This document shows, piece after piece, positions 1 through 64,000 of a stretch of DNA of 64,000 bases; positions within the stretch are counted from its first letter, which is position 1; each line of letters starts with the position of its first letter. A program made the position numbers and the translations under genes. A model generated the notes under the pieces. The model did not search any database. It had not been told where the DNA came from and saw nothing but the letters and a program-made list of their open reading frames with translations. The DNA lies in the sequence record PQ100635.1. One strand, written 5' to 3'. This DNA is from Escherichia phage PNJ-9.

Positions 1-2
1 AA

Positions 3-434
3 AAACGTATTCGCGAACTTGTTATTGAAAAGAATAAGCAAGCCGCTTCTAAGGAACGTGAAATTCGTAAGCTCTTGGCTGAAGGACAAGATGTTACCAT
101 GCATGCTAAGCTTGGTCTTCTGTATCGTCGAACTGCCGAACAACTTAATACAAAAGCCGACGGGTACGCTGCTATGCGAATTGAAATTGCTCGTAAGGTG
201 GTTGAACTTGATGATGCTCGTCAGAACCTGGCAATCAAACTTGAATACATTCGTGAAACTCGAGCGGCCAATGCCCTTGGTATCTCTACGGCTGATGATG
301 TAATTGAAATCGCTGCACTGACTAAGGTTGATATCGAAGACACTCTGACTCGTGTTGAAACGTTCAATGGCACTCCAGCTGGTGTCGAAACCACTTCTGC
401 TGATGTACAAGAATATATTAACTCTTTGAAATAA
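3..434 (+). CDS. hypothetical protein, 5' end truncated by window edge
   Basis: Open frame from window start to TAA at 432-434; followed by stem-loop/T-run terminator. Confidence 0.55.
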
Positions 435-442
435 AATAATAC

Positions 443-464
443 GGAGGACTCCGGTCCTCCTTTT
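443..464 (+). terminator. intrinsic terminator
   Basis: GGAGGAC-TCCG-GTCCTCC stem-loop then TTTT. Confidence 0.65.
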
Positions 465-483
465 GGATAATAAAGGAGTTAAC

Positions 484-1080
484 ATGCGAAACCAAAATAA
501 TGATATTGACTCAATGTTCGAAGAGTTCCGAGATAAGGTAAATCCACCTACGTCTTTAGTTGATTCATTACGATATGTTGCAACTGGACGTAAATGGTAC
601 TGGTCGTCTTCTTATGAGACAACTGAATATGCAAATAACCGAAAATCTTTATTAGCCCCAGGTATTATGATTCATGATATCGGAGCTATTGCTAAACTAG
701 TTGCAGACCATGATATTAGATTCACTGATTTCGTTGCTCCTACGTGGTCTGTTTGTTGTTTAAACACTGAATGGGAATATATCAGCGAACGCTCTGAAGA
801 TTATTATGGTTTTAGAGACAAGCTTTTAAGGTCTAACATGTTTTATATTGATACAGAAGTTCTGGTCAATAATAAAAAATATTACTTTACGTTAATCGTC
901 GATTCTGAAACTATGTATGAAGGCAAGCCTTTGCTTAAAAGAGTTGATGCTTTAAGTGCTATTGATGCGCTTTATGAAACTATGGTTGTTAGTCCTAATT
1001 TCACTAACAATTTAATCCTTGAGCAATTTATTATGGAATGTAGAGAATATGTCAAAGCCAACCCTATACATGCCAAGTAA
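484..1080 (+). CDS. hypothetical protein
   Basis: ORF track 463-1080; first ATG at 484 preceded by AAGGAG. Confidence 0.6.
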   Translation: MRNQNNDIDSMFEEFRDKVNPPTSLVDSLRYVATGRKWYWSSSYETTEYANNRKSLLAPGIMIHDIGAIAKLVADHDIRFTDFVAPTWSVCCLNTEWEYISERSEDYYGFRDKLLRSNMFYIDTEVLVNNKKYYFTLIVDSETMYEGKPLLKRVDALSAIDALYETMVVSPNFTNNLILEQFIMECREYVKANPIHAK

Positions 1081-1444
1081 GCCCTGGGCGTATGAATACA
1101 AGCGTAAATTAATCCCAAATGAAGTACTATTTGGCCCTATTTTAGCTTTAGCGTTTTTAATCTTTATGATTATAGGAGCTATTTTAGATTCCAATAAAGT
1201 TATATCGTCTGATGCAGTGTTTTTACTTATTATACCCGGGTCGTTTATTGTACCATTTTTATTAATGCCTATTAACTGGGCAGGATATTGGTACCAAGGC
1301 CGTCATCACAGAGCTCGAGTTCGTGAGTGGAAAGTTCAGTGCGCAAAAGCCCAAGCTCAATATGATGAAGCTGTTAAAAAGTATGAATATGAAGAAGCTA
1401 TAGAATTCGTTAAGGAAATAAGATGCAAAAGCCTCAACTCTTAA
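1049..1444 (+). CDS. small membrane protein, C-terminal E-x-FhKEhRC tail family
   Basis: Hydrophobic helices; C-terminal EAIEFVKEIRCK resembles tails of ORFs at 1423, 4196, 5189; start ambiguous (1049 or 1070). Confidence 0.5.
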   Translation: MSKPTLYMPSKPWAYEYKRKLIPNEVLFGPILALAFLIFMIIGAILDSNKVISSDAVFLLIIPGSFIVPFLLMPINWAGYWYQGRHHRARVREWKVQCAKAQAQYDEAVKKYEYEEAIEFVKEIRCKSLNS

Positions 1445-1782
1445 CCGTATGGCCGTCTCTTGGTGAGAACATTCTAATTTTTATTATGAGTATTGGCATG
1501 GGATTTGCCTTTGGATTAGTTGGATTTCTTATTGACGGAGTTGTGTTAGGATTTATAGGGAATACAGGTGGATTCACAGACCAATGGCAGGACCTAAGAT
1601 ACACCCAAGCTTTTGCATCTATCGCATCATTTTGTACCGTAGTCTATTTTTACTACGATTTTATAAACCATAACAAGAAAAATAAAAAGGTTTACGCTTC
1701 TCAAATGATTAGTTATAATGAACTCCTAGCTAGACGTGAAAATGAAACAATAGAAAACTTTATTAAGGAATGTAGAAAATGA
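1423..1782 (+). CDS. small membrane protein, C-terminal ENFIKECR tail family
   Basis: Two predicted TM helices; C-terminus NETIENFIKECRK; AAGGA upstream of ATG. Confidence 0.6.
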   Translation: MQKPQLLTVWPSLGENILIFIMSIGMGFAFGLVGFLIDGVVLGFIGNTGGFTDQWQDLRYTQAFASIASFCTVVYFYYDFINHNKKNKKVYASQMISYNELLARRENETIENFIKECRK

Positions 1783-2084
1783 GTAAGATTATTGAAATTA
1801 AAGTACCAGAGTTTAATGATGCCAAATCCGCTTCAGATGCAATTTATAAACTTCTGAATCAAGCTGAACGCATCGAAGAAGAAGCAACAAAGATCGCAGA
1901 CCAATATGCTGTATCATTTTCTGTAGGTGATTATGGTAGCGGTCGTACTTATTATCCTAAGGGTGAAATTGTATCCCAGTGGATGAAAGATGAAATTGAA
2001 AATAATGGTGGTGATGTTAAACGTGAAGGTAATGGTTACGTTATTACTGAAGGTGCTTGGGTTTCTTCTTCTGCGATGTGCTAA
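1779..2084 (+). CDS. hypothetical protein, tandem paralog 1 (GWxSSxxC tail)
   Basis: ATGA overlap with upstream stop; C-terminus GAWVSSSAMC. Confidence 0.6.
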   Translation: MSKIIEIKVPEFNDAKSASDAIYKLLNQAERIEEEATKIADQYAVSFSVGDYGSGRTYYPKGEIVSQWMKDEIENNGGDVKREGNGYVITEGAWVSSSAMC

Positions 2085-2093
2085 GGAATCATT

Positions 2094-2366
2094 ATGTCTA
2101 AAGAACAAACCGAACTGGCTGAAGCCGTAGCAAAAATCTATGCAGCTATTGAGGCTGCCAAAGAAATTGCTGATAAACAAAACACAACATTCGACTTGTA
2201 TCCAGCTTATGGTATGGGTGGAACCTATCATTCACCCGGACAACTTAAAGCCGATCTTGAACGTTGTACAAAAAACGGCTATGCTGAATGGGCTGACGTT
2301 TACCAATACGACTACAACCTGAGCCTCGAAACTGGTGGTTGGATTGCATCTTCTCACACTTGCTAA
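2094..2366 (+). CDS. hypothetical protein, tandem paralog 2 (GWxSSxxC tail)
   Basis: C-terminus GGWIASSHTC; AAGGAA upstream. Confidence 0.6.
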   Translation: MSKEQTELAEAVAKIYAAIEAAKEIADKQNTTFDLYPAYGMGGTYHSPGQLKADLERCTKNGYAEWADVYQYDYNLSLETGGWIASSHTC

Positions 2367-2375
2367 GGAAACCAT

Positions 2376-2573
2376 ATGTCTCGTGAATTAGATTGTGCTG
2401 TACGTACGGCAGTAGCTGCTCTGGAAAACCTGTTCCAAATTGCAACAGAAGAACGCGAAGAAGTTACATTGTGGATTGAAGATAACGCAGGTCTGAATCT
2501 CCAGGACGCGATCTCATTATCCAATAATAGCATTACTGTTCAAGGCTGGGTATCATCTAGTTATTCTTGCTAA
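2376..2573 (+). CDS. hypothetical protein, tandem paralog 3 (GWxSSxxC tail)
   Basis: C-terminus QGWVSSSYSC; AAGGAA upstream. Confidence 0.55.
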   Translation: MSRELDCAVRTAVAALENLFQIATEEREEVTLWIEDNAGLNLQDAISLSNNSITVQGWVSSSYSC

Positions 2574-2577
2574 AACA

Positions 2578-2616
2578 GTTTACAACAAGATAGGGCTATG
2601 TTATAGTAGTCCTATC
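2578..2616 (+). promoter_or_regulatory. early-promoter-like cassette with flanking inverted repeat
   Basis: GTTTAC, 18 bp, TATAGT; IR GATAGGGCTA/TAGTCCTATC around -10. Confidence 0.5.
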
Positions 2617-2635
2617 AAATTAAATGGAGTCCACA

Positions 2636-2875
2636 ATGATTTATTACGAAAGTGTTGGAACTAAAGTGGTTGCTAAAACCATTACTCGTGAAAAGTTTGC
2701 AAAGATATTCGATATGCGTTATAAAAAATCTGAACACAAAGGCATCCGATTCGAAGATGCGCACTGTACAATTTGTCCTTATAATGAAGACATAAACGGT
2801 ACAATCGTTCCATTGGTAGAGGCTTCACATGACGACCTCTGGGATGAATATAATATCGCATGTCGCGAAATTTAA
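2636..2875 (+). CDS. hypothetical protein
   Basis: ORF track 2624-2875; ATG at 2636 with GGAG 6 nt upstream, just downstream of an early-promoter cassette. Confidence 0.55.
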   Translation: MIYYESVGTKVVAKTITREKFAKIFDMRYKKSEHKGIRFEDAHCTICPYNEDINGTIVPLVEASHDDLWDEYNIACREI

Positions 2876-2900
2876 GTAATCTAAATTCGAGGAAATTATT

Positions 2901-3857
2901 ATGATGTTAGTTATTGGTTCTCGTGCACTTCACTATCACAGTCTTATTGATTCTAACGCTATCAAAAATAGTGACTGGGACTTTATTGCAGACCAAGGTT
3001 CTTGGAATGCATTCAAAAATCAAATGATGGGTGTATATGTTCATCAAGATAACCCTGATGTCCAAGTTTTCAAATGCTTCCATAATGGACGCGAAACTCA
3101 TTTTGAAGCATATATTGTTCCGGCAATCACTAATGTCCGTGAATTAGTCGGTGAACTCACTCCTGAAGATTTCACGTCTTCTTATGACCTTTTAAAATAC
3201 GCCAAGAAAAATTTGACTAAAGACCGTTTGAACGGGTTTTACTGGGCAACTCCTGAGATATGTCTTGCAATTAAAATGTCTCATCGTTTCAAGAAAAATA
3301 ATCCATTCTTTTTAAAGACTATGAACCATATTCAGTATCTTCGTGGTAAAGGTGTTACACTGAACGATGAACTTACTGAAATTATGCTGAAACGCCAGAA
3401 AGAAACTTTGAACTATGCTCACCCAGTTCTTGACACTTCTAAAAGTGCGTTCTTTAAAGATGACATCTATACATATGACCATGATACTATTCACGAAGCC
3501 ATTGCACTAACAGACCGTCCGGCTTATACGTTTTACATGAAAGACGGTTCTGAAGTCATGACCTCACGCGAGAAGTTCGAATCGTTACCAGAAATGGTCA
3601 AATTGGCCGGCGTATATGAAGAATCATGTGTACTAGCGTTAGAACGTTCTCAGATTCCTAATAACTTTGAAATTAACCCTGAAGCCAGTTTCATGATGGC
3701 ATTAGAAAAAGTCTGCACAAGCATCACCTCCGGTTGGTTCCGTGAGTTCGCTTGGGAAAATTATAGCAAAGTAGTAAGTATGTATCAAAGCTTAGGACAC
3801 GACGATTACGTCAAGCGTTTCAAACAAAATTTTCATATGGTAAAACCTTTCAAATAA
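2901..3857 (+). CDS. hypothetical protein (318 aa)
   Basis: Long ORF with GAGGAAA upstream; no family assigned. Confidence 0.65.
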   Translation: MMLVIGSRALHYHSLIDSNAIKNSDWDFIADQGSWNAFKNQMMGVYVHQDNPDVQVFKCFHNGRETHFEAYIVPAITNVRELVGELTPEDFTSSYDLLKYAKKNLTKDRLNGFYWATPEICLAIKMSHRFKKNNPFFLKTMNHIQYLRGKGVTLNDELTEIMLKRQKETLNYAHPVLDTSKSAFFKDDIYTYDHDTIHEAIALTDRPAYTFYMKDGSEVMTSREKFESLPEMVKLAGVYEESCVLALERSQIPNNFEINPEASFMMALEKVCTSITSGWFREFAWENYSKVVSMYQSLGHDDYVKRFKQNFHMVKPFK

Positions 3858-3869
3858 TTTCACCAAACT

Positions 3870-3904
3870 GTTTACAAGGTCTGTAGTTGTTGATACTATA
3901 GACC
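3870..3904 (+). promoter_or_regulatory. early-promoter-like cassette with inverted repeat
   Basis: GTTTAC, 18 bp, TACTAT; IR GGTCTGTAG/CTATAGACC. Confidence 0.45.
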
Positions 3905-3936
3905 TATCAAAACAAATGAGTGAATGGAGATACAAA

Positions 3937-4137
3937 ATGACTACTTTGAATAAACGTTTCGGTAAAGCTAAACCTGGCTGTGCAGCAGAACGTCGTTACA
4001 TTTTCGCTCAGTTAGAAGATGTAGAGTATCAGATTAATCAAGTTCACATTACTGGCATCGAGCCTATGTGTGGCCTTGAAGCTCTTCGTGAAGTTCGTGA
4101 CGGGTATCGTCGTGATATCGAAGAAATGTCAAAATAA
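3937..4137 (+). CDS. hypothetical small protein
   Basis: ORF track 3916-4137; ATG at 3937 has better spacing to GGAG. Confidence 0.5.
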   Translation: MTTLNKRFGKAKPGCAAERRYIFAQLEDVEYQINQVHITGIEPMCGLEALREVRDGYRRDIEEMSK

Positions 4138-4176
4138 GTGTACAAACTGATAGGGCTATGTTATAGTAGTCCTATT
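4138..4176 (+). promoter_or_regulatory. early-promoter-like cassette with inverted repeat
   Basis: GTGTAC, 18 bp, TATAGT; same GATAGGGCTA...TAGTCCTAT module as at 2589. Confidence 0.45.
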
Positions 4177-4195
4177 AAAACATGAGGAGAATATT

Positions 4196-4501
4196 ATGAA
4201 ATTAACAGAAACCAACCGAATTGGTCTTTTAACAATACTTGCATCACCTTTTTACGCAGCCCTTTCTGTTGCAGTATTACAAAAGGCTTACGATATGGAT
4301 GGTGTTCCTGGTTTTATATTCTTATCGCCGTTTTTGCTATTCGTTGGAGCATTGTTATTATATGCCACGACTGGTTTCGACCATAATGTCTGGGTCAATT
4401 ATAAATGTAAATTGTCTGAAGAAGAACACGCAGAAGCTCGTAAAAAAGCTATTGAATCTACCAATCTAGAAAATTTCATTAAAGAATGTCGAGGAAAATA
4501 A
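4196..4501 (+). CDS. small membrane protein, C-terminal ENFIKECR tail family
   Basis: TM helices; C-terminus STNLENFIKECRGK; GAGGAG upstream. Confidence 0.6.
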   Translation: MKLTETNRIGLLTILASPFYAALSVAVLQKAYDMDGVPGFIFLSPFLLFVGALLLYATTGFDHNVWVNYKCKLSEEEHAEARKKAIESTNLENFIKECRGK

Positions 4502-4502
4502 T

Positions 4503-5189
4503 ATGAATAGTTCTAAAGTGTTTAATAGTCAAGCTCGTGCAGTAGGTGGTTTTGCCGGCGGTATTTCTAATGATAAAATCAAGAACGAGCCTATGTTCTT
4601 CAACTGTAGTTTAGAATTTGCTTATAATAATGGCGGTCCTATTACTCGCTCTTTCATTATGAACTTGCCGGATGATTGGAACACCGACCAGGTTGTATTT
4701 GATTCACGAGTCCACATGCTGATGCCTGGTTGGTATCCTGCTATTCCTGGATATCACCATGATGACGTACCACGCCCAGATATTCCAACAGGACAACATT
4801 TTATTACTGCAGGACAACCTGATTATGACAACCCTCGTTACCATTCTGAACATATTCTTGGTCTTGTTAACGCTGATGTGTGTCCTACTCATTTTGCAAC
4901 AGGAACTGCAGAGTTCAGTCAGATTCCTGATGGCGAACTTATCTATCGCCAGTGGCACAAAGAAGTCCTCGAAAAAATCGAAAAAGGCGAACTAGAGAAA
5001 TGGGAAGCTCCGGACCGTACTCTTCTTCAGTTTGATTGGCAAACATGGCACACTGGTTCTCGTGCAATTAGTAATGGATGGCGGTGGTTCGGACGTGTAT
5101 CTCGTAATACAGACCGAGTTAAAAAGATTACCAATGAAATTCGTGTCAACGCCCAAGTTTATCTGGAATTCCCTATGGAAGGCTGGTAA
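4503..5189 (+). CDS. hypothetical protein (228 aa)
   Basis: ORF track; starts 2 nt after upstream stop. Confidence 0.6.
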   Translation: MNSSKVFNSQARAVGGFAGGISNDKIKNEPMFFNCSLEFAYNNGGPITRSFIMNLPDDWNTDQVVFDSRVHMLMPGWYPAIPGYHHDDVPRPDIPTGQHFITAGQPDYDNPRYHSEHILGLVNADVCPTHFATGTAEFSQIPDGELIYRQWHKEVLEKIEKGELEKWEAPDRTLLQFDWQTWHTGSRAISNGWRWFGRVSRNTDRVKKITNEIRVNAQVYLEFPMEGW

Positions 5190-5668
5190 TGATTAACAAT
5201 AATATAGACGATGGCAATGAAGGTATTTCATACTATTCAGTAGATTGGACAGGATGTCCATCCTACTTAGTGAAACATATTTGCCAAGAATTTAAAATCG
5301 ACCAGCCAGCAGGTATTATCGTGAACAGATACATTAATGGATATCAACCTATCGATGAAGTAATACGAACAACTCAAGCTGAGCTTGAAAAGTTTTTCAA
5401 TAAGTGCCAATGGATAACAGGATGGATTATATTTGTACCGTCAGTGTGGTTTTTTAGTACTAAGGTGAGTTCTTTCGGTTTTGTTGATATTATTGCTATC
5501 TTATTAGCATCTAGTATCATAAGTGTTGTTGGTGGCATCATTGGCGGCGGTACCGCCGCCATCATTATTAATCTTGTTAAAAGTAGTTTACAGGAACGTA
5601 AAGACAAGATAAAGGCCAAGAATAATGAAGTTGAACGTTTTATTACCGAATGCAGGAATTTGAGATGA
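5189..5668 (+). CDS. membrane protein, C-terminal ERFITECR tail family
   Basis: TAATG overlap; Gly-rich TM segment; C-terminus NNEVERFITECRNLR. Confidence 0.6.
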   Translation: MINNNIDDGNEGISYYSVDWTGCPSYLVKHICQEFKIDQPAGIIVNRYINGYQPIDEVIRTTQAELEKFFNKCQWITGWIIFVPSVWFFSTKVSSFGFVDIIAILLASSIISVVGGIIGGGTAAIIINLVKSSLQERKDKIKAKNNEVERFITECRNLR

Positions 5669-5901
5669 GTATAGCAATTTACATTAAATCGGAATCGTGT
5701 GATAGTTATCTGTACACATACGATAAAGATGTGTCAGAAGAAAAAATCAAAGACGACCTTAATATGGACCTTGATATGTTCCGTCCTATTGCAGATTACA
5801 AACTTGCGGTCTCTAATAGTGAAAGTCCATCTAAAGAAACGCGCATTGAAGAATTTATGTCCGAATTAATGGCCAAATCATGGGACCGAGATGATGAGTA
5901 A
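5665..5901 (+). CDS. hypothetical acidic protein
   Basis: ATGA overlap with upstream stop; ORF track 5650-5901. Confidence 0.5.
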   Translation: MSIAIYIKSESCDSYLYTYDKDVSEEKIKDDLNMDLDMFRPIADYKLAVSNSESPSKETRIEEFMSELMAKSWDRDDE

Positions 5902-6349
5902 GAAAAATAAAGTGAAAGAACTATCAGCAGGTATTATTTTCCTTACCGAAGATAAAGAATTATTCATGGGGCGTGTAACTGGTTCTCGTCCTAAAGGTGC
6001 ATTAGCTCATCGGTGGGATATTCCTAAAGGTCGTGTCGAGCCCGGTGAATCTCCTATCGAAGCCGCTATTCGTGAATGCGAAGAAGAAACTGGGTTTACA
6101 CAATATGACCCTGCCTTCCTGAAAGACCTAGGTGAACATCATTACTCAGACAATAAGAATATTCATCTGTTCCTATATACCATCCCTGTAGAGCACGAGC
6201 AATTCAGAAACAGTGTTTGTAATTCCTATCATACGTTCCCAGACGGACGACAGATTCCTGAATTTGATGCATTCGCTTTAATTAAACCTTCTCAGTGGGA
6301 ATATGTAATGGGCAAATCATTATATAAGGTGCTCACTACCATCCTATAA
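5891..6349 (+). CDS. nudE: Nudix hydrolase NudE
   Basis: Nudix box GRVEPGESPIEAAIRECEEETG; matches T4 NudE (e.1) position next to lysozyme. Confidence 0.9.
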   Translation: MMSKKNKVKELSAGIIFLTEDKELFMGRVTGSRPKGALAHRWDIPKGRVEPGESPIEAAIRECEEETGFTQYDPAFLKDLGEHHYSDNKNIHLFLYTIPVEHEQFRNSVCNSYHTFPDGRQIPEFDAFALIKPSQWEYVMGKSLYKVLTTIL

Positions 6350-6351
6350 GT

Positions 6352-6382
6352 AATAAATACCTCCTATAAACGTGGGAGGTAT
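6352..6382 (+). promoter_or_regulatory. RBS-sequestering hairpin with late-promoter-like TATAAA in loop, upstream of e
   Basis: ATACCTCC (6357-6364) pairs with GGAGGTAT (6375-6382) covering the SD; loop TATAAACG. Confidence 0.5.
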
Positions 6383-6383
6383 T

Positions 6384-6872
6384 ATGAATATATTTGAAAT
6401 GCTTCGTAATGACGAAGGTCTTAGACTGACTTTATACAAAGACACTGAAGGCTTTTGGACAATTGGCATAGGTCATTTAGTAACAAAGAACCCGTCTTTA
6501 GCTGTAGCTAAAGCTGAACTTGACAGAATGATCGGGCGTAAATGCAACGGTACAATTACCCTTGATGAGGCTGAAAAGTTATTTAATGAAGACGTTGATA
6601 AAGCTGTTCGCGGAATCTTGGGTAATGCTAAACTTAAACCGGTATATGATTCTTTAGATGCGGTTCGTCGATGTGCATTGGTCAATATGGTCTTCCAAAT
6701 GGGTGTAGCAGGCGTCGCTGGTTTTACTAATTCTCTTCGTATGCTTCAACAGAAACGTTGGGATGAAGCGGCAGTAAATCTAGCACAATCTAAATGGTAT
6801 CGTCAGACACCTAATCGCGCGAAACGCGTAATCTCAACATTTAAAACAGGAACTTGGAAAGCGTATATATGA
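6384..6872 (+). CDS. e: endolysin (T4 lysozyme)
   Basis: [31 protein letters not shown]... near-identical to T4 lysozyme incl. catalytic E11/D20/T26 region; GGGAGG SD. Confidence 0.95.
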
Positions 6873-7150
6873 AAACATATAGCGAATTTTTATCAGAATC
6901 TATTCTTAACGAAGCTACTGACACATTTGCAACTAAGCTAGGTGCAGCTTTGGTTGAAGCTGAAAGTCTATTAGCACGTATTTCTGAACTTGCTAGTAAG
7001 ATAGATACTCGCAAATTTGAACGTACCAGCGATATCGTTAAGCTTGAAGCCTTGTTGCGTATGTGCGATAAACCGGAAGAAATCGCTAAGAACGGCTCGC
7101 TGATGAAACAACGTCTTGAAAAATATATTTCAGGCGCTTCAGAAAAATAG
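6869..7150 (+). CDS. capsid-targeting-sequence (CTS) protein, internal-protein-like
   Basis: N-terminus [10 protein letters not shown] resembles T4 internal-protein CTS MKTYQEFIAEA; ATGA overlap with e. Confidence 0.55.
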
Positions 7151-7151
7151 T

Positions 7152-7203
7152 GTTTACTTCCTCCAAGGACTTTGATACTATACATTCATCAACTACTTGG
7201 AGG
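7152..7203 (+). promoter_or_regulatory. early-promoter-like cassette; inverted repeat includes denV SD
   Basis: GTTTAC, 18 bp, TACTAT; IR CCTCCAAG/CTTGGAGG. Confidence 0.5.
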
Positions 7204-7208
7204 AAATT

Positions 7209-7622
7209 ATGACCCGTATCAATTTAACACTTGTTTCTGAACTGACCGACCAACATCTTATGGCTGAGTATCGTGAATTACCACGCGTATTTGGTGCAGT
7301 CCGTAAACATGTTCAAAACGGTAAACGTGTAAAGGATTTTAAAATCTCTCCAACATTTATCTTAGGCACAGGTCATGTAACATTCTTTTACGACAAACTC
7401 GAATTTTTACGTTTACGTCAAATCGAGCTAATCGCCGAATGCTTGAAACGTGGTTTCAAAATCAAGGACACGACTGTCCAAGATATTTCCGACATCCCTG
7501 CCGAATTTCGTAATAATTATGTCCCGTCCGAAGCGTCCATTGCGATAAGTCAAGCACGCTTAGATGAAAAAATTGCTCAGCGCCCGACTTGGTACAAATA
7601 CTATGGTAAATCAATTTACTAA
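7209..7622 (+). CDS. denV: endonuclease V, pyrimidine-dimer DNA glycosylase
   Basis: [31 protein letters not shown] matches T4 DenV N-terminus; 138 aa. Confidence 0.93.
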
Positions 7623-7628
7623 GGAAAA

Positions 7629-7889
7629 ATGAAAATGTATCAAGAATTTATCGCTGAAGCAGATGCCAAAGGTCATAAATTTAAAGTTAAAGCTTTCATT
7701 GGTGATGCGGAAGACTTTGGCTCATTAAAACGTAATGGGTATTTTTTCTTAGGTGGCGATGGTAAAGAAATCAACACCTATGCAAAACGTAGTGAAATTG
7801 CTTATGTTGTAGCAAGCCCTAAAGTAGATGTTGACGATATTGGATACGATTTTAACAACTTCGGAATTATTTCTGGCGGTAAAGCTTAA
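7629..7889 (+). CDS. internal protein (CTS-bearing head cargo)
   Basis: N-terminal MKMYQEFIAEA CTS motif. Confidence 0.7.
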   Translation: MKMYQEFIAEADAKGHKFKVKAFIGDAEDFGSLKRNGYFFLGGDGKEINTYAKRSEIAYVVASPKVDVDDIGYDFNNFGIISGGKA

Positions 7890-7892
7890 ACG

Positions 7893-7922
7893 GTTTACGC
7901 TTAAGTATTAATATGGTATAAT
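7893..7922 (+). promoter_or_regulatory. early-promoter-like element
   Basis: GTTTAC, 18 bp, TATAAT. Confidence 0.45.
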
Positions 7923-7952
7923 TACTCTATCAAAACAAACAAGGAAACAAAA

Positions 7953-8255
7953 ATGAAAACTTATCAAGAATTTATCACCGAAGCGCGAGTAAGTGCAGGT
8001 AAATTAGAAGCCGCTATAAATAAAAAGGCCCATTCATTTCATGATTTGTCCGATAAAGACCGTAAGAAACTTGTAAGCCTTTATATTGACAAAGAGCGTA
8101 TTCTCGCTCTTCCTGGCGCTAATGAAGGTAAACAGGCCAAGCCTTTGAATGCTGTCGAAAAGAAAATTGATAACTTTGCTTCTAAATTCGGTATGTCTAT
8201 GGATGACCTTCAGCAAGCGGCTATCGAAGCAGCTAAAGTAATTAAAGGTAAATAA
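7953..8255 (+). CDS. internal protein (CTS-bearing head cargo)
   Basis: N-terminal MKTYQEFITEAR CTS motif; 100 aa, lysine-rich. Confidence 0.75.
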   Translation: MKTYQEFITEARVSAGKLEAAINKKAHSFHDLSDKDRKKLVSLYIDKERILALPGANEGKQAKPLNAVEKKIDNFASKFGMSMDDLQQAAIEAAKVIKGK

Positions 8256-8257
8256 CA

Positions 8258-8287
8258 GTTTACTTTCTCCTAGAATTGTGATAGTAT
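8258..8287 (+). promoter_or_regulatory. early-promoter-like element
   Basis: GTTTAC, 18 bp, TAGTAT. Confidence 0.4.
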
Positions 8288-8345
8288 ATTCATAATTACT
8301 TGGAGTGGTAAATACAGAAATGGACAATTCATAGGTCATTCCATA

Positions 8346-8364
8346 GCCCCAACCTTAAGAGAAA
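8346..8364 (+). repeat. repeated leader motif GCCCCAACCTTAAGAGAAA (copy 1)
   Basis: Immediately upstream of ATG 8369; second copy at 8848-8868. Confidence 0.5.
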
Positions 8365-8368
8365 CTAA

Positions 8369-8698
8369 ATGAAAACATATCAAGAGTTTATCACTGAAGT
8401 TACATTATCTGCGGAACAGAAAGCTGCTATCGAAGAAGCTAAAAATCCCAAAGTAACATATAAAGTAAATAGTAAAGGCGTTTTTGATGGCTTGGTTCAA
8501 GACCCTGAATTGAAAAAAGCTCTTTCTAAAACTAATGCGTACTTTGCTCCTAAATTTAACACAGCCGGCGTACTTATTGGATTGGATGTATTCAACTCTA
8601 AAGGTGTTCTATCTAATGCCTTTGGTTATGCCGCTAACAAAATTACCAAAGCCGCATGGGAATCCAATACCAAACAAGCTCAAAAGCCTAGAGTATAA
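8369..8698 (+). CDS. internal protein (CTS-bearing head cargo)
   Basis: N-terminal MKTYQEFITEV CTS motif. Confidence 0.7.
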   Translation: MKTYQEFITEVTLSAEQKAAIEEAKNPKVTYKVNSKGVFDGLVQDPELKKALSKTNAYFAPKFNTAGVLIGLDVFNSKGVLSNAFGYAANKITKAAWESNTKQAQKPRV

Positions 8699-8847
8699 TT
8701 CTTGCCTAATAAAGGGAAACGCAACCTCTCCTTATGAACGTCGAGTCCTCTGAGTGATGTACCTTTTCCAACCTGTAATAAGGTCGAGCCCAAGTGCGGT
8801 AATGGGTTTACATAGCGAGTCGAAGGACCTAACATGTGCCACGGAAT

Positions 8848-8868
8848 GGCCCCAAACCTTAAGAGAAA
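8848..8868 (+). repeat. repeated leader motif GCCCCAAACCTTAAGAGAAA (copy 2)
   Basis: Immediately upstream of ATG 8873. Confidence 0.5.
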
Positions 8869-8872
8869 TAAT

Positions 8873-9412
8873 ATGAGAACATTTTTAACTGGACCTTATC
8901 TATCCCTGATGAATGCTTTTACACACCATTCTGATGCTAGAGTAGAAGAAATTTGTAAGAACGGTTATGTCCCACCATTTGAAGACGTACTCAAGCAGTA
9001 CTGTACACTTCGTTTAGACGGTGGCAGACAATCAGGTAAATCGACCGCAGTAACTAATTTTGCTGCTAATTGGCTGTATGACGGTGGAACAGTTATTGTT
9101 CTTTCTAATACTTCAGCTTATGCTAAAATTTCTGCTGGCAACATTGAAAAAGAATTTTCTCGTTATTCTAGCGACGATATTCGATTCCGTTTATTTACTG
9201 ATTCTGTCCGTAGTTTTATTGGCAATGAAGGTTCTAAATTCCGTGGATTAACGCTTTCTCGTATTCTGTATATAATTGACGAGCCTATTAAAGCTCCTGA
9301 TATGGATAAGATTTACAACATACATATTAAAACAGTCCAACACTGTTGCAAAAGCAAATATTGCATCGGCGGTATTGCTCGTCCTCAATTTTTTGTGATT
9401 GGAATGCAATGA
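8873..9412 (+). CDS. hypothetical protein with Walker-A-like GGRQSGKST
   Basis: ORF track 8834-9412; ATG 8873 follows repeated GCCCCAAACCTTAAGAGAAA element. Confidence 0.5.
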   Translation: MRTFLTGPYLSLMNAFTHHSDARVEEICKNGYVPPFEDVLKQYCTLRLDGGRQSGKSTAVTNFAANWLYDGGTVIVLSNTSAYAKISAGNIEKEFSRYSSDDIRFRLFTDSVRSFIGNEGSKFRGLTLSRILYIIDEPIKAPDMDKIYNIHIKTVQHCCKSKYCIGGIARPQFFVIGMQ

Positions 9413-9717
9413 TGACCACTATTGAAGTTTTTGAGTATTGTTATAACAGCCCAGTATGCAATAAAAGGGCTCTTGTAGAAAATTACGAGATTTACCATTT
9501 TAAACCTAAACGATATCGTTTGACTAAAGGTCCGTTCGCAGGGCAGCAGGTTCTTTGTACTGCTCCTAATGCACGGTTGATGACTAGTATTCCGCATTTC
9601 AAAATGGAATTTACTGATGGGCCATTTAAGGGATTAATCACTCAAAGTTTAATGGCGTTTAATTCCGACCCATTTTTGATTAAAGAAAAATCTTGGATAA
9701 ATTTATTTTCTAATTGA
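9409..9717 (+). CDS. hypothetical protein
   Basis: ATGATGA overlap with upstream stop. Confidence 0.5.
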   Translation: MMTTIEVFEYCYNSPVCNKRALVENYEIYHFKPKRYRLTKGPFAGQQVLCTAPNARLMTSIPHFKMEFTDGPFKGLITQSLMAFNSDPFLIKEKSWINLFSN

Positions 9718-9723
9718 GGTTAT

Positions 9724-10086
9724 ATGAAAGCATATCAAATTCTTGAAGGTGAACATAAAGGCACTATTTATTTTGAAGACGGTACTCAAGCCCGGATTAT
9801 TGTCTCTAAGACTTTTAAAGAAGACGCTATTGTAGATCCAGAAATTTTCTACGGTTTGAATGCTCGTGAAATTGAAATTGAACATCAACCTAAAGTTAAA
9901 ATTGAAGGTGGTCAGCACCTGAACGTTAACGTTCTGCGTCGTGAAACTCTGGAAGATGCAGTTAAGCATCCGGAAAAATATCCGCAGCTGACCATCCGTG
10001 TATCCGGATATGCAGTTCGCTTTAACTCTCTGACTCCGGAACAGCAGCGCGACGTTATCGCTCGTACCTTTACTGAGAGTCTATAA
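9724..10086 (+). CDS. hypothetical protein
   Basis: ORF track; GAGG upstream. Confidence 0.6.
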
Positions 10087-10310
10087 TGGCTAAATTGATT
10101 ATAGAAGGGTCTGAAGATGTTTTAAAATGTTTTGCCGCCTGGTTTAGTTGCTCAGGCGAGCAATCATTCATTGAAGCATTTAGAATGGGTGATATTACTG
10201 GAAACTATCCGGCAACTGATATCACTGTACGTGGATATGGTATTAATGAGCCTATCCAATTGGTCGAATATGACCTTGCCACCGATGAGGAAATTCCTTA
10301 TGTCGATTGA
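10086..10310 (+). CDS. hypothetical protein
   Basis: TAATG overlap. Confidence 0.55.
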   Translation: MAKLIIEGSEDVLKCFAAWFSCSGEQSFIEAFRMGDITGNYPATDITVRGYGINEPIQLVEYDLATDEEIPYVD

Positions 10311-10545
10311 AGACATCAAAGGCTACAAGCCACATACCGATGATAAAATCAGTAAAGTGAACGCTATTAAAGACGCAGAAGTTCGTTTAGGACTTATTCT
10401 GGACGCCCTGGCAGAAGAAGCATTATCAGCAAATACTCCTGAAGCTCTGACGGCTTTGTCCCAATTGAACTGTGCTAAAGAACGCCTAAAGGAAGCTAGT
10501 ATGTGGGCTTGTCGTGCGGTATTTCGACCAGAGGAAAAATACTAA
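10300..10545 (+). CDS. hypothetical protein
   Basis: Internal ATG of ORF 10132-10545 overlapping upstream stop. Confidence 0.5.
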
Positions 10546-10844
10546 TGGCTCAAATCCTATCAGGCTTTGGAACTCATTATGAAGCATCTCGACGCATAAC
10601 TGAAAGCAATCCTTTTGGCCTTGTTCCGAAGCACAAGAAAATTCAAAGCCTTGATGACTTTGAGAATCGCCTATGGGCCCTCTTTAATGAGTACAAGGCA
10701 TATCTGAAAGAAGACGCTGACGATTGTCTTGAAGAAGATGAGATTGCGTATTACGAACAACGCCTTGAACAGCTCAAGAACTTCCACCAGGTTCGTGACG
10801 AAGTATCTAAAGCAGTTAAAAAGTTAATTCCTTTCAAAGAGTAG
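10545..10844 (+). CDS. hypothetical protein
   Basis: TAATG overlap; ORF track 10503-10844. Confidence 0.5.
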
Positions 10845-10894
10845 TTTACTTCTCCTCTAGTTGTGTTACTATAGACCTGTCAACTAGAGGAGAA
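10844..10894 (+). promoter_or_regulatory. early-promoter-like cassette; 14-bp inverted repeat includes regB SD
   Basis: GTTTAC, 17 bp, TACTAT; IR TTCTCCTCTAGTTG/CAACTAGAGGAGAA. Confidence 0.5.
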
Positions 10895-10901
10895 ATCAAA
10901 A

Positions 10902-11360
10902 ATGACTATCAATTCTGACGTTTTTATCCGCCGTAATAAACTCCGTCGAATCTTTGAAACGGAGTTCCGCAAAATAAATGCCGGTATAAAAGATGCTGCA
11001 AAGTCTCTTGGACTACCAGGCTTTCATATCAAGTATTCTCAACATCTCTTAGATCGTGCTATCCAGAGAGAAATAGATGAGAACTACGTTTTTGAATTAT
11101 TTCGTAAAGTAAAAAATCATGTTAAAGAAGTTGCAGAATTTTTATCAATGCCGGCACGTCCAGATGTTGATGAAGATTTTGTCGAAGGTGTCGAATATCG
11201 CCCAGGCCGTTTAGAAATAACTGATGGAAATCTTTGGTTAGGACTTACAGTTTGTCGCGAAAATCCAGCATTCAAAATGAAGACTCTTCAATGCAGAATG
11301 GCTATTATTAACAATAAACGACTACCAGGAAAAGCTTCTAAAGCAGTGATTAAAATCTAG
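10902..11360 (+). CDS. regB: endoribonuclease RegB
   Basis: MTINSDVFIRRNKLRR...SQHLLDRAIQREIDE...RPGRLEITDGNLWLG matches T4 RegB along whole length. Confidence 0.93.
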   Translation: MTINSDVFIRRNKLRRIFETEFRKINAGIKDAAKSLGLPGFHIKYSQHLLDRAIQREIDENYVFELFRKVKNHVKEVAEFLSMPARPDVDEDFVEGVEYRPGRLEITDGNLWLGLTVCRENPAFKMKTLQCRMAIINNKRLPGKASKAVIKI

Positions 11361-11368
11361 AGGTAAAC

Positions 11369-11911
11369 ATGAGAAAAGCACTACTCGCTGGTCTATTTGC
11401 TCTTTCATTATCAGCACATAGCTCCGAGCATACTTTTAGTAATGTCCAACTCGATAACTTGAATTATGCTTATCAGTTTGGGGAACAGTTTTCTAAGGAT
11501 GGAAAATTTAAAACGCATGAAAATATGCATAAGAAAGGACTTGGATACATAATGGCCGCAATACTATGGCAGGAATCATCTGCCGGTATTAATCTTAAAG
11601 ATAAGAAAGGTCACCATGCGTATGGAATGTTCCAAAACTATCTACCAACAATGAGGGCAAGAATTAACCAGCTTGGTTATAATATGACTGATGCCCAAAT
11701 TAAGAAAATGCTATCTAAGCGGTCTAATTCAACCAGATGGGCTTATATCGAATTTTCTTATTGGTTAAATATACATAACGGGGATATAAGAAAAGCTATA
11801 TCCTCATATAATGCGGGATGGAAGACAAGTGCTGGAAGTAAATATGCTTCTGAAGTCCTAGAAAAGGCTAATTACCTTAAATCAAATAAACTACTGGAAA
11901 TAAAAGAATGA
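11369..11911 (+). CDS. secreted lytic-transglycosylase-like (SLT-domain) protein
   Basis: Signal peptide MRKALLAGLFALSLSA; SLT-like motif WQESSAG...AYGMFQ. Confidence 0.6.
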   Translation: MRKALLAGLFALSLSAHSSEHTFSNVQLDNLNYAYQFGEQFSKDGKFKTHENMHKKGLGYIMAAILWQESSAGINLKDKKGHHAYGMFQNYLPTMRARINQLGYNMTDAQIKKMLSKRSNSTRWAYIEFSYWLNIHNGDIRKAISSYNAGWKTSAGSKYASEVLEKANYLKSNKLLEIKE

Positions 11912-12255
11912 CCAAAGTGTTGGCTTTAATAGTTGGCTTGGTTTCATTTAACGCTCTTGCTAATACTACATATACTGATGTAACGGAGTATACAAATAGA
12001 ACGGCGTCTGATTATTGTGGTAAAAGTCAAGAGTGTAAAGTAGATTTTTCACAAAAATTGTTATATGCGTATAAAGACGGAGAAAAAGATGGGGCGTCTA
12101 GTAGGTTCAAGGCGTCTACCTTAATTAAAAGATACTATAAAAAATGGCAAATATTAGAATGCTCGGTGGCGGAACCTAAAGATAAGGCAGCATGCAATTC
12201 TATGGTGGACCGTCTAGTTGACTCTTATAATAGAGGACTTGCAGCAAGTGATTAA
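11908..12255 (+). CDS. secreted/periplasmic hypothetical protein
   Basis: Signal peptide MTKVLALIVGLVSFNALA; ATGA overlap. Confidence 0.6.
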   Translation: MTKVLALIVGLVSFNALANTTYTDVTEYTNRTASDYCGKSQECKVDFSQKLLYAYKDGEKDGASSRFKASTLIKRYYKKWQILECSVAEPKDKAACNSMVDRLVDSYNRGLAASD

Positions 12256-12715
12256 AAACTATATCAAGGGCGATATTGTCGCCCTGTTTTCTAAAGGTAA
12301 TAATATTGCTCATGGGTGTAATTGTTTTCATACAATGGGCGCTGGTGTGGCAGGACAATTAGCAAAGGCTTATCCAAAAATTTTAGAAGCCGATAAACTT
12401 CAAACCGAATTCGGTGATGAGACTAAACTCGGGACTTATTCGGTTTATGAAAAATATTTTAAGACCCATAAAGCTTATTGCTTTAATCTTTATACACAGT
12501 TTGAGCCGGGACCTAATTTTGAGTACTCTGCTTTAATGAATTGTATAATAGAATTAAATGAATTCGGAAAGAATAAGATAACAAAGCCTGTAATTTATAT
12601 GCCAAGAATTGGTGCAGGTATCGGTGGTGGAAACTGGGATGTCATCGAAGAGATTTTAGATACGTATTCCACTAAACTAGAAATTGTGATTGTTGATTGG
12701 GAACCGTTATTATGA
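12218..12715 (+). CDS. macro-domain protein (ADP-ribose binding/processing)
   Basis: Macro signature NIAHGCNCFHTMGAGVAGQLAKAYP and GAGIGGG; non-ATG (TTG) start on track, true start uncertain. Confidence 0.6.
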   Translation: MTLIIEDLQQVIKNYIKGDIVALFSKGNNIAHGCNCFHTMGAGVAGQLAKAYPKILEADKLQTEFGDETKLGTYSVYEKYFKTHKAYCFNLYTQFEPGPNFEYSALMNCIIELNEFGKNKITKPVIYMPRIGAGIGGGNWDVIEEILDTYSTKLEIVIVDWEPLL

Positions 12716-12924
12716 ATATACATTATCCACATCCATATGACCCAAAGAATAAGGTAGTAATTATTCGTCAATGGGAACGCATTTGTCGTACCAAATGTCC
12801 AATTAATAGTCCACATGATGTAGATAAAGACTACATCGGAACATTCGTTGAATATACCTTTATTGATAAGAAAGGTCGTAAACAGCATGTAGAAGAATAC
12901 TGCTTAAAGGTGACATGGTTATGA
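12712..12924 (+). CDS. hypothetical protein
   Basis: ATGA overlap. Confidence 0.5.
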   Translation: MNIHYPHPYDPKNKVVIIRQWERICRTKCPINSPHDVDKDYIGTFVEYTFIDKKGRKQHVEEYCLKVTWL

Positions 12925-13106
12925 GTTTAAGTAAAGAACAAAAAGACAAACTCTTTTCTCTTATCCACGAAGTTATGGATAAAAATAGTGAATTGGAAAA
13001 AGTTTGTAATGAATGCGGTCCTTTTAGTGCAAACGAGTACGAAGAACTTTCTAAAGAATTCGATAATAAAGAACAAGAACTTATTAATTATATAAATTCC
13101 TTATGA
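12915..13106 (+). CDS. hypothetical small acidic protein (paralog pair)
   Basis: ORF track; resembles next ORF (EQK..LF.L..E pattern). Confidence 0.5.
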   Translation: MVMSLSKEQKDKLFSLIHEVMDKNSELEKVCNECGPFSANEYEELSKEFDNKEQELINYINSL

Positions 13107-13291
13107 TTACTCGCGAACAAAAGAACGAAATATTATTTTTAGTTGGTGAAATTATTAGTTTAGAAAAGGATTTGTCTTTTGAAATATCTTCTGAATATGG
13201 AGATGCCGAAACATATTACGAATTAGTAAAATCTATCGATAAAGCTGAAAATGATTTAAAAACATATTTAGAAAATTTAACTAAGGATTAA
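13103..13291 (+). CDS. hypothetical small acidic protein (paralog pair)
   Basis: ORF track; ATGA overlap. Confidence 0.5.
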   Translation: MITREQKNEILFLVGEIISLEKDLSFEISSEYGDAETYYELVKSIDKAENDLKTYLENLTKD

Positions 13292-13292
13292 A

Positions 13293-13874
13293 ATGGCTAG
13301 TTTAATTTTTACATATGCCGCTATGAACGCTGGTAAGTCTGCTTCATTACTTACAGCCGCACATAACTATAAAGAACGTGGCATGGGTGTATTAGTTCTT
13401 AAACCGGCTATTGATACTCGCGATTCAAAAGGTGAAATAGTCTCTCGTATTGGTATTCGTCAGGACGCCAATATAATTACAAAAGACATGGATATCTTTG
13501 AATTCTATAAATGGGCTGCAGCACAAAAGGATATTCATTGTGTATTTGTTGACGAAGCTCAATTCTTAACTACTGAAAAGGTGTATCAACTTAGTCGTAT
13601 TGTTGACGTATACAATGTGCCGGTAATGGCATATGGACTACGAACAGATTTTAAAGGTAATCTATTTGAAGGTTCTCAAGCATTAATGGCTATTGCCGAT
13701 AAGCTTGTTGAACTTAAAGGTGTCTGTCATTGCGGTAAAAAGGCCACAATGGTAGCTAGAGTCACGGAAGACGGACTTCCAATTACAGATGGCAGTCAAA
13801 TTGAAATTGGTGATACTGATAGATATGTGTCATTATGCCGGAAGCATTGGAATGATTTGACAGGGTTGTTATAA
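13293..13874 (+). CDS. tk: thymidine kinase
   Basis: P-loop AAMNAGKS, FVDEAQF Walker B, C-terminal CxCG...C zinc site; 193 aa as T4 Tk. Confidence 0.93.
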   Translation: MASLIFTYAAMNAGKSASLLTAAHNYKERGMGVLVLKPAIDTRDSKGEIVSRIGIRQDANIITKDMDIFEFYKWAAAQKDIHCVFVDEAQFLTTEKVYQLSRIVDVYNVPVMAYGLRTDFKGNLFEGSQALMAIADKLVELKGVCHCGKKATMVARVTEDGLPITDGSQIEIGDTDRYVSLCRKHWNDLTGLL

Positions 13875-13901
13875 ATACTAATATCTAACCAAGAGGTATA
13901 T

Positions 13902-14114
13902 ATGCAGCAATTAAACGAAAGACAACTTCGTAATCTTACTGTAACCCAACTGGATGAAATCCGAAGAGAATTAGGACATTCTATTTCTCATTTAAACGAG
14001 GATATCCGTCAAACTGGTTCTAAAGCTGATTATACACGCAAGCGCAAGCTGGAAAAATACCTCACAGATGTTAAGGCCGTCCAAAGGCGAAAAATAAATA
14101 CTGGCCAAAATTAA
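13902..14114 (+). CDS. hypothetical protein
   Basis: ORF track; GAGG upstream. Confidence 0.55.
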
Positions 14115-14126
14115 CAGGAGGCCTAT

Positions 14127-14429
14127 ATGGCCTTAAGAGCGATAGCTGTCATGGCGATGCTGGGGTTTTTTGCAGCAACAACTCCTATCGTTGGTACTGC
14201 GTACACTGACCCATATTTTGATAACTTTATGGAATCAGGGATTAAAAACGTATATACTTTGTTTGAAATTCAAAATGTCGAGAATTCTGAAAAATTCTAT
14301 AAGTATATGGTAAAGCATTACAAAAATAGCCCCTGTGATGATGCATTTGAATGTCATGAACAAGGCATAAAAACTGCCAGACAATTTGCCGAGTTCATGA
14401 AAATAAAATTAGAGCCTACATCTATCTAA
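14127..14429 (+). CDS. rI: lysis inhibition regulator RI
   Basis: MALRAIAVMAMLGFFAATT...DPYFDNFMESGIKNVYTLFE matches T4 RI; signal-anchor; AGGAGG SD; terminator downstream. Confidence 0.9.
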   Translation: MALRAIAVMAMLGFFAATTPIVGTAYTDPYFDNFMESGIKNVYTLFEIQNVENSEKFYKYMVKHYKNSPCDDAFECHEQGIKTARQFAEFMKIKLEPTSI

Positions 14430-14436
14430 TTTACTA

Positions 14437-14463
14437 GCCCCTTCCTTATGGTTGGGGCTTTTT
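14437..14463 (+). terminator. intrinsic terminator-like hairpin after rI
   Basis: GCCCC ... GGGGC stem then TTTTT. Confidence 0.5.
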
Positions 14464-14474
14464 GGCATCTATCA

Positions 14475-14526
14475 GTTTACTTCTCCTCAGGTTGTGTTAT
14501 AGTAGTCCTTACTTACTAGAGGAGAA
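14475..14526 (+). promoter_or_regulatory. early-promoter-like cassette with inverted repeat
   Basis: GTTTAC, 17 bp, TATAGT; IR TCTCCTC/GAGGAGA. Confidence 0.45.
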
Positions 14527-14530
14527 CGTT

Positions 14531-14710
14531 ATGTCACGTAAAGAAAAAATTTCTAAGTTAATGTTTTTGATTGAAGAGTACGCTAATGCGGTATCTGATT
14601 GGGAAAATGCTCATGGTTGCGAAGATGGAGACATCGACATTAACAGAGCTATGAAAAAGATGGCCGAAGCCCACTCCGAATTGCAAATGTATGTTAACGA
14701 GATTATGTGA
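14531..14710 (+). CDS. hypothetical protein
   Basis: ATG at 14531 after GAGGAG inside promoter cassette. Confidence 0.5.
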   Translation: MSRKEKISKLMFLIEEYANAVSDWENAHGCEDGDIDINRAMKKMAEAHSELQMYVNEIM

Positions 14711-14717
14711 GGATATT

Positions 14718-14927
14718 ATGCTTTACGATTATACTGGAAAATCTGAAGACGGTGTACTTGAACTTTTACCTGAAAGCGCTGAAGATGACGATATGACGAC
14801 GGTGATGTTTTGTAAAAATGGTCCTGGGGATAAGGGATGGATTTATCTTCGTCAAGAAAATGACCTAATTGTTTTGGACCCTAAACAAGTTGAAGAACTT
14901 TATCAACATTTAAAACACAATCGGTAG
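14718..14927 (+). CDS. hypothetical protein
   Basis: ATG after GAGGA; ORF track 14691-14927. Confidence 0.5.
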   Translation: MLYDYTGKSEDGVLELLPESAEDDDMTTVMFCKNGPGDKGWIYLRQENDLIVLDPKQVEELYQHLKHNR

Positions 14928-14961
14928 TTTACATCTTGGTAGGACTATGTTATAGTAGTCC
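14927..14961 (+). promoter_or_regulatory. early-promoter-like cassette with inverted repeat
   Basis: GTTTAC, 18 bp, TATAGT; IR TAGGACTA/TAGTCCTA. Confidence 0.45.
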
Positions 14962-14984
14962 TATCAAAACAAACGGAGAACAAA

Positions 14985-15095
14985 ATGAAACTTTTGCTTA
15001 TCGCTTATGTTGTAGTACAATACAATTATCCGATGTTTACTTATAACATGGTAAACGGCATAGTGAATCTTATTGAAACGAGTATGGTAAAATGA
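14985..15095 (+). CDS. small hydrophobic peptide (36 aa), not on ORF track
   Basis: ATG preceded by GGAG (7 nt), downstream of promoter cassette; ATGA-coupled to next small ORF. Confidence 0.35.
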   Translation: MKLLLIAYVVVQYNYPMFTYNMVNGIVNLIETSMVK

Positions 15096-15271
15096 CCCGT
15101 GAACAAGCTAATAAATTGATGGACCTTATCCATGACTTACGTGAAGCTGATTCAGATTTAAATGATGTAGCTTATCATGCAGTAAATGACTGTGGAGACT
15201 TTTATGAAAAACAAGTTGATTCTCGTCAGAATGATTTGGTGAATTTTGTTGAAACTTTAATTGGTGAATAA
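15092..15271 (+). CDS. small acidic protein (59 aa), not on ORF track
   Basis: Fills gap between promoter and 15273 ORF; stop 1 nt before next ATG. Confidence 0.4.
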   Translation: MTREQANKLMDLIHDLREADSDLNDVAYHAVNDCGDFYEKQVDSRQNDLVNFVETLIGE

Positions 15272-15272
15272 T

Positions 15273-15803
15273 ATGAAAACTGTAATTGAAACAACCGAAC
15301 TGTTCGGTGATTTGACTATCGAAAAACGTGGTAATGTATACGTTCTGACTCAGGAAGATGATGGTATTACTATTTGTCCTATGGAACTAGACGAGATTTT
15401 GAAACTCAATCCGCCTGGTCATGCATCGGCAATTAATATTGGTGGAGACCTTCAGGCTCGTTTTTATCATGGGCTTTATAACGGTGCTAATATCGAAACT
15501 GAAGACAAATGCCTTTCTATCGATAACTGGAAAACATTCGTTGCTAAGGTGAAAGAATTCTTGGAATCCGAACCACCTGAAAAGGCTAAACTTAAATGGG
15601 GTATCAGTCGTGGTGCTTACATTATTAATCCAATAGCTCCAAACTATACCACGACTTTGGCAGTCATGAATTCTTATGAAGATGGTGATGTCGTAACTAT
15701 TCGCCAAAATGATGATTTACGTTCACATGTTACTACATTTACCAAAGACGAAGCTGTAGCTCTTAAAGCTTATCTTGATTCTATTATCCCGACTTTGAAA
15801 TAA
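15273..15803 (+). CDS. hypothetical protein
   Basis: ORF track 15261-15803; ATG at 15273. Confidence 0.6.
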   Translation: MKTVIETTELFGDLTIEKRGNVYVLTQEDDGITICPMELDEILKLNPPGHASAINIGGDLQARFYHGLYNGANIETEDKCLSIDNWKTFVAKVKEFLESEPPEKAKLKWGISRGAYIINPIAPNYTTTLAVMNSYEDGDVVTIRQNDDLRSHVTTFTKDEAVALKAYLDSIIPTLK

Positions 15804-15812
15804 GGAATTATT

Positions 15813-16286
15813 ATGATTATCAATGAAAACTCTTGGCACTTTAAAATTTATGCCGCGTTCAATAGTACATGGAATCGCCCTAAAACGTTGTGTGCTTATT
15901 TTTGGAAAACGTTAATCCCGGTATTGTCTGTTTCAATTATCGGATTTGCGATTTTAGCAGCAGTAACAATCATTGGCCAGGAAATTTTAACTAGATTCTT
16001 TGTTTTTAGCAGTCTATGGACATTAGTTCCAGCCTCAATTGGCGTAGGCATTTTAATGGTAGCAGTCATGGCTTTTATTTCTGCCGGGTTGGTAATTGGT
16101 CCGTCTTGGTTGTTAGACAAATATAACGACAGAAAATATTATAAAGAAATTGAGTTCATTGCACAAAACCAAGAACGAATTAAAAATGGACTTGAACCTA
16201 TTGAACGTAAGAAATCATTAATAGGTGAATACATTAAAGCTCGTAAAGAAAAAGTCTGTCCTACTCTTGAATATAAGGCTAAATGA
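15813..16286 (+). CDS. membrane protein
   Basis: Multiple hydrophobic helices. Confidence 0.6.
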   Translation: MIINENSWHFKIYAAFNSTWNRPKTLCAYFWKTLIPVLSVSIIGFAILAAVTIIGQEILTRFFVFSSLWTLVPASIGVGILMVAVMAFISAGLVIGPSWLLDKYNDRKYYKEIEFIAQNQERIKNGLEPIERKKSLIGEYIKARKEKVCPTLEYKAK

Positions 16287-17272
16287 TGAAAACAATTATG
16301 AAAGGCTACTTTGGTAGCCACCTTTATGGAACGTCTACTCCTGAATCTGACGTCGATTTTAAAGAAATTTATGTCCCTCATGCTCGTGATATCTTGACCG
16401 GTAACGTTAAAGAACACATGAGCAAGAACACGAATAACACATCTTCTAAGAACACAAAAGACGACGTGGACCATGAGTTGTATAGTCTCAAATATTTCTT
16501 TAAACTAGCTGCGGACGGTGAAACAGTCGCATTAGATATGCTTCACACTCCACCAAGTTTAGTAGTTAAATCTGATTTGCCTGATGTATGGAAGTATATT
16601 CAAGATAACAGGTCTCGTTTCTATACCACTAACATGAAATCTTATTTAGGGTATGTCCGTAAGCAAGCTTCTAAATATGGTGTCAAGGGTTCTCGACTAG
16701 CTGTTCTTCGTCAAGCCCTTAAACGTTCTAATGAATGGGGACAATACTTTGATAATGGTGCAGTAATTCGTTTATCACATATGAAGAATGTTCTGCCTGT
16801 AGGTGAATTTGCTTCGTGGGTTGAAACTGAAAACGAGAAAACAGGTAAGCAAACATTCTATAATCTGTTAGACCGTAAATTCCAAGACACGTTAACCAAT
16901 AAAGAGTTCAATGCCATCCTTGTTAAACTGGAAGAGAACTATGGCGAACGTGCTCGTAAGGCAGAAGCTAACGAAGGTATTGACTGGAAAGCATTGAGTC
17001 ATGCATGTCGTGGTGGACTTCAATTATTGGAAATTTACAAAACAGGCGACCTGGTTTACCCACTTCAGGATGCTCCATTTATTCTCGATGTTAAGCTTGG
17101 TAAACATACGTTTAAAACTGTACAAGAATTCCTAGAAGATATCGTTGACCAAGTTGAACATGCGTCAGAACAAGCTGCCAAGAACGGTATGCAACAAAAA
17201 GTAGATATGAGTTTCTGGGATGATTTCCTTGAGCAAGTCTATCTCGAAAATCATAATTCTTACTATAAATAA
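16283..17272 (+). CDS. Pol-beta-superfamily nucleotidyltransferase-fold protein
   Basis: GS-x9-DVD motif in YFGSHLYGTSTPESDVDF near N-terminus. Confidence 0.6.
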   Translation: MMKTIMKGYFGSHLYGTSTPESDVDFKEIYVPHARDILTGNVKEHMSKNTNNTSSKNTKDDVDHELYSLKYFFKLAADGETVALDMLHTPPSLVVKSDLPDVWKYIQDNRSRFYTTNMKSYLGYVRKQASKYGVKGSRLAVLRQALKRSNEWGQYFDNGAVIRLSHMKNVLPVGEFASWVETENEKTGKQTFYNLLDRKFQDTLTNKEFNAILVKLEENYGERARKAEANEGIDWKALSHACRGGLQLLEIYKTGDLVYPLQDAPFILDVKLGKHTFKTVQEFLEDIVDQVEHASEQAAKNGMQQKVDMSFWDDFLEQVYLENHNSYYK

Positions 17273-17303
17273 ATAGATAAATAACCATTCACTTGAGGTA
17301 AAT

Positions 17304-17573
17304 ATGAAAAAATTAGTAATTGGTTTATTCGCAGTAATGATTGCGTTCTCTGTTGGTGCAGCCAGCGGTAGTGCAGGAGCTGGTGGTAACCAAACTTCTG
17401 GGCCTTCTAATGGTTCGGTAAATGCATCACATTCTCAGGGTATTGAGAACATTAAATCAAGCTATATTAATAGCACGGCCGGACAAGCAACTGAAGCATG
17501 GTCAAAGGGACGAGTAGTTACTCGCTCCGTATTCTGTGATATGCCTAATTATGTTGCTAAGTGCGATAAGTAA
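17304..17573 (+). CDS. secreted small protein
   Basis: Signal peptide MKKLVIGLFAVMIAFSVGAA; terminator downstream. Confidence 0.6.
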   Translation: MKKLVIGLFAVMIAFSVGAASGSAGAGGNQTSGPSNGSVNASHSQGIENIKSSYINSTAGQATEAWSKGRVVTRSVFCDMPNYVAKCDK

Positions 17574-17576
17574 ATG

Positions 17577-17597
17577 TGGGGACCTTCGGGTCCCTTT
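17577..17597 (+). terminator. intrinsic terminator-like hairpin
   Basis: GGGACC-TTCG-GGTCCC then TTT. Confidence 0.5.
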
Positions 17598-17624
17598 AGG
17601 GGGTTAAAATATTTTTAAAAAGTA

Positions 17625-17656
17625 GTGTACATGCTTTTAGGATATGTTATTATAGA
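17625..17656 (+). promoter_or_regulatory. early-promoter-like element
   Basis: GTGTAC then TATTATAGA. Confidence 0.4.
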
Positions 17657-17691
17657 CCTATCAAAACGAAATGAGTAAATTGGAGAATAAA

Positions 17692-18672
17692 ATGTTCAAC
17701 GTTCAAATCAAAAAAGGTATCTATCGTAATAACGAAATCTCTGGTTCTTATGTTGCCACAAAGACCTGGTTCCCAGCAAAGCTTAATCCTGAATGTTCCC
17801 ACTTAGGTGATGGTAAAATTTTCGTTATGATTGATGGTTCTGAACGCGGAGTATGGGTCTTCAAATCAGACATCGTAATGGAAGGAGTTGAGACGTCACC
17901 AGTTGCAGTTGTTGAAAGCACTGAAGATATGAAAACTCGTATCAACAAACGTTTTAAAGTAATGAACATGATGACGAATGGCATTATCGATGGCAAAATT
18001 CGTTCACTCATTATTTCAGGTGCAGCTGGTATTGGTAAGACGTATTCTCTGGATAAAGCACTTAATAATGCTAATGATAACGGTTTCATCAAATACAAAA
18101 GCATTAATGGTAAAATCTCTGGTATTGGCCTTTACGAACAACTTTGGCTCAACCGTGATGCGGACAGCGTTCTCTTAATCGACGACGTTGACGTATTCTC
18201 AGATATGGACATCTTGAACCTTCTTAAAGCAGCATTAGATACTGGAGATAAACGCAAAGTTTGCTGGAGCACTGCGTCATCTTATCTCGATGATAAGGGT
18301 ATTGATAAAGAATTTGAGTTTGAAGGTACTATCGTTTTCATTACAAACGTTGATATCGATAAAGAGTTAGAACGCGGTTCGAAACTTGCCCCACACCTTC
18401 AAGCTTTAGTATCTCGTTCAGTGTATCTCGACCTTGGAGTACACTCTAATGAAGAGATTATGGTTCGAGTTGAAGATGTAATATTATCTACTGACATGAT
18501 GCAGAAACGTGGTCTGACAGATGCAGAAACGTATAAAGCCTTGTCCTGGATGAAGGCTAACGTATCTCGTCTTCGCAATGTATCATTACGTACGGCTCTT
18601 TACGTAGCAGATTTTATTTCAACTGATAAAGATGGTTGGGAAGAAATCTCGGAAGTTACTTTACTGAAATAA
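17692..18672 (+). CDS. P-loop ATPase (AAA-like)
   Basis: Walker A GAAGIGKT, Walker B LLIDDVD; ATG 17692 with GGAG upstream. Confidence 0.65.
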   Translation: MFNVQIKKGIYRNNEISGSYVATKTWFPAKLNPECSHLGDGKIFVMIDGSERGVWVFKSDIVMEGVETSPVAVVESTEDMKTRINKRFKVMNMMTNGIIDGKIRSLIISGAAGIGKTYSLDKALNNANDNGFIKYKSINGKISGIGLYEQLWLNRDADSVLLIDDVDVFSDMDILNLLKAALDTGDKRKVCWSTASSYLDDKGIDKEFEFEGTIVFITNVDIDKELERGSKLAPHLQALVSRSVYLDLGVHSNEEIMVRVEDVILSTDMMQKRGLTDAETYKALSWMKANVSRLRNVSLRTALYVADFISTDKDGWEEISEVTLLK

Positions 18673-18810
18673 GCTTATAGGAAGTTCTGAGGTAACAAAA
18701 GCCATAAAGATGAATAATCATATGGCTTACCTCAAAGAAGGACACCAGGAACCTACTGAGGGCATAGAAATATTTAAAAATAATGATGTACAAATCAAAG
18801 AGGATATGTT

Positions 18811-19098
18811 ATGGATTTTATGCAAAAAATTAAAGCCGCAGTAGAACTCTATGCTCATCGTATGGTTAGTTCTACGATGCAATATAGCGAGGAGGTTCGC
18901 CAGGACTCTTCCTTGAAAGGAAAAACTAAAGCCTTAATTACCTTAGACCGTCTACAAAAGAATGCCCTAGAGTTGTTCCAGTACGACAAGGATGCATATA
19001 AGAAAGAACAGGAAGAGAAACTTAAATCCGAAAAATTACAGAAAATTCCGAAGTCGGTTTGGTTCAGTGGAAAAAATACCGAAAAAAGTTTCTTTTAG
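18811..19098 (+). CDS. hypothetical protein
   Basis: ORF track. Confidence 0.55.
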   Translation: MDFMQKIKAAVELYAHRMVSSTMQYSEEVRQDSSLKGKTKALITLDRLQKNALELFQYDKDAYKKEQEEKLKSEKLQKIPKSVWFSGKNTEKSFF

Positions 19099-19100
19099 TT

Positions 19101-19136
19101 GTTTACAAGGTCTATGGTTGTGTTATTATAGACCTA
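19101..19136 (+). promoter_or_regulatory. early-promoter-like cassette with inverted repeat
   Basis: GTTTAC, 17 bp, TATTAT; IR AGGTCTAT/ATAGACCT. Confidence 0.45.
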
Positions 19137-19156
19137 TCAACTACTGGAGGTAAAAC

Positions 19157-19684
19157 ATGAACGCTAAAGATATTTTCAACCTGGTAAATTATAACGACGG
19201 TAAATTTAAATCTGAAGCACAAAGCAAGTTCTTTAATGACGTTGCTTATGGTAACGAGATTACCGTGGACGGAGGTCAGATTTTCAAATCTCGCTGGAAT
19301 TGGATTGCTATCATCGATTCAGTTGGAATTGTGGAAGTCTACAAAAACACTAACAAAAAACGTACATTATTCTGGTCTCGTGAAACTAACGAGCAGTACA
19401 AAAAGGATAAAGCATCTCGTTTATCTAAAGTAACCCAGGAAGATATCGAGTTTATCAAGAAAGATATCGAGATGTACGAAAATTTAATCGCTGAAGACCA
19501 GGCAGTACTCGATAAGTTTGATGAAATTAAAGCTTCTCGTGAAATCCCTGACTTCATGAAAGAAACAGTAAATGAACGATACGCTCTCACTTCAGAACGT
19601 ATTGCAAACTATACAAAACAGAAAGCAGAACGTATTAGTACTCTTCGGAAATTTGAAGAACGTTTAAAGACGGTTCACGCATAA
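19157..19684 (+). CDS. hypothetical protein
   Basis: GGAGG upstream. Confidence 0.6.
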   Translation: MNAKDIFNLVNYNDGKFKSEAQSKFFNDVAYGNEITVDGGQIFKSRWNWIAIIDSVGIVEVYKNTNKKRTLFWSRETNEQYKKDKASRLSKVTQEDIEFIKKDIEMYENLIAEDQAVLDKFDEIKASREIPDFMKETVNERYALTSERIANYTKQKAERISTLRKFEERLKTVHA

Positions 19685-19711
19685 ACGCTTTACCCAAGGA
19701 CGGGTTATAAT
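19684..19711 (+). promoter_or_regulatory. middle-promoter-like element (MotA box + -10)
   Basis: AACGCTTTA, 13 bp, TATAAT upstream of 19747 ORF. Confidence 0.45.
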
Positions 19712-19746
19712 GGTTTTGAGTTCCAATTCAATCTGAGGAAATAGTT

Positions 19747-20742
19747 ATGAGCATTACATCTGATGCGGTAAAACATGAAATTAACGGTTTATGTGCTTCA
19801 CAGATTAAAGTGTGGTTTAAAGACCATAATGATCGCAGAGCACTTAATTATGAGCAAATTGCTATCCAAGTTCATCAATTACTGACTAGTAAATTTGATT
19901 TTCATATGCCGTCTGAAATCTATACTAATCTACCGCGAGCGCTTATTAAAGCGTGTAAAGGTTACGGAAAATCAATGGCCGATGGAATCTTCAGCGCGCT
20001 GAATAAACTTAACGTTCTGTCGATGATTAACTCTAACAACATCCTGCGTAATCTAGGACGTACTGATTTGTTCGGTCGGGAACAGTGTAAAATGCCTTTG
20101 AAATGGATTGTTGCTCATCTTAACGAGAACCAAACACGTTTTATGGCCGTATCAGCACGCTTACAAATGGGCCTAGATCGTCAGATGAACTTTAAAACTC
20201 ATCCACGTTATTCAGGTTCAACAGACTTTTATAAATGTGAGCTTCAAAAGGTTGCAGGTAAAACTGTCTTAGTAGTTCGTGTAACGTTTGAAGGACGACG
20301 ACAAGGATATTTTGACCTAATCGGCTCTGGTCTTAAACATTGCGGATTTATTGACGAAGTTGATATCAAGCGAGACAGCATTGGATACCGTATTGGATAT
20401 GTTTGTACTCTTAAAGAAGAGATTTCAGGACCAGTACCAGGACTAAAAGACGTTAGATATAAAGACGAGCTCGTTGAAGAAATAAAAGAAGTTGAATATG
20501 ATATCAACCAAGAAGATGCTCTTAAAGACCTTATTGATGAACTGAACCAAGACGTTATTCCGGTTCAGAAATTTGAATCAAAACATGCTGAGCAAATCAA
20601 ATACTTTGAAGCTTTGATTAACGAACTTAATGTAACTATTCAACAGACTGACGATGAAATCTCGCGATTAGCAGGCTTAAACGGTAAAAATAAAACAGAA
20701 CGAGCTAATCTTATTCAGGTAGTAAAACTTCTTAAGGAATGA
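19747..20742 (+). CDS. hypothetical protein with C-terminal coiled coil
   Basis: 331 aa; predicted coiled-coil tail; MotA-box middle promoter upstream. Confidence 0.6.
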   Translation: MSITSDAVKHEINGLCASQIKVWFKDHNDRRALNYEQIAIQVHQLLTSKFDFHMPSEIYTNLPRALIKACKGYGKSMADGIFSALNKLNVLSMINSNNILRNLGRTDLFGREQCKMPLKWIVAHLNENQTRFMAVSARLQMGLDRQMNFKTHPRYSGSTDFYKCELQKVAGKTVLVVRVTFEGRRQGYFDLIGSGLKHCGFIDEVDIKRDSIGYRIGYVCTLKEEISGPVPGLKDVRYKDELVEEIKEVEYDINQEDALKDLIDELNQDVIPVQKFESKHAEQIKYFEALINELNVTIQQTDDEISRLAGLNGKNKTERANLIQVVKLLKE

Positions 20743-20771
20743 TGTACAACCAAGGATGGTTGGAGTATAAT
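20742..20771 (+). promoter_or_regulatory. early-promoter-like cassette (duplicate of 21762)
   Basis: TGTACAACCAAGGATGGTTGGAGTATAAT. Confidence 0.45.
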
Positions 20772-20797
20772 AAATTTTTCAACATGAGGAATATAAA

Positions 20798-21757
20798 ATG
20801 GCTTCTATTACACGTAGAGAACTTATCAAAGAATTTACCTCGAACGCATATACCCCAGGACCTAATCCTATCCGTATGCCTGTAAAGACTCCTGAAGAGA
20901 TTGAGGAAATCTGTTCATATTATGGGATTAATTCTCGTAAGTTTACTCAATTTGAATGCGTTACTAACACACCCGTTAAAGAGTTCATTAAAAATGGTGA
21001 GTTCAGCCGTTTATTGGCCAAACAGAAACTTCGTAATTTTTGTATCGGCGGCAACGGACAATATTTTGCTAAACAGTTCAGAAATAACCTTAACAATCTG
21101 ATGGCCATTGCTTCTCGTATTCGTCCTCAAGCAATTAACATGAAACATTTGAAATATACTTACGATAAGTTAGAAATCATGGTTATCAGTGAGAACGAGT
21201 TCACTCTTACGTATAAACCTAAGAATGATAACGTTGCTCGTGTATTCCACCAAGCGTTGGAAGTTTTAGGTGATAATATCCACCAGATTAAAGCAATTTA
21301 TTCTCGTGAGCTTAATATTATCAACCCTATCAAGAATAAGGGCCATATCGCTATCCAGGCTCGTGTATCTGTTGGTAAAAAGGTTCCTGCGCCATGGTGG
21401 CACAAAGACTCTGAATACTATCAAAATCTTAAAAAGGAAAATGCAACGTTCGAAGCATCGCTTACTGGGACCCCAATTGAACAGGCCGAAGTCCTAAGTG
21501 CTTATTCTACTTCGGGTAAATCAATGTTTAAAGGTTTGCCAAATGTGTGCAAACTGTCTGCAGTAAAACTAAATGTTTCTAATGACCTTCTTCCGGCCGA
21601 AGATTACCATTACAATCAAATCAAGGCCACTATGGACCAACTGTCTGTTGAACTTGACAAAGCACAAGCTAAGCTTCGTGATGCTCAAAGTGTTGTAACG
21701 AATCTCCAGTTGCAGTATTCTAAACTTTTTAACGCAATGAATGCATTAAAATCATAA
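20798..21757 (+). CDS. hypothetical protein with C-terminal coiled coil
   Basis: 319 aa; near-identical promoter cassette to next gene. Confidence 0.6.
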   Translation: MASITRRELIKEFTSNAYTPGPNPIRMPVKTPEEIEEICSYYGINSRKFTQFECVTNTPVKEFIKNGEFSRLLAKQKLRNFCIGGNGQYFAKQFRNNLNNLMAIASRIRPQAINMKHLKYTYDKLEIMVISENEFTLTYKPKNDNVARVFHQALEVLGDNIHQIKAIYSRELNIINPIKNKGHIAIQARVSVGKKVPAPWWHKDSEYYQNLKKENATFEASLTGTPIEQAEVLSAYSTSGKSMFKGLPNVCKLSAVKLNVSNDLLPAEDYHYNQIKATMDQLSVELDKAQAKLRDAQSVVTNLQLQYSKLFNAMNALKS

Positions 21758-21761
21758 ATCA

Positions 21762-21791
21762 GTTTACAACCAAGGATGGTTGGAGTATAAT
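21762..21791 (+). promoter_or_regulatory. early-promoter-like cassette (duplicate of 20742)
   Basis: GTTTACAACCAAGGATGGTTGGAGTATAAT. Confidence 0.5.
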
Positions 21792-21819
21792 GAATCTATC
21801 TTAACGAGAGGAAAATATT

Positions 21820-22770
21820 ATGACACGTTCACATTACATTGATTATTTTGCAGGTCTTATCGCTAATGTTCATGCCCAACGTGCTTCTGGTTCATTAGGA
21901 TTTGATGTTCCACACCGAGATGTAGTAAGTGGTATTCTTCGCGATTTTGGTACATATACCGGCCAAGAAAATCATATCTGTAAAGATACTCAAAATGCGT
22001 ATTCTCATTCATTAGGGACACTGCTTCAATGGTTCAAACGTTCTCGTTTATTATCTTCTACTGTAGCTCGCGATAACATTAAAAACTTTATGAAGCCGAG
22101 CTTTATTAAATCTGTGACATCTAAAACCGATTTGGTTGAATTCACTATTGTTAATGATGTTAAAAAGACTCATTTGGCTGATTGGTTATCTACCATTCCT
22201 GAAACTAAATTTGCTGATAAATTTGCTTGTGAATTCAATAACCAAGTGAATATGCTTTTTAAACATTCTCGTAAATTATTCACAGGTGGCGATGATCGTA
22301 CAAATACAGTTCATGTTAAAGATTGGGTTACTGCAGTATTCAAACCAACCGGTAATGGTAACGCATCATTATCAATTGATATCCAGGTTCCTTATTACTA
22401 CTCACGTAATCTCGGTACCATGAAAGCCGAAGAAATTAATAAGCACAACAAAACCATTCGTTCGCTGTCTTATAAACTTCGCATGATGTTAAGAATCATG
22501 GACGTGGTAGAAATGTATGATGAAACCGAAGATAACGGTTCGATGTTATTCAGTTCTCGTATTCAAATTAAGCTGAAGAATCCTAACGAGTATAAGCCTA
22601 AGCCTATTAAAGAACCTAAAGCAGAAAAGGTTGATATCATGGCTGAAGAACGTGAGTACCTCAAATCTCGTCTGAAAGAAGTCGAAGCCCAGATTGCAGA
22701 ACAAACTAAATCGTTAAAAGCTCTGAATGCGAAAGCGGACGGTTTACGAAATGCCATTGAGGTTTTATAA
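21820..22770 (+). CDS. hypothetical protein with C-terminal coiled coil
   Basis: 316 aa; coiled-coil tail. Confidence 0.6.
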   Translation: MTRSHYIDYFAGLIANVHAQRASGSLGFDVPHRDVVSGILRDFGTYTGQENHICKDTQNAYSHSLGTLLQWFKRSRLLSSTVARDNIKNFMKPSFIKSVTSKTDLVEFTIVNDVKKTHLADWLSTIPETKFADKFACEFNNQVNMLFKHSRKLFTGGDDRTNTVHVKDWVTAVFKPTGNGNASLSIDIQVPYYYSRNLGTMKAEEINKHNKTIRSLSYKLRMMLRIMDVVEMYDETEDNGSMLFSSRIQIKLKNPNEYKPKPIKEPKAEKVDIMAEEREYLKSRLKEVEAQIAEQTKSLKALNAKADGLRNAIEVL

Positions 22771-23075
22771 TGAAACTACGTCTTTTAGAGGATATTGATA
22801 TGAGCACTAATCACGGCTTGGTTAAGTTTATTGACGATAGTTCAAAGATTGAATTTGTTCAGCGAGATAAAATCCACGGTGAAGAAGAGTTCGTTCCTCC
22901 AGCATGGAACGAAATCATGAAAATGGTTGAACGACGTGAAAATGCTGCCAAATCGGCAGCAAAACATCCATGTCCGGAATGTGGAACTATCCAAGTCCAA
23001 CTGGTTAACTGGACCACTGATAACTTGAAATTGAAATGCCGTAAATGCTTCCACAAATTTGAGAGAACATTATAA
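22770..23075 (+). CDS. zinc-ribbon protein
   Basis: CPECG...CRKC four-Cys motif; TAATG overlap. Confidence 0.55.
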   Translation: MKLRLLEDIDMSTNHGLVKFIDDSSKIEFVQRDKIHGEEEFVPPAWNEIMKMVERRENAAKSAAKHPCPECGTIQVQLVNWTTDNLKLKCRKCFHKFERTL

Positions 23076-23488
23076 TGAGATATAGCCTTCGTTGTTTTAT
23101 CGCAGCTTTAGTTTTTGCTATTATTCCATTCATTTGGAACAGCCAGAATACTTACATGGAAACTAAAGTAATTCCTGTGGAGGTAGTGGAATTAATCTCA
23201 GGCCAATCTACAGGAAAATATTCTAAATTGGAATTTATTGCAGTTTATAAAGATGAACAAGGTCGAGTTTTTGACAGGCATGTATCACCGTCGTTTTATA
23301 CGCTTCTGAATAAAGGTGATACGATAGCTATAGAAATTCGTGAGATGGATATCAAACAAACTACTAAAGATAACTTGATTTGGTTCTTTGGTACAGTGTT
23401 GTTGGTTTCTATCTGTATCACAGGTTTTATTACATGTATTGTATTTGGCATTGCATATTTAATCGATGAAAGGAAAAATAATGTTTAA
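23075..23488 (+). CDS. membrane protein
   Basis: N- and C-terminal TM helices. Confidence 0.55.
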   Translation: MRYSLRCFIAALVFAIIPFIWNSQNTYMETKVIPVEVVELISGQSTGKYSKLEFIAVYKDEQGRVFDRHVSPSFYTLLNKGDTIAIEIREMDIKQTTKDNLIWFFGTVLLVSICITGFITCIVFGIAYLIDERKNNV

Positions 23489-23744
23489 AGTGTACGGGTA
23501 CGACTCTACTATTCATAAATGCATTTATTGCGATAATGCGAAACGATTGCTGACTGTTAAGAAACAGCCATTCGAATTCATTAATGTTATGCCAGAAAAA
23601 GGTGTTTTTGATGATGAGAAAATTGCTGAGCTTCTGGTTAAGCTTGGACGTGAATCACAAGTCGGATTGACTATGCCTCAAGTGTTTGCTCCTGATGGAA
23701 CTTCGATCGGTGGCTTTGACCAACTACGAGAATATTTTAAATGA
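23481..23744 (+). CDS. nrdC: glutaredoxin/thioredoxin NrdC
   Basis: MFKVYGYDSTIHKCIYCDNAKRLL... near-identical to T4 NrdC; CxxC active site. Confidence 0.93.
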   Translation: MFKVYGYDSTIHKCIYCDNAKRLLTVKKQPFEFINVMPEKGVFDDEKIAELLVKLGRESQVGLTMPQVFAPDGTSIGGFDQLREYFK

Positions 23745-24097
23745 CATATTCATTAAATCTTAAAGATTTCCAAGATGTATACGAAGTTTGTGCCAATGAA
23801 CTTGGTCCTGATGCTCCAACTATTATTGAAGTTTTAAATGTGCTCCCTTCATCATTAGCTTACGAAGCCAAATCATGGGGTTGGAACGACACTGTCGTTC
23901 GTGATGACCTTTACGTCCTGATGAACGATATGATGCTTAAAAAGGCAGAACCGGTTGCACCAATGGTTACCATTACCGTTGAAGAATATAATCGCCTGCA
24001 AGCCATTGAAGAGCTTCTGTGGAACATTGAATGTGACCTGCCATCCGGACTAGAATCCTGGATTGATTATGAAGAGCTCAATAAACTCCGGGGTTAA
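23741..24097 (+). CDS. hypothetical protein
   Basis: ATGA overlap. Confidence 0.55.
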   Translation: MTYSLNLKDFQDVYEVCANELGPDAPTIIEVLNVLPSSLAYEAKSWGWNDTVVRDDLYVLMNDMMLKKAEPVAPMVTITVEEYNRLQAIEELLWNIECDLPSGLESWIDYEELNKLRG

Positions 24098-24146
24098 ACC
24101 GTGGTATTCGGCTCGATGGGAGACAGTCGAGCCAGACGTCGAAACA

Positions 24147-24176
24147 GTTTACAATGACGAAGAAACGTGTTATGAT
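24147..24176 (+). promoter_or_regulatory. early-promoter-like element
   Basis: GTTTAC, 18 bp, TATGAT. Confidence 0.4.
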
Positions 24177-24225
24177 GAACCTTCAATAAATGAATTAATT
24201 GATATGGAAATGGGAAGAGATTATT

Positions 24226-24396
24226 ATGCAAGTTAAATTATTGTACCGTTTATTAAAAAATGGCAAGCATGATTGGTATTTGCTTATTAAAACCGATCCG
24301 AATTTTTTCTCTGGACAACCATTTACAGTTCGTCCTACTAAACGTCAGCTTCGCAAAGCTAAACGTTCCCATCGTAACTTTTATAGAGAATATTGA
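24226..24396 (+). CDS. small basic protein, RPTKRQ-tail family
   Basis: C-terminus VRPTKRQLRKAKRSHRNFYREY. Confidence 0.45.
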   Translation: MQVKLLYRLLKNGKHDWYLLIKTDPNFFSGQPFTVRPTKRQLRKAKRSHRNFYREY

Positions 24397-24397
24397 T

Positions 24398-24811
24398 ATG
24401 AATATTTCTGAAACTCGCGGTAAATGGTTCAAGATTGTTAAAGAAGACGAAGAACTCCAAGATAAGTTTCCTGAATTAAAGAAAGATACGATCATCAAGG
24501 TAATTGGTACTACTACCGAAGATGGTTATGGCGACCATGGCATTATCGAAGTGATGTTGAACACAGGTGAGAAACTTTGCATCTATGACCGTGATACTTC
24601 TCTTTGGTGCTTCTGGGAATCCCATTCAATAGATGAACTCGAAGAAATTGACCAAGTAGTTTGTGATGGTGGACTTGGCGAATTCGAAGGTGAACGTATT
24701 TCTTATGCTTTAGCTAAATTAGCCGCCCAAGAAAATAATGACGGTTATGAAGGTAATCTGATGCAAGCCGCAGCGGAATACATTGAATATTTAGAAAGAC
24801 GTTTAAGTTAA
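24398..24811 (+). CDS. hypothetical acidic protein
   Basis: ORF track 24260-24811; ATG at 24398. Confidence 0.55.
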   Translation: MNISETRGKWFKIVKEDEELQDKFPELKKDTIIKVIGTTTEDGYGDHGIIEVMLNTGEKLCIYDRDTSLWCFWESHSIDELEEIDQVVCDGGLGEFEGERISYALAKLAAQENNDGYEGNLMQAAAEYIEYLERRLS

Positions 24812-24820
24812 GGGCTTATT

Positions 24821-25000
24821 ATGAAAACTGCATTATTTTTTGGCGAAAGAACAAACGGTCAAAAATCTTGGAAATTTGTTATAATTGGTGCTCCAAACAA
24901 TCCGAACATGAGGACTTCAATCATTTCGGTAACACGTCCTACTAAAAGAATGATTCGCCAATACAAACGTTTCCATCGTGACTTTTATAACATTTATTAA
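24821..25000 (+). CDS. small basic protein, RPTKR-tail family (59 aa), not on ORF track
   Basis: C-terminus TRPTKRMIRQYKRFHRDFYNIY paralogous to 24226 ORF. Confidence 0.4.
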   Translation: MKTALFFGERTNGQKSWKFVIIGAPNNPNMRTSIISVTRPTKRMIRQYKRFHRDFYNIY

Positions 25001-25002
25001 AT

Positions 25003-25034
25003 TATAAATACCCTTATCTAATATGGTAAGGGTT
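25003..25034 (+). promoter_or_regulatory. late promoter TATAAATA plus RBS-sequestering hairpin upstream of gene 49
   Basis: TATAAATA at 25003-25010; CCCTTA/TAAGGG inverted repeat with 3' arm overlapping the SD. Confidence 0.55.
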
Positions 25035-25038
25035 TATT

Positions 25039-25512
25039 ATGTTATTATCTGGCAAATTATACAAAGAAGAAAAACAAAAATTTTATGATGCACAGAATGG
25101 TAAGTGTCCTATTTGCCACCGTGAATTAGACCCTGATGTTCAAGGTAACCATCTTGACCACGACCACGAATTAAACGGGCCAAAAGCAGGTAGAGTTCGT
25201 GGGTTACTCTGTAATCTGTGCAACGCAGCAGAAGGCCAAATGAAGCATAAGTTCAACCGTTCCGGTCTTAAAGGACGTGATGTCGACTACCTCGAATGGC
25301 TTGAAGCTCTTCTTGCTTATTTGAAACAAGATTATTCTGATAATAATATCCATCCTAATTTTGTTCCAGACAAAACTAAAGAGTTCTCAAGACTAGGTAA
25401 AGAGGAAATGATGGCTGAGATGCTTCAAAGAGGATTTGAATATAATGAATCTGATACCAAAACACAATTAATAGCTTCATTCAAAAAGCAGCTTAGAAAG
25501 AGTTTAAAATGA
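25039..25512 (+). CDS. 49: endonuclease VII (Holliday junction resolvase)
   Basis: MLLSGKLYKEEKQKFYDAQNGKCPIC...HLDHDHELNG matches T4 gp49; 157 aa. Confidence 0.95.
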   Translation: MLLSGKLYKEEKQKFYDAQNGKCPICHRELDPDVQGNHLDHDHELNGPKAGRVRGLLCNLCNAAEGQMKHKFNRSGLKGRDVDYLEWLEALLAYLKQDYSDNNIHPNFVPDKTKEFSRLGKEEMMAEMLQRGFEYNESDTKTQLIASFKKQLRKSLK

Positions 25513-26046
25513 AAATTGAAAAAGAAATTGAAGGATTAATTCATAAAACTAATAAAGATCTTTTGAACGAGAATGCTAATAAAGATTCTCGTGTTTTTCC
25601 AACTCAACGGGACCTTATGGCTGGTATTGTGTCTAAGCACATTGCCAAAAATACGGTCCCGTCTTTTATTATGAAAGCACATGAAAGCGGAATTATCCAT
25701 TTCCATGATATTGATTATTCTCCTGCTCTTCCATTTACTAATTGCTGTTTAGTCGATTTAAAGGGGATGCTTGAGAATGGATTTAAATTAGGCAATGCTC
25801 AAATTGAAACGCCTAAATCGATTGGTGTTGCTACTGCAATTATGGCACAAATTACTGCGCAGGTTGCTTCCCATCAATACGGTGGAACTACATTTGCGAA
25901 TGTAGATAAAGTCCTTTCTCCTTATGTTAAACGCACCTACGCAAAACATATTGAAGATGCAGAAAAATGGCAAATCTCTGATGCGTTGAATTATGCCCAA
26001 TCTAAAACAGAAAAAGATGTCTATGACGCGTTCCAGGCGTATGAGT
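25509..26046 (+). CDS. nrdD: anaerobic ribonucleotide reductase NrdD, exon 1
   Basis: Class III RNR N-terminal region; frame interrupted at 26046 by group I intron. Confidence 0.85.
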
Positions 26047-27079
26047 TAATTTAATTCAGGCTCATGTAAAACCGGTCTAAACGGGGAACCTCTCTAGTAG
26101 ACAATCCCGTGCTAAATGTTCTTTTGAACTAAATGCCTAACGACTAACCGTGATGAATGTAGCGGTGTAGAATAGAAGCTAATGCTATTCGAAACGGCCG
26201 GCATCGAAAGATGAAGATATAGTCTAATCTGCATGGCGACATGCAGCAGTCATCTTGTATAAATAAGATTATCTTATGAATACGAGGTGAAACAATGAAA
26301 TGGATAAAAAGACGTTGTACTAAAATAAAAGATAAAGACGCATTTACATACTTAGTTAAGTTTTCTAATGGTGACATTTATATCGGTTATAAAAAATTTA
26401 GAACAATTAAAAACAAGCCCACAAACTGGAAAACTTACACAACGTCATCTAAGTATATAAATGAACGCTTAAAAACTGATACACCTACTAAATGGATAAT
26501 TTTAAAAACATTTGATAGTTATAAAGATGCATTAAAACATGAAGAAGAGGTCATACGTAAATATTTTTATAGCAAAAAATGTTTAAATAAATCCATAGGC
26601 GGTAAAAAGTTTTATAAGCATCCGGATACTGAAGAACATATTCAAAAATTAAGAGATGCTCATAAGGGTAAAGTGTTATCCGAATCTCATAAAAACAATA
26701 TAAAATCTTCTGTAGCTGAATATTATGCTAAAAACGGAAGATCTAAGGAACATGTGCAAAATAATATCAATAGTCGAAAAAGTAAAAAACAAGTATCGAT
26801 AAAGCTTAAAAATAAAACTTTTAGAAGTTTTAAAAAAGCAGCGGAATATTTAAATTGCACTGAAAGTGAAGTCGAAACTCATCCTCTTGTTTTGAGTATT
26901 AAGACTACTATTCATAAAGTTCCTGAATATGTGGTTGTTGACGGTATTAAGTATACGTCTTATATAGAAGCAGCTAAAGCGCTAAATTTTCATCCTAGCA
27001 CTATAAAAGAACGTTGCATATCTATGGACTATCCAAATTTTGTTGTTTCATATAAACGGGCATGAATTTGCGACTCATG
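26047..27079 (+). mobile_element. group I self-splicing intron in nrdD (T4 sunY/nrdD-type), 1033 nt
   Basis: P1: exon UAUGAGU pairs with GCUCAUG with U.G at splice site; conserved core CTAAACGGGGAACCTCTCTAGTAGACAATCCCGTGCTAAAT; P10 CUGAAU pairs with AUUCAG; omega G at 27079. Confidence 0.85.
26295..27065 (+). CDS. intron-encoded GIY-YIG homing endonuclease (I-TevII-like)
   Basis: GIY-YIG-like FTYLVKFSNGDIYIGY; lysine-rich, AT-rich; located 3' of intron core. Confidence 0.8.
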   Translation: MKWIKRRCTKIKDKDAFTYLVKFSNGDIYIGYKKFRTIKNKPTNWKTYTTSSKYINERLKTDTPTKWIILKTFDSYKDALKHEEEVIRKYFYSKKCLNKSIGGKKFYKHPDTEEHIQKLRDAHKGKVLSESHKNNIKSSVAEYYAKNGRSKEHVQNNINSRKSKKQVSIKLKNKTFRSFKKAAEYLNCTESEVETHPLVLSIKTTIHKVPEYVVVDGIKYTSYIEAAKALNFHPSTIKERCISMDYPNFVVSYKRA

Positions 27080-28371
27080 CTGAATATAATGATGAAGTAA
27101 ATACACTTTTCAGCTCTAATGGACAAACGCCTTTTGTAACAATTACATTTGGCACGGGAACTGACTGGACTGAACGAATGATTCAGAAAGCAATTCTGAA
27201 AAATCGTATTAAAGGTCTTGGCCGTGACGGGATAACTCCTATTTTCCCTAAACTTGTTATGTTCGTTGAAGAGGGTGTCAATCTTTATAAAGACGACCCG
27301 AACTACGATATTAAGCAGCTTGCTTTAGAATGCGCAAGCAAAAGAATGTATCCTGATATTATTTCAGTTAAGAACAATAAAGCTATTACTGGTTCTTCAG
27401 TTCCTGTTTCTCCGATGGGCTGTCGTAGTTTCTTGAGCGTATGGAAAGATTCGACTGGTAATGAAATTCTTGATGGACGTAATAATCTTGGTGTTGTAAC
27501 ACTGAATCTTCCTCGTATTGCATTAGATTCTTATATTGGAACACAATTCAATGAACAGAAATTTGTTGAGCTATTTAATGAACGAATGGATCTGTGTTTT
27601 GAAGCTTTGATGTGTAGAATTAGTTCTTTAAAGGGTGTTAAAGCAACTGTAGCTCCTATTCTTTACCAAGAAGGTGCATTCGGGGTTCGTCTTAAACCTG
27701 ATGACGATATAATTGAGTTATTTAAAAATGGTAGAAGTTCAGTGTCCCTAGGATACATTGGTATTCACGAATTGAATATTCTTGTCGGACGTGATATTGG
27801 ACAGGAAATTTTAACTAAAATGAATGCTCGTCTTAAGCAGTGGACTGAAAGAACCGGTTTTGCTTTTAGTTTATATTCTACTCCTGCTGAAAACCTTTGT
27901 TATCGCTTCTGTAAACTTGATACAGAAAAATATGGAAGTGTAAAAGATGTCACCGATAAAGGCTGGTACACTAACAGTTTCCACGTTTCAGTAGAAGAAA
28001 ATATTACTCCATTTGAAAAGATTTCTCGTGAAGCCCCATATCATTTCATTGCAACAGGCGGTCACATTTCTTATGTTGAACTTCCAGATATGAAAAATAA
28101 CTTAAAAGGTCTTGAGGCTGTCTGGGATTATGCTGCACAACATTTAGATTATTTTGGTGTTAATATGCCAGTAGATAAATGTTTTACATGTGGAAGTACT
28201 CATGAAATGACTCCTACTGAAAACGGATTTGTTTGTTCAGTTTGTGGAGAAAGTGATCCTAAAAAGATGAACACCATAAGAAGAACATGTGGTTATTTGG
28301 GAAATCCGAACGAACGCGGATTTAATCTCGGTAAAAATAAAGAAATCATGCATAGGGTTAAACACCAATGA
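27080..28371 (+). CDS. nrdD: anaerobic ribonucleotide reductase NrdD, exon 2
   Basis: Continues frame after intron; C-terminal Zn site CxxC...CxxC and glycyl-radical region RTCGYLG. Confidence 0.85.
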
Positions 28372-28838
28372 ATTATGATAGATTTTATCCTTGCGATTTT
28401 GTGAATGGCCCTGGTTGCAGGGTCGTTCTTTTCGTTACAGGTTGTTTGCATAAATGCGAAGGGTGTTATAATAAATCAACATGGAACGCTAGAAATGGTA
28501 TTCCATTCACTGGTGAAACACTAGAACAATTGATTGAATGTTTGAATAATGATTATATAGAAGGATTAACTATAACCGGAGGAGATCCTCTCTATCCTGA
28601 TAACCGAGATGTTATTCATCGCATTGCTCAAACAGTAAAAAATCTTTATCCCAATAAAAGCATTTGGTTGTGGACAGGATATAAGTTTGAAGATATTAAA
28701 CAACTAGAAATGCTTAAATATGTTGATGTTATTATTGATGGGAAGTATGAGAAAAATCTTCCGACTAAAAAGATGTGGCGAGGATCAGATAATCAGCGAC
28801 TTTGGTCAAATACCGATGGGGTGTGGAAACATGATTAA
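28368..28838 (+). CDS. nrdG: anaerobic RNR activating enzyme NrdG (radical SAM)
   Basis: CLHKCEGC radical-SAM cluster motif; ATGA overlap with nrdD. Confidence 0.92.
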   Translation: MNYDRFYPCDFVNGPGCRVVLFVTGCLHKCEGCYNKSTWNARNGIPFTGETLEQLIECLNNDYIEGLTITGGDPLYPDNRDVIHRIAQTVKNLYPNKSIWLWTGYKFEDIKQLEMLKYVDVIIDGKYEKNLPTKKMWRGSDNQRLWSNTDGVWKHD

Positions 28839-28948
28839 ATTGAATTACATTATGGATACTATAAATGATATGATTTTTCGTTTTGGTCCAGAATTTTATT
28901 CGCAGTATAGTTTGGTGTTTATCAATGCTTAGTTAATTAAGGGTAAAT

Positions 28949-29164
28949 ATGTATAAATTTCGTAAAGGTTTAGCTGATTTTCTTACAACTGTAACGTTCT
29001 TTTTGTTTATGGCAGTTGGAGCTATTTTTCTTATTCCTTTTACTGTTGTATTTTTCTTGATTAGTTTAATTTCTCCGGAAAAGGGTTTATCCTCCAGCGA
29101 ATTCAATGAACGTTTGGACAAAATTACTAATAAACTGAATTCTGTTCTTGATAAAAAGGCTTAA
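28949..29164 (+). CDS. small membrane protein
   Basis: Hydrophobic core FFLFMAVGAIFLIPFTVVFFLISLI. Confidence 0.55.
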   Translation: MYKFRKGLADFLTTVTFFLFMAVGAIFLIPFTVVFFLISLISPEKGLSSSEFNERLDKITNKLNSVLDKKA

Positions 29165-29166
29165 TT

Positions 29167-29484
29167 ATGATTAGTTTTGAGCGGTATGTGGTAGAGAGTT
29201 GGAAAGGTTTTGATATGTTCGGTAATGACTATTATTTTTACGAATGTAATCTAAATCCTAGTTTTTGGGCTGGACGTGAACGAGATCTCGAAGAAATTAG
29301 TGTTCGCGCCGAATTGTTAGGTGAACTGCCTACGGTTTATTTTACCTTTGATGAATCTGGATTTGTTATCCAGGTTTATTTTCCTGAAGAAAACTCTGGT
29401 GAGGATTCTGTTAATCCTCCTTATTGGGCTTACCAAGGAATTATTTCTCGTGGAACAAAACTCGAACTTAAAGAACAAGATTGA
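29167..29484 (+). CDS. hypothetical protein
   Basis: ORF track. Confidence 0.55.
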   Translation: MISFERYVVESWKGFDMFGNDYYFYECNLNPSFWAGRERDLEEISVRAELLGELPTVYFTFDESGFVIQVYFPEENSGEDSVNPPYWAYQGIISRGTKLELKEQD

Positions 29485-29773
29485 AATTTATGGCATCCCT
29501 GAAGAAGTAGGACGTTGTCCCGGATGTTATACTGTTACAAAACTTTTAAAGGAGCTCAATGCTCCTTATACATTTTATAAAGTCCTCACTAATAATGGTA
29601 AGATTGAATATGACCGTCCTTTAATCGTATCTCTTGCTAAACGTGCAGGATTCACTTCACTTAATATTCGTTATCCTGTCATATTTTTAAATGATAAGAA
29701 ACAAAGGAATATTGCAGAGTTTAAAAAGTCCTTGATTTCATTAGGATACGACTCTGATATCATAGAAGATTGA
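29450..29773 (+). CDS. glutaredoxin/NrdH-like redoxin
   Basis: KIEIYGIPEEVGRCPGCY with CPGC active site; in-frame GTG at 29450; terminator downstream. Confidence 0.5.
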   Translation: MEQNSNLKNKIEIYGIPEEVGRCPGCYTVTKLLKELNAPYTFYKVLTNNGKIEYDRPLIVSLAKRAGFTSLNIRYPVIFLNDKKQRNIAEFKKSLISLGYDSDIIED

Positions 29774-29796
29774 CCAGGTGCCGCCTGGTCTTCTTT
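29772..29796 (+). terminator. intrinsic terminator-like hairpin
   Basis: GACCAGG-TGCCG-CCTGGTC then TTCTTT. Confidence 0.5.
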
Positions 29797-29882
29797 ATCT
29801 CATTTCTAATATAATCCATTGGAATCTTCACTTCACTATCTCCTTGTGCCCCTCTCAAATCGAAAATATTTTCATAAAACAG

Positions 29883-29910
29883 TTTACATCCTCAATAGAT
29901 GTGTTAAGAT
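29883..29910 (+). promoter_or_regulatory. early-promoter-like element
   Basis: GTTTAC then GTGTTAAGAT; similar to element at 59292. Confidence 0.4.
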
Positions 29911-29938
29911 TAAACCATCTACTATAGAGGAAAATAAA

Positions 29939-30121
29939 ATGACAATTGAAGATAAAGAAATTAAGGTCGACCAGTACTATTCTGTCAATGGTAATGCAAT
30001 ACAGATAACCAGAGTTTCAAGCCTGGATGTTTGGTACCGTTCAATCAAATATCCAGAAATTGGTGAAATGCTTTGTGACCGTGGTATCTTCTGTTCAATT
30101 GCGAAGGAAATTAAGCCATGA
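29939..30121 (+). CDS. hypothetical protein
   Basis: ATG after AGAGGAAAA; ORF track 29819-30121. Confidence 0.5.
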   Translation: MTIEDKEIKVDQYYSVNGNAIQITRVSSLDVWYRSIKYPEIGEMLCDRGIFCSIAKEIKP

Positions 30122-30366
30122 TTAGTTTAGATTCAAAGAAAGTTGTTCTAACTCTTAATGTAAACAACGAACGTCCAGTATTCGTTACCATTTCCGATTT
30201 GCATGTTGAAATTGCTAATGGCGTCCGTACTTATCAAACGTCTAAAACACATTGGGACTATATCCCAATGTTGACGCTTACTCAGCGTTTAGAATCAATC
30301 GGTCTTAAAGACCTTTCAGTAAGTGAAATGAATTTTATCAAACGCATTGTATCAATCAACCTCTGA
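30118..30366 (+). CDS. hypothetical protein
   Basis: ATGA overlap. Confidence 0.55.
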   Translation: MISLDSKKVVLTLNVNNERPVFVTISDLHVEIANGVRTYQTSKTHWDYIPMLTLTQRLESIGLKDLSVSEMNFIKRIVSINL

Positions 30367-30373
30367 GGTACTT

Positions 30374-30667
30374 ATGGGTAAAACGTATCGTCGTAAAGAT
30401 TTGAAAGTTCGTGATTACGACTATTTTGGTAAACGTAAAGCTCCTGACGGTGTTAGCCACAAAGACATGGTTGAAAACATTTTCCGCTCAGATAAATGGA
30501 AACGTATGAAAGGCGTTGATTCTGAAGTCAAGAACGAAATGAATCGACAACTCCGCAAAGAAGTTCGTAAGTTGAAAAAAGATGTTTACAGTAAAGAAGA
30601 TTATGATTATAATACTTCTCATACTGAAGCCAAACGTAAAGCTAATGAATGTTATCGTTACAGTTGA
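30374..30667 (+). CDS. hypothetical basic protein
   Basis: ATG after GAGG; Lys/Arg-rich. Confidence 0.5.
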   Translation: MGKTYRRKDLKVRDYDYFGKRKAPDGVSHKDMVENIFRSDKWKRMKGVDSEVKNEMNRQLRKEVRKLKKDVYSKEDYDYNTSHTEAKRKANECYRYS

Positions 30668-30674
30668 GGAAATT

Positions 30675-30809
30675 ATGAATATCAAACGAATGCTTTTTAA
30701 GCAGGGATTATATACTTTAAATGCTAATCCAAAGGGTGATACAACTAAATGGTCTGTAAATGACTGGATTAAGTTCATCGATGAAAATGGGGCGTGGAAC
30801 ACAAAATGA
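30675..30809 (+). CDS. hypothetical small protein (44 aa)
   Basis: ATG after GAGGAAA. Confidence 0.35.
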   Translation: MNIKRMLFKQGLYTLNANPKGDTTKWSVNDWIKFIDENGAWNTK

Positions 30810-31006
30810 ATCCTGAAAATATTGTGTCATGGCAACTTCGTGAAGAACGTGCCGAATTCTTTGCCAATATGAAACTCAACGGCGTTGAGGATGAAGACTT
30901 TTTACGTTGGTTCTGGATTTACAAATACAAAGAATGTCAACATGCTGTGCTATTGACTTGCGCAACTATGTACGAAGGCTGGAAAGGCGCTAAAAAGTTC
31001 GGTTAA
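30806..31006 (+). CDS. hypothetical protein
   Basis: ATGA overlap. Confidence 0.5.
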   Translation: MNPENIVSWQLREERAEFFANMKLNGVEDEDFLRWFWIYKYKECQHAVLLTCATMYEGWKGAKKFG

Positions 31007-31017
31007 TAATATACAAC

Positions 31018-31051
31018 GATAGGAAGACGAATGTTATTATCTTCCTATCGT
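31018..31051 (+). promoter_or_regulatory. perfect 12-bp inverted repeat (hairpin) upstream of 31072 ORF
   Basis: ACGATAGGAAGA ... TCTTCCTATCGT, 10-nt loop containing TGTTATTAT; no T-run. Confidence 0.4.
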
Positions 31052-31071
31052 CTTAAAATGAGGAAAATATC

Positions 31072-31311
31072 ATGGCCCAAGAATTAGATTTTATCAAATT
31101 CAAAAAACACCTCGACGTTAAAATTGGGGATTCAATTGTTAGGATTGAGTATGACATTTTAACAGATGCTATTACTGTTAGTTGTGATGGAAATAGTTTC
31201 AGCTTCGATACAACCGAAAATAAATACCCAATCTATAAAGGCATCTTTGATATGGGTGTTGATATTACTCCACGTGATACAAATTACTTACTTTTCATGC
31301 TTAAAAAATAG
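31072..31311 (+). CDS. hypothetical protein
   Basis: GAGGAAAA upstream. Confidence 0.55.
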   Translation: MAQELDFIKFKKHLDVKIGDSIVRIEYDILTDAITVSCDGNSFSFDTTENKYPIYKGIFDMGVDITPRDTNYLLFMLKK

Positions 31312-31377
31312 TATATAAACTCTTGAGAGCAGAGTATAATTCTCTCATTGGATAATAAAATAACCGAGGAAAATAAT

Positions 31378-31710
31378 ATGTCTACTAAAATCAAAAACGT
31401 AGTTAATTCTTTCGCTTTCGATAAAGTTGTTGCTCTTCTGGAATCCGGCAATATTGTTACTCCTCAAGTCCTTGACGCGTGGGAATTCCGTCTTTATGAA
31501 ATTATGCAAAAACACGACCAGAAAATTGGACGTAATTCTATTCGTGAAATTCTAGTACAATATATTCTTTCTGAATTTGACGTTGCTGCATTTGGTGTTG
31601 AATCTAAAGCTTATCAGAAACATGAAATCTCTGAAAAGACTATCCGTCGTATGAAAAATCAACGTAAGAAAAAATTCGTTGACCTGAAAATTGTTAAGGC
31701 GGTAAAATGA
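31378..31710 (+). CDS. hypothetical protein
   Basis: GAGGAAAA upstream. Confidence 0.55.
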   Translation: MSTKIKNVVNSFAFDKVVALLESGNIVTPQVLDAWEFRLYEIMQKHDQKIGRNSIREILVQYILSEFDVAAFGVESKAYQKHEISEKTIRRMKNQRKKKFVDLKIVKAVK

Positions 31711-31934
31711 GCGTATTAACAGAAACTTTGATTAATGACCTGCGTCTAGCTGGTTATGAAGTTGGTACAAATAGTCTAGGTCTTTCTCAGATTGAAGGGC
31801 TTGGATTTATCCTAGAATATGAATTCAAACAATGGTGGCTATATACTACGGCTGACGATGCGTTGAATATCGATTTCGTTGACCAATTTGATTCGTTGGA
31901 TGATGCTCTTGAAGCAGCAAAGGAACTAGAATGA
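31707..31934 (+). CDS. hypothetical acidic protein
   Basis: ATGA overlap. Confidence 0.55.
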   Translation: MSVLTETLINDLRLAGYEVGTNSLGLSQIEGLGFILEYEFKQWWLYTTADDALNIDFVDQFDSLDDALEAAKELE

Positions 31935-32200
31935 AATTAACTCGAATCAGTATAACTGAAGAAAAGCTGGGCGAATTTTATGTTGACGAATATATGAAAG
32001 TCACGTATTTTCCATTCGTTAAAGGTGTTGGTTTTTGGGAAACTCATGTATCTCAATTAAACGAAGGCGACTATAACGAAACACATGAGAACTTTTTAGA
32101 TTTTCTTTATAATGCCGGTCTTACTGAGCTTTATATCGATATCCATGAGTTCAAACGTTTAATGGAAAAAGTGTTTCAGGCTTATTGTTTGCTCCGATAG
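31931..32200 (+). CDS. hypothetical protein
   Basis: ATGA overlap. Confidence 0.55.
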   Translation: MKLTRISITEEKLGEFYVDEYMKVTYFPFVKGVGFWETHVSQLNEGDYNETHENFLDFLYNAGLTELYIDIHEFKRLMEKVFQAYCLLR

Positions 32201-32207
32201 TATCTCG

Positions 32208-32251
32208 TGCTTTAAGATAGGTCTCTAAATATTATGATATAATAGACCTAT
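32208..32251 (+). promoter_or_regulatory. promoter-like region upstream of gene 55
   Basis: TGCTTTA MotA-box-like, TGATATAAT -10, IR ATAGGTCT/AGACCTAT; box to -10 spacing long. Confidence 0.35.
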
Positions 32252-32272
32252 GAATTGAGCTAAGAGGTACTT

Positions 32273-32830
32273 ATGACTGAACAAAAACCTAAAAATAACT
32301 ATGTGAATAATAAAGAGCTTCTCGCCGCTATAATCGAGTGGAAAAAGGAGCTCTTAAATAATAAAGACCCAAACAAAATTATTCGTCAGAATGATACCAT
32401 CGGTTTAGCAATTATGCTTATCGCCGAAGGCCTGTCCAAACGTTTCAACTTTTCAGGATATACCCAGTCTTGGAAGCAGGAGATGATTGCAGATGGGATT
32501 GAAGCCTCTATTAAGGGACTTCATAATTTCGACGAAACTAAGTACAATAACCCACATGCATACATAACTCGAGCTTGTTTTAATGCTTTTGTCCAACGTA
32601 TCAAAAAAGAGCGTAAGGAAGTTGCAAAGAAATATAGTTACTTCGTTCATAACGTCTACGACAGTCATGACGATGATATGGTAGCGTTGGTAGATGAAAC
32701 GTTTATTCAAGACATCTACGATAAAATGACGCATTATGAAGAATCCGCTTATAAAGCTCCTGGGGCTGAAAAGAAGGAAGTTGTTAGCGATTCGCCTAGT
32801 TTGGATTTTTTATATGAGGATGACAATTGA
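32273..32830 (+). CDS. 55: late-transcription sigma factor gp55
   Basis: [35 protein letters not shown]...[29 protein letters not shown] matches T4 gp55; 185 aa. Confidence 0.93.
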
Positions 32831-33029
32831 CATCTCTAACTACTTAGAAGAACCTTTTGACGAAGCAATCCCTTATTTGGTAAAACTGTTGGGTCGTGAA
32901 TTTAAAATTAATTTTGACATCGACCCTTTGAACCCACATGACGTGTCATTTTCGATAAATGGGACTCCGGTTGAGTATGAGTTCTGTATTGAAGAGGATG
33001 GACGTTTTTATTTTAATTTAATGAGATAA
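32814..33029 (+). CDS. hypothetical protein
   Basis: Internal ATG of ORF 32736-33029 overlapping end of 55. Confidence 0.45.
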
Positions 33030-33030
33030 T

Positions 33031-33354
33031 ATGACTACCGAGATTATTGAAAATAAAGAAGCAGAAGATGCAGTAGCTAAAATGCTACAAGAAATCCAAA
33101 AGAAAAATGAAGCTGAAGCACGTAAAAAATCCGAAAAGATTCTTAAAAAGAATCGTTTTGAGCTAAACCGTCTTTATGCTCATGCTCAAGAAGCAGCAAT
33201 TCAAAACAACTTCGAAGCTTACGAATATGCTATTAAGAAATCTCGGGATATTCTACGACAACCATATAATGACAAGTTAATTAAAATCCAGTGGGTTACT
33301 ACTCGTCAGGCTATTGAGGACATCATTAATGGCGCTAGTTCAAACAAAGTTTAA
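33031..33354 (+). CDS. hypothetical coiled-coil protein
   Basis: Lys/Glu-rich. Confidence 0.5.
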   Translation: MTTEIIENKEAEDAVAKMLQEIQKKNEAEARKKSEKILKKNRFELNRLYAHAQEAAIQNNFEAYEYAIKKSRDILRQPYNDKLIKIQWVTTRQAIEDIINGASSNKV

Positions 33355-33535
33355 ACGTCTTAATCTGAACGCAGGATTCACCCTTAAATTGGGAGGTCCT
33401 CTTTGTGTTAAAATTTCCGAAAAGGAATATCACGACGGTTCTATTACAGAAATTTGTCCGCCTATTGTAAAGGCAGACCCAAAACAACTCGTGTGGGTCG
33501 ATTCATTTCAAGTTAAGAAATGGTGGAAACGATGA
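33329..33535 (+). CDS. hypothetical protein
   Basis: ATG 33329 with GAGGA upstream; ORF track 33314-33535. Confidence 0.4.
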   Translation: MALVQTKFKRLNLNAGFTLKLGGPLCVKISEKEYHDGSITEICPPIVKADPKQLVWVDSFQVKKWWKR

Positions 33536-33574
33536 GAGAAATCGATTTAGGCATTTTCTGAGAGGTGCTTATGC

Positions 33575-33748
33575 ATGACGAACATCCCGACTTCTGAAAA
33601 TTTCGATAAAATCCGTAAAGGCAAAGCAGAAAGAATGAGACGTTTTAAAGAGTCTTATGATAAAGCTAAAGCCGAAGGAACTATTACATACAAGCCCATT
33701 CGATTTAAAAGTTCAAATGAGCCTCTGTACGGTGTACTATGTGGATAG
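33575..33748 (+). CDS. small basic protein (57 aa), not on ORF track
   Basis: ORF ends at the stem of a strong intrinsic terminator. Confidence 0.35.
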   Translation: MTNIPTSENFDKIRKGKAERMRRFKESYDKAKAEGTITYKPIRFKSSNEPLYGVLCG

Positions 33749-33771
33749 GAACTCTTCGGAGTTCCTTTTTT
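33748..33771 (+). terminator. intrinsic terminator
   Basis: GGAACTC-TTCG-GAGTTCC then TTTTTT. Confidence 0.7.
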
Positions 33772-33817
33772 GCTTTATAAACGGATGATAGAATGAATTA
33801 ACTAATGAGGAAATAAT

Positions 33818-34837
33818 ATGAAAATTTTAAATTTAGGTGATTGGCATTTAGGCGTTAAAGCTGATGATGAGTGGGTTCAATCAATCCAGTTGGATGGAAT
33901 TAAGCAGGCGATAGAATATTCTAAGAAAAATGGAATTACTACATGGATTCAATACGGCGATATTTTTGATGTGCGAAAAGCAATCACGCATAAAACTATG
34001 GAGTTCGCACGTGAAATAGTTCAAATGCTTGATGATGCTGGTATTACCCTACATACTGTTGTAGGAAACCATGATATGCACTTTAAAAATACTTTAACTC
34101 CAAACGCTTCTACTGAGCTTTTAGCTAAATATCCTAATGTTAAAGTATATGATAAGCCTACTACAGTAGATTTTGACGGATGTTTGATTGATTTAATTCC
34201 TTGGATGTGCGAAGAAAATACTGGTGAAATTCTTGAACATATCAAAACTTCATCTGCTTCTTTTTGTGTTGGGCACTGGGAACTGAATGGTTTTTATTTC
34301 TATAAAGGAATGAAGTCTCATGGGCTTGAACCTGATTTTTTAAAGACCTATAAACAAGTCTGGTCCGGCCACTTCCACACAATCTCTGAAGCTGCTAACG
34401 TCAAGTATATTGGGACACCATGGACCCTTACTGCAGGTGATGAAAACGACCCGCGCGGATTCTGGGTATTTGACACTGATGTTGAACGTATGGAATTTAT
34501 TCCTAATGAAACAACATGGCATCGACGAATCACTTATCCGTTTAAAGGCAAAATCAATTATTCTGATTATACTAATCTAGCCTTACGTGTTATAGTATCA
34601 GAAATTGATTCAGAGTTGACTAAGTTTGAATCTGAACTTGAAAAAGTAGTTCACTCTCTTCGTATGGTTTCTAAAGTTGATAACAGTGTTGAATCTGATG
34701 ACGACCAGGAAATCGAGATTAAATCACTTCAAGATATCATTAAAGAATATATTGACGCGATTCCAGATATCTCAGACGAAGACAGAGAAGCGCTGGTCAA
34801 ATATTCCAACGAACTTTATATTGAGGCAACACAATGA
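33818..34837 (+). CDS. 47: recombination nuclease subunit gp47 (Mre11-like)
   Basis: Calcineurin-like phosphoesterase motifs LGDWHLG, GDIFD, GNHD; 339 aa as T4 gp47. Confidence 0.92.
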   Translation: MKILNLGDWHLGVKADDEWVQSIQLDGIKQAIEYSKKNGITTWIQYGDIFDVRKAITHKTMEFAREIVQMLDDAGITLHTVVGNHDMHFKNTLTPNASTELLAKYPNVKVYDKPTTVDFDGCLIDLIPWMCEENTGEILEHIKTSSASFCVGHWELNGFYFYKGMKSHGLEPDFLKTYKQVWSGHFHTISEAANVKYIGTPWTLTAGDENDPRGFWVFDTDVERMEFIPNETTWHRRITYPFKGKINYSDYTNLALRVIVSEIDSELTKFESELEKVVHSLRMVSKVDNSVESDDDQEIEIKSLQDIIKEYIDAIPDISDEDREALVKYSNELYIEATQ

Positions 34838-35085
34838 CTTTAGATGAATTTAACAATGCTGGACTCAGGCTTGAAGTTGAAATGGACGTTAAAGATGATG
34901 ATGGATTCGAGAACACTATCAAGTATTGGATTGAGCCATTACGCGTTGAAGGCAATGAAGTTAAAGCAGTTCATGTCTGCACTGACTGGGCTATTGAATT
35001 TAGCTTTAATATAATGGACAACGATACTCCTGGCTCTATTCTTAAAATGGCTGAAGCGTGTATTGAGGATGCATATAATGACTAA
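34834..35085 (+). CDS. hypothetical acidic protein
   Basis: ATGA overlap. Confidence 0.55.
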   Translation: MTLDEFNNAGLRLEVEMDVKDDDGFENTIKYWIEPLRVEGNEVKAVHVCTDWAIEFSFNIMDNDTPGSILKMAEACIEDAYND

Positions 35086-35938
35086 GACTGATTATGAAAC
35101 TCAAATTTATAAAATTCTTAAAACCTCCTTCCCTTCGTGGGAAGGACTTGATGAGTATTTAAACTTTATAAAAACTAATTCCACTAATAAAGTAAAAGGA
35201 CTGACTCAGGTTCACCATATACTACCAAAATCTATTTTTCCAGATTTTAAAACATGTAAATGGAACTTGTGTCATTTAAGTCATTATAACCATTTTATTG
35301 CACATAGCATTTTGGCAAAAACTGGCAACCACAAGATGATTAACGCGCTTCAAAGAATGTATACCGGGCGATTTAATTTAAATTGTACAACGCATGAACT
35401 AAATAATATAGCCGAGGCGTATTCTTTAGAATTCGAAAATGTTTGTAAAGTTAATTCTATAAAAATGACATTATACTATTCCAATCAGGATAATAGAATT
35501 AAGATTAGTCAAGCTTTAAAAGCATGGTTTAAAAATCCGGAAAATTTAAAGAAACACAGAATTATGACAAGTTCAAAGGAATTTAAAGAAACCGTCTCTA
35601 TTATGACCCAAAAGTGGTTTAGTGACCCTATTAATAAACAAAAACATTTGGATGCTTGTCGTAAAATATCTAAAACAGCCGAATATAGAGAATCATTATC
35701 GGCTGGAGTTTCACGCAGTTGGAAAAATCCTAAAGTTAGAGACACTCATTTGAAATCTAGAAGAAAAGGATATCATTGGGAAAATTTTGATATGCTTTAC
35801 GTTGAATGGGTTAAAATGAACAAACCTAAATATGTGACTTTTTCTAAAAATTTAGTCAATTTAGGATATCCTATACAAAGTTCTTTACAGGCTTTAGTTT
35901 CTGAATTCATGAGGAAAAATTTAAGTGAAAACATTTAA
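35078..35938 (+). CDS. freestanding HNH homing endonuclease (Mob-like)
   Basis: HNH motif VHHILPKS...N...H..H; repeated W-x-NP-x-K modules; AT-rich; inserted between 47 and 46. Confidence 0.75.
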   Translation: MTKTDYETQIYKILKTSFPSWEGLDEYLNFIKTNSTNKVKGLTQVHHILPKSIFPDFKTCKWNLCHLSHYNHFIAHSILAKTGNHKMINALQRMYTGRFNLNCTTHELNNIAEAYSLEFENVCKVNSIKMTLYYSNQDNRIKISQALKAWFKNPENLKKHRIMTSSKEFKETVSIMTQKWFSDPINKQKHLDACRKISKTAEYRESLSAGVSRSWKNPKVRDTHLKSRRKGYHWENFDMLYVEWVKMNKPKYVTFSKNLVNLGYPIQSSLQALVSEFMRKNLSENI

Positions 35939-37613
35939 ATTAAATCGTGTTCGTTATAAAAATATAATGTCTGTTGGGCAAAATTTTATCGATATCCAAT
36001 TAGATAAAGTCCAAAAGACCTTAATCACAGGTAAAAATGGTGGTGGTAAATCTACGATGTTAGAAGCCATTACTTTCGGACTTTTCGGTAAACCATTTCG
36101 TGATGTTAAGAAAGGGCAAATCGTTAACAGCACGAACAAGAAAGAGCTCTTAGTTGAGCTTTGGATGGAATTCGATGGTAAAAAATACTTCATTAAACGT
36201 GGCCAAAAGCCCAATATTTTCGAAATCTCCGTTGACGGTGTTCGTCTTGATGAATCTGCCAGCAGTCGTGACTTCCAAGAAGAATTTGAACGCAGCATCG
36301 GAATGTCATACGCGTCTTTTAAACAAATCGTTGTGCTTGGGACGGCAGGGTATACCCCTTTCATGGCTCTTAGCACCCCTGCTCGTAGAAAACTTGTCGA
36401 AGACCTTTTAGAAGTCGGCACACTCGCTGAAATGGATAAAATCAATAAGTCTCAAGTTCGAGAACTTAATTCCCAGGGACAAGTTCTCGATGCCAAGAAA
36501 GATGGCGTTATCCAACAAATTAAGATTTATAACGAGAATATCGAACGTCAAAAGAAATTATCTGGTGATAATGTAGCGCGCCTACAGAATATGTATGACG
36601 ACCTAGCCAAAGAAGCTCGTTCATTAAAAGCAGAAATCGAAGAAGCTAATGAGCGACTACTTAATATCGTTCTTGATGAAGACCCTACTGAGGCATTCAA
36701 CAAGATAGGACAAGAAGCATTCTTGATTAAATCTAAAATTGACTCGTATAACAAAGTTATTAAGATGTATCATGACGGTGGTACATGTCCTACTTGTGCG
36801 TCGCAATTGCACCAGGGTGATCCTATTGTCTCTAAGATTACCGATAAGCTTCACGAATGTAATCACTCATTCGAGCAACTTACATGTCACAGAGATAATC
36901 TGAGTGTCCTAGTGGACGAATATAGAGCTAATGTTAAGACTAAACAGGACCTTGCATCTGATATTCGTACCAAGAAACAAGCAATGATTGCCACTATTGA
37001 TAAAGCTAAGAAAGTTAAAGCTGCAATAGAGCAAGCCTCAGCAGAATTTATCGACCATGCCGATGAGATAGCTTTGCTTCAAAAAGAACTTGATAAAATC
37101 ATTAAAACAAAATCTGATATCGTTCTTGAAAAATACCATCGTGGTATTATCACAGATATGTTAAAAGATTCTGGTATTAAAGGTGCTATCATTAAAAAAT
37201 ATGTGCCTCTGTTCAACAAGCAGATTAACTATTATCTTAAAATCATGGAAGCTGATTACGTGTTTTCTATTGACGAAGAATTCAATGAATCTATAAAATC
37301 ACGTGGTCGTGAAGATTTTAGTTATGCTTCATTTAGTCAAGGTGAAAAGGCACGTATCGATATCGCATTGTTGTTTACATGGCGAGATATTGCTGAAAAA
37401 GTCTCCGGTGTTAAAATCAACACTCTGATTCTTGATGAGGTTTTTGATGGTGCTGTCGATTCTGAGGCTGTTAAGGCTATAGATACCATTCTTGGAAGTT
37501 TACAAAATACTAATGTGTTCATTATCTCTCATCGAGACCATGACCCTCAGCGGTATGGACAACATCTTCAGATGAGCAAAGTTGGACGATTTACGGTAAT
37601 GACTGTTTCATAA
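35925..37613 (+). CDS. 46: recombination ATPase gp46 (Rad50/SbcC-like)
   Basis: Walker A GKNGGGKST, long coiled coil with CPTC zinc hook, Walker B LILDEVFD; N-terminus as T4 gp46. Confidence 0.93.
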   Translation: MKTFKLNRVRYKNIMSVGQNFIDIQLDKVQKTLITGKNGGGKSTMLEAITFGLFGKPFRDVKKGQIVNSTNKKELLVELWMEFDGKKYFIKRGQKPNIFEISVDGVRLDESASSRDFQEEFERSIGMSYASFKQIVVLGTAGYTPFMALSTPARRKLVEDLLEVGTLAEMDKINKSQVRELNSQGQVLDAKKDGVIQQIKIYNENIERQKKLSGDNVARLQNMYDDLAKEARSLKAEIEEANERLLNIVLDEDPTEAFNKIGQEAFLIKSKIDSYNKVIKMYHDGGTCPTCASQLHQGDPIVSKITDKLHECNHSFEQLTCHRDNLSVLVDEYRANVKTKQDLASDIRTKKQAMIATIDKAKKVKAAIEQASAEFIDHADEIALLQKELDKIIKTKSDIVLEKYHRGIITDMLKDSGIKGAIIKKYVPLFNKQINYYLKIMEADYVFSIDEEFNESIKSRGREDFSYASFSQGEKARIDIALLFTWRDIAEKVSGVKINTLILDEVFDGAVDSEAVKAIDTILGSLQNTNVFIISHRDHDPQRYGQHLQMSKVGRFTVMTVS

Positions 37614-37650
37614 ACGCTTTAACATGATGTGGTTATAATGACCACATCAA
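37613..37650 (+). promoter_or_regulatory. middle-promoter-like element (MotA box + -10) with inverted repeat
   Basis: AACGCTTTA, 12 bp, TATAAT; IR GATGTGGT/ACCACATC. Confidence 0.5.
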
Positions 37651-37667
37651 ATTAAATGGAGAACAAC

Positions 37668-37856
37668 ATGGAGTATTCAACCGGGCAACATCTTCTCGTT
37701 GTCCCTGAAATTAAAAAATATGTTTTGACCAATACGTTTTCAGGTGAAGAACATATTGTTACCGAACAAATGCTCAAATCTGCTTTTAAAGATGAGTATA
37801 ATAAAATAATGTCTAATCGCAATTCCGCATGGACAGTTACCGACTTCTACGAATAA
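37668..37856 (+). CDS. hypothetical protein (T4 45.2 position, 62 aa)
   Basis: ATG after GGAG; size and position fit T4 45.2. Confidence 0.55.
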   Translation: MEYSTGQHLLVVPEIKKYVLTNTFSGEEHIVTEQMLKSAFKDEYNKIMSNRNSAWTVTDFYE

Positions 37857-37868
37857 GAGAGAAATAAT

Positions 37869-38285
37869 ATGTTTACTACTGCTAAAGGTTTCACTGCTGC
37901 TGATCTGAAAGTTACTTCTATCCGTACTGACGCTAACCCACATAACCATAATCGTGTTCGTAAAGCATGGGTCCTGCATTGTGATGACGCAAGTGCTAAA
38001 AAACTCCAATCTTTGCCACAAGAAACTCGTTTTATGATTTATGGTTTTATTGATAATGATGTATCTGATATGTGGATTCATCTGATGCGTAAGCACTATA
38101 AAGATTCTATTGAAGCCGGCGGAAAAATCGTTCTTGATAAAGATGGTTCTGAACGTCTGGAAGATTTCTATTGTGTTGATGCCGACGAACAACTAATTGC
38201 AGCTGGCGAAATTGTTGCTTCTAAAATTCCAGAATATATTGAATCACTGCCTGAAGCTATTAAAAAGCAAATGGTTGCTGCATAA
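37869..38285 (+). CDS. hypothetical protein (position of T4 rpbA)
   Basis: GAGAGAAA upstream; function assigned by synteny only. Confidence 0.5.
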   Translation: MFTTAKGFTAADLKVTSIRTDANPHNHNRVRKAWVLHCDDASAKKLQSLPQETRFMIYGFIDNDVSDMWIHLMRKHYKDSIEAGGKIVLDKDGSERLEDFYCVDADEQLIAAGEIVASKIPEYIESLPEAIKKQMVAA

Positions 38286-38325
38286 TAAATTTGTTAAACT
38301 TTGAATTGTCTTGAAAGGAAATAAA

Positions 38326-39012
38326 ATGAAACTGTCTAAAGATACTATCGCTATTCTGAAAAACTTTGCCTCTATTAACTCTGGCATTCTGCTGAGTCAA
38401 GGTAAATTTATTATGACTCGTGCAGTTAATGGTACCACTTATGCGGAAGCAAATATCTCTGATGAAATTGATTTTGACGTAGCACTTTATGATTTGAATA
38501 GCTTCTTAAGCATTTTGAGTCTAGTGTCTGATGATGCTGAAATTTCAATGCACACCGATGGCAATATTAAAATTGCAGATACACGTTCCACGGTTTATTG
38601 GCCTGCCGCTGACAAGAGCACCATTGTTTTTCCTAATAAGCCAATTCAATTCCCAGTGGCTTCTGTGATTACTGAAATTAAAGCTGAAGACCTTCAACAA
38701 TTGCTTCGAGTTTCACGTGGTCTTCAGATTGATACAATTGCTATTACAAATAAAGATGGTAAAATTGTTATCAATGGCTATAATAAAGTTGAAGATTCCG
38801 GACTAACTCGTCCTAAGTATTCTTTGACTCTTACCGATTATGATGGTTCTAACAACTTTAACTTCGTAATCAATATGGCTAATATGAAAATTCAGCCGGG
38901 TAATTATAAAGTAATGTTGTGGGGAGCTGGTGATAAAGTTGCAGCCAAGTTTGAAAGCCCTCAAGTAAGTTATGTTATTGCGATGGAAGCCGATTCTACT
39001 CACGACTTCTAA
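38326..39012 (+). CDS. 45: sliding clamp gp45
   Basis: MKLSKDTIAILKNFASINSGILL... near-identical to T4 gp45. Confidence 0.95.
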   Translation: MKLSKDTIAILKNFASINSGILLSQGKFIMTRAVNGTTYAEANISDEIDFDVALYDLNSFLSILSLVSDDAEISMHTDGNIKIADTRSTVYWPAADKSTIVFPNKPIQFPVASVITEIKAEDLQQLLRVSRGLQIDTIAITNKDGKIVINGYNKVEDSGLTRPKYSLTLTDYDGSNNFNFVINMANMKIQPGNYKVMLWGAGDKVAAKFESPQVSYVIAMEADSTHDF

Positions 39013-39015
39013 GTC

Positions 39016-39042
39016 AAAGCTTTACGTTTATTGTGATACGAT
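39016..39042 (+). promoter_or_regulatory. middle-promoter-like element upstream of gene 44
   Basis: AAAGCTTTA MotA-box-like, 12 bp, TACGAT. Confidence 0.35.
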
Positions 39043-39087
39043 TATGGAGGAGAAATCCTCCAGTTTAATGATAATGAGGAAAATTAC

Positions 39088-40050
39088 ATGATTACTATCA
39101 ATCCCAAAGAACACATTCTAGAACAGAAATATCGTCCTTCTTCCATTGACGAATGTATTCTGCCTGCGTATGACCATGAAACATTCAAGTCTTTAGTATC
39201 TAAAGGAAAACTTCCTCATATTATTTTGCACTCTCCTTCTCCTGGTACAGGTAAAACAACTGTAGCAAAAGCATTATGTAATGATATCAACGCTGAAATG
39301 ATGTTCGTCAACGGTTCCGATTGTAAAATTGATTTTGTACGCGGTCCGTTAACCGCATTCGCTCGTTCAGTCTCAATGGAAGGCAAGCCTAAAGTTATTG
39401 TTATTGATGAATTTGACCGTAGTGGTCTCGCCGAATCACAACGTCACCTTCGTACGTTTATGGAAGAATTCTCTAGTAACTGTTCTATTATTATTACTGC
39501 TAACAACATCGATGGAATTATTGAACCATTACGTAGTCGTTGTCGAGTTATCGAATTCGGACGTCCAACCGAAGAAGATAAAATCTCGATGATGAAGAAA
39601 ATGATTCATCGTATGGTTGAAATCTGTAAGAACGAAAATATCGAAATCGCTGATATGAAAGTTGTTGCAGCTCTGGTTAAAAAGAACTTCCCGGACTTTC
39701 GTCGTACAATTGGTCAATTAGACCAGTACTCGTCTAAAGGTGTTCTTGATGCGGGTATTTTGTCTATCGTAACTAATGACCGTGGCACAGTCTCTGATGT
39801 TATTGAAGCAATGAAGAACAAAGATATCAAACAGCTTCGTGCATTAGCTCCAAAATATGCTGCTGATTATTCATGGTTCATCGATAAATTAGTTTCAGAA
39901 TGTTATGACCAAGTTGCACCTGGTAAAAGTATTATTTCGCTTTATGAAATTGCAGGCGAAAACAATAAGTTTCATGGATTAGCAAGTAATATTGAATTAC
40001 ATGTTATGTATATGCTTCTTCAACTGACCTGCGAACTGACTTGGAAATAA
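39088..40050 (+). CDS. 44: clamp loader large subunit gp44
   Basis: [18 protein letters not shown]...[10 protein letters not shown] Walker A; matches T4 gp44. Confidence 0.95.
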
Positions 40051-40051
40051 T

Positions 40052-40615
40052 ATGAACTTATTCGATGATGACGTCCGGCTTAACGAGCACCAAATTGCAT
40101 GGAAGTCTAATGACGCTGATGCGATTCAAAAATGTGCTGATATGTTTAAAGAAAAACCTGAGAATGAATTCTTTAAAATCATTAATGCTATTAATGAAAA
40201 GAAATCTATGTCAATTGCTCAGGTCGACTACTCAAAATTTATGGTTGAGAACTCATTATCCCAGTTCCCAGAATGTATGCCAGCTGTTTACATGATGAAC
40301 TTAGTCGGTTCTGAATTAAGTGATGAAGCGCACTTCAACTATATGATGGCGGCAATTCCGCGTGGTCGTCGATTCTCTAAATGGGCTAAACTAGTCGAAG
40401 ACACTTCAGAGTTACTAGTTATCAAACTGTTGATGAAACATTACACAATCAACATGAATGATGCTACTGAGTATAAGCGGCTCCTTGAAAAAAATAACAA
40501 GTTGCCAATAGTCCTTAAAGAACTGAAGGCCATGGTCACTGATGAGTTTCTCAAAGAAGTTACAAAAAATGTGAAAGAACAAAAACAATTTAAAAAATTA
40601 GCATTGGAATGGTAA
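40052..40615 (+). CDS. 62: clamp loader small subunit gp62
   Basis: Position and size (187 aa) as T4 gp62. Confidence 0.88.
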
Positions 40616-40617
40616 AA

Positions 40618-40986
40618 ATGATTGAAATTAAATTGAAGAACCCTGAAGATTTTCTGAAAGTCAAAGAGACTTTGACCCGTATGGGCATCGCTAATAACAA
40701 GGATAAAGTCCTTTACCAGTCTTGTCATATCCTCCAAAAGCAGGGTAAATATTACATCGTCCACTTTAAAGAAATGTTGCGTATGGACGGACGTCAGGTT
40801 GATATTGATGGTGAAGACTATCAGCGACGTGATTCGATTGCTCAGTTGCTTGAAGACTGGGGATTGATTGTTATTGAAGACTCTGCTCGTGAAGATCTGT
40901 TTGGCCTGACTAATAACTTCCGTGTTATCTCTTTTAAACAGAAAGATGACTGGACTTTGAAAGCAAAATATACAATTGGTAATTAA
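40618..40986 (+). CDS. regA: translational repressor RegA
   Basis: MIEIKLKNPEDFLKVKETLTRMGIANNKDKVLYQSCHILQK matches T4 RegA. Confidence 0.93.
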   Translation: MIEIKLKNPEDFLKVKETLTRMGIANNKDKVLYQSCHILQKQGKYYIVHFKEMLRMDGRQVDIDGEDYQRRDSIAQLLEDWGLIVIEDSAREDLFGLTNNFRVISFKQKDDWTLKAKYTIGN

Positions 40987-40990
40987 AGCA

Positions 40991-41010
40991 ATGGGACTTC
41001 GGTCCCATTT
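40991..41010 (+). terminator. intrinsic terminator-like hairpin between regA and 43
   Basis: ATGGGAC-TTCG-GTCCCAT then TTT. Confidence 0.5.
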
Positions 41011-41067
41011 GGAGTATAATAAGTTCATCAACAAACAAAAGACAATAACTCGTCTAAAGGAAATTAA

Positions 41068-43779
41068 ATGAAAGAATTTTACTTAACGGTTGAACAGATT
41101 GGTGATTCAATTTTTGAACGTTACATCGATTCTAACGGCCGTGAACGTACTCGTGAAGTAGAATATAAACCATCACTGTTTGCTCATTGTCCAGAAAGTC
41201 AGGCCACGAAATATTTTGATATCTATGGTAAGCCGTGCACTCGTAAGTTGTTCGCTAATATGCGTGATGCCTCCCAATGGATTAAACGCATGGAAGATAT
41301 CGGACTTGAAGCACTTGGCATGGACGATTTCAAATTGGCGTATTTGTCTGACACTTATAACTATGAAATCAAATACGACCATACAAAAATTCGTGTGGCT
41401 AACTTCGACATCGAAGTAACATCTCCGGACGGGTTCCCTGAGCCGTCACAAGCAAAACATCCGATTGATGCTATCACCCATTATGACTCAATTGATGACA
41501 GGTTTTATGTATTTGACCTTTTGAATTCTCCATATGGTAATGTAGAAGAATGGTCTATTGAAATCGCTGCTAAGCTTCAAGAACAAGGCGGTGATGAAGT
41601 TCCATCCGAAATTATCGATAAAATCATTTATATGCCGTTCGATAACGAAAAAGAATTGTTGATGGAATATCTCAACTTCTGGCAGCAGAAAACTCCTGTC
41701 ATTTTGACTGGATGGAACGTTGAGTCATTTGATATTCCATATGTGTATAACCGAATCAAGAATATTTTTGGCGAATCTACTGCGAAACGTTTATCACCAC
41801 ATCGCAAGACTCGTGTTAAAGTTATCGAAAACATGTATGGTTCTCGTGAAATCATTACATTGTTCGGTATCTCTGTTCTTGATTACATTGACCTTTACAA
41901 AAAATTCTCTTTTACCAATCAACCATCGTATTCTCTGGATTATATTTCAGAATTTGAATTGAACGTTGGTAAACTGAAATATGACGGCCCTATTTCTAAG
42001 CTTCGTGAAAGCAATCATCAACGATATATTTCTTATAACATCATCGACGTATATCGGGTATTGCAAATTGATGCTAAACGTCAGTTCATCAACTTGAGTT
42101 TAGACATGGGTTATTATGCTAAGATACAGATTCAATCTGTGTTTAGCCCAATTAAAACATGGGATGCTATTATTTTTAATAGCCTTAAAGAGCAGAACAA
42201 GGTGATTCCACAAGGTCGTTCTCATCCGGTTCAACCTTATCCCGGCGCTTTTGTTAAGGAACCTATTCCAAATCGATACAAATATGTAATGAGTTTCGAC
42301 CTTACATCTCTGTATCCAAGTATTATTCGCCAAGTGAATATTAGCCCAGAAACAATAGCAGGAACGTTTAAAGTAGCTCCATTGCATGATTATATTAACG
42401 CTGTTGCTGAACGTCCTTCTGATGTGTACAGTTGTTCTCCTAACGGCATGATGTATTATAAAGACCGTGACGGTGTTGTTCCAACTGAAATCACTAAAGT
42501 CTTTAATCAACGTAAAGAACATAAAGGTTACATGCTTGCAGCTCAACGTAACGGTGAAATAATTAAAGAGGCATTGCATAATCCTAATCTTTCTGTTGAT
42601 GAACCATTAGATGTTGATTATCGTTTCGACTTCAGTGATGAGATTAAAGAAAAGATTAAAAAGTTGTCTGCTAAATCTCTTAATGAAATGTTGTTTAGAG
42701 CTCAACGTACTGAAGTTGCAGGTATGACTGCCCAAATTAACCGTAAATTGCTTATCAACTCACTTTATGGTGCGCTTGGCAACGTTTGGTTCCGTTATTA
42801 TGATTTGCGTAATGCTACTGCAATCACAACATTTGGTCAAATGGCTTTACAGTGGATTGAACGTAAAGTTAATGAATATCTGAATGAAGTTTGTGGTACA
42901 GAAGGTGAAGCTTTCGTTCTTTATGGTGATACAGACTCTATTTACGTATCTGCTGATAAAATTATCGATAAGGTTGGTGAATCTAAATTCCGTGATACCA
43001 ACCATTGGGTAGACTTCTTAGATAAGTTTGCACGTGAACGTATGGAACCAGCTATTGATAGGGGTTTCCGTGAAATGTGTGAATACATGAACAATAAACA
43101 ACACTTAATGTTCATGGACCGAGAAGCTATCGCTGGGCCTCCACTCGGTTCTAAAGGTATTGGTGGATTCTGGACTGGTAAGAAACGTTATGCATTAAAC
43201 GTGTGGGATATGGAAGGTACTCGTTACGCTGAGCCTAAACTCAAAATTATGGGTCTAGAGACTCAGAAATCTTCGACTCCTAAAGCAGTACAGAAAGCTC
43301 TTAAAGAATGTATTCGTCGTATGCTTCAAGAAGGTGAAGAATCATTACAAGAATATTTTAAAGAGTTTGAAAAAGAATTCCGTCAATTGAATTATATTAG
43401 CATCGCGTCGGTATCTTCTGCGAATAACATTGCTAAATATGATGTAGGTGGATTCCCTGGTCCCAAATGCCCGTTCCATATTCGTGGAATTCTGACGTAT
43501 AACCGGGCTATCAAAGGTAATATCGATGCACCGCAAGTTGTAGAAGGTGAAAAAGTATATGTTCTGCCTTTACGTGAAGGAAACCCATTCGGTGATAAAT
43601 GTATCGCATGGCCTTCTGGTACTGAAATCACAGATTTAATTAAAGACGACGTACTTCATTGGATGGACTACACTGTTCTCCTTGAGAAGACATTTATTAA
43701 ACCACTTGAAGGATTCACATCAGCAGCGAAACTCGATTACGAGAAGAAAGCATCTCTTTTCGATATGTTCGATTTTTGA
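41068..43779 (+). CDS. 43: DNA polymerase gp43 (family B)
   Basis: 903 aa; exo motifs FDIE, YNIIDV; pol motifs DxxSLYPS, YGDTDS. Confidence 0.96.
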   Translation: MKEFYLTVEQIGDSIFERYIDSNGRERTREVEYKPSLFAHCPESQATKYFDIYGKPCTRKLFANMRDASQWIKRMEDIGLEALGMDDFKLAYLSDTYNYEIKYDHTKIRVANFDIEVTSPDGFPEPSQAKHPIDAITHYDSIDDRFYVFDLLNSPYGNVEEWSIEIAAKLQEQGGDEVPSEIIDKIIYMPFDNEKELLMEYLNFWQQKTPVILTGWNVESFDIPYVYNRIKNIFGESTAKRLSPHRKTRVKVIENMYGSREIITLFGISVLDYIDLYKKFSFTNQPSYSLDYISEFELNVGKLKYDGPISKLRESNHQRYISYNIIDVYRVLQIDAKRQFINLSLDMGYYAKIQIQSVFSPIKTWDAIIFNSLKEQNKVIPQGRSHPVQPYPGAFVKEPIPNRYKYVMSFDLTSLYPSIIRQVNISPETIAGTFKVAPLHDYINAVAERPSDVYSCSPNGMMYYKDRDGVVPTEITKVFNQRKEHKGYMLAAQRNGEIIKEALHNPNLSVDEPLDVDYRFDFSDEIKEKIKKLSAKSLNEMLFRAQRTEVAGMTAQINRKLLINSLYGALGNVWFRYYDLRNATAITTFGQMALQWIERKVNEYLNEVCGTEGEAFVLYGDTDSIYVSADKIIDKVGESKFRDTNHWVDFLDKFARERMEPAIDRGFREMCEYMNNKQHLMFMDREAIAGPPLGSKGIGGFWTGKKRYALNVWDMEGTRYAEPKLKIMGLETQKSSTPKAVQKALKECIRRMLQEGEESLQEYFKEFEKEFRQLNYISIASVSSANNIAKYDVGGFPGPKCPFHIRGILTYNRAIKGNIDAPQVVEGEKVYVLPLREGNPFGDKCIAWPSGTEITDLIKDDVLHWMDYTVLLEKTFIKPLEGFTSAAKLDYEKKASLFDMFDF

Positions 43780-43819
43780 TATAATGTCATGGACGGTAAA
43801 CTAATTAAACGAGAGAAAT

Positions 43820-44455
43820 ATGAAAACTACTCCTATTACTATCGCTATTGACGCAATCATAAAACAATCTTCTTCTTTGGCCGCTATGGCCAAAGTAATT
43901 AGTCAAAACCCTGCTCGTTATAATGCTATTCTAGAAACTCTTCGACGCCCGGGACTTAGTAATTATGAAAGCCGAGTAATTATTACAGGTGTTGGTAAGA
44001 ATGCTAATATTGCAACTAAAGCTTCTGAGACATTTGCTTCACTCGGTATCCCGAGTATGTACTTGAACACTGGGCATTATTCTCACGGTGATGCAGGATT
44101 CATTGCGCCTAATGATGTGTTGATTCATATTAGTCGTTCTGGTAAAACTGAAGAAATGATAGGCGTGGCTAAGCATCTTAAAATGATTCGTCCGAACGTC
44201 AAACAGATTCTGTTGCATTGTAACCCAGACATTCCACAAGAATACGAAGCTCTTTTTGATTATACGTTCTGTACAGGCATCGCAGTAGAGGTTGATGAGA
44301 ATTCTCTGGCTCCGACCATGTCCACTACATTGTTGTTAGCGCTTATCGATACGTTTGCTATCAACCTTTCGTCTGAACGTGGATTTACCTCTAATGACTT
44401 CCTTAAGTTCCACCCTGGCGGTGCACTAGGTGCCATGTTACGAGGCGAACAATGA
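43820..44455 (+). CDS. SIS-domain sugar-phosphate isomerase (KdsD/GmhA-like; arabinose-5-phosphate isomerase candidate)
   Basis: GVGKNANIATKASETFASLGIPS...HGDAGFI...DVLIHISRSGKTEE follows KdsD-type SIS pattern; single SIS domain, 211 aa. Confidence 0.7.
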   Translation: MKTTPITIAIDAIIKQSSSLAAMAKVISQNPARYNAILETLRRPGLSNYESRVIITGVGKNANIATKASETFASLGIPSMYLNTGHYSHGDAGFIAPNDVLIHISRSGKTEEMIGVAKHLKMIRPNVKQILLHCNPDIPQEYEALFDYTFCTGIAVEVDENSLAPTMSTTLLLALIDTFAINLSSERGFTSNDFLKFHPGGALGAMLRGEQ

Positions 44456-44595
44456 AAGCAATAACAATAGGACTTTTACTATTGATGCTTGTCATGACTA
44501 TCTACTGGAGCTTAACGGCTCCAGTAATGATTCCGACTCTTATAATCGGATGGATTATGATTGGACTACAAGCAAAGTATGAATGCTTTAACTAG
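44452..44595 (+). CDS. small membrane peptide (47 aa), not on ORF track
   Basis: ATGA overlap with SIS gene stop; hydrophobic. Confidence 0.4.
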   Translation: MKAITIGLLLLMLVMTIYWSLTAPVMIPTLIIGWIMIGLQAKYECFN

Positions 44596-44636
44596 AATAG
44601 TGTACAATACTCCTACTTACCAATGAGGACCACAAC

Positions 44637-46325
44637 ATGAAAAAAGCTGTTATTCTTGGTGCTGGACTGGCAACTCGTTTGTATCCAATAACGCATCATA
44701 TTCCTAAGGTGCTTGTTAACTATAAACAAGACACTATTCTGAGCAATTTGTATACAATTTATTCTGACCTTGGCGCAGATGAAATTATTGTAGTAGTTCA
44801 TTCAAAATTTGCTGAAACTGTTCGAGCTTATTGTGAGCAAGAAGGGTTCAATGTGACTATTCGTACAGTTGATGAAGCGTATGGTTCTGCTTATGCTCTT
44901 GCTAAATTGCACAAAGATTTAGACGGCCATAATGTAATTGTTAACTGGTGTGATATTATTCCTGATTTTGGTTCGTGGTCTTGGAATGTTAACGCAATCT
45001 ATGTTAAGGGTGACGAATGTCGATATAATTTCGACGGTGAAAATATCACTAATGTAGGTTCAACAGGTGGTAATGTTGTAGGAATTTATCAGTTCAAAGA
45101 CTGGGAATTCTATATGGGTTCTACTGATGAGGAAATTCATGAATACTGCAAAGGACGTGATTTCGTAGAATTCCTTTACGGCAGCGCATTCAATAAATCA
45201 GAGCTTATGAATATCATCGACCTTGGTGATATGCCTAAACTTGAAAAAGCTCATGAAGTTCGTGAACTTAATCGTAGTTTTAATGCAGTTGAAATTGGCG
45301 AAGAAACGGTAACAAAGATTGCTTTAACAGAACAGGGCGTTGCACTTCAAAAAGATGAAGTCAATTGGTATAAGAAAGTTAAATCAGATTCAGTTCCACG
45401 GATTGTAAGTTATCATCCTGGCGGCCACTTTATTATGGAACGTATTAAAGGTAAGCCAGCATTTGAATATATTAAATCCAAATCAAGTCTTGCTCGTCCA
45501 CAAATTGTTGATGCAATTTTAGATGCACTGAAATTCAGCACAGACACTTATTTTGTAAGTCCTGAAACTGTTCGTCGTGATTTCACTAAAGAATTCTATA
45601 CTAAAGTTATTGATCGTTGTGAAAGTATTCAACCATTGATTGATTCATTTGGTAAAATCACACATGTGAACTACACTAAGATTGGGCGTCTGAAGCCAAT
45701 GTTGAAACAAGCTTTAGAACACCTTATTCGTTATCATAACCGTTCTCAGGGACAGTACTCTGTTATTCATGGTGACCCGAACTTCAGTAATACTATGATT
45801 ACTGATAATGGTGAAGTCAAGTTTATCGACCCTCGTGGATATTTTGGTGAAACCAAGATTTATGGGCCAAAATTGTATGATGAAGCTAAAGTGCTTTACG
45901 CTGTTTCAGGTTATGATGAATTCAACGCTAATCCGACTTGGGGACAGTTTACTATTGATGAAACAACTTGTAATGTGACTATTAACATCAATCCGTTAGT
46001 TTACAAATATGGAAAGATGAGTTCGTTTAATGAGTATCATCATTTGGCTGTAGCAATTATCTGGATTGCATTAGGTGGTTATTTCAAGAATAATCCACTT
46101 AAAGCGGTAGCCGCATATTATAAAGGTATGGAACTTCTGACTAAGCAATTACGTAATATGGGCCGTGTACTTCAAGACGGCTCTATTAGTTATGATGTAG
46201 CAGAACCTGTAACGGCTACTCTGATTACAAAAAATCCTGGTAAATGGGTACTAACTGATAAAGAAACTGGTGTTTCTTATCGTCCAATCGGTGGCGATAT
46301 CACTCATCAATGGGAACGAATCTAA
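44637..46325 (+). CDS. bifunctional sugar-1-phosphate nucleotidyltransferase / APH-type kinase
   Basis: N-terminal NTase motif ILGAGLATRLYP; C-terminal kinase motifs IHGDPNFSN and FIDPRG (Brenner motif). Confidence 0.7.
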   Translation: MKKAVILGAGLATRLYPITHHIPKVLVNYKQDTILSNLYTIYSDLGADEIIVVVHSKFAETVRAYCEQEGFNVTIRTVDEAYGSAYALAKLHKDLDGHNVIVNWCDIIPDFGSWSWNVNAIYVKGDECRYNFDGENITNVGSTGGNVVGIYQFKDWEFYMGSTDEEIHEYCKGRDFVEFLYGSAFNKSELMNIIDLGDMPKLEKAHEVRELNRSFNAVEIGEETVTKIALTEQGVALQKDEVNWYKKVKSDSVPRIVSYHPGGHFIMERIKGKPAFEYIKSKSSLARPQIVDAILDALKFSTDTYFVSPETVRRDFTKEFYTKVIDRCESIQPLIDSFGKITHVNYTKIGRLKPMLKQALEHLIRYHNRSQGQYSVIHGDPNFSNTMITDNGEVKFIDPRGYFGETKIYGPKLYDEAKVLYAVSGYDEFNANPTWGQFTIDETTCNVTININPLVYKYGKMSSFNEYHHLAVAIIWIALGGYFKNNPLKAVAAYYKGMELLTKQLRNMGRVLQDGSISYDVAEPVTATLITKNPGKWVLTDKETGVSYRPIGGDITHQWERI

Positions 46326-46711
46326 TGCACCGTGTAAAAAACATGCTTAATCTTTGTTTTGATGTCGATGATTGCATCACGGAATGGAATAACAATCGTG
46401 ATTACGTGAACTTCAAACCAGACGTCGAAATGGTGTCTGCCATTAATGCCCTATATGATGCAGGGCATACAATAACGCTTTACACTGCTCGCGGTATGAA
46501 GTCAGTCGGTCCTGGTCGTATAGCAATTGACATTCTCCCAAGTCTGATTCAGAACTTGGCAAACATTGGATTGAAGTACCATAATTTGCTAACACATAAA
46601 CCAGTATATGATTGGATTATCGACGACAAAGCTATGCGTCCTGACGAATTCAAAGCTCTTATGAATAAAGGCGAATTCGAAACATTTAAATCATATAAAC
46701 CGAATCTATAA
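46325..46711 (+). CDS. HAD-superfamily phosphatase
   Basis: HAD motif I FDVDDCIT near N-terminus, motif IV WIIDDK; TAATG overlap. Confidence 0.65.
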   Translation: MHRVKNMLNLCFDVDDCITEWNNNRDYVNFKPDVEMVSAINALYDAGHTITLYTARGMKSVGPGRIAIDILPSLIQNLANIGLKYHNLLTHKPVYDWIIDDKAMRPDEFKALMNKGEFETFKSYKPNL

Positions 46712-46765
46712 TAATTTAAGTAAGACCTGCAAAAACCATCGCAACAATTAACGCGAGATGCAAAA

Positions 46766-47926
46766 ATGAATACCTTTAAAATCGGAACGAATTTTGATTT
46801 AGCTCTTCTTGATAAAATCGTAGAGCTCAATAAAACTTATCCTAATAGCTTGATAAACGAAGTATACGGCTCTACCAGAGAAATGGCTTTTGTAGCAGCC
46901 AGACCTGATTTTAGGCTTCCTGACGTTGACAAAAAGATGTTAGAAGATTACGTTAAACGTTGTAACGAATTAGGTATTTGCTTTAACTATACACTCAACA
47001 CGATAAATCCTGGTTCAAAAAGAGAACTAGTTGAGTGGAAGAAGAAAGCTATTCAGGATTATGTTCAGTATCTTTGGTCAATAGGCGTATGGCGTATTAC
47101 TATCGCTAACCCTGTTGTTATGGAAATTGTTCGTGAAGTCAATAAAGACATTGAGATTGAAGTTTCAACAATTCTACATGTCGATGCTGTAACTCAAATC
47201 AAATACTTGCATGACCAATATAATATCAAAAAGGTCTGCTGTGGAATTCATAAGAACCGTTCAGTTTCTTTCCTGAAGCGTGCAGCAGAGTTTTGTAATA
47301 AGAACAATATAATATTTGAAGTTCTTGTAAATGAGTTCTGTTCTAATGCTGGTAAAGGGTATACAACACATTGTAGCTATCGTGACTCTTGCTATATTTT
47401 CCATAGCACCGATGTTACAGTAGATGATGCTAAATCCTTAAACGGATATCCAATGCAGCACTGTATTAAAGCTCGTGATACAGACCCATTTAACTGGTTG
47501 AGAACTCGTTTTGTTCGTCCTCAAGATTTGAAACTTTATAATGATATTGGTATCACTCAATTCAAAGTTTCAGGACGTACAGGTAGCACAGACTACATTT
47601 TGAAAGTTCTTGAAGCTTATGCTTCCGAAAAATTTGAAGGTAATTTGTTGGAATTGTGGAAGCCTTTAGAGACCATTTTCACTCTTGAAAATGAGACCGA
47701 GTTTTCACATACGGTAAATATTGAAACCTCTTTGTTAGATGGCTTTTTAGAAAAAAGGTGGTTCAGACATCCAGATTTCGATTGTGCTAATGAAATCTGC
47801 GGGACGACGTGTACATATTGTGAAAGATATTATAAACGTCAATTATCTAAAAACGGGTTAGCAGAAAACTCTATATCTATTATTGATATAACTAACTCTG
47901 ATGACGCTTTGAGGTACCCGGAATGA
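46766..47926 (+). CDS. Cys-rich protein of unknown function (candidate metal/Fe-S enzyme)
   Basis: 386 aa; C-terminal CANEICGTTCTYC (Cx4Cx3Cx2C) plus Cys pairs; no family assigned. Confidence 0.6.
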   Translation: MNTFKIGTNFDLALLDKIVELNKTYPNSLINEVYGSTREMAFVAARPDFRLPDVDKKMLEDYVKRCNELGICFNYTLNTINPGSKRELVEWKKKAIQDYVQYLWSIGVWRITIANPVVMEIVREVNKDIEIEVSTILHVDAVTQIKYLHDQYNIKKVCCGIHKNRSVSFLKRAAEFCNKNNIIFEVLVNEFCSNAGKGYTTHCSYRDSCYIFHSTDVTVDDAKSLNGYPMQHCIKARDTDPFNWLRTRFVRPQDLKLYNDIGITQFKVSGRTGSTDYILKVLEAYASEKFEGNLLELWKPLETIFTLENETEFSHTVNIETSLLDGFLEKRWFRHPDFDCANEICGTTCTYCERYYKRQLSKNGLAENSISIIDITNSDDALRYPE

Positions 47927-48066
47927 TTTCTAGAAAAACTTTTAACCACCAACTTAACGAAGAGATTTTGACTATGAAAATTAACAGCAACGAACAAATT
48001 CTTAAAAAGGCCCTGATGGGCCTTTTTAAAACTAAAGCGGCTAAAGTGATTAAAGAACCTGTTTAA
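47923..48066 (+). CDS. possible small ORF (47 aa), not on ORF track
   Basis: ATGA overlap with upstream stop; contains a terminator-like hairpin, so may be non-coding. Confidence 0.25.
   Translation: MISRKTFNHQLNEEILTMKINSNEQILKKALMGLFKTKAAKVIKEPV
48009..48027 (+). terminator. terminator-like hairpin in 47927-48204 gap
   Basis: GGCCC-TGAT-GGGCC flanked by A-run and T-run. Confidence 0.45.
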
Positions 48067-48160
48067 TTGGAATACTACGCTGATGCATTTCTTCATAGTG
48101 TTCTTGGAAGTATCGATGCTGAAGCTTTACGTTATATCAACATTGTCAAGAAATTCAAAT

Positions 48161-48185
48161 AAGCTTTACGAATTGAGTATATAAT
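48161..48185 (+). promoter_or_regulatory. middle-promoter-like element upstream of 42-like gene
   Basis: AAGCTTTA, 11 bp, TATAAT. Confidence 0.45.
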
Positions 48186-48204
48186 AAATTGTATTGAGGT
48201 AAAC

Positions 48205-48921
48205 ATGGGAAAACATAACACAATGAAATATATCAAAGCCGCAGATTTTCAAACCGCATTTAAAGCAGTCAATCGTGAAATTTTAGAAAACCCGGAATTC
48301 GTAACTGATTCTCGTATTGGACGTTGTAATGAAATTGGGTCTATGACAGTAGTTGTTGATACCCCTTCATCATTCAAAATGACCGACCCACGTATTAACC
48401 GCATCTCTTATGAATATGCCGAAGACTTCTGGAAATTTATGATTTCTGGTGGTACTGATGCAGAAGAAGCATTTAAGGCATATCCTAATGTCGCTAAATT
48501 TATTTCTAAACCAAAATCAGATGCTTTGCCTGCGAACTTCAACACTTTCTATGGTCCTCGCATTGCGGCCCAATTACCAACTCTTCTAAAAGAACTTAAA
48601 GAGAAACCTAACTCTCGAAGAGTTGTGTTCCAAATTCTAGAAAGTTCTGATCAGGCTTTGCTTGATTCGGATGAAACGCTTGAATATCCATGTACTGACT
48701 CAGTGACTTATTATATTCGTGATGGTAAGCTTTATACCCACTGTCATATGCGTTCTCAGAACTGTGCTGTTGTTATGCAGTTGGATTTTTATCTCCAAGG
48801 AAAATTACTTCATTATATCGCTAACGAATGTGGTGTAGAAGTTGGTGATTATACTCATACCATGGTAAGTGCCCATGTGTTTGAACGTGATTTTGATTAT
48901 GTTAAAGGATTCCTTGACTAA
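48205..48921 (+). CDS. 42: thymidylate-synthase-fold pyrimidine hydroxymethylase (divergent gp42-like)
   Basis: PNSRRVVFQI, catalytic-Cys segment PCTDSVTYYIRD, MRSQN...DFY align to T4 gp42; much more divergent than neighbours. Confidence 0.65.
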   Translation: MGKHNTMKYIKAADFQTAFKAVNREILENPEFVTDSRIGRCNEIGSMTVVVDTPSSFKMTDPRINRISYEYAEDFWKFMISGGTDAEEAFKAYPNVAKFISKPKSDALPANFNTFYGPRIAAQLPTLLKELKEKPNSRRVVFQILESSDQALLDSDETLEYPCTDSVTYYIRDGKLYTHCHMRSQNCAVVMQLDFYLQGKLLHYIANECGVEVGDYTHTMVSAHVFERDFDYVKGFLD

Positions 48922-49820
48922 TGGCTATTTTCCGCGTACCTATCTTGAGTATGCGGTCTTATGAAACTGGTCAGTATGCTATCCTTAAGGATGGCAACTT
49001 CCAACTTCATTTGCACCGTGCTAATCCAGGTGATGTAATTACATATCCACGTAATGCATCTGATATTAAAGAATGTGAACGTCTTTTCCCAGAATTTAAG
49101 TTTGTTCCATTATGGTATAAAGATAACGCATATAACACTCGTAAATATTTCTGGTCTGAAAATGAATTTGTGGTTGATTCATTAATTGCTTATTATGATT
49201 GTGATTTTCTAATCACAGATATCACTGGATATGACGGCGCTTTTGATGTGGAATTCAATTTCAATATCACTGCAGACCCTAATAAACCACGTTTTTATAT
49301 TGACGAATTCTTAAAAACCGATATGTTGTCGGTTAATCGTTCACTTCAAACTACTGTGTTGAATAAACGTCAAAAGGAAGTGCTGGTTAACGCTGGTGCC
49401 GATGGTAATAAGATTATCGTAACCCAGAAAGTTATACGTCCTTCCATCATGCAGCGTCTTGTAGGTGATTTGGCTCCTATTCATCTAGATGGTATTTTTC
49501 ATCCATTTCGAATTAGTGACCCGTGCTATCGTTTTGAACAAGTGGTTGAATGTGCAATTCAATTAGGTCAACCGCTTTATATAACCGATCCAAATAATAG
49601 CTTCGACAGAAATAAGTATCCTGAAGAAGCGCTGATTCGAATTTTTAAACCAACTAAAACTGAGTACTATCAAATTCTTAAAGGACGTCCGAAGATTCAA
49701 TATTTCGAAAATCCTGAAGAAGTATTTCATCCAGGTCTTGGCGAGTTCATCTACTTTAACGCTTTAATTTCTTCGCCGTATAATATACCTAAATATGAAG
49801 ATGTTGTAATCGAGGAATAA
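48921..49820 (+). CDS. hypothetical protein at beta-gt locus (candidate DNA sugar transferase)
   Basis: 299 aa; TAATG overlap with 42-like; no similarity to T4 beta-gt noted. Confidence 0.55.
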   Translation: MAIFRVPILSMRSYETGQYAILKDGNFQLHLHRANPGDVITYPRNASDIKECERLFPEFKFVPLWYKDNAYNTRKYFWSENEFVVDSLIAYYDCDFLITDITGYDGAFDVEFNFNITADPNKPRFYIDEFLKTDMLSVNRSLQTTVLNKRQKEVLVNAGADGNKIIVTQKVIRPSIMQRLVGDLAPIHLDGIFHPFRISDPCYRFEQVVECAIQLGQPLYITDPNNSFDRNKYPEEALIRIFKPTKTEYYQILKGRPKIQYFENPEEVFHPGLGEFIYFNALISSPYNIPKYEDVVIEE

Positions 49821-49821
49821 A

Positions 49822-50370
49822 ATGGCTAAAATTATTTTAGTAGATGGCCCGGATAATGCTGGTAAAACAACTTTCATTAATGACATAATGGAAATTAGTG
49901 AAAGATATGTAAAGATTGATTTCCCTAAACGAACAGTTGATGGACGTTTCGATGTTAAGTCTCGAAATGAAGTTGGCTGTTTCGAAACGATGTTGAATTA
50001 TTTAGACCCTACTAAGATTTATCTGTTAGACCGTGGATATATTAGTAACTGGGTTTATGGACGTATTCGACAAGATGCGGACTCGGTTCTTGACGTTTAT
50101 GAACAGGATTATGTTCGTCTTTGCCAAAACCATGATGTGTTCACAATTATTTTAACACGTAACGAAATGACTGAAAGTTTTGAAGACGACCTTATTACTT
50201 TGTCTTCGTTCGGTTTTAATACAGTCATTTCATATTTTGAAGAGTTTGCAATTCATAACGAAATCCAAACGTATCAATTACTTAATCATGATGGTGCTAA
50301 CAAAGTTATAGGATTTAATGCAAGCGAACGTAATAATTTGATTACAGAAATTATCAAATGGGCTCGTTAA
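49822..50370 (+). CDS. thymidylate-kinase-like P-loop nucleotide kinase
   Basis: P-loop VDGPDNAGKTT and DRGY (DRY-like) motif. Confidence 0.6.
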   Translation: MAKIILVDGPDNAGKTTFINDIMEISERYVKIDFPKRTVDGRFDVKSRNEVGCFETMLNYLDPTKIYLLDRGYISNWVYGRIRQDADSVLDVYEQDYVRLCQNHDVFTIILTRNEMTESFEDDLITLSSFGFNTVISYFEEFAIHNEIQTYQLLNHDGANKVIGFNASERNNLITEIIKWAR

Positions 50371-50469
50371 GAGCCTGTTTAAAGTTTTAAATGCTGTATA
50401 ACCCTTAGTATATAATCGTCTTATCTTTTAAACATGAGTAAAATATAATGATGCCTATGGAAAAATACA

Positions 50470-51642
50470 ATGTCTGATTTAAAATCTCGTCTGATTAAAG
50501 CTTCTACTTCTAAAATGACTGCAGACTTGACTAAGTCTAAGCTGTTTAATAATCGTGATGAAGTCCCTACTCGTATTCCGATGTTGAATATTGCATTAGG
50601 TGGTGCACTGAATGCCGGGTTGCAATCAGGCTTAACTATTTTTGCTGCTCCTTCTAAACACTTTAAAACGTTGTTTGGACTGACCATGGTTGCAGCATAT
50701 ATGAAGAAATATAAAGATGCAATCTGTTTGTTCTATGATTCAGAATTTGGTGCTTCAGAATCTTATTTTCGTTCAATGGGTGTTGATTTAGACCGTGTAG
50801 TTCATACACCAATTCAGTCAGTCGAACAACTTAAAGTTGATATGACTAATCAGCTTGACGCGATTGAACGCGGTGATAAAGTTATTATCTTTATCGATTC
50901 AATCGGTAATACTGCATCTAAGAAAGAAACTGAAGATGCATTGAACGAGAAAGTTGTAGGTGATATGTCTCGTGCTAAGGCACTTAAATCTCTTTTCCGT
51001 ATTGTGACCCCGTATCTGACTATTAAAGATATTCCGTGTGTTGCAATTAACCATACCGCAATGGAAATTGGCGGATTGTATCCTAAAGAGATTATGGGCG
51101 GTGGTACAGGTATTCTTTATTCTGCTAACACTGTATTCTTTATCTCTAAACGTCAGGTTAAAGAAGGTACAGAATTGACCGGTTACGACTTCACGTTGAA
51201 AGCAGAAAAATCTCGTACAGTTAAAGAGAAATCTACTTTCCCGATCACGGTTAATTTCGATGGTGGTATCGACCCATTCAGTGGCTTGTTAGAAATGGCA
51301 ACTGAAATTGGTTTTGTAGTTAAGCCTAAAGCTGGTTGGTATGCTCGTGAATTCCTTGACGAAGAAACAGGTGAAATGATTCGTGAAGAAAAATCATGGC
51401 GTGCTAAAGCTACTGATTGTGTAGAATTCTGGGGACCGTTGTTTAAACACAAACCTTTCCGAGATGCAATTGAAACTAAATATAAACTAGGTGCTATCTC
51501 TTCTATTAAAGAAGTTGATGACGCTGTTAACGACCTTATTAATTGCAAAGCAACAACTAAAGTTCCGGTTAAAACTTCTGATGCTCCGTCTGCAGCAGAT
51601 ATAGAAAACGACCTTGACGAAATGGAAGATTTCGATGAATAA
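50470..51642 (+). CDS. uvsX: recombinase UvsX (RecA-like)
   Basis: 390 aa; MSDLKSRLIKAST...; RecA-fold P-loop; acidic C-terminus. Confidence 0.95.
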   Translation: MSDLKSRLIKASTSKMTADLTKSKLFNNRDEVPTRIPMLNIALGGALNAGLQSGLTIFAAPSKHFKTLFGLTMVAAYMKKYKDAICLFYDSEFGASESYFRSMGVDLDRVVHTPIQSVEQLKVDMTNQLDAIERGDKVIIFIDSIGNTASKKETEDALNEKVVGDMSRAKALKSLFRIVTPYLTIKDIPCVAINHTAMEIGGLYPKEIMGGGTGILYSANTVFFISKRQVKEGTELTGYDFTLKAEKSRTVKEKSTFPITVNFDGGIDPFSGLLEMATEIGFVVKPKAGWYAREFLDEETGEMIREEKSWRAKATDCVEFWGPLFKHKPFRDAIETKYKLGAISSIKEVDDAVNDLINCKATTKVPVKTSDAPSAADIENDLDEMEDFDE

Positions 51643-51976
51643 TCTCGATGATTTAAATCTAGAAATCGTTGATGAATCCCCTTCTTCGGAAGGGGAAGAC
51701 ATTCGCAAAGAACGAGTGTTTAATGAATCTCTTAAAATTATCCGTTCAGCAATGGAAAATGTCATTCAAGAGATTCTGATTACGCTTGAAGATGGTTCTC
51801 ATCATATAGTCTATATTACAAAACTAGACTGGGTTGATGGTAAAATCGTAATGGACTTTGCAGTTCTTGACCAGGACAGAAAAGCAGAACTTGCACCGCA
51901 TGTTGAAAAATGTGTTACAATGCAAGTACAACAAGCTTTTAATGAACGGACCAAGAAAAAATTTAAATTCTTTTAA
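51635..51976 (+). CDS. 40: gp40-like protein
   Basis: ATGAATAA overlap with uvsX stop; position between uvsX and 41 as in T4. Confidence 0.55.
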   Translation: MNNLDDLNLEIVDESPSSEGEDIRKERVFNESLKIIRSAMENVIQEILITLEDGSHHIVYITKLDWVDGKIVMDFAVLDQDRKAELAPHVEKCVTMQVQQAFNERTKKKFKFF

Positions 51977-51985
51977 GGAGTTATC

Positions 51986-53428
51986 GTGGTAGAAATTATT
52001 TTGTCTCATCTAGTATATGACCAGGCTTATTTTTCTAAGGTCTGGCCTTATATGGATTCTGAGTATTTTGAGCGTGGACCGGCAAAAAACGTCTTTAAAA
52101 TTATAAAGAGCCACGTTAACGAATATAATGCAATGCCGTCTATCAACGCATTAAAGGTGGCTTTAGATAACAGTTCTTTAACTGAAGCCGAATATAAAGG
52201 AACTTCAGATCTAATTGAAAAATTGGCTGATACTCCTGAAGACCACGAATGGTTGGTTAAAGAAACTGAGAAATATGTCCAGCAAAAAGCGATGTATAAT
52301 GCTACATCCAAAATCATTGAGATTCAGTCTAATGCTGAACTACCTCCAGAACAACGTAACAAGAAAATGCCTGACGTAGGAGCTATTCCTGATATTATGC
52401 GTCAAGCACTTTCAATTTCGTTTGATAGTTATGTTGGGCATGACTGGATGGAAGACTATGAAGCACGCTGGCTTTCTTATCTGAACAAAGCACGTAAGGT
52501 CCCGTTCAAATTAAACATTCTGAATAAAATCACTAAAGGTGGTGCTGAAACCGGTACACTGAATGTTTTAATGGCTGGTGTTAACGTTGGTAAATCTTTA
52601 GGCCTTTGTTCACTTGCTGCAGATTATCTTCAAACAGGTCATAATGTTCTTTATATTTCCATGGAAATGGCTGAAGAAGTTTGTGCTAAGCGTATAGATG
52701 CAAACATGCTTGACGTATCACTTGATGATATCGATGATGGTAACGTATCTTATGCCGAATATAAAGCCAAGATGGAAAAATGGCGTTCAAAATCCACATT
52801 AGGACGTTTAGTAGTTAAACAGTATCCTACTGGTGGAGCTAATGCTAATACATTCCGTGCATTGCTTAATGAATTGAAACTCAAGAAGAACTTTGTGCCA
52901 TCTGTAATCATGGTTGATTACTTAGGTATTTGTGGGTCTTGTCGTATCAGAGTTTACACTGAAAATAGCTACACATTAGTTAAAGCTATCGCAGAAGAAC
53001 TTCGTGCATTAGCAGTAGAATCTGAAACAGTTCTATGGACTGCAGCTCAAGTAGGACGTGCAGCATGGGATGCTTCGGATATGAACATGAGCGATATTGC
53101 AGAATCAGCAGGTTTACCAGCAACGGCAGATTTCATGTTGGCCGTAATTGAAACCGAAGAACTTGCACAAGCTGAACAACAACTTATCAAACAAATCAAA
53201 TCACGATACGGTGATAAGAATAAGTGGAATAAATTCCTGATGGGTGTACGTAAAGGCAACCAGAAATGGGTTGAGATTGAGCAAGAAGGCATGAACACAC
53301 CTAACACAGTAAATGAAAACGCAGGTGCTCAGATGCGTCAGGCAGAGGTGAATCGTACGGAACGCGTAGGTAAAGCCAAAACAACCCGTGCTGACCTAGA
53401 TAGCTTAGCCAATGAGTTAAAATTTTAA
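51986..53428 (+). CDS. 41: replicative helicase gp41 (DnaB-like)
   Basis: MVEIILSHLVYDQAYFSKVWPYMDSEYFE...; Walker A GVNVGKS; apparent GTG start after AAGGAG. Confidence 0.95.
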   Translation: MVEIILSHLVYDQAYFSKVWPYMDSEYFERGPAKNVFKIIKSHVNEYNAMPSINALKVALDNSSLTEAEYKGTSDLIEKLADTPEDHEWLVKETEKYVQQKAMYNATSKIIEIQSNAELPPEQRNKKMPDVGAIPDIMRQALSISFDSYVGHDWMEDYEARWLSYLNKARKVPFKLNILNKITKGGAETGTLNVLMAGVNVGKSLGLCSLAADYLQTGHNVLYISMEMAEEVCAKRIDANMLDVSLDDIDDGNVSYAEYKAKMEKWRSKSTLGRLVVKQYPTGGANANTFRALLNELKLKKNFVPSVIMVDYLGICGSCRIRVYTENSYTLVKAIAEELRALAVESETVLWTAAQVGRAAWDASDMNMSDIAESAGLPATADFMLAVIETEELAQAEQQLIKQIKSRYGDKNKWNKFLMGVRKGNQKWVEIEQEGMNTPNTVNENAGAQMRQAEVNRTERVGKAKTTRADLDSLANELKF

Positions 53429-53433
53429 TAAAA

Positions 53434-53453
53434 AGGAGACTTCGGTCTCCTTT
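53434..53453 (+). terminator. intrinsic terminator after gene 41
   Basis: GGAGAC-TTCG-GTCTCC then TTTCGGGGTTT. Confidence 0.55.
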
Positions 53454-53516
53454 CGGGGTTTACATCTCCCTCTAGGCATGATATGATGTACTTACACTAA
53501 CCGAGAGGAAAACATT

Positions 53517-53891
53517 ATGAATATGTCTCAAGCAATTTTTACTGCAATCACCGAAAACACAACTGTTGAAGTAGTTTCTCCGCTGGCAACCTACGTTATT
53601 CTTGCTCCTAAAACTATTGTATCTCGTATGGAAAACATGGGCAAACGTATCGTACAAATTGTTGGAGCCGGAAATCAAAAACTTGATTATCTGCGAACCA
53701 TCAAAGCTTATGAACATTTCCAACTCGAAAAAGGTTCTCCTATCCAGGTAGAACTCGTAAATGGTGATATCGTTCGAGCAATGTTCCATCATTTCTATGC
53801 ATTGAATGACCCATCTAAAGCAGTTCGTTTAATTGCATACGACGCAAACCAAAACGAAATCAACGCAGATGTATCTAAATTACGTTTTTAA
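53517..53891 (+). CDS. hypothetical protein
   Basis: GAGAGGAAA upstream. Confidence 0.6.
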   Translation: MNMSQAIFTAITENTTVEVVSPLATYVILAPKTIVSRMENMGKRIVQIVGAGNQKLDYLRTIKAYEHFQLEKGSPIQVELVNGDIVRAMFHHFYALNDPSKAVRLIAYDANQNEINADVSKLRF

Positions 53892-53941
53892 GTTTACTTC
53901 TCCAGTAGTTGTGTTATTATAGACTTATCAACTACTGGAGA
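53892..53941 (+). promoter_or_regulatory. early-promoter-like cassette with 13-bp inverted repeat
   Basis: GTTTAC, 17 bp, TATTAT; IR TCTCCAGTAGTTG/CAACTACTGGAGA. Confidence 0.5.
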
Positions 53942-53946
53942 ACAAA

Positions 53947-54264
53947 ATGAAAACCATCGATTGTAAAGCAGAATTTAAGATTTTTTATCACGGTTCAAGT
54001 AGTTCAGCTAACATCGAAAACATGCTTTGTCCTCCTGAGGAAACAGGAGTTCTGTCTGAAACTGGACGTAAGAAAAACTTGGATCGTGTATTCTTTACTG
54101 AAGATATCGGTTTAGCAAAGATTTATGCAGGACGAGCAGCACGCTCTTATGGAGGTGAACCACGTCTCTATCGAGTAATTTCTCCGGTAGACGTAGTTCA
54201 AATGAATAATACTAAAGGTGCTACAGTTTATCACGCTGAATGGGCATTTTGCGAGGAAATATGA
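53947..54264 (+). CDS. hypothetical protein
   Basis: ORF track; downstream of promoter cassette. Confidence 0.6.
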   Translation: MKTIDCKAEFKIFYHGSSSSANIENMLCPPEETGVLSETGRKKNLDRVFFTEDIGLAKIYAGRAARSYGGEPRLYRVISPVDVVQMNNTKGATVYHAEWAFCEEI

Positions 54265-54452
54265 GCAAATTAACTAAAGTTACTTTTATCGGTTGGTTTA
54301 AAAGCGGCGAGATGTTCACTAAAGATATCATGTTATCAGGTGACCGTGAAGAAATCGAGTGGGTTACGGTACAACTTGCTGAAGTGAACAAAGCATTAGT
54401 TAAAGCATTTGTTAATGACGAGAAAGTTTTTGAAGCTGATTTCAGAGGATAA
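54261..54452 (+). CDS. hypothetical protein
   Basis: ATGA overlap. Confidence 0.5.
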   Translation: MSKLTKVTFIGWFKSGEMFTKDIMLSGDREEIEWVTVQLAEVNKALVKAFVNDEKVFEADFRG

Positions 54453-54453
54453 T

Positions 54454-54666
54454 ATGTATTCAACTGTGTTTAAACCATCAACATACGAATTTGCATCAAC
54501 TACACAATGGAAAGCTCTTATTCTGGAAGGATGGGAACTAATGATGGACTGTGAAGCATCTGAAAAGTTTCCACACGGCAAAGTGGACTTCGTTAAATTT
54601 GCTGTACGTCCGACTAAACGACAGATTCGTCAAGAAAAACGCAAATTTCGCAAAAGTTTAAAATAG
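54454..54666 (+). CDS. small basic protein, RPTKRQ-tail family
   Basis: C-terminus VRPTKRQIRQEKRKFRKSLK. Confidence 0.5.
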   Translation: MYSTVFKPSTYEFASTTQWKALILEGWELMMDCEASEKFPHGKVDFVKFAVRPTKRQIRQEKRKFRKSLK

Positions 54667-54668
54667 AT

Positions 54669-54698
54669 GTTTACAAGCATCGCATACTGTGTTACTAT
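54669..54698 (+). promoter_or_regulatory. early-promoter-like element
   Basis: GTTTAC, 18 bp, TACTAT. Confidence 0.45.
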
Positions 54699-54726
54699 CT
54701 TTCTATCAACTACAGAGGAAATTGAA

Positions 54727-55095
54727 ATGAAAAAATTAATCGCTTTAGCAATGGTATTTGGATTAACCGGATGTGGTGCCCACGGCTTTATCCCTAATAA
54801 CGTTGGCCAACTGATTTACAATCCGAATGTTAAACAGTATGACCAACCTAAAGTTGAAGTGGAAGACCCGGTTACTGTAGGTAATCGAATGATTCAAGCT
54901 GATGCCCATGCTCAACGTTATCGTGACTCTGATACTGTAGCATTATCAAAAGAACAACGCGTTAAAGAACATTGTCTACAGGCTACTGAAATCGCATTCA
55001 TTCGCTATGTTGAAACAACTGGTAAAGAGCCTACCCAGAAACAAATCGCGAATAACTACGTCCGGTGTATTGAACGTTTAAACAAATTTAATTAA
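54727..55095 (+). CDS. lipoprotein
   Basis: Signal peptide with lipobox LTGC. Confidence 0.6.
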   Translation: MKKLIALAMVFGLTGCGAHGFIPNNVGQLIYNPNVKQYDQPKVEVEDPVTVGNRMIQADAHAQRYRDSDTVALSKEQRVKEHCLQATEIAFIRYVETTGKEPTQKQIANNYVRCIERLNKFN

Positions 55096-55155
55096 TTGGT
55101 TACACCAAAGTTAAAACAAGATATTATAAACATAACAAATCAAGAGGAAATTAAC

Positions 55156-55404
55156 ATGGAATTATTCGTAGCTAGTTCAGTAGCAGTTTTAATCGCAGGT
55201 ATTGGTTCAATCGTCATTTATATGTTGCCTTGGGTAATCGCACTTATTCGTGGCACAAAAAGCACAACAGCAATCTTCTTTGTATCTTTACTCTTTAACT
55301 GGACGATGATTGGTTGGATTGGAACTTTAATTTGGTCTATCGTTGCCGAAAAGAAATCTGCTCAGCAGCCTCAACAAGTAATTATTATTCGCGAAAAAGA
55401 ATAA
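55156..55404 (+). CDS. small membrane protein
   Basis: Two TM helices. Confidence 0.55.
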   Translation: MELFVASSVAVLIAGIGSIVIYMLPWVIALIRGTKSTTAIFFVSLLFNWTMIGWIGTLIWSIVAEKKSAQQPQQVIIIREKE

Positions 55405-55407
55405 AGT

Positions 55408-55441
55408 TGTTTACATTATAGATGGACTATGGTATAGTAGT
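55408..55441 (+). promoter_or_regulatory. early-promoter-like cassette with inverted repeat
   Basis: GTTTAC, 19 bp, TATAGT; IR GGACTA/TAGTCC. Confidence 0.45.
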
Positions 55442-55467
55442 CCTATCAAATCAACTAAGGAGTTAAA

Positions 55468-55761
55468 ATGAAAAAGTTATCATTGGCAGCAATCTTACTT
55501 GCGGTATCATGTGCACCAGCTCCAGTTACAGCAGGTTATGATAAAGACCTCTGTGAGTGGTCAATGACTGCAAATCAAGAAGATGTTGAACAACAAATCT
55601 TCTCTGATATCATGAACATCACTAAACGAGACCGTCCTAATATGGTTAATAAAGTTGTTGAACAACTTAAGTCTGGTGGTATTATGCAGTACAATTATGT
55701 TTTGTATTGTGACCCTAATTTCGATAACAAAGATATCGTAACCGAAATCACAGGTGAATAA
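55468..55761 (+). CDS. periplasmic protein, spackle (Sp)-like by size and synteny
   Basis: 97 aa with signal peptide MKKLSLAAILLAVSCAPAPVTAG; between 41 and 61 as T4 sp. Confidence 0.5.
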   Translation: MKKLSLAAILLAVSCAPAPVTAGYDKDLCEWSMTANQEDVEQQIFSDIMNITKRDRPNMVNKVVEQLKSGGIMQYNYVLYCDPNFDNKDIVTEITGE

Positions 55762-55762
55762 T

Positions 55763-56413
55763 ATGATTTATTACATGCACAAAAACGCACCATTTAAATA
55801 TGGTAAATTTCCTAATGCACAATGTTATAATATAACGCCGAATGAAAATAATAACGGATACCATATTGGTGTAATTTTTGTAATTGTTAAAGATAACGAA
55901 ATCGTTGCCTGGGCAGATTTTAAAGGTACAACATATGATGTTAATCCTGTGCCTTTCACATATTACAATATAATGGATTTGGCATATGATTATAATTGGT
56001 TTACTCATGACACGTTGGCTCATATTGAAGGTGTAGGATTTGACATCTCTTATTCTAGCTATTCATTATGTCCTATGAGCCGAGCTCACGGTAAAGATGT
56101 ATCATATCTTTCAATTCGGAAACGTGTAAACTTCAAACGTAGTACAGAGTATGTTGGTGGACTCTTTGTTAAAGATAATAAAATAACCCGTATTAGTTAT
56201 CCTTTAAGTGTAGGTCAAAAAGATGTTGATGTTGATTTAGACTTAACTGAAAGTAACATTAATCGTATTGCTTCTGTATATTTTGATATCGATGAAAAAA
56301 TTGTAGTGTGTGGATACGAATTACCACCTGAAGAAAAGGCTGAAACAATTGAAGTCGAATTAGAAATTTCTGTTGATGACCAAATATTTAATGCATTTAT
56401 GAATCGAGGTTAA
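55763..56413 (+). CDS. hypothetical protein
   Basis: ORF track 55754-56413. Confidence 0.55.
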   Translation: MIYYMHKNAPFKYGKFPNAQCYNITPNENNNGYHIGVIFVIVKDNEIVAWADFKGTTYDVNPVPFTYYNIMDLAYDYNWFTHDTLAHIEGVGFDISYSSYSLCPMSRAHGKDVSYLSIRKRVNFKRSTEYVGGLFVKDNKITRISYPLSVGQKDVDVDLDLTESNINRIASVYFDIDEKIVVCGYELPPEEKAETIEVELEISVDDQIFNAFMNRG

Positions 56414-56414
56414 A

Positions 56415-56612
56415 ATGACTACTGCAATTTGCACTGGTTCTAAAATTAGTGTTTTTACAAGTTTTGAAGATTATGAAGTTGTTTCAAAACACCAATGCCA
56501 TATTAGCGTAAAAGCTAATGATGGTGTAATTTGGAATATTCCACAGTATGAAGGCACTACATATGAAGTCACAGATGTAAATGGTGACAAAGCAATCTTT
56601 GTAATTGATTAA
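56415..56612 (+). CDS. hypothetical small protein
   Basis: ORF track. Confidence 0.5.
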   Translation: MTTAICTGSKISVFTSFEDYEVVSKHQCHISVKANDGVIWNIPQYEGTTYEVTDVNGDKAIFVID

Positions 56613-56631
56613 ATATACTCAGGAGGTACCT

Positions 56632-57099
56632 ATGGGTATTATTAACACTGCAATAGATTCTGTTTACGCATATAAGTTTATTCGACTAATGCAAAAACCT
56701 TTTACCGAATGGAAAGCATACGAAGCCAAAATCATCGATGAACGTGGAAGTGTTCTTAAACGTCCTTCTACTCCCGAAGAGAAAGCTGCGTATACACCTT
56801 TTCATGCTTCAGTTCGTTCAATGAAGCGAATGATGAGCACCGTTCCAGGTCTTAATGGAATGGCCTCAATGATGTCTGCCTGGAGTGCTGTAGCTTCACG
56901 CTATAACATTACTGAAGAACAACAGAAAGAAATATTTAAAGAACTCCCTTTATTTGAGGATATGGTTGCTGGTGATTCAGGCGGTAGTCCTCAAGCTATT
57001 GCATCAGGAACAACTACAGGTGCAGTCGTAAATAAAGGTCCAGAACAAATTCCTTCCAAGAAAAGAAAGCGAATTAAAGTAAATATTAATAAGTTGTGA
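56632..57099 (+). CDS. hypothetical protein
   Basis: ATG after AGGAGG. Confidence 0.55.
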   Translation: MGIINTAIDSVYAYKFIRLMQKPFTEWKAYEAKIIDERGSVLKRPSTPEEKAAYTPFHASVRSMKRMMSTVPGLNGMASMMSAWSAVASRYNITEEQQKEIFKELPLFEDMVAGDSGGSPQAIASGTTTGAVVNKGPEQIPSKKRKRIKVNINKL

Positions 57100-57138
57100 T
57101 ATGATGGCCTTATTAATTTAAGGCCTCTGGAGAATACT

Positions 57139-58161
57139 ATGGCTGAATGGATAGATAATGAATTTGCTTATCGTGCGTTTTCTCACCTACCTCGTTTTAG
57201 ACAAATCAATAATTCAAGCACATTTAAATTAACATTTCGTTGTCCAGTTTGTGGCGACTCCCAGACAGATGCAATGAAAGCTCGCGGTTGGTATTATGGC
57301 GGTACTCCTGGTAATGTACATTGCTATAACTGCCAATACCACAATACAATTTCCGGATACTTAAAAGAGTATGATGAAGAGCTTTACCGCGAATATCTAA
57401 TGGAAGTTCGTAAAGAAAAAGCTAGAATGGAACCAAAGATTGAAAAGGTTCCTGAAGCTAAGCCGGAGCCAGAGAAAAAGACTATAAATTCTTTGCCGTC
57501 TTGTTCTCGTCTGGACAAGCTGCCTGAAGAGCATCCTATTGTGAAATATGTTAAGTCTCGATGCATTCCTAAAGAATCATGGAACAGATTATGGTTCACA
57601 TTAGAATGGCCTAAATTGGTCAACAAGATTCAACCTGGTACGTATAAGAAAGAGATTCCCGAACCACGTTTAGTGATTCCTATTTTTAATAAAGACGGGA
57701 AGGCTGAGTCATTCCAAGGACGTGCACTTCGTAAAGATGCTCCTCAGAAATATATCACTATTAAAGCGTTTGAGTCTGCAACAAAAATTTATGGTGTTGA
57801 ACGTGTTAAGGAAGGAGACGTCTGGGTAATGGAAGGCCCTATTGATAGTTTATTCATACCCAATGCAATCGCTATTACAGGCGGCTCAATAGATTTAGAT
57901 GTGGTACCATTTAAAGAACGTCGGGTATGGGTAATGGATAATGAACCTAGGCATCCGGATACTATAGCTCGCATGAAGCGATTAGTTGATGCAGGCGAAC
58001 GTGTCATGTTCTGGGACCGAGCTCCATGGAGATCAAAGGATGTGAATGATATGGTAATGAAAGAAAATGCAACACCACAAGAAATTTTAGAATATATGAA
58101 ACAGAATATTTCAAGTGGGTTGCATGCTAAAATGAGATTATCTCGTTATTCTAAGATTTAA
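57139..58161 (+). CDS. 61: DNA primase gp61
   Basis: Zinc ribbon CPVCGDS...CYNC; 340 aa; T4 gp61-like. Confidence 0.92.
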   Translation: MAEWIDNEFAYRAFSHLPRFRQINNSSTFKLTFRCPVCGDSQTDAMKARGWYYGGTPGNVHCYNCQYHNTISGYLKEYDEELYREYLMEVRKEKARMEPKIEKVPEAKPEPEKKTINSLPSCSRLDKLPEEHPIVKYVKSRCIPKESWNRLWFTLEWPKLVNKIQPGTYKKEIPEPRLVIPIFNKDGKAESFQGRALRKDAPQKYITIKAFESATKIYGVERVKEGDVWVMEGPIDSLFIPNAIAITGGSIDLDVVPFKERRVWVMDNEPRHPDTIARMKRLVDAGERVMFWDRAPWRSKDVNDMVMKENATPQEILEYMKQNISSGLHAKMRLSRYSKI

Positions 58162-58355
58162 ACAAGCCCTATAATAGCAAAGGCCAAATCAACTACAGTA
58201 TCTAATGGAACAGAAGGAACCATAACACCATGGGCAACTAACAATGGCGCAATACCGAAGTTCCATGAAATAATGCCACCTACAACTATTGCAGCGATAG
58301 CAGTTTTCTTTTTATTGCCTTTAATAGCGTTGATTAACGATGGAAGTTTAAACAT
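58158..58355 (-). CDS. small membrane protein on minus strand
   Basis: AAGGAG 6 nt upstream of ATG on minus strand; two hydrophobic segments; only convincing minus-strand gene. Confidence 0.55.
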   Translation of the reverse strand: MFKLPSLINAIKGNKKKTAIAAIVVGGIISWNFGIAPLLVAHGVMVPSVPLDTVVDLAFAIIGLV

Positions 58356-58445
58356 AATATCTCCTTAGTTACCTTATTATTTATTACGCTTTATAAAATT
58401 AATGTTAGAATTAACTTCTCTTATACTGAATTGAAAGGAAAAATA

Positions 58446-58967
58446 ATGGCACACTTTAACGAATGTTCACAACTTATTTCTGGTGTTGATAAAGCAGAAG
58501 AAGCTTATTTTAATGCTCTGATTCACGAAGATAAAGACCCTCTGCAGGTAATGCTTGATATGCAGAAATCTTTACAGGTTCGTCTGGCAAATGACAAGCC
58601 TGAACATAACAAACATCCTGATGAATTGGCTACTGCTGGTGATGTTGTTGATTGGCTGCGTAATCAGAAAGATTATATTGATGATGAATTCCGTGAACTG
58701 CTGACTTCACTTGGTGGTATGAGCAATGGTGAAAAAGCCGCTAGCTCTGTATGGAAGCCGTGGAAGGCACAACATGCTGAATATCGAAATCGTCGTATCG
58801 ATGAACTGTCTCCTGAAGACCAGCTTGAAATTAAATTTGAAATGATTGATATTCTGCATTTCGTTCTAAATATGTTCCAAGGTCTAGGACTTTCTGCTGA
58901 AGAAATCTTCAAACTGTATTACCTGAAAAACCAACACAACTTTGAACGCCAGGATAATGGTTACTAA
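58446..58967 (+). CDS. 56: dCTP pyrophosphatase gp56
   Basis: MAHFNECSQLISGVDKAEEAYFNALIHEDKDPLQVMLDMQ matches T4 gp56. Confidence 0.93.
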   Translation: MAHFNECSQLISGVDKAEEAYFNALIHEDKDPLQVMLDMQKSLQVRLANDKPEHNKHPDELATAGDVVDWLRNQKDYIDDEFRELLTSLGGMSNGEKAASSVWKPWKAQHAEYRNRRIDELSPEDQLEIKFEMIDILHFVLNMFQGLGLSAEEIFKLYYLKNQHNFERQDNGY

Positions 58968-58973
58968 TTAAGT

Positions 58974-58981
58974 TATAAATA
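58974..58981 (+). promoter_or_regulatory. late promoter TATAAATA upstream of soc
   Basis: Exact TATAAATA about 30 nt upstream of soc ATG. Confidence 0.55.
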
Positions 58982-59012
58982 CACCTGTAATTAAACAACA
59001 AAGGAGTTAATT

Positions 59013-59249
59013 ATGGGTGGTTATGTAAACATCAAAACCTTTACGCATCCTGCAGGTGAAGGCAAAGAAGTTAAAGGTATGGAAGTTTCTGTACCGTTTG
59101 AGATTTATTCAAACGAACATCGGATTGCAGATTCTCATTATCAGACTTTCCCGTCTGAAAAAGCTGCTTATACAACGGTAGTAACTGATGCCGCTGATTG
59201 GAAAACTAAGAACGCTGCAATGTTTACCCCTACACCAGTAAGTGGTTAA
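59013..59249 (+). CDS. soc: small outer capsid protein Soc
   Basis: GYVNIKTF...HYQTFPSEKAAYTTV matches T4 Soc; TATAAATA late promoter upstream; strong terminator downstream. Confidence 0.85.
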   Translation: MGGYVNIKTFTHPAGEGKEVKGMEVSVPFEIYSNEHRIADSHYQTFPSEKAAYTTVVTDAADWKTKNAAMFTPTPVSG

Positions 59250-59257
59250 TAATTCAA

Positions 59258-59282
59258 GGAATCCTTCGGGATTCCTTTTTTT
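59258..59282 (+). terminator. intrinsic terminator after soc
   Basis: GGAATCC-TTCG-GGATTCC then TTTTTTT. Confidence 0.75.
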
Positions 59283-59291
59283 GTTTCTACA

Positions 59292-59321
59292 GTTTACAAC
59301 CACTAAAAACTGTGTTAAGAT
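59292..59321 (+). promoter_or_regulatory. early-promoter-like element
   Basis: GTTTAC then TGTGTTAAGATA. Confidence 0.4.
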
Positions 59322-59349
59322 ATTCTTACTTACTCAAGAGGAGAACAAT

Positions 59350-59577
59350 ATGTTAAATCGTTGGATTAAACCTAATAACACATTAGGTGCTTTGATTGCT
59401 CAAGAAGTTTCATTGAAATACGGCCTTGGATATTATGATGATGTAGTCGTACACTCGTTCATGATGGATGGTGAAGACGTCAAATTTAATGCCGAAATCC
59501 GTTGGGATGACGGTGGTGTTCGTTTTGTTCGAGGAACAATTAATGCTTACGATGCTGAAGAAGTTGTTTGCTGTTAA
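59350..59577 (+). CDS. hypothetical protein
   Basis: ATG after AGAGGAGAA. Confidence 0.55.
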   Translation: MLNRWIKPNNTLGALIAQEVSLKYGLGYYDDVVVHSFMMDGEDVKFNAEIRWDDGGVRFVRGTINAYDAEEVVCC

Positions 59578-59590
59578 ACCAGGCGAAGGT

Positions 59591-59791
59591 ATGATGCCTA
59601 TTCCTGATACACACGAAAAAAGTTGGGAATATATCGGTGATGGAATGATGGAAGAAGTTGTTCGTCCAAAAACAAAACAGGTTAATGCTTCAAGCTCTTC
59701 CGATTATAATCATTCATACGTATCGTCTTGGCCTGGTGATTCCGGGTCAAGTTATTCTGATTGTGGTTCAAGCTCAGGGAGCTGTGAATGA
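59591..59791 (+). CDS. hypothetical Ser-rich protein
   Basis: Internal ATG of ORF 59468-59791; start uncertain. Confidence 0.4.
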   Translation: MMPIPDTHEKSWEYIGDGMMEEVVRPKTKQVNASSSSDYNHSYVSSWPGDSGSSYSDCGSSSGSCE

Positions 59792-59967
59792 ACAAAATAG
59801 TAAAATGGTTTAAAAGCTTGAATGATGGAGTCGAACCAGAAGATTGGCTGGATGTTCTTGAAGAGAATATGGCTAAAGAATTCCAGAAACACGAAGAGAA
59901 ACTCATCGAAGATGAAGGCGAACGTATTGTAAAACTTTATATGGGTGAACCATCGAGGAAATTATAA
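59788..59967 (+). CDS. small acidic protein (59 aa), not on ORF track
   Basis: ATGA overlap upstream and TAATG overlap downstream. Confidence 0.4.
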   Translation: MNKIVKWFKSLNDGVEPEDWLDVLEENMAKEFQKHEEKLIEDEGERIVKLYMGEPSRKL

Positions 59968-60431
59968 TGGATGCTATGTTATTTAAAATGTATTTGCTTG
60001 AAGCCAAATCGTTTAAACATATACCAGTAGAAGATAAGACTCCACTAGAAATAGCTATTCTCATTAACAAAAGTCTAAATAATCCGCAATATATCGTAGA
60101 AGAATTCTGTAAATTGCAGATTCCTAAAGGTTACAAAATTCGTGTAGAGCGAGTTGGAGCTATTACTCATTCTAAAAATTCTCCGTTTAGTCTTGAAGAA
60201 GGCATAAAGGACTTAGGTTATGAATCTACGGAAAATGCAGTTTATGTGAATCCTGAAAAGCGTTTAGACTTGTTTGAAAAGCGAGACCATAAGTATTTTG
60301 CCAAAAAATACTTTATTACATCATTAGCAGATTTAACCCATTTGCAACGAGCTATTTGGAAATTTTTTAAGACAAAAGGTGTAGCGCTAGAAACATTCTC
60401 TGAACCTGCTAGTTTTTATCTCGGTGAATAA
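59967..60431 (+). CDS. hypothetical protein
   Basis: ORF track. Confidence 0.6.
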   Translation: MDAMLFKMYLLEAKSFKHIPVEDKTPLEIAILINKSLNNPQYIVEEFCKLQIPKGYKIRVERVGAITHSKNSPFSLEEGIKDLGYESTENAVYVNPEKRLDLFEKRDHKYFAKKYFITSLADLTHLQRAIWKFFKTKGVALETFSEPASFYLGE

Positions 60432-60432
60432 T

Positions 60433-60612
60433 ATGGACTTGATGAGTATGTTTGATGAGCCTGAAGTTGAGGCTCCTAAAGTGCATCGTAGTGAACTTGT
60501 TGATGAACTAGATAGTATTATACAACGACACGGCTTTAGTTTACCTGTTGAAGCCCTGAAAGACCTTGCCTCTTATTATGACGACCCTCCACCATGGAGT
60601 CCTTGGAAATGA
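60433..60612 (+). CDS. hypothetical acidic protein
   Basis: ORF track 60424-60612. Confidence 0.45.
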   Translation: MDLMSMFDEPEVEAPKVHRSELVDELDSIIQRHGFSLPVEALKDLASYYDDPPPWSPWK

Positions 60613-60773
60613 AAGAGAAATTTAAAGAGAAATTCTTACTAGAAATCAAGGAAAAAGACTTTGAGACATGGTATCGAATGGTGAAAGGGTTGACGTTGCT
60701 TTTTAAAGCATCCTTATTCATGTTAGAACAACCTGGCCCTGATGGTCCTTTAGTAGGAAAGCTTAAAAAGTAG
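60609..60773 (+). CDS. possible small ORF (54 aa), not on ORF track
   Basis: ATGA overlap with upstream stop; reading not fully verified. Confidence 0.25.
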   Translation: MKEKFKEKFLLEIKEKDFETWYRMVKGLTLLFKASLFMLEQPGPDGPLVGKLKK

Positions 60774-60801
60774 TTTACATTCCCTCCTCTCGTGTTATGA
60801 T
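60774..60801 (+). promoter_or_regulatory. early-promoter-like element
   Basis: GTTTAC, 16 bp, TATGAT. Confidence 0.4.
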
Positions 60802-60901
60802 AGGCTTATCTTTAAATGGAGGTCTATCATGACATGTCAATCTGAACTTCAAGAACGCGAATACCTAACAAAATCATTCATTTAAAAATGTTGAATTTTT
60901 A

Positions 60902-60931
60902 GTGTACAAACTCTTCCGATGATGATACTAT
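60902..60931 (+). promoter_or_regulatory. early-promoter-like element
   Basis: GTGTAC, 18 bp, TACTAT. Confidence 0.4.
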
Positions 60932-60959
60932 ACCTTTATCAACCACAGGAGAAACCTAA

Positions 60960-61568
60960 ATGTTTATGCCGTATAACGAGTGTGAAATTGAAGAAATGGT
61001 TCGTCGTGCTCAATGCCCAGACTATCAGGATGAACTTCAGTACAAAATCGATGAGCAATTCAGCGACATTGAACAAAGTGTACTATGGCAATGTATGGAA
61101 AACAAGCCAGACAGCATCCAACAAGATTTAAGTGCAATTGTTCGTAGAAATTGGACGTCTTCTGTTCCTGAGACAATGTATCGTGGAATCTCTAAGAAAA
61201 CTATGGCCACACTCGATGATAAAGGCGTTGGTAGTATTATTAAATTTGATAGAGTAATGAGCTTTAGTCCGGTGTTTGGTGTAGCACGTAACTTCGCTTC
61301 GTATAATTTTTACGGAACATTTAATATGTTCTGCATCAAAGATGCACCATTTGCTTTCAACTTCCGTGAACATATGCTTAACATGATTCTGGCTGCGCCA
61401 TCTTGTGAGTTCAATGGAGCTTTCCCTGAAGCGACAAGACGGTCTAATGCTAGACTTATATCTGACGAATGTGAATTTATGCTCCCTATAGGGACTACAC
61501 TGCGTGTAGATTCTATTATTCAAGATGGACGTTATACAATCTGGAATCTGACTATTGTCAGTTACTGA
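60960..61568 (+). CDS. mono-ADP-ribosyltransferase (ModA/ModB-like)
   Basis: R-S-ExE order: YRG, SFSPV, ECEF; 202 aa; near srd/dda as T4 mod genes. Confidence 0.55.
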   Translation: MFMPYNECEIEEMVRRAQCPDYQDELQYKIDEQFSDIEQSVLWQCMENKPDSIQQDLSAIVRRNWTSSVPETMYRGISKKTMATLDDKGVGSIIKFDRVMSFSPVFGVARNFASYNFYGTFNMFCIKDAPFAFNFREHMLNMILAAPSCEFNGAFPEATRRSNARLISDECEFMLPIGTTLRVDSIIQDGRYTIWNLTIVSY

Positions 61569-61642
61569 CTGAATTGGAATAACCGGATGGAACTCAGAAC
61601 CATTATAACACATAAAAAATTAAAGCATTTTATGAAAAAGAG

Positions 61643-61670
61643 TGTACACTACCTGAGGGCATGATATTAT
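61643..61670 (+). promoter_or_regulatory. early-promoter-like element
   Basis: GTGTAC then GATATTATAGG. Confidence 0.4.
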
Positions 61671-61720
61671 AGGACATATCAGCTAAATGACCTAACGTCC
61701 GTAAGACAGAGGAAAATATT

Positions 61721-62467
61721 ATGTTATCAAATAATAAAATTAACAAAATCAATCGTCGTCTTGACCACACCAGAGCTTCTGCGAAGAGACGCTCTAAGGA
61801 TTTTAACTTAGACTTTAATTACCTTAAAAACATTCTTGATCAAAAGGTCTGCGCTTACTCAGGTGAATCTTTCAATAACTCTGTTGAAGGTGAGAAATTA
61901 TCCTTAGAACGTTTTAATAACGATATCGGCTACATTAAAGGTAATGTTATCCCAGTTAAGAAAAAATATAACACAGCTCGTTCTGATTTAACATTAGAAG
62001 AACTTATTGAGAAACGTGATGCCATTGCAAGACGTATCGCTAATCCTTCTGCTCGTAAAGTAGAGAAACTTAATCTCGACGAGAAGAAATGGGCCCAAAT
62101 TAAAAAGGTTTATGATACTATTTTAAAAATCCGAGCAAAACGTGAAAATCGTGTTAAGCATATGGCGAACATGATGAAAAATCAACCTTTATCTGACGAA
62201 GCTAAACTTAGAATTGTTGCTTTGAAAGCACGCATTAATGGCTCGCATCAAGCAGAAGGCCATGAACTTACTAAACTCAACGTTCTTCTTAAAGGCTCTG
62301 ACTGGAAAACTAAAACTAAATTAACTGACGCTGAATCGCTTTTCGATACATATGATAAAGTTATCAAAGGTCTGCAACGGTTTGAAAAGATTGGTTTCAT
62401 TGGTAAATTAAAATTGAAACGTGGCTTACCACTTAGCGCATCATTATTCCAACTGATTAAAGGTTAA
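61721..62467 (+). CDS. hypothetical basic protein (position of T4 srd)
   Basis: 248 aa; synteny only. Confidence 0.55.
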   Translation: MLSNNKINKINRRLDHTRASAKRRSKDFNLDFNYLKNILDQKVCAYSGESFNNSVEGEKLSLERFNNDIGYIKGNVIPVKKKYNTARSDLTLEELIEKRDAIARRIANPSARKVEKLNLDEKKWAQIKKVYDTILKIRAKRENRVKHMANMMKNQPLSDEAKLRIVALKARINGSHQAEGHELTKLNVLLKGSDWKTKTKLTDAESLFDTYDKVIKGLQRFEKIGFIGKLKLKRGLPLSASLFQLIKG

Positions 62468-62469
62468 TT

Positions 62470-62781
62470 ATGGTTTATGTATATGCAATAGTTTATCGAG
62501 ATATGGAAGGATTTACTGTCCCGGTTCCACTTGATGAGCATCGTCCTGCAGTATTTTTTAGAAAGGATATTGCAGATAAAGTTTTCGATACTTTGAAAAC
62601 ACAGTATAAAACAGATTTAAAAATGGGAGTTCTAAGAATGGTCGAAACTCCGCGTAAGTTCTGGTTTAATAAGCTTGAAATGAAACACGTTAAACTAGAT
62701 GCGGAGACGCAAAAATTGTATCAACGAATCCTGGACACAGGCCGTATTGTTAGTATTCCAATTGCAGGGACTTTACGATGA
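62470..62781 (+). CDS. hypothetical protein (dda.1 position)
   Basis: ORF track; ATGA overlap with dda. Confidence 0.55.
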   Translation: MVYVYAIVYRDMEGFTVPVPLDEHRPAVFFRKDIADKVFDTLKTQYKTDLKMGVLRMVETPRKFWFNKLEMKHVKLDAETQKLYQRILDTGRIVSIPIAGTLR

Positions 62782-64000
62782 CATTTGATGATTTGACTGA
62801 AGGCCAGAAAAACGCCTTCAACGTTGTTATGAACGCTATTAAAGAAAAGAAACATCACGTAACTATTAATGGGCCTGCCGGTACAGGTAAAACAACCCTT
62901 ACTAGATTCATCGTTGAAGCCCTTATTTCTTCTGGAGAATCAGGTATTATTTTAGCAGCCCCTACACATGCTGCTAAAAAGGTTCTAAGCAAACTTGCCG
63001 GTCAAGAAGCATCGACTATTCATAGCATTCTTAAAATCAACCCAACTACATACGAAGAAAACGTATTGTTTGAACAGAAAAAGGTTCCCGACTTAGCCTT
63101 GTGTCGTGTACTGTTATTTGATGAAGCGTCAATGTGCGACCGTTCTCTGTTTAAAATAATGTTAGCTAGTATCCCTAAATGGTGTACAGTAATTGGAATC
63201 GGCGACCGTTGCCAGATTCGTCCGGTAGACCCAGGCGAATCAACTGCGTATCTAAGTCCTTTCTTCACTCACAAAGACTTCGTGCAATGCAACCTTACAG
63301 AAGTTAAACGTAGCAATGCACCAATTATTGATGTTGCGACTGATATTCGTAATGGCAAATGGATTTATGATAAAGTAGTTGATGGACATGGTGTTCACGG
63401 ATATACAGACCTTAAATCGTATATGATGAACTATTTTAACGTCGTTAAAACTCCTGAAGACCTTTTCGAAAATCGAATGATGGCATTCACAAATAAGTCG
63501 GTGGACAAGTTAAATTCAATTATTCGCCGAAAACTTCTTGAAACAGAAAAACCATTTATTAAAGACGAAGTCATTGTTCTACAAGAGCCGTTTACTAAGA
63601 CATATAAGCTAGATGGTAAAAATATGACCGAAATGCTTTTCAATAACGGTCAATTCGTTCGTATTCGAGATGCTGTAGAAACGTCTACATTCGTTAAAGC
63701 ACGTGGTGTTTCAGGCGAATATATGATACGATACTGGAATCTTACAGTAGAAACGTATGGGGATGATGAAGAATACATCCGCGAAGATATAAAGGTTATT
63801 TCTTCTGAAGAAGAGCTTTATAAATTCAATTTGTTTTTGGCTAAGACCGCAGAAACATACAAATTTTGGAATAAAGGTGGTAAAGCTCCATGGAGCGAAT
63901 TCTGGGATGCTAAACGTATGTTCACTAAGGTGAAGGCACTACCAGTATCAACCTTCCATAAGGCCCAGGGTATGTCTGTTGACACGGCCTTTGTTTATAC
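62778..64000 (+). CDS. dda: DNA helicase Dda (SF1B), 3' end truncated by window edge
   Basis: MTFDDLTEGQKNAFNVVMNAIKEKKHHVTINGPAGTGKTT matches T4 Dda. Confidence 0.93.
   Translation, partial: MTFDDLTEGQKNAFNVVMNAIKEKKHHVTINGPAGTGKTTLTRFIVEALISSGESGIILAAPTHAAKKVLSKLAGQEASTIHSILKINPTTYEENVLFEQKKVPDLALCRVLLFDEASMCDRSLFKIMLASIPKWCTVIGIGDRCQIRPVDPGESTAYLSPFFTHKDFVQCNLTEVKRSNAPIIDVATDIRNGKWIYDKVVDGHGVHGYTDLKSYMMNYFNVVKTPEDLFENRMMAFTNKSVDKLNSIIRRKLLETEKPFIKDEVIVLQEPFTKTYKLDGKNMTEMLFNNGQFVRIRDAVETSTFVKARGVSGEYMIRYWNLTVETYGDDEEYIREDIKVISSEEELYKFNLFLAKTAETYKFWNKGGKAPWSEFWDAKRMFTKVKALPVSTFHKAQGMSVDTAFVY

Follow-up and report, generated by a model that had tools for sequence, protein, structure and literature searches.

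The e cluster of Escherichia phage PNJ-9, an RB69-like Mosigvirus, encodes five proteins, four of them predicted membrane proteins and one soluble, that share a short C-terminal tail. This tail is maintained by purifying selection at the protein level, and we read it, with a probability of roughly one half, as an amphipathic docking helix in the cytoplasm that would join the proteins to each other or to a common partner. An initial annotation of this DNA (64,000 nucleotides of sequence record PQ100635.1, hereafter the window) had described four open reading frames (ORFs) with nearly the same tail. All four were present at their coordinates on the plus strand with the tails as quoted, and they were identified as homologues of T4 e.4, e.3 and e.2 and of RB69ORF133c. 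The set is thus larger than first noted, and it does not consist of small membrane proteins alone, since the soluble e.5 and small soluble proteins of related phages are tailed as well.

Five genes of the e cluster carry the tail

T4 e.2-e.5 (NP_049738-NP_049741), RB69 e.2-e.5 and RB69ORF133c are direct orthologues of the genes in the window, with an unchanged gene order in the interval from e.6 to nudE/e. The T4 and RB69 orthologues are all annotated as hypothetical, and we found no published description of a shared tail motif. The features of the window are as follows.

443..460, plus strand: terminator-like hairpin between e.6 and e.5, at the upstream edge of the e.5-e.4-e.3 transcription unit
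484..1080, plus strand: e.5 homologue, 198 aa, soluble, ending in LEQFIMECREYVKANPIHAK; the tail protein missed at first
1018..1047, plus strand: e.5 tail, LEQFIMECRE; the next codons (EYVKA) are dual-coded with the e.4 start (MSKP)
1049..1444, plus strand: e.4 homologue, 131 aa, helices at about aa 27-45 and 57-75 (nt 1127-1183 and 1217-1273), ending in EAIEFVKEIRCKSLNS
1397..1426, plus strand: e.4 tail, AIEFVKEIRC, with Ile at the Cys position
1423..1782, plus strand: e.3 homologue, 119 aa, helices at about aa 17-37 and 63-81 (nt 1471-1533 and 1609-1665), by reading the sequence
1750..1779, plus strand: e.3 tail, IENFIKECRK; the stop codon overlaps the next start (ATGA)
2636..2875, plus strand: possible sixth member, uncertain; 79-aa soluble ORF with a degenerate tail (..WDEYNIACREI)
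4196..4501, plus strand: RB69ORF133c homologue (133c), 101 aa, helices at about aa 9-27 and 37-55 (nt 4220-4276 and 4304-4360), ending in LENFIKECRGK
4466..4495, plus strand: 133c tail, LENFIKECRG
5189..5668, plus strand: e.2 homologue, 159 aa, soluble N-terminal domain of about 74 aa, helix at aa 75-93 (nt 5411-5467), tail ending in VERFITECRNLR
5474..5578, plus strand: hydrophobic stretch of 35 residues (aa 96-130) between the e.2 helix and tail, boundaries read from the sequence
5630..5659, plus strand: e.2 tail, VERFITECRN; the stop codon overlaps the next start (ATGA)

Each tail protein matched one PHROG family of unassigned function: phrog_2607 for e.5 (E=6e-95 over residues 1-198; 47% identity to T4 e.5 over 198 aa), phrog_2604 for e.4 (E=9e-56; 52% identity to T4 e.4), phrog_2330 for e.3 (E=5e-50; 35% identity to T4 e.3), phrog_9798 for 133c (E=7e-67) and phrog_2203 for e.2 (E=7e-50). 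The 133c protein, found only in Mosigvirus among the loci examined, also matched the C-terminal half of the e.2 family phrog_2203 weakly. The full-length identity of e.2 to its intact Tequatrovirus counterparts is 23-26% (E about 1e-9 to 1e-11), and SP18 e.2 was matched with E=6e-16; its layout is that of the e.2 family, with a W-x-x-[IL]-D-D-G-[DN]-E-G-I..VDW.GC domain followed by hydrophobic segments and the tail. No Pfam family was matched in a copy of the database that lacks PF26876; in precomputed Pfam assignments, PF26876 is listed on every e.5 homologue, PF26873 for the e.4 family and PF26896 on fragments of the e.2 family. The proteins e.4 and e.3 both begin with M-[SQ]-K-P, as in the corresponding T4 families. 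For e.4, the start at 1049 (MSKPTLYMPSKP) is to be preferred, on sequence comparison, to the GenBank start at 1070, because it agrees with the N-terminus of T4 e.4 (MSKPSLYLPSKP). In some GenBank records (e.g. OL964745) T4 e.3 and e.4 are labelled sulfurtransferases, but no rhodanese or TusA-type domain was recognised, and e.3 and e.4 gave no Pfam, NCBIfam or PDB match at all. PADLOC models gave no significant match to anti-phage defence or counter-defence systems; as these are defence models, they cover counter-defence proteins poorly.

Membrane helices were predicted by a 19-residue hydropathy scan, in which only those of e.4 and 133c, two in each, were clear. The segment boundaries in e.3 and e.2 were read from the sequence because the automated scan merged their hydrophobic stretches. 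Read in this way, e.3 has two helices, and e.2 has one helix plus the 35-residue stretch. A hydropathy and sequence scan of e.5 yielded no credible membrane helix and no signal peptide. The C-R of the 79-aa ORF at 2636..2875, for which BLAST gave no significant match, aligns with the tails of a family of small soluble proteins (SP18 gp135 ..KLFLEYCRSSIQV, Q7622 11849, Moon 7780 and Roth76 11886).

The tail similarity exceeds chance and extends across T4-like phages

The motif F[ILVM]xE[CI]R occurred within the last 20 residues of five of the 128 plus-strand ORFs of at least 60 aa, at most 11 residues from the stop in all five, compared to an expected count of 0.004 based on 2000 residue shuffles, none of which gave more than one. 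In a six-frame scan of all 64 kb, the only matches in real ORFs were e.5, e.4, e.3, 133c and e.2. The near-identity of the tails is thus borne out, and chance is excluded as its cause. The tail consensus is [LIV]-[EDN]-x-F-[IV]-K-E-C-R, after which come 0-15 residues, most of them basic. In all 30 tails compared, the motif lies 0-15 residues from the C-terminus, most commonly 1-6, usually with Lys or Arg after it. The core kept between genera is F-[IV]-x-x-C-R. The Glu at +3 is present in only 15 of the 30 tails, distant genera having Y, S, Q, N or G there, and the e.4 lineage has I, S, V or M in place of the Cys, so that any role of this Cys cannot be universal. The E-x-FIKECR pattern originally proposed therefore captured a real shared element, but was too narrow.

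A search for the tail in other T4-like genomes, as suggested at the outset, recovered it in seven named genera and in one unclassified Klebsiella phage. With the relaxed motif [FW][IV]xxC[RK], 1-4 ORFs per e cluster were found from T4 to Aeromonas phage 44RR2.8t. A relaxed motif run on both strands of 11 loci matched orthologues of e.2, e.3, e.4, e.5 and 133c only. The tail is kept in every orthologous lineage, and in T4, SP18, Dhakavirus, Klebsiella phage Roth76, Kanagawavirus, Moonvirus and 44RR2.8t; six of these loci had 3-4 tail ORFs each and 44RR2.8t had one, against 0.008-0.016 expected per locus, and the window has four against 0.038. The same tails are seen in T4 (e.3 ..KEFVIDCRKIK, e.4 ..KFVKESRCKSQS, e.5 ..EKFVKECREYVKAITIPSK). 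The e.2 gene of the T4 reference is broken, and the sequence ..NNFITECRKLK of its tail remains further downstream without annotation. Only one gene of the e.3/e.4 type occurs in Dhakavirus, and in one Tequatrovirus contig e.2 is absent and e.5 truncated. With single members missing from natural phages in this way, the proteins are unlikely to form an obligate complex of fixed composition.

The tail is almost the only feature common to the five proteins

Using hhalign, e.4 and e.3 aligned over their full length (P=1.2e-6, or P=7e-4 with the tail removed), and profile comparison makes them the only demonstrable full-length paralogues of the set. The e.3/133c and 133c/e.2 pairs aligned over 46-59 columns (133c and e.3 over 46 columns, P=9e-6), and e.5 matched the other tail proteins over 9-15 tail columns alone. 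Apart from e.4 and e.3, no pair aligned significantly outside the tail. These profile alignments showed the tail to be almost the sole feature that the five proteins have in common.

These relationships, the clustering of the genes and the existence of natural chimeras (P0033, e.4::e.2, and P0018, e.3::e.4) would suit a functionless relic of serial tandem duplication, of which the tail is the slowest-decaying part. We consider this quite unlikely, as the tail is near-invariant in every lineage across seven genera while the rest of the proteins has diverged to 15-30% identity. In the e.5 superfamily, compared in eight phages, only four columns are invariant (N94, F182, C186 and R187), the last three of which lie in the tail. 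Moreover, synonymous turnover at the conserved residues indicates that selection is ongoing.

Selection on the protein, rather than overlapping gene starts, accounts for the tail

The tail genes had been described as scattered among unrelated genes. However, they form one cluster: e.5, e.4 and e.3 overlap, e.5-e.4-e.3-e.2 are contiguous in T4, and in the window phage later insertions have split the cluster; neither 133c nor the 2.4-kb insertion that separates it from e.3 is present in T4. Each tail gene is linked to the next gene, by overlaps of 32 nt (e.5/e.4), 22 nt (e.4/e.3), 4 nt and 4 nt and by one gap of 1 nt, and in distant phages the chain is likewise coupled, through ATGA overlaps. 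Judged from these gene boundaries, expression of the tail genes runs in translationally coupled chains along the early strand.

This layout raises the question whether the similarity is imposed by the nucleotides, with the 3' end of each gene doubling as the Shine-Dalgarno sequence and ATG of the next, AAGGAA being read as Lys-Glu or AGGAA as Arg-Asn/Lys. Indeed, each of the five tails overlaps or adjoins the start of the following gene, which is preceded at 5-10 nt by AAGGAA or AGGAA/GAGGA, and some codons serve twice (EYVKA of e.5 with MSKP of e.4, and RCKS of e.4 with MQKP of e.3); the Cys after the Arg in the e.4 tail derives from the overlapping e.3 ATG. However, the next start is found at positions between 32 nt ahead of the stop and 1 nt past it, the motif residues that coincide with Shine-Dalgarno-like bases differ between genes, F, I/V and C are left wholly unexplained, and distant phages with 4-nt overlaps still keep the motif. 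The information content of the tail codons was 1.07, 1.39 and 0.74 bits at positions 1, 2 and 3, thus the third position varies most. Arg alternates between the AGR and CGN families (AGA, AGG, CGA and CGT), Phe between TTT and TTC, and Cys between TGT and TGC, and dN/dS was 0.15 for e.5 (against RB69), 0.27 for e.4, 0.02 for e.3 and 0.22 for e.2. Given the varied Arg codons, the variable third positions and the low dN/dS, the overlapping start of the next gene cannot account for the tail; the codon analysis largely refutes this explanation, which retains hardly any probability.

A putative cytoplasmic docking helix

The initial annotation had called the tail cytoplasmic. This is most probably correct, because a Lys/Arg-rich segment lies between the last membrane helix and the tail, and e.5 carries the tail with neither signal peptide nor membrane helix. 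In the four membrane proteins, the tail would then lie just beneath the inner membrane. The hydrophobic positions of the tail are spaced i, i+3, i+4, i+7, and AlphaFold placed e.5 residues 177-192 in a helix, in models of low confidence (pLDDT 64 and 54). The helical hydrophobic moment of the tails was 0.51 versus 0.34 in shuffled tails, an excess of only about one standard deviation.

The most economical reading is a shared interaction signal, with a sorting signal, which the initial annotation had also proposed, or a degradation signal as candidate alternatives. As a docking helix, the tail would bury its hydrophobic face (positions -3, 0, +1 and +4, i.e. L, F, I and C) in a protein interface. 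One candidate partner is the tails of the other members, in which case the soluble e.5 would be tethered to the membrane proteins e.4, e.3, e.2 and 133c; another is a single phage or host protein bound by all members. Through its thiol, the conserved Cys could help to ligate a metal held jointly by several tails. A bolder version, which we hold only tentatively and think rather doubtful, is that F-[IV]-x-x-C-R serves as a portable C-terminal address label specific to phages, carried by 3-6 early proteins per genome, soluble and membrane-bound alike, across the Straboviridae and read by one partner. This might be a metal-bridged, Cys-ligated tail bundle forming a membrane complex around e.5, or one hub protein of host or phage, the capture of which would then be the real function of the e cluster. 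If true, T4, the most thoroughly studied of all phages, would contain a short-linear-motif system that had gone unnoticed.

A C-terminal tail on soluble and membrane proteins alike could also be a degradation signal, read by an AAA+ protease of the host (ClpXP, FtsH or Lon) or by its adaptor, so that this set of early proteins would be cleared in step. MuA-type basic motifs at the C-terminus are recognised by ClpX, and FtsH attacks proteins from their ends whether they are soluble or in the membrane, which would fit the position of the motif close to the C-terminus and the Lys or Arg that usually follows. However, known C-terminal degrons are set by the last 3-6 residues. The residues after the tail Arg are variable in sequence and number (11-15 in several e.5 proteins), and the invariant F, I/V, C and R lie further inside the chain, where they make up one face of a helix. 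Conserved residues at the very C-terminus, as in ssrA- or MuA-type degrons, were not found, and we regard this explanation as unlikely.

Relation to known systems

The capsid-targeting sequence of the T4 internal head proteins (IPI, IPII and IPIII) is, like the tail, short and amphipathic with an E-F-I-x-E core. Its leader, MKTYQEFIAE, is cut by the gp21 protease after (L/I)-x-E. An E-F-I-x-E-x-R pattern recurs in SP18 e.4 (EEFIKEVR), in e.2 (ERFITECR) and in an internal-protein leader (QEFITEAR), and internal-protein genes lie in the same genome region, with a leader 2.3 kb downstream (MKTYQEFITEAR at 7953). That the tail engages the prohead core or gp21 is nevertheless very improbable. The leader is N-terminal and cleaved by gp21, whereas all 30 tails are C-terminal and none lies at the extreme N-terminus; the Glu of the gp21 site is lost in distant tails (FIKYCR, WIRSCR, FVDQCR, FVKGCR and FINLCR), and the C-R that these keep is absent from the leader. 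The late promoter TATAAATA does not occur in positions 1-6500 of the window, and integral membrane proteins would not be packaged. Furthermore, the likeness spans 4-5 residues and was noticed after the fact.

By analogy in mode of action only, the docking helix may be compared to the C-terminal tail of SSB, the C-terminal peptide of FtsZ and the ClpX motifs, which are likewise short C-terminal peptides on unrelated domains, presumably with one reader. They have no sequence relationship to the phage tail, which is predicted to be helical, has a conserved Cys and is also found on membrane proteins. T4 Imm, Sp, RI and Ac are likewise small inner-membrane early proteins that are dispensable in the laboratory, but they have no profile link to the tail proteins, and none is known to carry the tail. 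The T4 e.2-e.8 block can be deleted in its entirety (PMC9825161), and T4 does not need the cluster to grow on laboratory E. coli.

Finally, e.5 lies directly downstream of e.6 in the window, T4, RB69, SP18, Dhakavirus, Roth76, Q7622, Moon and 44RR2.8t. Because the all-helical e.6 gene always precedes e.5, we considered PspA, which with PspB/PspC has a similar layout of a helical protein gene beside small membrane proteins with cytoplasmic helices. A relationship of e.6 to PspA/IM30 was not supported by sequence and profile comparison, as hhalign against E. coli PspA gave 0.2% probability and neither a Pfam PspA_IM30 nor a PDB sequence match was obtained. The e.6 gene is parted from e.5 by the terminator-like hairpin, and phage SA79RD has an annotated terminator in the corresponding position.

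A C-terminal tail shared by five early genes

Over its first 8 kb the window matches Escherichia phage PNJ-6 at 100% identity. PNJ-6 is an RB69-like phage of the genus Mosigvirus (Tevenvirinae), and early transcription in the window runs in the direction of the + strand. The initial annotation had described four ORFs with nearly the same tail, which were confirmed as described, and a six-frame scan with the pattern F[ILVM]xE[CI]R identified, among genuine ORFs, only these four and e.5 (..LEQFIMECREYVKANPIHAK), a fifth member that had been overlooked.

Genes encoding the tail, named from the annotation of close relatives, T4 and RB69
484-1080, + strand: e.5, phrog 2607
1049-1444, + strand: e.4, phrog 2604
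1423-1782, + strand: e.3, phrog 2330
4196-4501, + strand: RB69ORF133c homologue (133c), phrog 9798
5189-5668, + strand: e.2, phrog 2203

In all five ORFs the motif lies at most 11 residues from the stop codon. It was found in the last 20 residues of five of the 128 plus-strand ORFs, against 0.004 expected from residue shuffling, and the tail similarity is thus significant. When both strands of 11 related loci were scanned with a relaxed pattern, orthologues of the five genes were the only matches.

Each of the five proteins belongs to a separate PHROG, all being families of unknown function, and searches of the Pfam, NCBIfam and PADLOC libraries with these proteins gave no match; newer Pfam entries are precomputed on database homologues of e.5 (PF26876), e.4 (PF26873) and e.2 (PF26896). 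On its 3' side, e.2 is followed by ORF130c, nudE (e.1), lysozyme e and denV. In GenBank, e.4 of PNJ-6 and of RB69 is annotated from an internal Met at 1070 (MPSKP); the upstream ATG at 1049 gives MSKPTLYMPSKP, in agreement with T4 e.4 (MSKPSLYLPSKP), and is likely the true start. Some GenBank records, such as the T4 clone OL964745 (locus L017, 1501-2237), label e.4 and e.3 'sulfurtransferase', and one labels e.2 'SdpI/YfhL'. Since these labels found no profile or PDB support, they are probably spurious propagated names.

The tail had been proposed to mark a family of small membrane proteins with one or two hydrophobic helices. This holds for four members, but the soluble e.5 bears the tail as well. 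An automated scan found two clear hydrophobic helices each in e.4 and 133c, but it merged the hydrophobic stretches of the other two membrane proteins, in which segments were placed by reading the sequence: e.3 was assigned a pair of helices, and e.2 a single helix plus a 35-residue hydrophobic stretch. A Lys/Arg-rich segment follows the last helix in each membrane protein, and a scan of e.5 for a signal peptide or membrane helix found neither, so that the tail is most probably cytoplasmic, as had been suggested, with the topology of e.2 uncertain. Mosigvirus e.2 also contains an internal tail-like match, AELEKFFNKCQ (window 5378-5410, residues 64-74), directly preceding the first hydrophobic helix; this match is without statistical significance and is not kept in T4-type e.2.

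Conservation of the tail in T4-like phages

The phage records with a tblastn match number 672 for e.4, 643 for e.5 and 149 for Mosigvirus-type e.2. The anchor for fetching distant clusters was the conserved neighbor e.6, which has 1101 phage records, those of Klebsiella, Aeromonas and Erwinia phages among them. An e.5-type gene lies 3' of e.6 in nine of nine loci examined, and in each distant phage fetched the e.5-like protein is encoded directly 3' of e.6 and is followed by coupled small membrane proteins with a relaxed tail. The search for the motif in other T4-like genomes that the initial annotation had proposed shows the tail to be kept in at least seven genera, Dhakavirus among them.

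Tails in related phages
T4: e.3 ..KEFVIDCRKIK; e.4 ..KFVKESRCKSQS; e.5 ..KFVKECREYVK..
Gaprivervirus SP18: ..NRFIAECREYAKG..; ..EEFIKEVRNGTA; ..ETFIKECKS; ..NSFIEECRK
Klebsiella Roth76: ..DEFIKYCRK; ..FEFIKEVRRK; ..NTWIRSCRK; ..DMFIAKCRAK
Kanagawavirus Q7622: ..LDFVDQCRAN..; ..ELFIKNVRRK; ..DKFVKGCRNG..; ..TDFVKGCRNGRN
Moonvirus: ..DDFINLCRDE..; ..LTFIENCKNEK; ..KNFINSCRIIK
Aeromonas 44RR2.8t (Biquartavirus): ..ELFVDYCRRTASKK

The pattern [FW][IV]xxC[RK] occurs within the last 25 residues of three to four ORFs in six related loci and of one in 44RR2.8t, where 0.008-0.016 are expected per locus. In an alignment of 30 distinct tails, numbered from the aromatic residue, position -3 is L, I or V, -2 is E, D or N, 0 is F (28 tails) or W (2), +1 is I or V, +2 is often K, +3 is often E, and +5 is R or K, with 0-15 residues after the motif. 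Position +4 is C in 23 of the 30, and V, M, I or S in the e.4 lineage. Only columns N94, F182, C186 and R187 are invariant in an alignment of e.5-type proteins from eight phages, so that all but one of the invariant residues in this widespread family come from the tail.

A tail-profile hmmsearch against 1.84 billion representatives gave nine matches at E<=1e-3, all T-even e.2, e.3, e.4 or 133c. This profile was too narrow and missed divergent tails found by synteny, so the T-even-only result sets no limit on the family. When a 47-column profile of the tail was used in a word-indexed search, all matches were short fragments from these known families; as full-length proteins were not listed, this search is uninformative on other families.

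The e.2 gene of T4 itself (NP_049738, 102 aa; T4 reference locus L003, 5492-5961, minus strand) is broken. Compared with the intact 162-aa e.2 of Tequatrovirus loci L006, L008 and L009, it shifts frame and back, so that its tail (..NLNNFITECRKLK) lies in unannotated sequence overlapping the start of nudE.

Selection on the protein sequence

All five tails overlap or abut the start of the next gene: by 32 nt in e.5 and 22 nt in e.4, through ATGA in e.3 and e.2, and with a 1-nt gap in 133c. The tail codons also contain the Shine-Dalgarno-like AAGGAA or AGGAA, and we therefore considered whether translational coupling, that is, a nucleotide element of Shine-Dalgarno sequence and start codon, imposes the similarity. 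This explanation was rejected on several grounds. Across 15 distinct tail sequences, information at codon positions 1, 2 and 3 is 1.07, 1.39 and 0.74 bits, and the tail Arg is encoded by AGA, AGG, CGA and CGT. From gene to gene, the Shine-Dalgarno bases land on differing motif residues and the distance to the next start is not constant, and distant phages keep the motif with plain 4-nt overlaps. Real effects of overlap are seen in e.5, where the EYVKA codons also encode MSKP at the start of e.4, and in e.4, where the Cys after Arg (R-C-K-S) is a product of the e.3 ATG.

Compared with RB69, dN/dS is 0.15 for e.5, 0.27 for e.4, 0.02 for e.3 and 0.22 for e.2, with 133c left out because of too few substitutions. 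These four are therefore expressed, selected proteins; lack of expression had been named in the initial annotation as a refutation.

Relationship among the five proteins and gene order

Relationships were examined by profile-profile comparison of small orthologue alignments. Between e.4 and e.3 the alignment is full-length (P=1.2e-6) and stays significant once the tail is taken out (P=7e-4); both proteins begin with M-[SQ]-K-P, and by this comparison they are true paralogues. For e.3/133c (P=9e-6) and 133c/e.2 (P=2.6e-4) the alignments span 46-59 C-terminal columns, whereas e.5 matches the other four in 9-15 tail columns only; the tail is therefore the sole element common to all five. The cluster is best described as built partly by tandem duplication, with the tail also present on an unrelated soluble domain. 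A rival explanation holds the tail to be a neutral relic of duplication. The internal tail-like match in Mosigvirus e.2, itself not significant, hints at a possible origin of e.2 by fusion of a soluble protein bearing the tail with a membrane protein like 133c.

The initial annotation saw the family as scattered among unrelated genes. However, e.5-e.4-e.3-e.2 are contiguous in T4, and the Mosigvirus cluster is interrupted by insertion of about 2.4 kb of other small genes, plus 133c/132c; the genes are therefore clustered. Natural chimeras occur among database proteins: P0033 joins an e.4 N-terminus to an e.2 C-terminus, and in P0018, from phage OLB35, the tail of e.4 is joined to e.3, so recombination between paralogues evidently occurs. 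Another protein, P0007, is e.4 with the membrane region deleted.

Possible role of the tail

A predicted C-terminal helix under protein-level selection is common to four membrane proteins and a soluble one, made from translationally coupled early genes. The tail may act as a cytoplasmic docking helix, either by binding other tails, which would tether e.5 to the membrane proteins, or by binding one common phage or host partner; its Cys may serve as a shared ligand for a metal. Losses of single members occur in nature, with e.2 broken in T4, one e.3/e.4-type gene in Dhakavirus, and e.2 missing from one Tequatrovirus contig. They speak against an obligate complex with a fixed set of members and tip the balance slightly toward a common external partner. 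The T4 e.2-e.8 block can be deleted with viability kept (PMC9825161), so the role is accessory. A competing possibility is that the tail is a shared degradation signal. A relationship with the capsid-targeting sequence of internal proteins was also considered, as the likeness of E-F-I-x-E-x-R to MKTYQEFITEAR at 7953 is striking, but it was rejected because it fails on position and on Glu conservation, and late promoters are absent from window 1-6500.

In the classic model phage T4, roughly half the genes are still without function, and e.2-e.8 is one of its deletable regions of unexplained role. The tail genes have long been on record in T4 and RB69 as hypothetical ORFs. Searches of the literature by gene name or motif string found no description of the shared tail, the one pertinent fact they yielded being that e.2-e.8 is deletable in T4, and the RB69 comparative paper (PMC1524935) does not describe the tail either. 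The tail motif is real, statistically well founded and of deep evolutionary age; it unites five orphan genes here and four in T4, with counterparts in at least seven genera. It offers an experimental handle that is cheap to use: with a single peptide, the partner of the entire cluster could be pulled down, point mutations at three residues (F, C and R) could disable every member alike, and the outcome would tell a membrane complex from host-factor targeting or joint turnover. The finding has no bearing on a long-standing question, and its practical consequences are otherwise modest; the genes are non-essential in the laboratory.

Neighboring genes

The e.6 protein (197 aa; full length at 2841-3434 of phage locus L001) is coiled-coil-like by sequence, and window 75-434 encodes its C-terminal 119 aa. 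It had no match in Pfam or among PDB sequences, and the idea of a PspA-like partner was without sequence support. The RB69ORF132c homologue (4503-5189, 228 aa), with a His/Asp-rich conserved stretch (HMLMPGWYPAIPGYHHDDVPRPD...HSEHILG), lies between 133c, which it directly adjoins, and e.2, whose start it overlaps. It has no family assignment. Its 472 phage records include Mycobacterium and Gordonia phages, and since some are from actinophages in which the tail family was not seen, it is an independent gene; the idea that it partners 133c and e.2 specifically was therefore rejected.

Downstream, a capsid-targeting leader opens three ORFs (6869-7150, 7629-7889 and 7953-8255), which are internal head protein genes flanking denV. 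Between e.3 and 133c lies a second paralogous family with its own C-terminal tail (window 1779-2084, 2094-2366 and 2376-2573; phage locus L010, 7691-8959). These small soluble proteins end in G-x-W-[VI]-[SA]-S-S-x-x-C, with Cys as the final residue (..GAWVSSSAMC, ..GGWIASSHTC and ..QGWVSSSYSC); SP18 has five tandem copies, and copies are also present in Q7622, Moon and Dhakavirus. The RB69ORF134c homologue (2901-3857, 318 aa) contains DUF7277 (E=1e-27) and DUF7275 (4e-79) and is kept in SP18 and Aeromonas 44RR2.8t.

Follow-up and report, generated by a model that had tools for sequence, protein, structure and literature searches.

A W-x-x-S-S-x-x-C tail on small phage proteins and its genomic linkage to the gene of a predicted MenT-like nucleotidyltransferase

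The DNA analysed here (the window) is a stretch of 64,000 nucleotides from Escherichia phage PNJ-9, a coliphage of the genus Mosigvirus (RB69-like, T4-type), and the 1.6 kb queried within it (positions 1400-3000) is 100% identical to Escherichia phage PNJ-6. Three small genes lie on the plus strand between e.3-like and e.2-like/nudE genes, in an early/middle region that adjoins the tRNA cluster. ORF1 (1779-2084; 101 aa, pI 4.6, corresponding to RB69ORF139c) and ORF2 (2094-2366; 90 aa, pI about 4.7 (4.66), RB69ORF137c) match phrog_899, with E values of 2e-23 and 1.9e-18, and ORF3 (2376-2573; 65 aa, pI about 4.1 (4.05), RB69ORF136c) matches phrog_4882 (E 1.1e-36); these profile matches are significant, and both are PHROG families without an assigned function. 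All three proteins are acidic, no signal peptide is predicted in any of them, and scans against Pfam, NCBIfam and PADLOC returned nothing meaningful. The sequence AAGGAA (1765-1770, 2083-2088 and 2365-2370) stands 5-8 nt 5′ of the ATG codons at 1779, 2094 and 2376 in the raw sequence (the first-pass annotation had placed an AAGGAA-ATG directly after each ORF), and for ORF2 and ORF3 it starts within the TAA stop codon of the gene before.

Upstream of the triplet, within the e.3-like gene, a promoter-like site (TTTACG-N17-TATAAT; 1691-1719, plus strand) is recognized by its match to the consensus alone; its counterpart in phage SA79RD (about 1693-1716 in window coordinates, 5294-5317 of locus L001) is annotated as a T4-type middle promoter. 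On the 3′ side of ORF3 is a hairpin (2588-2621, plus strand) that is annotated in SA79RD as a rho-independent terminator (6189-6222 of L001) and was not flagged by the terminator scan of the window. An early-promoter-like site (2579-2607) overlaps this hairpin. Beyond it lie an 83-aa ORF (2624-2875, plus strand; phrog_3723), which has no tail and no assigned function, and, about 330 bp downstream of the triplet, a gene (2901-3857, plus strand) for a 318-aa protein that consists of DUF7277, predicted to be a nucleotidyltransferase domain of the pol-beta type, and, C-terminal to it, the all-helical DUF7275. Because of the hairpin and the early-promoter-like site that overlaps it, the triplet and this enzyme gene may be separate transcription units. 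As shown below, the enzyme gene is the conserved partner of the small genes, and the 83-aa ORF is not a conserved part of the arrangement. The first-pass annotation missed both the downstream enzyme gene and the family-spanning nature of the tail.

The three proteins end in GAWVSSSAMC (ORF1), GGWIASSHTC (ORF2) and QGWVSSSYSC (ORF3), endings that had been noticed at the outset and were found again in the ORF list and in the raw sequence. All three follow the pattern W-x-(S/A/P)-S-S-x-x-C with cysteine as the last residue, the tags being W-V-S-S-S-A-M-C (2058-2081), W-I-A-S-S-H-T-C (2340-2363) and W-V-S-S-S-Y-S-C (2547-2570), all on the plus strand. When all six frames of the 64-kb window are considered, ORF1 to ORF3 are the only stop-to-stop segments longer than 24 aa that end in SS..C, and in the whole 170-kb genome of PNJ-6 these three are the only W..SS..C ORFs among 1,411. 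The pattern is absent from T4 (0/1,262 ORFs) and from 32 unrelated control viral loci (0/2,490 ORFs). Across all fetched DNA it was carried by 211 of 10,436 ORFs, 148 of them unique, and its recurrence is far above chance.

The consensus of the tail is G-x-W-x-(S/A/P)-S-S-x-x-C, in which the tryptophan, the two serines and the cysteine are invariant family-wide and the residue preceding the serine pair is S, A or P. Among the 137 family representatives first returned by an exhaustive search, W-x-x-S-S-x-x-C forms the C-terminal end in 123; about 7 carry one additional residue past the cysteine (for example, WVSSTQECN), so the cysteine is last or next to last rather than always strictly terminal. 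In 111 distinct tails all six serine codons, both TCN and AGY, are used at the two fixed serine positions, the cysteine is encoded by TGC in 74 and by TGT in 37, each of the three stops is found, and what follows the stop is variable. Since codons, stops and downstream sequence all vary, selection acts on the peptide and not on the DNA. The possibility that the cysteine is a by-product of a DNA-level element, TGC-TAA-GGA (cysteine codon, stop and Shine-Dalgarno sequence), is ruled out by the use of TGT, the three stops and the variable downstream sequence. The bodies of the tail-bearing proteins fall into 8 BLAST clusters, one of which holds 114 of the 148 unique proteins under single linkage. 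The tail is thus more constrained than the protein bodies, because subfamilies that can barely be aligned without it nevertheless share an invariant W, SS and C.

The triplet had been described as one of tandem paralogs, and this holds for ORF1 and ORF2, both of which belong to phrog_899 and which align over about 50 residues (BLASTP E 1e-4). These two proteins share a long N-terminal helix with an I-A-D motif at its end, and a second motif, (D/A)YG(S/M)G(R/G)TY, that sits between the long helix and the tail (DYGSGRTYYP in ORF1, AYGMGGTYHS in ORF2) and is absent in ORF3. ORF3 represents a separate tail-bearing subfamily that reliably shares the tail only. With the last 12 residues trimmed, its comparison with the ORF1/ORF2 subfamily gave a weak match (hhalign E 0.018, probability 2.6%) that is limited to the helix at the N-terminus. 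Judged by the first-pass criterion, alignment beyond the last 10 residues, homology of ORF3 past the tail is therefore unproven.

A word-indexed search placed relatives of the main family, to which ORF1 belongs, in phages of Aeromonas, Serratia, Klebsiella and Xanthomonas. When 1.84 billion cluster representatives were searched exhaustively with HMMER, 657 (clustered at 50% identity) were returned at E ≤ 1e-3 and 90 at E ≤ 1e-10. Nearly all of these are 65-140 aa long, and the final position of the profile coincides with the final residue of the protein. The tail-bearing proteins possess neither a signal peptide nor a transmembrane segment. In the AF2 model of ORF1 (mean pLDDT 93.2, from a 32-sequence alignment) the protein is a compact alpha/beta structure with a long helix and a small sheet, in which the tail supplies the last strand (93-96) and a one-turn helix (97-100). 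Residues 91-100 have a mean pLDDT of 91, so the model shows an ordered tail, not a flexible one, and the tail may belong to the fold. Sequence-profile searches of the PDB gave no match for the small-protein family or for the enzyme family, and no solved structural relative was found for the ORF1-type predicted fold. The small proteins do not show a beta-grasp fold with a C-terminal Gly-Gly, as in ubiquitin-like proteins and the ThiS-MoaD sulfur carriers, and no fold similarity was seen to the solved phage sponges and decoys Tad1, Tad2, Acb2, Ocr and Arn.

The enzyme family comprises at least 2,242 clusters at 90% identity and occurs in 733 deposited phage genomes. Among 36 diverse homologs the residues G6, S7, D25, D27 and E69 are invariant. 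They make up the GS...DxD...E signature of pol-beta-type nucleotidyltransferases, hG[GS]...[DE]h[DE]h plus a third acidic residue on a mixed alpha/beta core. In comparisons of the AF2 model (pLDDT 91.8) the nearest solved fold is MenT1, and other close folds are MenT3, MenT4, ANT(2″) and LnuA, all nucleotidyltransferases that use hydroxyl acceptors. The 318-aa protein is accordingly predicted to be a pol-beta-type nucleotidyltransferase, and it looks active, because its catalytic residues are intact and its closest solved folds are nucleotidyltransferases. The helical DUF7275 half, of about 190 aa, contains many invariant Lys, His, Arg and Cys residues, including Cys243 and Cys272, and has no clear structural relative. 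DUF7277 and DUF7275 are the only Pfam domains in all 36 homologs. Identity with RlaP was rejected, as its domain (PF10127) was matched in 0/36 homologs even at E ≤ 1. Candidate fusions of the enzyme with small proteins were likewise set aside: the over-long enzyme ORFs proved to be start-codon artefacts or to carry unrelated N-terminal extensions, without an internal tail motif.

The tail genes form co-oriented arrays of 1-6 that adjoin the enzyme gene and are nearly always upstream of it, and ORF1 to ORF3 lie in the same way, on the same strand beside the DUF7277+DUF7275 gene. The association is seen from either partner. Among 30 viral loci fetched by the enzyme (41-97% identity to the enzyme of the window), 28 have tail ORFs, 1-5 in each, all on the same strand and upstream. 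Locus L019 of this set has a variant tail, SSWVQSSC; within the flank examined, locus L016 has no tail ORF and H101 only a weak variant. In the reverse test a DNA pattern for YGMGGTY retrieved 73 viral loci: 41 with a genuine family member, and 32 matched by chance, which were used as controls. Of the family loci 30/41 also contained the enzyme, against 0/32 of the controls (Fisher p = 1.9e-11), and in the reverse-test loci the tail ORFs are upstream on the same strand in 66/68, with a median gap to the enzyme of about 500 bp. All 11 family loci that lack the enzyme run on for less than 900 bp past their last tail ORF and are therefore no real counterexamples.

This two-way linkage extends across unrelated lineages. 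Two distant family members on metagenome contigs both have a DUF7277+DUF7275 gene a few genes downstream, and among 185,579 species genomes the enzyme turned up in no more than 5 loci, all metagenome-assembled contigs (four of 73-167 kb), with tail ORFs directly upstream in 5/5. Well beyond T4-like phages, the arrangement also occurs in a 341-kb jumbo contig, phAPEC8 (Stephanstirmvirinae), phiPsa397 (Otagovirus), Ralstonia phage RSP15, the Erwinia jumbo phage Hallingskeid, Acinetobacter phage Acj9 and Menderavirus. Klebsiella phage phi1_175008 has six consecutive tail ORFs beside the enzyme, and in Stenotrophomonas phage YB07 the order is inverted, the tail ORFs being downstream. PNJ-6 has exactly three tail ORFs and one enzyme; T4 has neither the enzyme nor the family nor the tail. 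Tail ORFs are absent beside the diverged DUF7275-only proteins of Streptomyces, Gordonia and Vibrio phages. Among 19 diverse loci the small-protein family is near the enzyme in 16, the next most frequent neighbour being NAMPT/NAPRT (6/19), and there is no third conserved component. The sampled loci are not fully independent, since they come mostly from large virulent myoviruses that exchange early-region genes.

From this distribution it is rather probable that the tail and the enzyme are functionally linked and constitute a two-component module; the two probably cooperate, because the tail is found almost only on small genes beside the enzyme, and in many phage lineages. Of the first-pass suggestion of a modified or metal-binding C-terminus, the idea of a modified or recognized tail gains strong though indirect support from this near-obligate linkage, and no result points specifically to metal binding. 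ORF1 to ORF3 are members of an extensive set of proteins that are small, acidic, cytoplasmic and confined to phages, and that are defined by the tail at or near their C-terminus; together with the enzyme they would be expressed early or mid-infection. How the partners might work together is a more tentative matter. The tail may serve as a recognition handle through which the enzyme engages the small proteins, and the enzyme may then use an NTP to attach a nucleotide monophosphate to the hydroxyl of one of the two serines that are invariant in the tail. The cysteine nearby (and the tryptophan) would aid recognition; alternatively, the cysteine might react further, for example after an elimination. 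A relation of one enzyme to many tagged clients would fit the observations that the tail is invariant while the bodies have diverged, that it is C-terminal or nearly so, and that one enzyme accompanies 1-6 small proteins. O-nucleotidylylation in particular is proposed because pol-beta nucleotidyltransferases attack NTPs by way of hydroxyl nucleophiles and because relatives NMPylate small partner proteins, as MNT does with HEPN and GlnD with PII. Taken as a whole, this proposal of a handle and a nucleotidylylated serine is given somewhat less than an even chance. Set against it are that genomic linkage alone does not reveal which partner acts on the other, and that in this phage the triplet is set apart from the enzyme gene by the hairpin, the promoter-like site and the unrelated 83-aa ORF. 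Further points against it are the ordered tail of the ORF1 model, the lack of a typical tail ORF at L016 and H101, the residue that follows the cysteine in a few family members, and the incomplete independence of the loci. Possible but on the doubtful side is the wider reading that the tail is a portable tag of a new phage protein-modification system, in which the DUF7277/DUF7275 enzyme modifies a tail serine of several small effectors. Here modification, perhaps followed by elimination and attack by the terminal cysteine, would lead to a small C-terminal ring, and the modification would arm or regulate the small proteins in host takeover or counter-defence.

The mechanistic model proposed, by analogy, for such action is that of HEPN-MNT and of GlnD and GlnE, in which a pol-beta-type enzyme covalently attaches an NMP to a side-chain hydroxyl of either a small partner (the adjacent HEPN protein) or a small regulator (PII). 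In GlnD, as in the enzyme described here, the transferase domain is joined to a helical domain. These systems modify tyrosine, whereas the target proposed here is a Ser-rich C-terminal tail; in addition, the small proteins have neither the HEPN Rx4-6H motif nor a PII fold, and no relationship to HEPN-MNT, GlnD or GlnE was detected at the sequence level. The sharing of a short C-terminal tag by many differing proteins, with a presence that tracks one cognate enzyme gene, is familiar from LPXTG/sortase and PEP-CTERM/exosortase, and the W-x-x-S-S-x-x-C tail resembles these tags in both respects. However, the sortase and exosortase tags are cleaved membrane anchors on secreted proteins, while the proteins considered here lack signal peptides and transmembrane segments and their partner is a cytoplasmic protein of nucleotidyltransferase fold. 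The MenAT/AbiE systems (MenT1, MenT3/TglT, MenT4) contain the closest folds to the enzyme, which nevertheless falls outside their sequence families, does not match DUF1814/AbiEii and carries the additional helical domain of about 190 aa. The partners differ as well, being of novel fold, C-terminally tagged, present in 1-6 copies and unrelated to MenA or AbiEi, and the module is situated in early regions of lytic phages and is hardly ever found in bacterial genomes. The nucleotidyltransferase annotated in T4, nrdC.11, is presumed here to be an RlaP-type gene; T4 lacks the DUF7275 enzyme and tail ORFs. RlaP (PF10127) is an RNA-ligase-associated pol-beta nucleotidyltransferase of phages and bacteria that is common in large phages, near RNA ligase and polynucleotide kinase genes (PMC7824862, PMC12776372). 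RNA ligase or polynucleotide kinase genes are also near the enzyme in some of the loci studied here; RlaP has not been described with tail-bearing small proteins.

In principle there could be no module at all: an old protein family may simply have conserved the tail for structural reasons, and the tail genes may adjoin the DUF7275 gene through gene order inherited among related large phages. Large virulent myoviruses, whose early regions are mosaic yet related, are indeed the source of most loci, and the single cluster of 114 of the 148 unique tail proteins would agree with this. This explanation is nonetheless already disfavoured and considered very improbable, as the remaining flanks differ between lineages, the arrangement is inverted in YB07, adjacency is kept although the number and subtype of the tail genes vary (1-6), T4-type phages without one component are also without the other, and the reverse test separates family loci from controls (30/41 against 0/32). 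If a functional link is accepted, the enzyme might act on RNA (tRNA 3′ ends or damaged RNA), with the small proteins docking through the tail not as substrates but as regulators, that is, as antitoxin-like inhibitors, activators or specificity adaptors. The MenT toxins among its closest folds would be in keeping with such an activity, which is still judged unlikely. It would be unusual for antitoxins that 1-6 different partners of one enzyme share only a tail; the partners do not resemble MenA or AbiEi and have no meaningful PADLOC or Pfam match; the setting is that of lytic phage early regions and not of toxin-antitoxin loci, and RNA-repair neighbours occur in a minority of loci only.

Two further explanations concern the chemistry of the tail itself. 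The tail could be an intrinsic cap that binds a metal, a cofactor or a nucleotide through its tryptophan, serines and cysteine and, in the main family, the YGxGxTY loop; the small proteins would then be sponges or carriers of the enzyme's small-molecule product or substrate, and there would be no covalent modification of the tail. Several features agree with this: AF2 models an ordered, packed tail, a glycine-rich loop and a Ser-rich turn are in our own reading typical of phosphate binding, in being small, acidic and duplicated the proteins resemble many phage sponges and decoys, and ANT(2″) and LnuA, which are small-molecule enzymes, are among the closest folds of the enzyme. The likelihood of such a binding cap is nevertheless put fairly low, and nucleotidylylation of a tail serine is preferred. 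Also considered was that the small proteins are RiPP-like precursors, in which dehydration of Ser(-3) or Ser(-4) would be followed by addition of the terminal cysteine to it, giving a lanthionine or, after decarboxylation, an aminovinyl-cysteine. Tandem paralogous small genes beside an enzyme are a typical layout of RiPP clusters, the C-terminal spacing S-S-x-x-C is that of the AviCys-forming motif of epidermin and gallidermin, and the helical domain of the enzyme has the invariant Cys243 and Cys272 and several histidines. In epidermin-type lanthipeptides, too, the Ser-x-x-Cys-COOH spacing is accompanied by tandem small genes beside an enzyme. However, no LanB/LanM/LanKC/LanL, LanC or LanD/HFCD domains were found among the neighbours (window, L002, L003, L034 and L035), and a linked protease or exporter is absent. 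The proteins, of 65-170 aa, are confidently predicted to be globular, with an ordered tail, rather than to consist of a leader and a core, and it is the would-be core that is conserved and the leader that varies, the reverse of the usual RiPP pattern. The absence of linked Lan enzymes and the predicted folding led to the rejection of a RiPP pathway as the main explanation, and its residual likelihood is slight.

The triplet thus appears to be a local instance of a widespread and undescribed two-component phage module that pairs a W-x-x-S-S-x-x-C tag with a MenT-like nucleotidyltransferase. If the tail is enzymatically modified, phages would encode a new kind of protein modification, and its tag, being short and genetically portable, might also be useful for site-specific protein labelling. 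If, on the other hand, the small proteins control a MenT-like RNA nucleotidyltransferase, the module would be a new phage strategy to manipulate or repair host tRNAs. In either case, viewing the genes as a module provides a testable hypothesis for several hundred ORFan families together. Both families are already in databases as unknowns (phrog_899, phrog_4882, DUF7275 and DUF7277), and what is new is their link and the concept of the tag; no prior description of DUF7275 or DUF7277, of the RB69 ORF names, or of a C-terminal cysteine in combination with a phage nucleotidyltransferase was found in the literature. Both partners are part of the widespread “dark matter” of large virulent phages, and database records call them hypothetical or mislabel them: the enzyme is named a hypothetical protein, in one case a “putative nucleotidyltransferase”, and in some a structural protein, which is plainly wrong. 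A “sulfurtransferase” label that appears under one BLAST match belongs to an e.4-like membrane protein and not to the triplet.

Tail proteins, the small proteins ending in W-x-x-S-S-x-x-C, are not uniform in their endings, and in some deposited genomes shortened versions of ORF1 (1779-2084 in the window) or ORF2 (2094-2366) have lost the tail altogether. Examples of such tail-less proteins are P0002 (RB69ORF139c, 71 aa), P0048 (mar005P1, 75 aa) and P0008. The ending of P0048 (...TAMLNGLTFTNTTTT) is also that of a +1-frame ORF at 2140-2322 of the window, and the shortened versions are therefore attributed to frameshifts, which are either sequencing errors or real pseudogenes. A further subgroup ends in W-[VI]-S-S-T-Q-[EA]-C followed by one additional residue (N, R, S or Y), and includes the family representatives P0083, P0091, P0100, P0116, P0122 and P0142 along with an ORF at 4459-4719 of locus L018. 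The existence of this subgroup implies that a free cysteine carboxylate is not needed in every tail protein.

After the tail proteins themselves, the commonest neighbour of the module (the gene for the predicted nucleotidyltransferase and the adjoining tail-protein genes) is a NAMPT/NAPRT gene of NAD salvage, encountered at 6 of 19 diverse loci. Such genes lie at 4323-5990 in L003, directly upstream of a tail-protein gene, at 2376-3878 in L040, 9671-11437 in L045 and 4514-6169 in L046, and also occur in L023, L130 and L132. This proximity could reflect chance clustering of early-region genes, or it could hint at a link with nucleotide or NAD metabolism. At several loci the enzyme gene has RNA ligase and/or polynucleotide kinase genes nearby (L035, 1590-4367; L039, 8006-9028; L042, 4872-5531; L044, 217-3003), an association compatible with the rival explanation in which the enzyme acts on RNA and is regulated by the tail proteins. 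In four non-T4 phages a gene for a NinI-like Ser/Thr phosphatase (Metallophos) is found within a few kilobases of the module (L034, 3718-4455; L035, 9195-9974; L037, 3540-4283; L044, 8645-9394), and this phosphoesterase might be relevant to the module if a phosphate-linked group sits on the tail serines.

One enzyme homolog, encoded at 8516-9751 of L053, appears to be extended at its N-terminus by about 100 aa, a stretch with no relationship to the tail family; the enzyme HMM matches residues 102-411. The extra stretch may be a real fusion or the product of an over-called start codon.

The region of the triplet contains another common C-terminal motif, shared by three predicted membrane proteins and, more weakly, by a fourth. 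These are the products of the e.3-like gene (1423-1782; ...ENFIKECRK), an unnamed gene (4196-4501; ...ENFIKECRGK) and the e.2-like gene (5189-5668; ...ERFITECRNLR), the weaker case being the e.4-like protein (1019-1444; ...EFVKEIRCKSLNS). The four proteins are alike over their last 13-22 residues only (BLASTP E 3e-4 to 0.014). In every case a gene for a soluble protein starts right behind the membrane-protein gene or overlaps its end; the Shine-Dalgarno sequence of ORF1, AAGGAA, also provides the K-E codons of the e.3-like gene. The 228-aa ORF at 4503-5189 matches phrog_1843 (E 1.7e-96), has no match in Pfam or NCBIfam, and is kept in related phages.

The module and nearby genes are clearly mislabelled in public records: the enzyme of Klebsiella phage vB_KpnM-VAC36 is termed a 'prohead assembly scaffold protein', the small-protein genes of phages C6 and vB_YenM_P8 a 'tail completion protein', and the e.4-like gene of vB_Eco_F27 a 'sulfurtransferase', while in NC_018855 the label beneath the matched stretch reads 'major capsid protein'.

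Follow-up and report, generated by a model that had tools for sequence, protein, structure and literature searches.

The repeated promoter-plus-inverted-repeat units in the early region of Escherichia phage PNJ-9 are probably early-gene cassettes of the PeSL (promoter-early stem-loop) type, some of which would hide the Shine-Dalgarno (SD) sequence in read-through RNA, and which appear to recombine as modules. The window, by which we mean the whole 64,000-nt stretch of record PQ100635.1 that was analysed, is 99% identical to Mosigvirus PNJ-6 and makes up the early region of a T4-type phage resembling RB69. To the extent that the cassettes are the PeSLs published for T4-type phages (Arbiol et al. 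2010, PMC2839356; Comeau et al. 2014, PMC4122927), they are already known; we found no description in the literature of a ribosome-binding site masked by a promoter spacer, and it is this masking that we infer for a subset of them.

Across the window, matches to GT[TG]TAC-N16-19-TAnnnT number 27 on the + strand and 2 on the - strand, and a looser promoter scan returned 42 (+) against 14 (-), with 15.3 ± 4 in Markov-simulated sequence. About 21 promoter matches are intergenic and lie directly 5' of an ORF, much as a preliminary description of this DNA had proposed (some 20 intergenic sites with common promoter boxes); at these sites the distance from the -10 box to the ATG clusters at 26–30 nt, around 28 nt. 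Further matches fall inside ORFs, at 8806, 22742, 24147, 30584 and 45947. The GTTTAC -35 box, the TG that precedes the -10 box in a consensus scan of the cassettes, and the strand and position of the sites support their assignment to the T-even early promoters, of which 57 were predicted earlier in RB69, with GTTTAC and a C at -3 to -1 (PMC1524935).

As we reconstruct it, a cassette would begin at the upstream ORF's stop codon, or just beyond it, with a strong sigma-70 early promoter (-35 GTTTAC, a spacer of 17–18 nt and a TGn-extended -10 box). The predicted start site, taken as the 7th nucleotide after the -10 box, would fall within the conserved CCTATCAA region, followed by a 5' UTR of about 20 nt with a GGAG-type ribosome-binding site, and then the ATG. 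In about half of the ~21 cassettes, an inverted repeat straddles the -10 box and the predicted start site. We distinguish class A, in which the 3' arm includes the SD, from class B, in which the arms flank the -10 box alone and the SD is free.

Five cassettes, like all features given here on the + strand, belong to class A with strong stems. The best example, at 53892–53949, has a 14-bp stem (53898–53911/53929–53942, with GGAG; z = -5.3), a predicted start site at ~53927 and its ATG at 53947. The regB cassette (10844–10904) likewise has a 14-bp stem, 10850–10863/10881–10894, with GAGGAG (-21.6 kcal/mol, z = -3.6; predicted start site ~10879, ATG 10902), and in the denV cassette (7152–7211) a 5' arm in the promoter spacer, 7158–7167, faces a 3' arm with GGAGG at 7196–7205 (z = -3.7; predicted start site ~7188, ATG 7209). 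The cassette at 29882–29941 has a stem at 29889–29898/29922–29931 with GAGGA, plus an inner stem (z = -2.6). Stems are nested in cassette 19101 (19088–19159), whose outer stem pairs 19088–19099, 5' of the -35 box, with 19143–19156, including the SD GGAGG at 19144–19148 (-22.7 kcal/mol, z = -4.0). Two more class A stems, at 14475 (z = -0.6) and 53458 (z = -1.7), are weak.

The inner stem of 19101 (19108–19118/19125–19135) is one of six class B stems, the others being those of the cassettes at 2578–2638 (-35 2578–2583, -10 2602–2607; stem 2589–2598/2607–2616, z = -3.7), 3870–3939 (3877–3887/3895–3905, z = -3.7), 4138–4198 (-35 GTGTAC; 4148–4158/4167–4177, z = -3.4), 14927–14987 (14936–14947/14956–14967, z = -3.4) and, weakly, 55409–55470 (55424–55429/55438–55443, z = -1.5). 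Two cassettes have a stem wholly within the promoter spacer: the variant at 20742–20800 (-35 ATGTAC; stem 20747–20752/20757–20762) and that at 21762–21822, with the same stem at 21767–21772/21777–21782. About 10 cassettes have no repeat; there is no significant stem in the ipII cassette (7893–7955), and stems are absent or weak in those starting at 1690, 8258, 17625, 54669, 55098, 59292, 60773, 60902 and 61642. The two repeats that the preliminary description gave as examples, those of regB and 53892, are indeed exact 14-bp inverted repeats, and its statement that many repeats carry the SD in their 3' arm holds for the five strong and two weak class A cassettes, but not for the six class B stems, the two spacer-internal stems or the ~10 repeat-free cassettes.

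The stems exceed chance and are partner-specific. Five perfect stems of at least 8 bp cross the -10 box in the window, against 0.47 in shuffled sequence and 0.86 when arms were swapped between cassettes, and three of at least 10 bp, against 0.03 and 0.13. Among 125 non-redundant T4-like cassettes, from loci picked around three genes having hairpins in the window, perfect stems reach at least 8 bp in 36 (5.1 ± 2.1 expected with arms swapped between cassettes) and at least 10 bp in 18 (0.9 expected), counts that do not represent independent events because the set includes orthologues. The exact reverse complement of a cassette's own 6-nt SD window occurs 5' of the start site in 21 of 123 cassettes (5.0 ± 2.1 expected). 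Inner stem positions are Watson-Crick in 60% of cases in register and in 20–26% with the partner slid, with two to four pair types per position.

Alignment of cassettes across related phages, a check named beforehand in the preliminary description, found pairing retained while the sequences differ. Orthologues of regB keep the helix with TAGTTG/CAACTA, TTGACTG/CAGTTAA, TTTATG/CATAAA or TGTAAG/CTTACA, and in denV orthologues the SD stays paired to a segment 5' of the start site, either in the spacer or in the -10/discriminator region. Coupling this covariation with the scarcity of stems behind terminators described below, the pattern would fit a role in read-through RNA.

Since the predicted start site of the cassette falls between the arms, the helix would form solely in RNA begun further upstream, and the cassette's own RNA would lack the 5' arm. 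In class A, the 5' arm is an anti-SD-like run (TTCTCC or CCTCC) immediately 3' of the -35 box, and the 3' arm is the SD, such that read-through RNA would bury the ribosome-binding site and the gene would be poorly translated from it, the untranslated stretch likely being open to Rho-dependent polarity. The transcript made from the cassette's own promoter would begin just 5' of the 3' arm and be freely translated. If true, such masking would confine translation to the early burst. Folding predictions are consistent with this scheme: the probability that the SD is unpaired rises from 0.01 in the long RNA to 0.81 in the own RNA for cassette 53892 and from 0.10 to 0.65 for denV, and in a further comparison it rises from 0.29 to 0.76, with 0.39 for RNA whose upstream part was shuffled (Wilcoxon p = 8e-6). 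The SD lies under a helix of at least 8 bp in 8 of the 21 cassette genes and in 12 of the 116 others, an enrichment. SD masking is nonetheless limited to about a quarter of the cassettes and is no general property: as a group, cassette genes do not have lower SD accessibility than other genes (0.43 vs 0.43, p = 0.92). The preliminary view that read-through RNA hides the SD while own RNA lacks the 5' arm therefore describes class A, in its geometry and predicted SD pairing, and not cassettes at large. Half of the stems do not touch the SD, an observation that also speaks against masking as a general property. Class B and spacer-internal stems cannot mask it; present in read-through RNA alone, they may be an attenuator or a 3'-end structure.

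The hairpin logic of genes e and 49 has been textbook T4 biology since the 1980s, and both hairpins are present here with late promoters, as the preliminary description had noted. In the gene e leader (6353–6386), a late-promoter-like AATAAATA at 6353–6360 accompanies a 12-bp helix, 6356–6367/6372–6383, over the SD and up to the ATG at 6384 (z = -4.05), and the gene 49 leader (25003–25041) has the late promoter TATAAATA at 25003–25010 with a helix at 25010–25018/25025–25033 (z = -2.7). A further leader, of the homing-endonuclease ORF within nrdD (26250–26297), combines TATAAATA at 26258–26265 with a helix over the SD at 26250–26260/26280–26290 (z = -6.8). These are orthologues of the characterised T4 e and gene 49 hairpins and of the T4 I-TevII leader. 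The strong class A helices, with z-scores of -2.6 to -5.3, have predicted folding energies that at least match that of the e hairpin in PNJ-9.

Ribosomes arriving from upstream are known to couple translation by melting a masking hairpin, and the class A helix might instead serve such coupling: a ribosome that terminates on the upstream ORF would melt the 5' arm and free the SD, so that the downstream gene on polycistronic RNA would be translated only if the upstream gene is. At 7152, 10844 and 53892, upstream stop codons (7148–7150, 10842–10844 and 53889–53891) precede the 5' arm by 5–7 nt, close enough for a ribosome that stops there to melt the outer pairs, giving coupling in place of a block, and at 19101 a stop codon lies within the outer arm. 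We consider this improbable: almost every cassette, whether or not it has a stem, has its -35 box right against the stop codon, and the proximity is therefore attributable to genome compaction; no upstream ORF ends near cassettes 14475 and 29882; and the e hairpin has a similar geometry (nudE stop 6347–6349, arm from 6356), yet its T4 orthologue blocks translation, lowering lysozyme synthesis 100-fold (PMC3014915).

It is unlikely that the stem-loops simply terminate or attenuate transcription by polymerases coming from upstream, as proposed for PeSLs, insulating modules and overlapping the SD only incidentally. In a transcriptional fusion, one RB49 stem-loop lowered lacZ expression to the same degree as rrnB T1 did (PMC2839356), a terminator-like activity that needs no SD masking and to that extent tells against it. 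Where an intrinsic terminator precedes the promoter, 2 of 21 cassettes have a bridging stem; elsewhere, 48 of 104 do (p = 0.0014), a contrast that would follow if terminator and stem stood in for each other. Class B and spacer-internal stems cannot reach the SD. Like intrinsic (Rho-independent) terminators, the cassette stems are intergenic hairpins 3' of a gene; however, they are AT-rich and 8–14 bp long, where the RB49 stems are polyG/polyC, no T-run follows any stem in the window cassettes, whose tails are A-rich (ATCAAAACAAA, CAAAATG), and a generic consensus scan calls none of them terminator-like. A pure terminator would also leave unexplained that the outermost conserved pairs of class A are exactly the SD and its complement. 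Termination and SD masking would partly merge if the untranslated cistron led to Rho-dependent polarity. Genuine terminator-like hairpins lie 5' of the two weak class A cassettes, one 3' of rI at 14437–14465 before cassette 14475 (14437–14533; just an 8-bp stem, 14481–14488/14519–14526) and one with a T-run at 53432–53453 before cassette 53458 (53432–53519; weak SD pairing).

It is very unlikely indeed that the helix serves to shield the internal GGAG of long RNA from RegB/S1 or other RNases, leaving polycistronic RNA intact and promoter-proximal RNA RegB-sensitive. In cassettes, the SD-plus-spacer does fit the RegB/S1 target GGAGRAYARAA, as in GGAGAACAAAA at 53938–53948, RegB requires single-stranded RNA and is readily inhibited by structure (PMC1702504), and the most conserved class A helix is that of regB itself. 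Yet RegB-type sites are found equally in stem-free cassettes (for example 14927 and 17625), and several class A SDs (7152, 29882) match the consensus poorly. In T4, the resistance of denV is due to sequence 3' of GGAG, and grafting an A-rich tail led to efficient cleavage in vivo (PMC1702504).

The cassettes also recur and appear to recombine as units, as had been suggested beforehand from near-identical copies at separate loci. Of 52 positions, 42 agree between cassettes 2578 and 4138, whose cores are identical over 27 nt, and 39 agree between 20742 and 21762, again with an identical run of 27 nt; the proteins encoded 3' of each pair are unrelated. In the close relative L069, the module 3876–4138, bounded on the left by cassette 3870 and on the right by cassette 4138, is missing, and one hybrid cassette replaces both cassettes and the ORF between them. 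Homology breakpoints fall within cassettes in 5 of 15 cases, against 0.64 expected. Because the cassettes resemble one another over ~60 nt, they would be recombination points at which promoter-plus-gene modules are inserted, deleted or swapped.

The inverted repeats might also act as DNA, in cruciforms or single-strand hairpins that modulate promoters, for example in early-promoter shut-off, or that stimulate recombination between cassettes. Recombination at cassettes would accord with such a role, internal non-Watson-Crick stem positions (G:T 7 vs A:C 6) give no RNA-specific signal, class B arms flank the -10 box symmetrically, and the mechanism of early-promoter shut-off is unexplained (PMC3014915). 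Such a DNA role is nevertheless very unlikely, as it predicts neither the scarcity of stems behind upstream terminators, nor that class A stems are anchored to the SD, nor a start site that always lies between the arms, and the crossover observed is at the -35 hexamer, outside the stem. A sequence-specific dimeric DNA-binding protein is unlikely, since arm sequences vary among cassettes.

Read as PeSLs with masking in class A, the cassettes can be compared with known systems. They share with the T4 early promoters of the "UP/-35/TGn/-10" class a GTTTAC -35 box, a 17–18 nt spacer, a TGn-extended -10 box, a C-rich -3 to -1 region and a place before early genes and novel ORFs; complementarity of the spacer to the 5' UTR is absent from the promoter descriptions (PMC1524935, PMC2988021). 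Like PeSLs, they are repeated intergenic units of ~60–100 bp in which an upstream stop codon is followed by a sigma-70-type early promoter, a stem-loop, an SD and an ATG; they are concentrated in variable regions and absent from core gene blocks, and mark insertions, deletions and replacements among close relatives. PeSLs were, however, described for RB49/phi1, T4/PST and KVP40/nt-1 rather than the RB69 group, and the published stems all end 5' of the start site and are read as terminators or attenuators, with translation unmentioned in PMC2839356 and PMC4122927, whereas the stems here have no U-tract and one cassette in four has the SD itself as its 3' arm. SD sequestration at T4 e, soc, 49 and I-TevI, and the related mobE and segB, has been reviewed (PMC3014915), and class A logic would by analogy be that proven for the first four, with an early promoter replacing the late one. 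In the T4 leaders, and as predicted in class A, the ribosome-binding site is paired in RNA from a distal promoter, and a proximal promoter starts in or after the 5' arm, with translation from its RNA alone; the predicted stability of class A helices is equal or greater. The internal promoter of the T4 leaders is late (TATAAATA), with the temporal effect of delaying expression to late infection, whereas that of the cassettes is an immediate-early sigma-70 promoter whose own spacer is the 5' arm.

Escherichia phage PNJ-6 matches the window at 99% identity and HX01 at 98%; both belong to the genus Mosigvirus (RB69 group). The window corresponds to the T4 genome from ~72 kb down to ~10 kb, reversed. 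Its plus strand is the early-transcribed strand, with the gene order nudE, e, denV, ipII, regB, vs, tk, rI, the nrdC cluster, 49, nrdD, 55, 47/46, 45, 44, 62, regA, 43, uvsX, 41 and 61. A pattern scan of the window for GT(T/G)TAC-N16-19-TAnnnT returned 27 matches on this strand versus 2 on the minus strand, and a looser promoter pattern gave 42 versus 14 (15±4 in Markov-simulated sequence). The generic sigma-70 consensus showed no promoter excess (76 versus 68.8±7.9), leaving the T-even-specific GTTTAC pattern as the only informative one. TG usually stands directly 5' of the -10 boxes. The motif is the published T-even early promoter: RB69 has 57 predicted early promoters with GTTTAC at -36 to -31 and C at -3 to -1 (PMC1524935), T4 early promoters are UP/-35/TGn/-10 promoters (PMC2988021), and 14 sites with the early-promoter pattern lie on the corresponding strand of T4 at 40-73 kb. 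No start-site map of T4 or RB69 turned up in our literature searches.

About 21 of the matches lie directly between an upstream stop codon and a downstream ORF, oriented towards the ORF; five others are inside ORFs (8806, 22742, 24147, 30584 and 45947). In most of the resulting cassettes, named here by the start of the -35 box, the -10 box is 26-30 nt from the ATG, with the Shine-Dalgarno sequence (SD) and start codon forming the 3' end of the unit. Cassettes occupy the variable flanks (1.7-30.6 kb and 53.4-61.7 kb). Between them, at 30.6-53.4 kb, the core replication block (55, 47, 46, 45, 44, 62, regA, 43, uvsX and 41) has no strict cassette except the intragenic match at 45947. Cassette 5' UTRs have the sequence CCTATCAAC(TAC) in common at the predicted start site, even in Aeromonas-phage-like contigs.

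A stable stem-loop is present in ~12 of ~22 intergenic cassettes, nine of them with fold z-scores of -2.6 to -5.3, and the others are stemless or weak. In every stem class the predicted start site, the seventh nucleotide after the -10 box, falls between the arms, so that the helix could form only in read-through RNA. In what we call class A, the 5' arm (TTCTCC, TTCCTCC or TCCTC) lies directly 3' of the -35 box and the 3' arm holds the SD, ending 3-8 nt 5' of the ATG. Its members, all on the plus strand, are 7152 (denV), 10844 (regB), 29882 and 53892, together with the outer stem of 19101, whose 5' arm is upstream of the -35 box and whose SD is in the helix; 14475 and 53458 are weak members. 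In class B the arms immediately flank the -10 box around a TGnTAnnnT loop, and the SD stays free (2578, 3870, 4138, 14927 and the inner stem of 19101, with 55409 weakly, all on the plus strand). The two 14-bp inverted repeats singled out in the preliminary description, at 10850-10894 and 53899-53941, are exact. Its proposal that many cassettes carry the SD in the 3' arm holds for about a quarter of them and fails for the rest, which are class B, have the stem wholly within the promoter spacer (20742 and 21762) or are stemless, ~10 cassettes being without a meaningful repeat. PHROGs assigned no function to the class A genes besides denV and regB, and Rfam and tRNA scans of the window gave no matches. 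A third arrangement, not seen in the window itself, occurs in denV orthologues of relatives (loci L080, L088-L090 and L101-L102, at about 6001 minus 45 to 6003), where the -10 box/discriminator serves as 5' arm and the SD plus ATG as 3' arm, for example ATGATGTCTTCC/GGAGGACATCAT.

The stems exceed chance expectation within the window. Perfect Watson-Crick stems of at least 8 bp bridging the -10 box number five, against 0.47 after shuffling and 0.86 when arms are swapped among cassettes; at 10 bp or more there are three, against 0.03 and 0.13, respectively. ViennaRNA z-scores against dinucleotide shuffles were -3.7 for 7152, -3.6 for 10844, -5.3 for 53892, -4.0 for 19101 and -2.6 for 29882, and between -3.4 and -3.7 for four class B cassettes; those of 14475 (-0.6), 53458 (-1.7) and 55409 (-1.5) were not significant. 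Helices of at least 8 bp cover the SD in 8 of 21 cassette genes versus 12 of 116 other genes, with e, 49 and the nrdD endonuclease among those 12. In RNA started upstream, the SD is predicted to lie within a helix for these same three genes and for cassettes 7152, 10844, 19101, 29882 and 53892; this is not predicted for class B or stemless cassettes. The idea that the cassettes mask the SD in general was rejected, with predicted SD accessibility of 0.43 versus 0.43 in other genes (p = 0.92).

Comparison with other T4-like phages indicates that the helix itself is maintained. For regB, denV and the conserved gene at 53947, orthologous loci were taken from IMG/VR and pooled with the window and T4 into 125 non-redundant cassettes. 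At regB the class A helix is kept across lineages with a variable inner sequence: TAGTTG/CAACTA in the window, TTGACTG/CAGTTAA (with two G-U pairs) in the T4 group, TTTATG/CATAAA in another lineage and TGTAAG/CTTACA in a fourth. The exceptions are two lineages in which a class B stem replaces it and the most distant lineage, which has none. At denV the SD is paired in most lineages to a segment 5' of the predicted start site, located either in the spacer (CTCCGTTTG/CAAACGGAG, TCTCCTGTAG/CTACAGGAGA) or in the -10/discriminator region (ATGATGTCTTCC/GGAGGACATCAT, ATGTCCTCCTA/TAGGAGGACAT). In the pooled set, whose loci were picked around genes with hairpins in the window and whose orthologues are not independent events, perfect stems of at least 8 bp number 36 versus 5.1±2.1 with arms swapped, and those of at least 10 bp 18 versus 0.9. 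In 21 of 123 cassettes, against 5.0±2.1 expected, the 6-nt SD window has its exact complement 5' of the start site of the same cassette. A MAFFT alignment of the regB, denV and 53947 cassettes left the 3' arms out of register and was set aside; an anchored pair count with slid-partner controls was therefore used instead. Thirty-two cassettes combine a GGAG SD with CTCC 3' of the -35 box; across their eight inner positions, Watson-Crick pairs make up 60% of cells in register versus 20-26% with the partner slid, and each inner stem position shows two to four pair types. The helix is thus kept by compensatory change among relatives, as judged from the regB and denV series and the swapped-arm and slid-partner controls. 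The predicted probability that the SD is unpaired in the pooled cassettes rises from 0.29 in the long RNA to 0.76 in RNA started at the cassette itself, and is 0.39 when the upstream part is shuffled (Wilcoxon p = 8e-6); 30% of the cassettes have an empirical p of 0.05 or less.

What the stems do can be approached through their context. They lack the GC-rich stem plus U-tract of an intrinsic terminator: no T-run follows any cassette stem in the window, the tails are A-rich, and a generic scan scored no stem as terminator-like. Terminator-like, GC-rich hairpins with T-runs lie elsewhere in the window, at 14437-14465 after rI (with cassette 14475 and its weak bridging stem directly behind), 29773-29800 after nrdH, 53432-53453 before cassette 53458 (also with a weak bridging stem) and 443-460, which is bidirectional. 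In the pooled set, bridging stems occur in 2 of 21 cassettes behind such a hairpin versus 48 of 104 without one (p = 0.0014), and 53947 orthologues from lineages with an upstream terminator retain a 5-6 bp remnant or have no 5' arm. This mutual exclusivity indicates that the stems matter for RNA arriving from upstream and argues against a purely DNA-level role. As a signature of RNA pairing, G:T versus A:C mismatches (7 versus 6) were uninformative.

The outermost conserved pairs of class A consist of the SD and its complement, and the leader energies, -17.8 to -22.7 kcal/mol, match or exceed that of the e hairpin of the same genome (-16.3), whose T4 orthologue lowers lysozyme synthesis from the long RNA 100-fold (PMC3014915). 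For class A we favour masking of the SD on read-through RNA, a mechanism we infer; it is probably accompanied by secondary Rho-dependent polarity, which would reconcile SD masking with the 'attenuator' idea of the authors who described promoter-early stem-loops (PeSLs) in T4-type phages. A ribosome finishing the upstream ORF could possibly act on the class A helix by translational coupling, as at 7152, 10844 and 53892 the 5' arm begins 5-7 nt past the upstream stop codon; however, the geometry of the e leader is much the same, yet translation from its T4 orthologue is blocked. It is also possible that the helix protects the SD from RegB, which requires single-stranded RNA and whose RegB/S1 site GGAGRAYARAA is matched by the cassette SD and spacer (PMC1702504), but RegB-type sites are equally present without stems, and the RegB resistance of T4 denV is due to sequence 3' of GGAG, because an A-rich graft was cut efficiently in vivo (PMC1702504). 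The published RegB/S1 target often coincides with SD plus spacer (GGAGAACAAAA, GGAGAATAAAA), stem or not, as at 53938-53948, 17677-17687 and 14974-14984. Extending SD masking beyond single genes, we propose tentatively, and on balance with slight scepticism, that in T-even phages many immediate-early promoter spacers double as the anti-SD arm, so that about one early gene in four, the conserved denV and regB among them, would rely on own-promoter RNA for its translation and stay silent on read-through RNA: a genome-wide gate, dependent on the transcript's start, that is kept by covariation across genera and interchangeable with upstream terminators.

The preliminary description extended this logic to e and 49 with late promoters. 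The window leaders of both genes are direct orthologues of the T4 e and 49 leaders; the nrdD endonuclease leader is likewise a direct orthologue of that of I-TevII. In T4, leaders of this type have been characterised: the SD is sequestered, and a late promoter within the hairpin relieves the block (PMC3014915). This part of the finding is already known. The late promoter TATAAATA is at 25003-25010 for 49 and at 26258-26265 for the endonuclease, and the e leader has a near-match to the late consensus, AATAAATA. At the endonuclease, TATAAATA accompanies an SD-masking helix of 26250-26260 with 26280-26290. Within 25509-28371, a homing-endonuclease ORF (26295-27065) divides nrdD into ORFs 25509-26054 and 27040-28371, and an Rfam gathering scan reported no group I intron at the split gene. 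Whereas the T4 gate of e, soc, 49 and I-TevI uses a late internal promoter, the window cassettes have a sigma-70 early promoter instead.

The cassettes also appear to be points of recombination. As the preliminary description noted, cassettes 2578 and 4138, and 20742 and 21762, are near-identical, each pair sharing a 27-nt identical run; the downstream proteins are unrelated, so tandem gene duplication cannot explain these cores. Its suggestion that cassettes move or recombine as units agrees with a module indel and with breakpoint enrichment. A relative 94-95% identical to the window (locus L069) lacks exactly window positions 3876-4138 (against its 2918-2924), one promoter plus ORF module (66-aa ORF 3937-4137), and has a single hybrid cassette in which the left flank and -35 box of 3870 are joined to the body of 4138; the crossover lies at the -35 hexamer or close to it. 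Five of 15 homology breakpoints fall inside cassette spans, against 0.64 expected (p = 3e-4).

Other exchanges were seen nearby. The ORF upstream of regB (10545-10844) is swapped for an unrelated ORF in 95% identical relatives (locus L003, 5729-5940), with an overlapping stop/start TAATG as left junction and a right junction 4 nt before the regB -35 box. At the ipII locus (7984, 8355/8768), homology with relatives breaks twice, once 31 nt inside the ipII ORF and once ahead of the following internal-protein-like gene. The cassette and roughly ten initial codons are common to both sides and the remainder of the gene is swapped, a pattern reminiscent of the polymorphism of internal-protein loci noted in PMC4122927 (Repoila 1994). 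At 14788-14886, 98 nt are replaced in PNJ-6 (locus L001, 24788-25148) by 360 nt with different small ORFs. This indel was rejected as cassette-bounded, as neither edge is in a cassette span and the right edge is 41 nt 5' of 14927.

If class A helices work as proposed, the output of each early gene would be tied to its own promoter despite heavy read-through, which would explain control in a phage whose strong promoters recur at intervals of a few hundred bases. Expression of dosage-sensitive products, the RegB nuclease for one, would then be confined to the opening minutes of infection. These 60-nt units also serve as crossover points that move promoter and gene modules between phages, a matter of relevance to the annotation and engineering of therapeutic T4-like phages.

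Most of this confirms earlier work, since both the cassettes and the hairpin logic are in print. All the SD sequestration cases given in the T4 post-transcriptional review are late-promoter ones (PMC3014915). The PeSL papers describe five stem positions, all ending 5' of the start site, and read the stems as terminators or attenuators, mentioning neither translation nor RB69 (PMC2839356, PMC4122927); terminator/attenuator activity comes from a reporter assay of one RB49 element (PMC2839356). In these papers and the T4 post-transcriptional reviews we found no description of the spacer as anti-SD arm, and the older T4 literature, outside our search, may hold an earlier one. Excised mini-circles between neighbouring cassettes are a further trait ascribed to PeSLs. 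Published PeSLs undergo modular shuffling as the window cassettes do (PMC2839356, PMC4122927). At the sequence level, the window cassettes share every defining feature of PeSLs: promoter, stem-loop, SD plus ATG, repetition in variable regions and association with indels. They are a real feature and a new, RB69-group instance of this published kind, with class A as a possibly under-described variant whose mechanism is putative.
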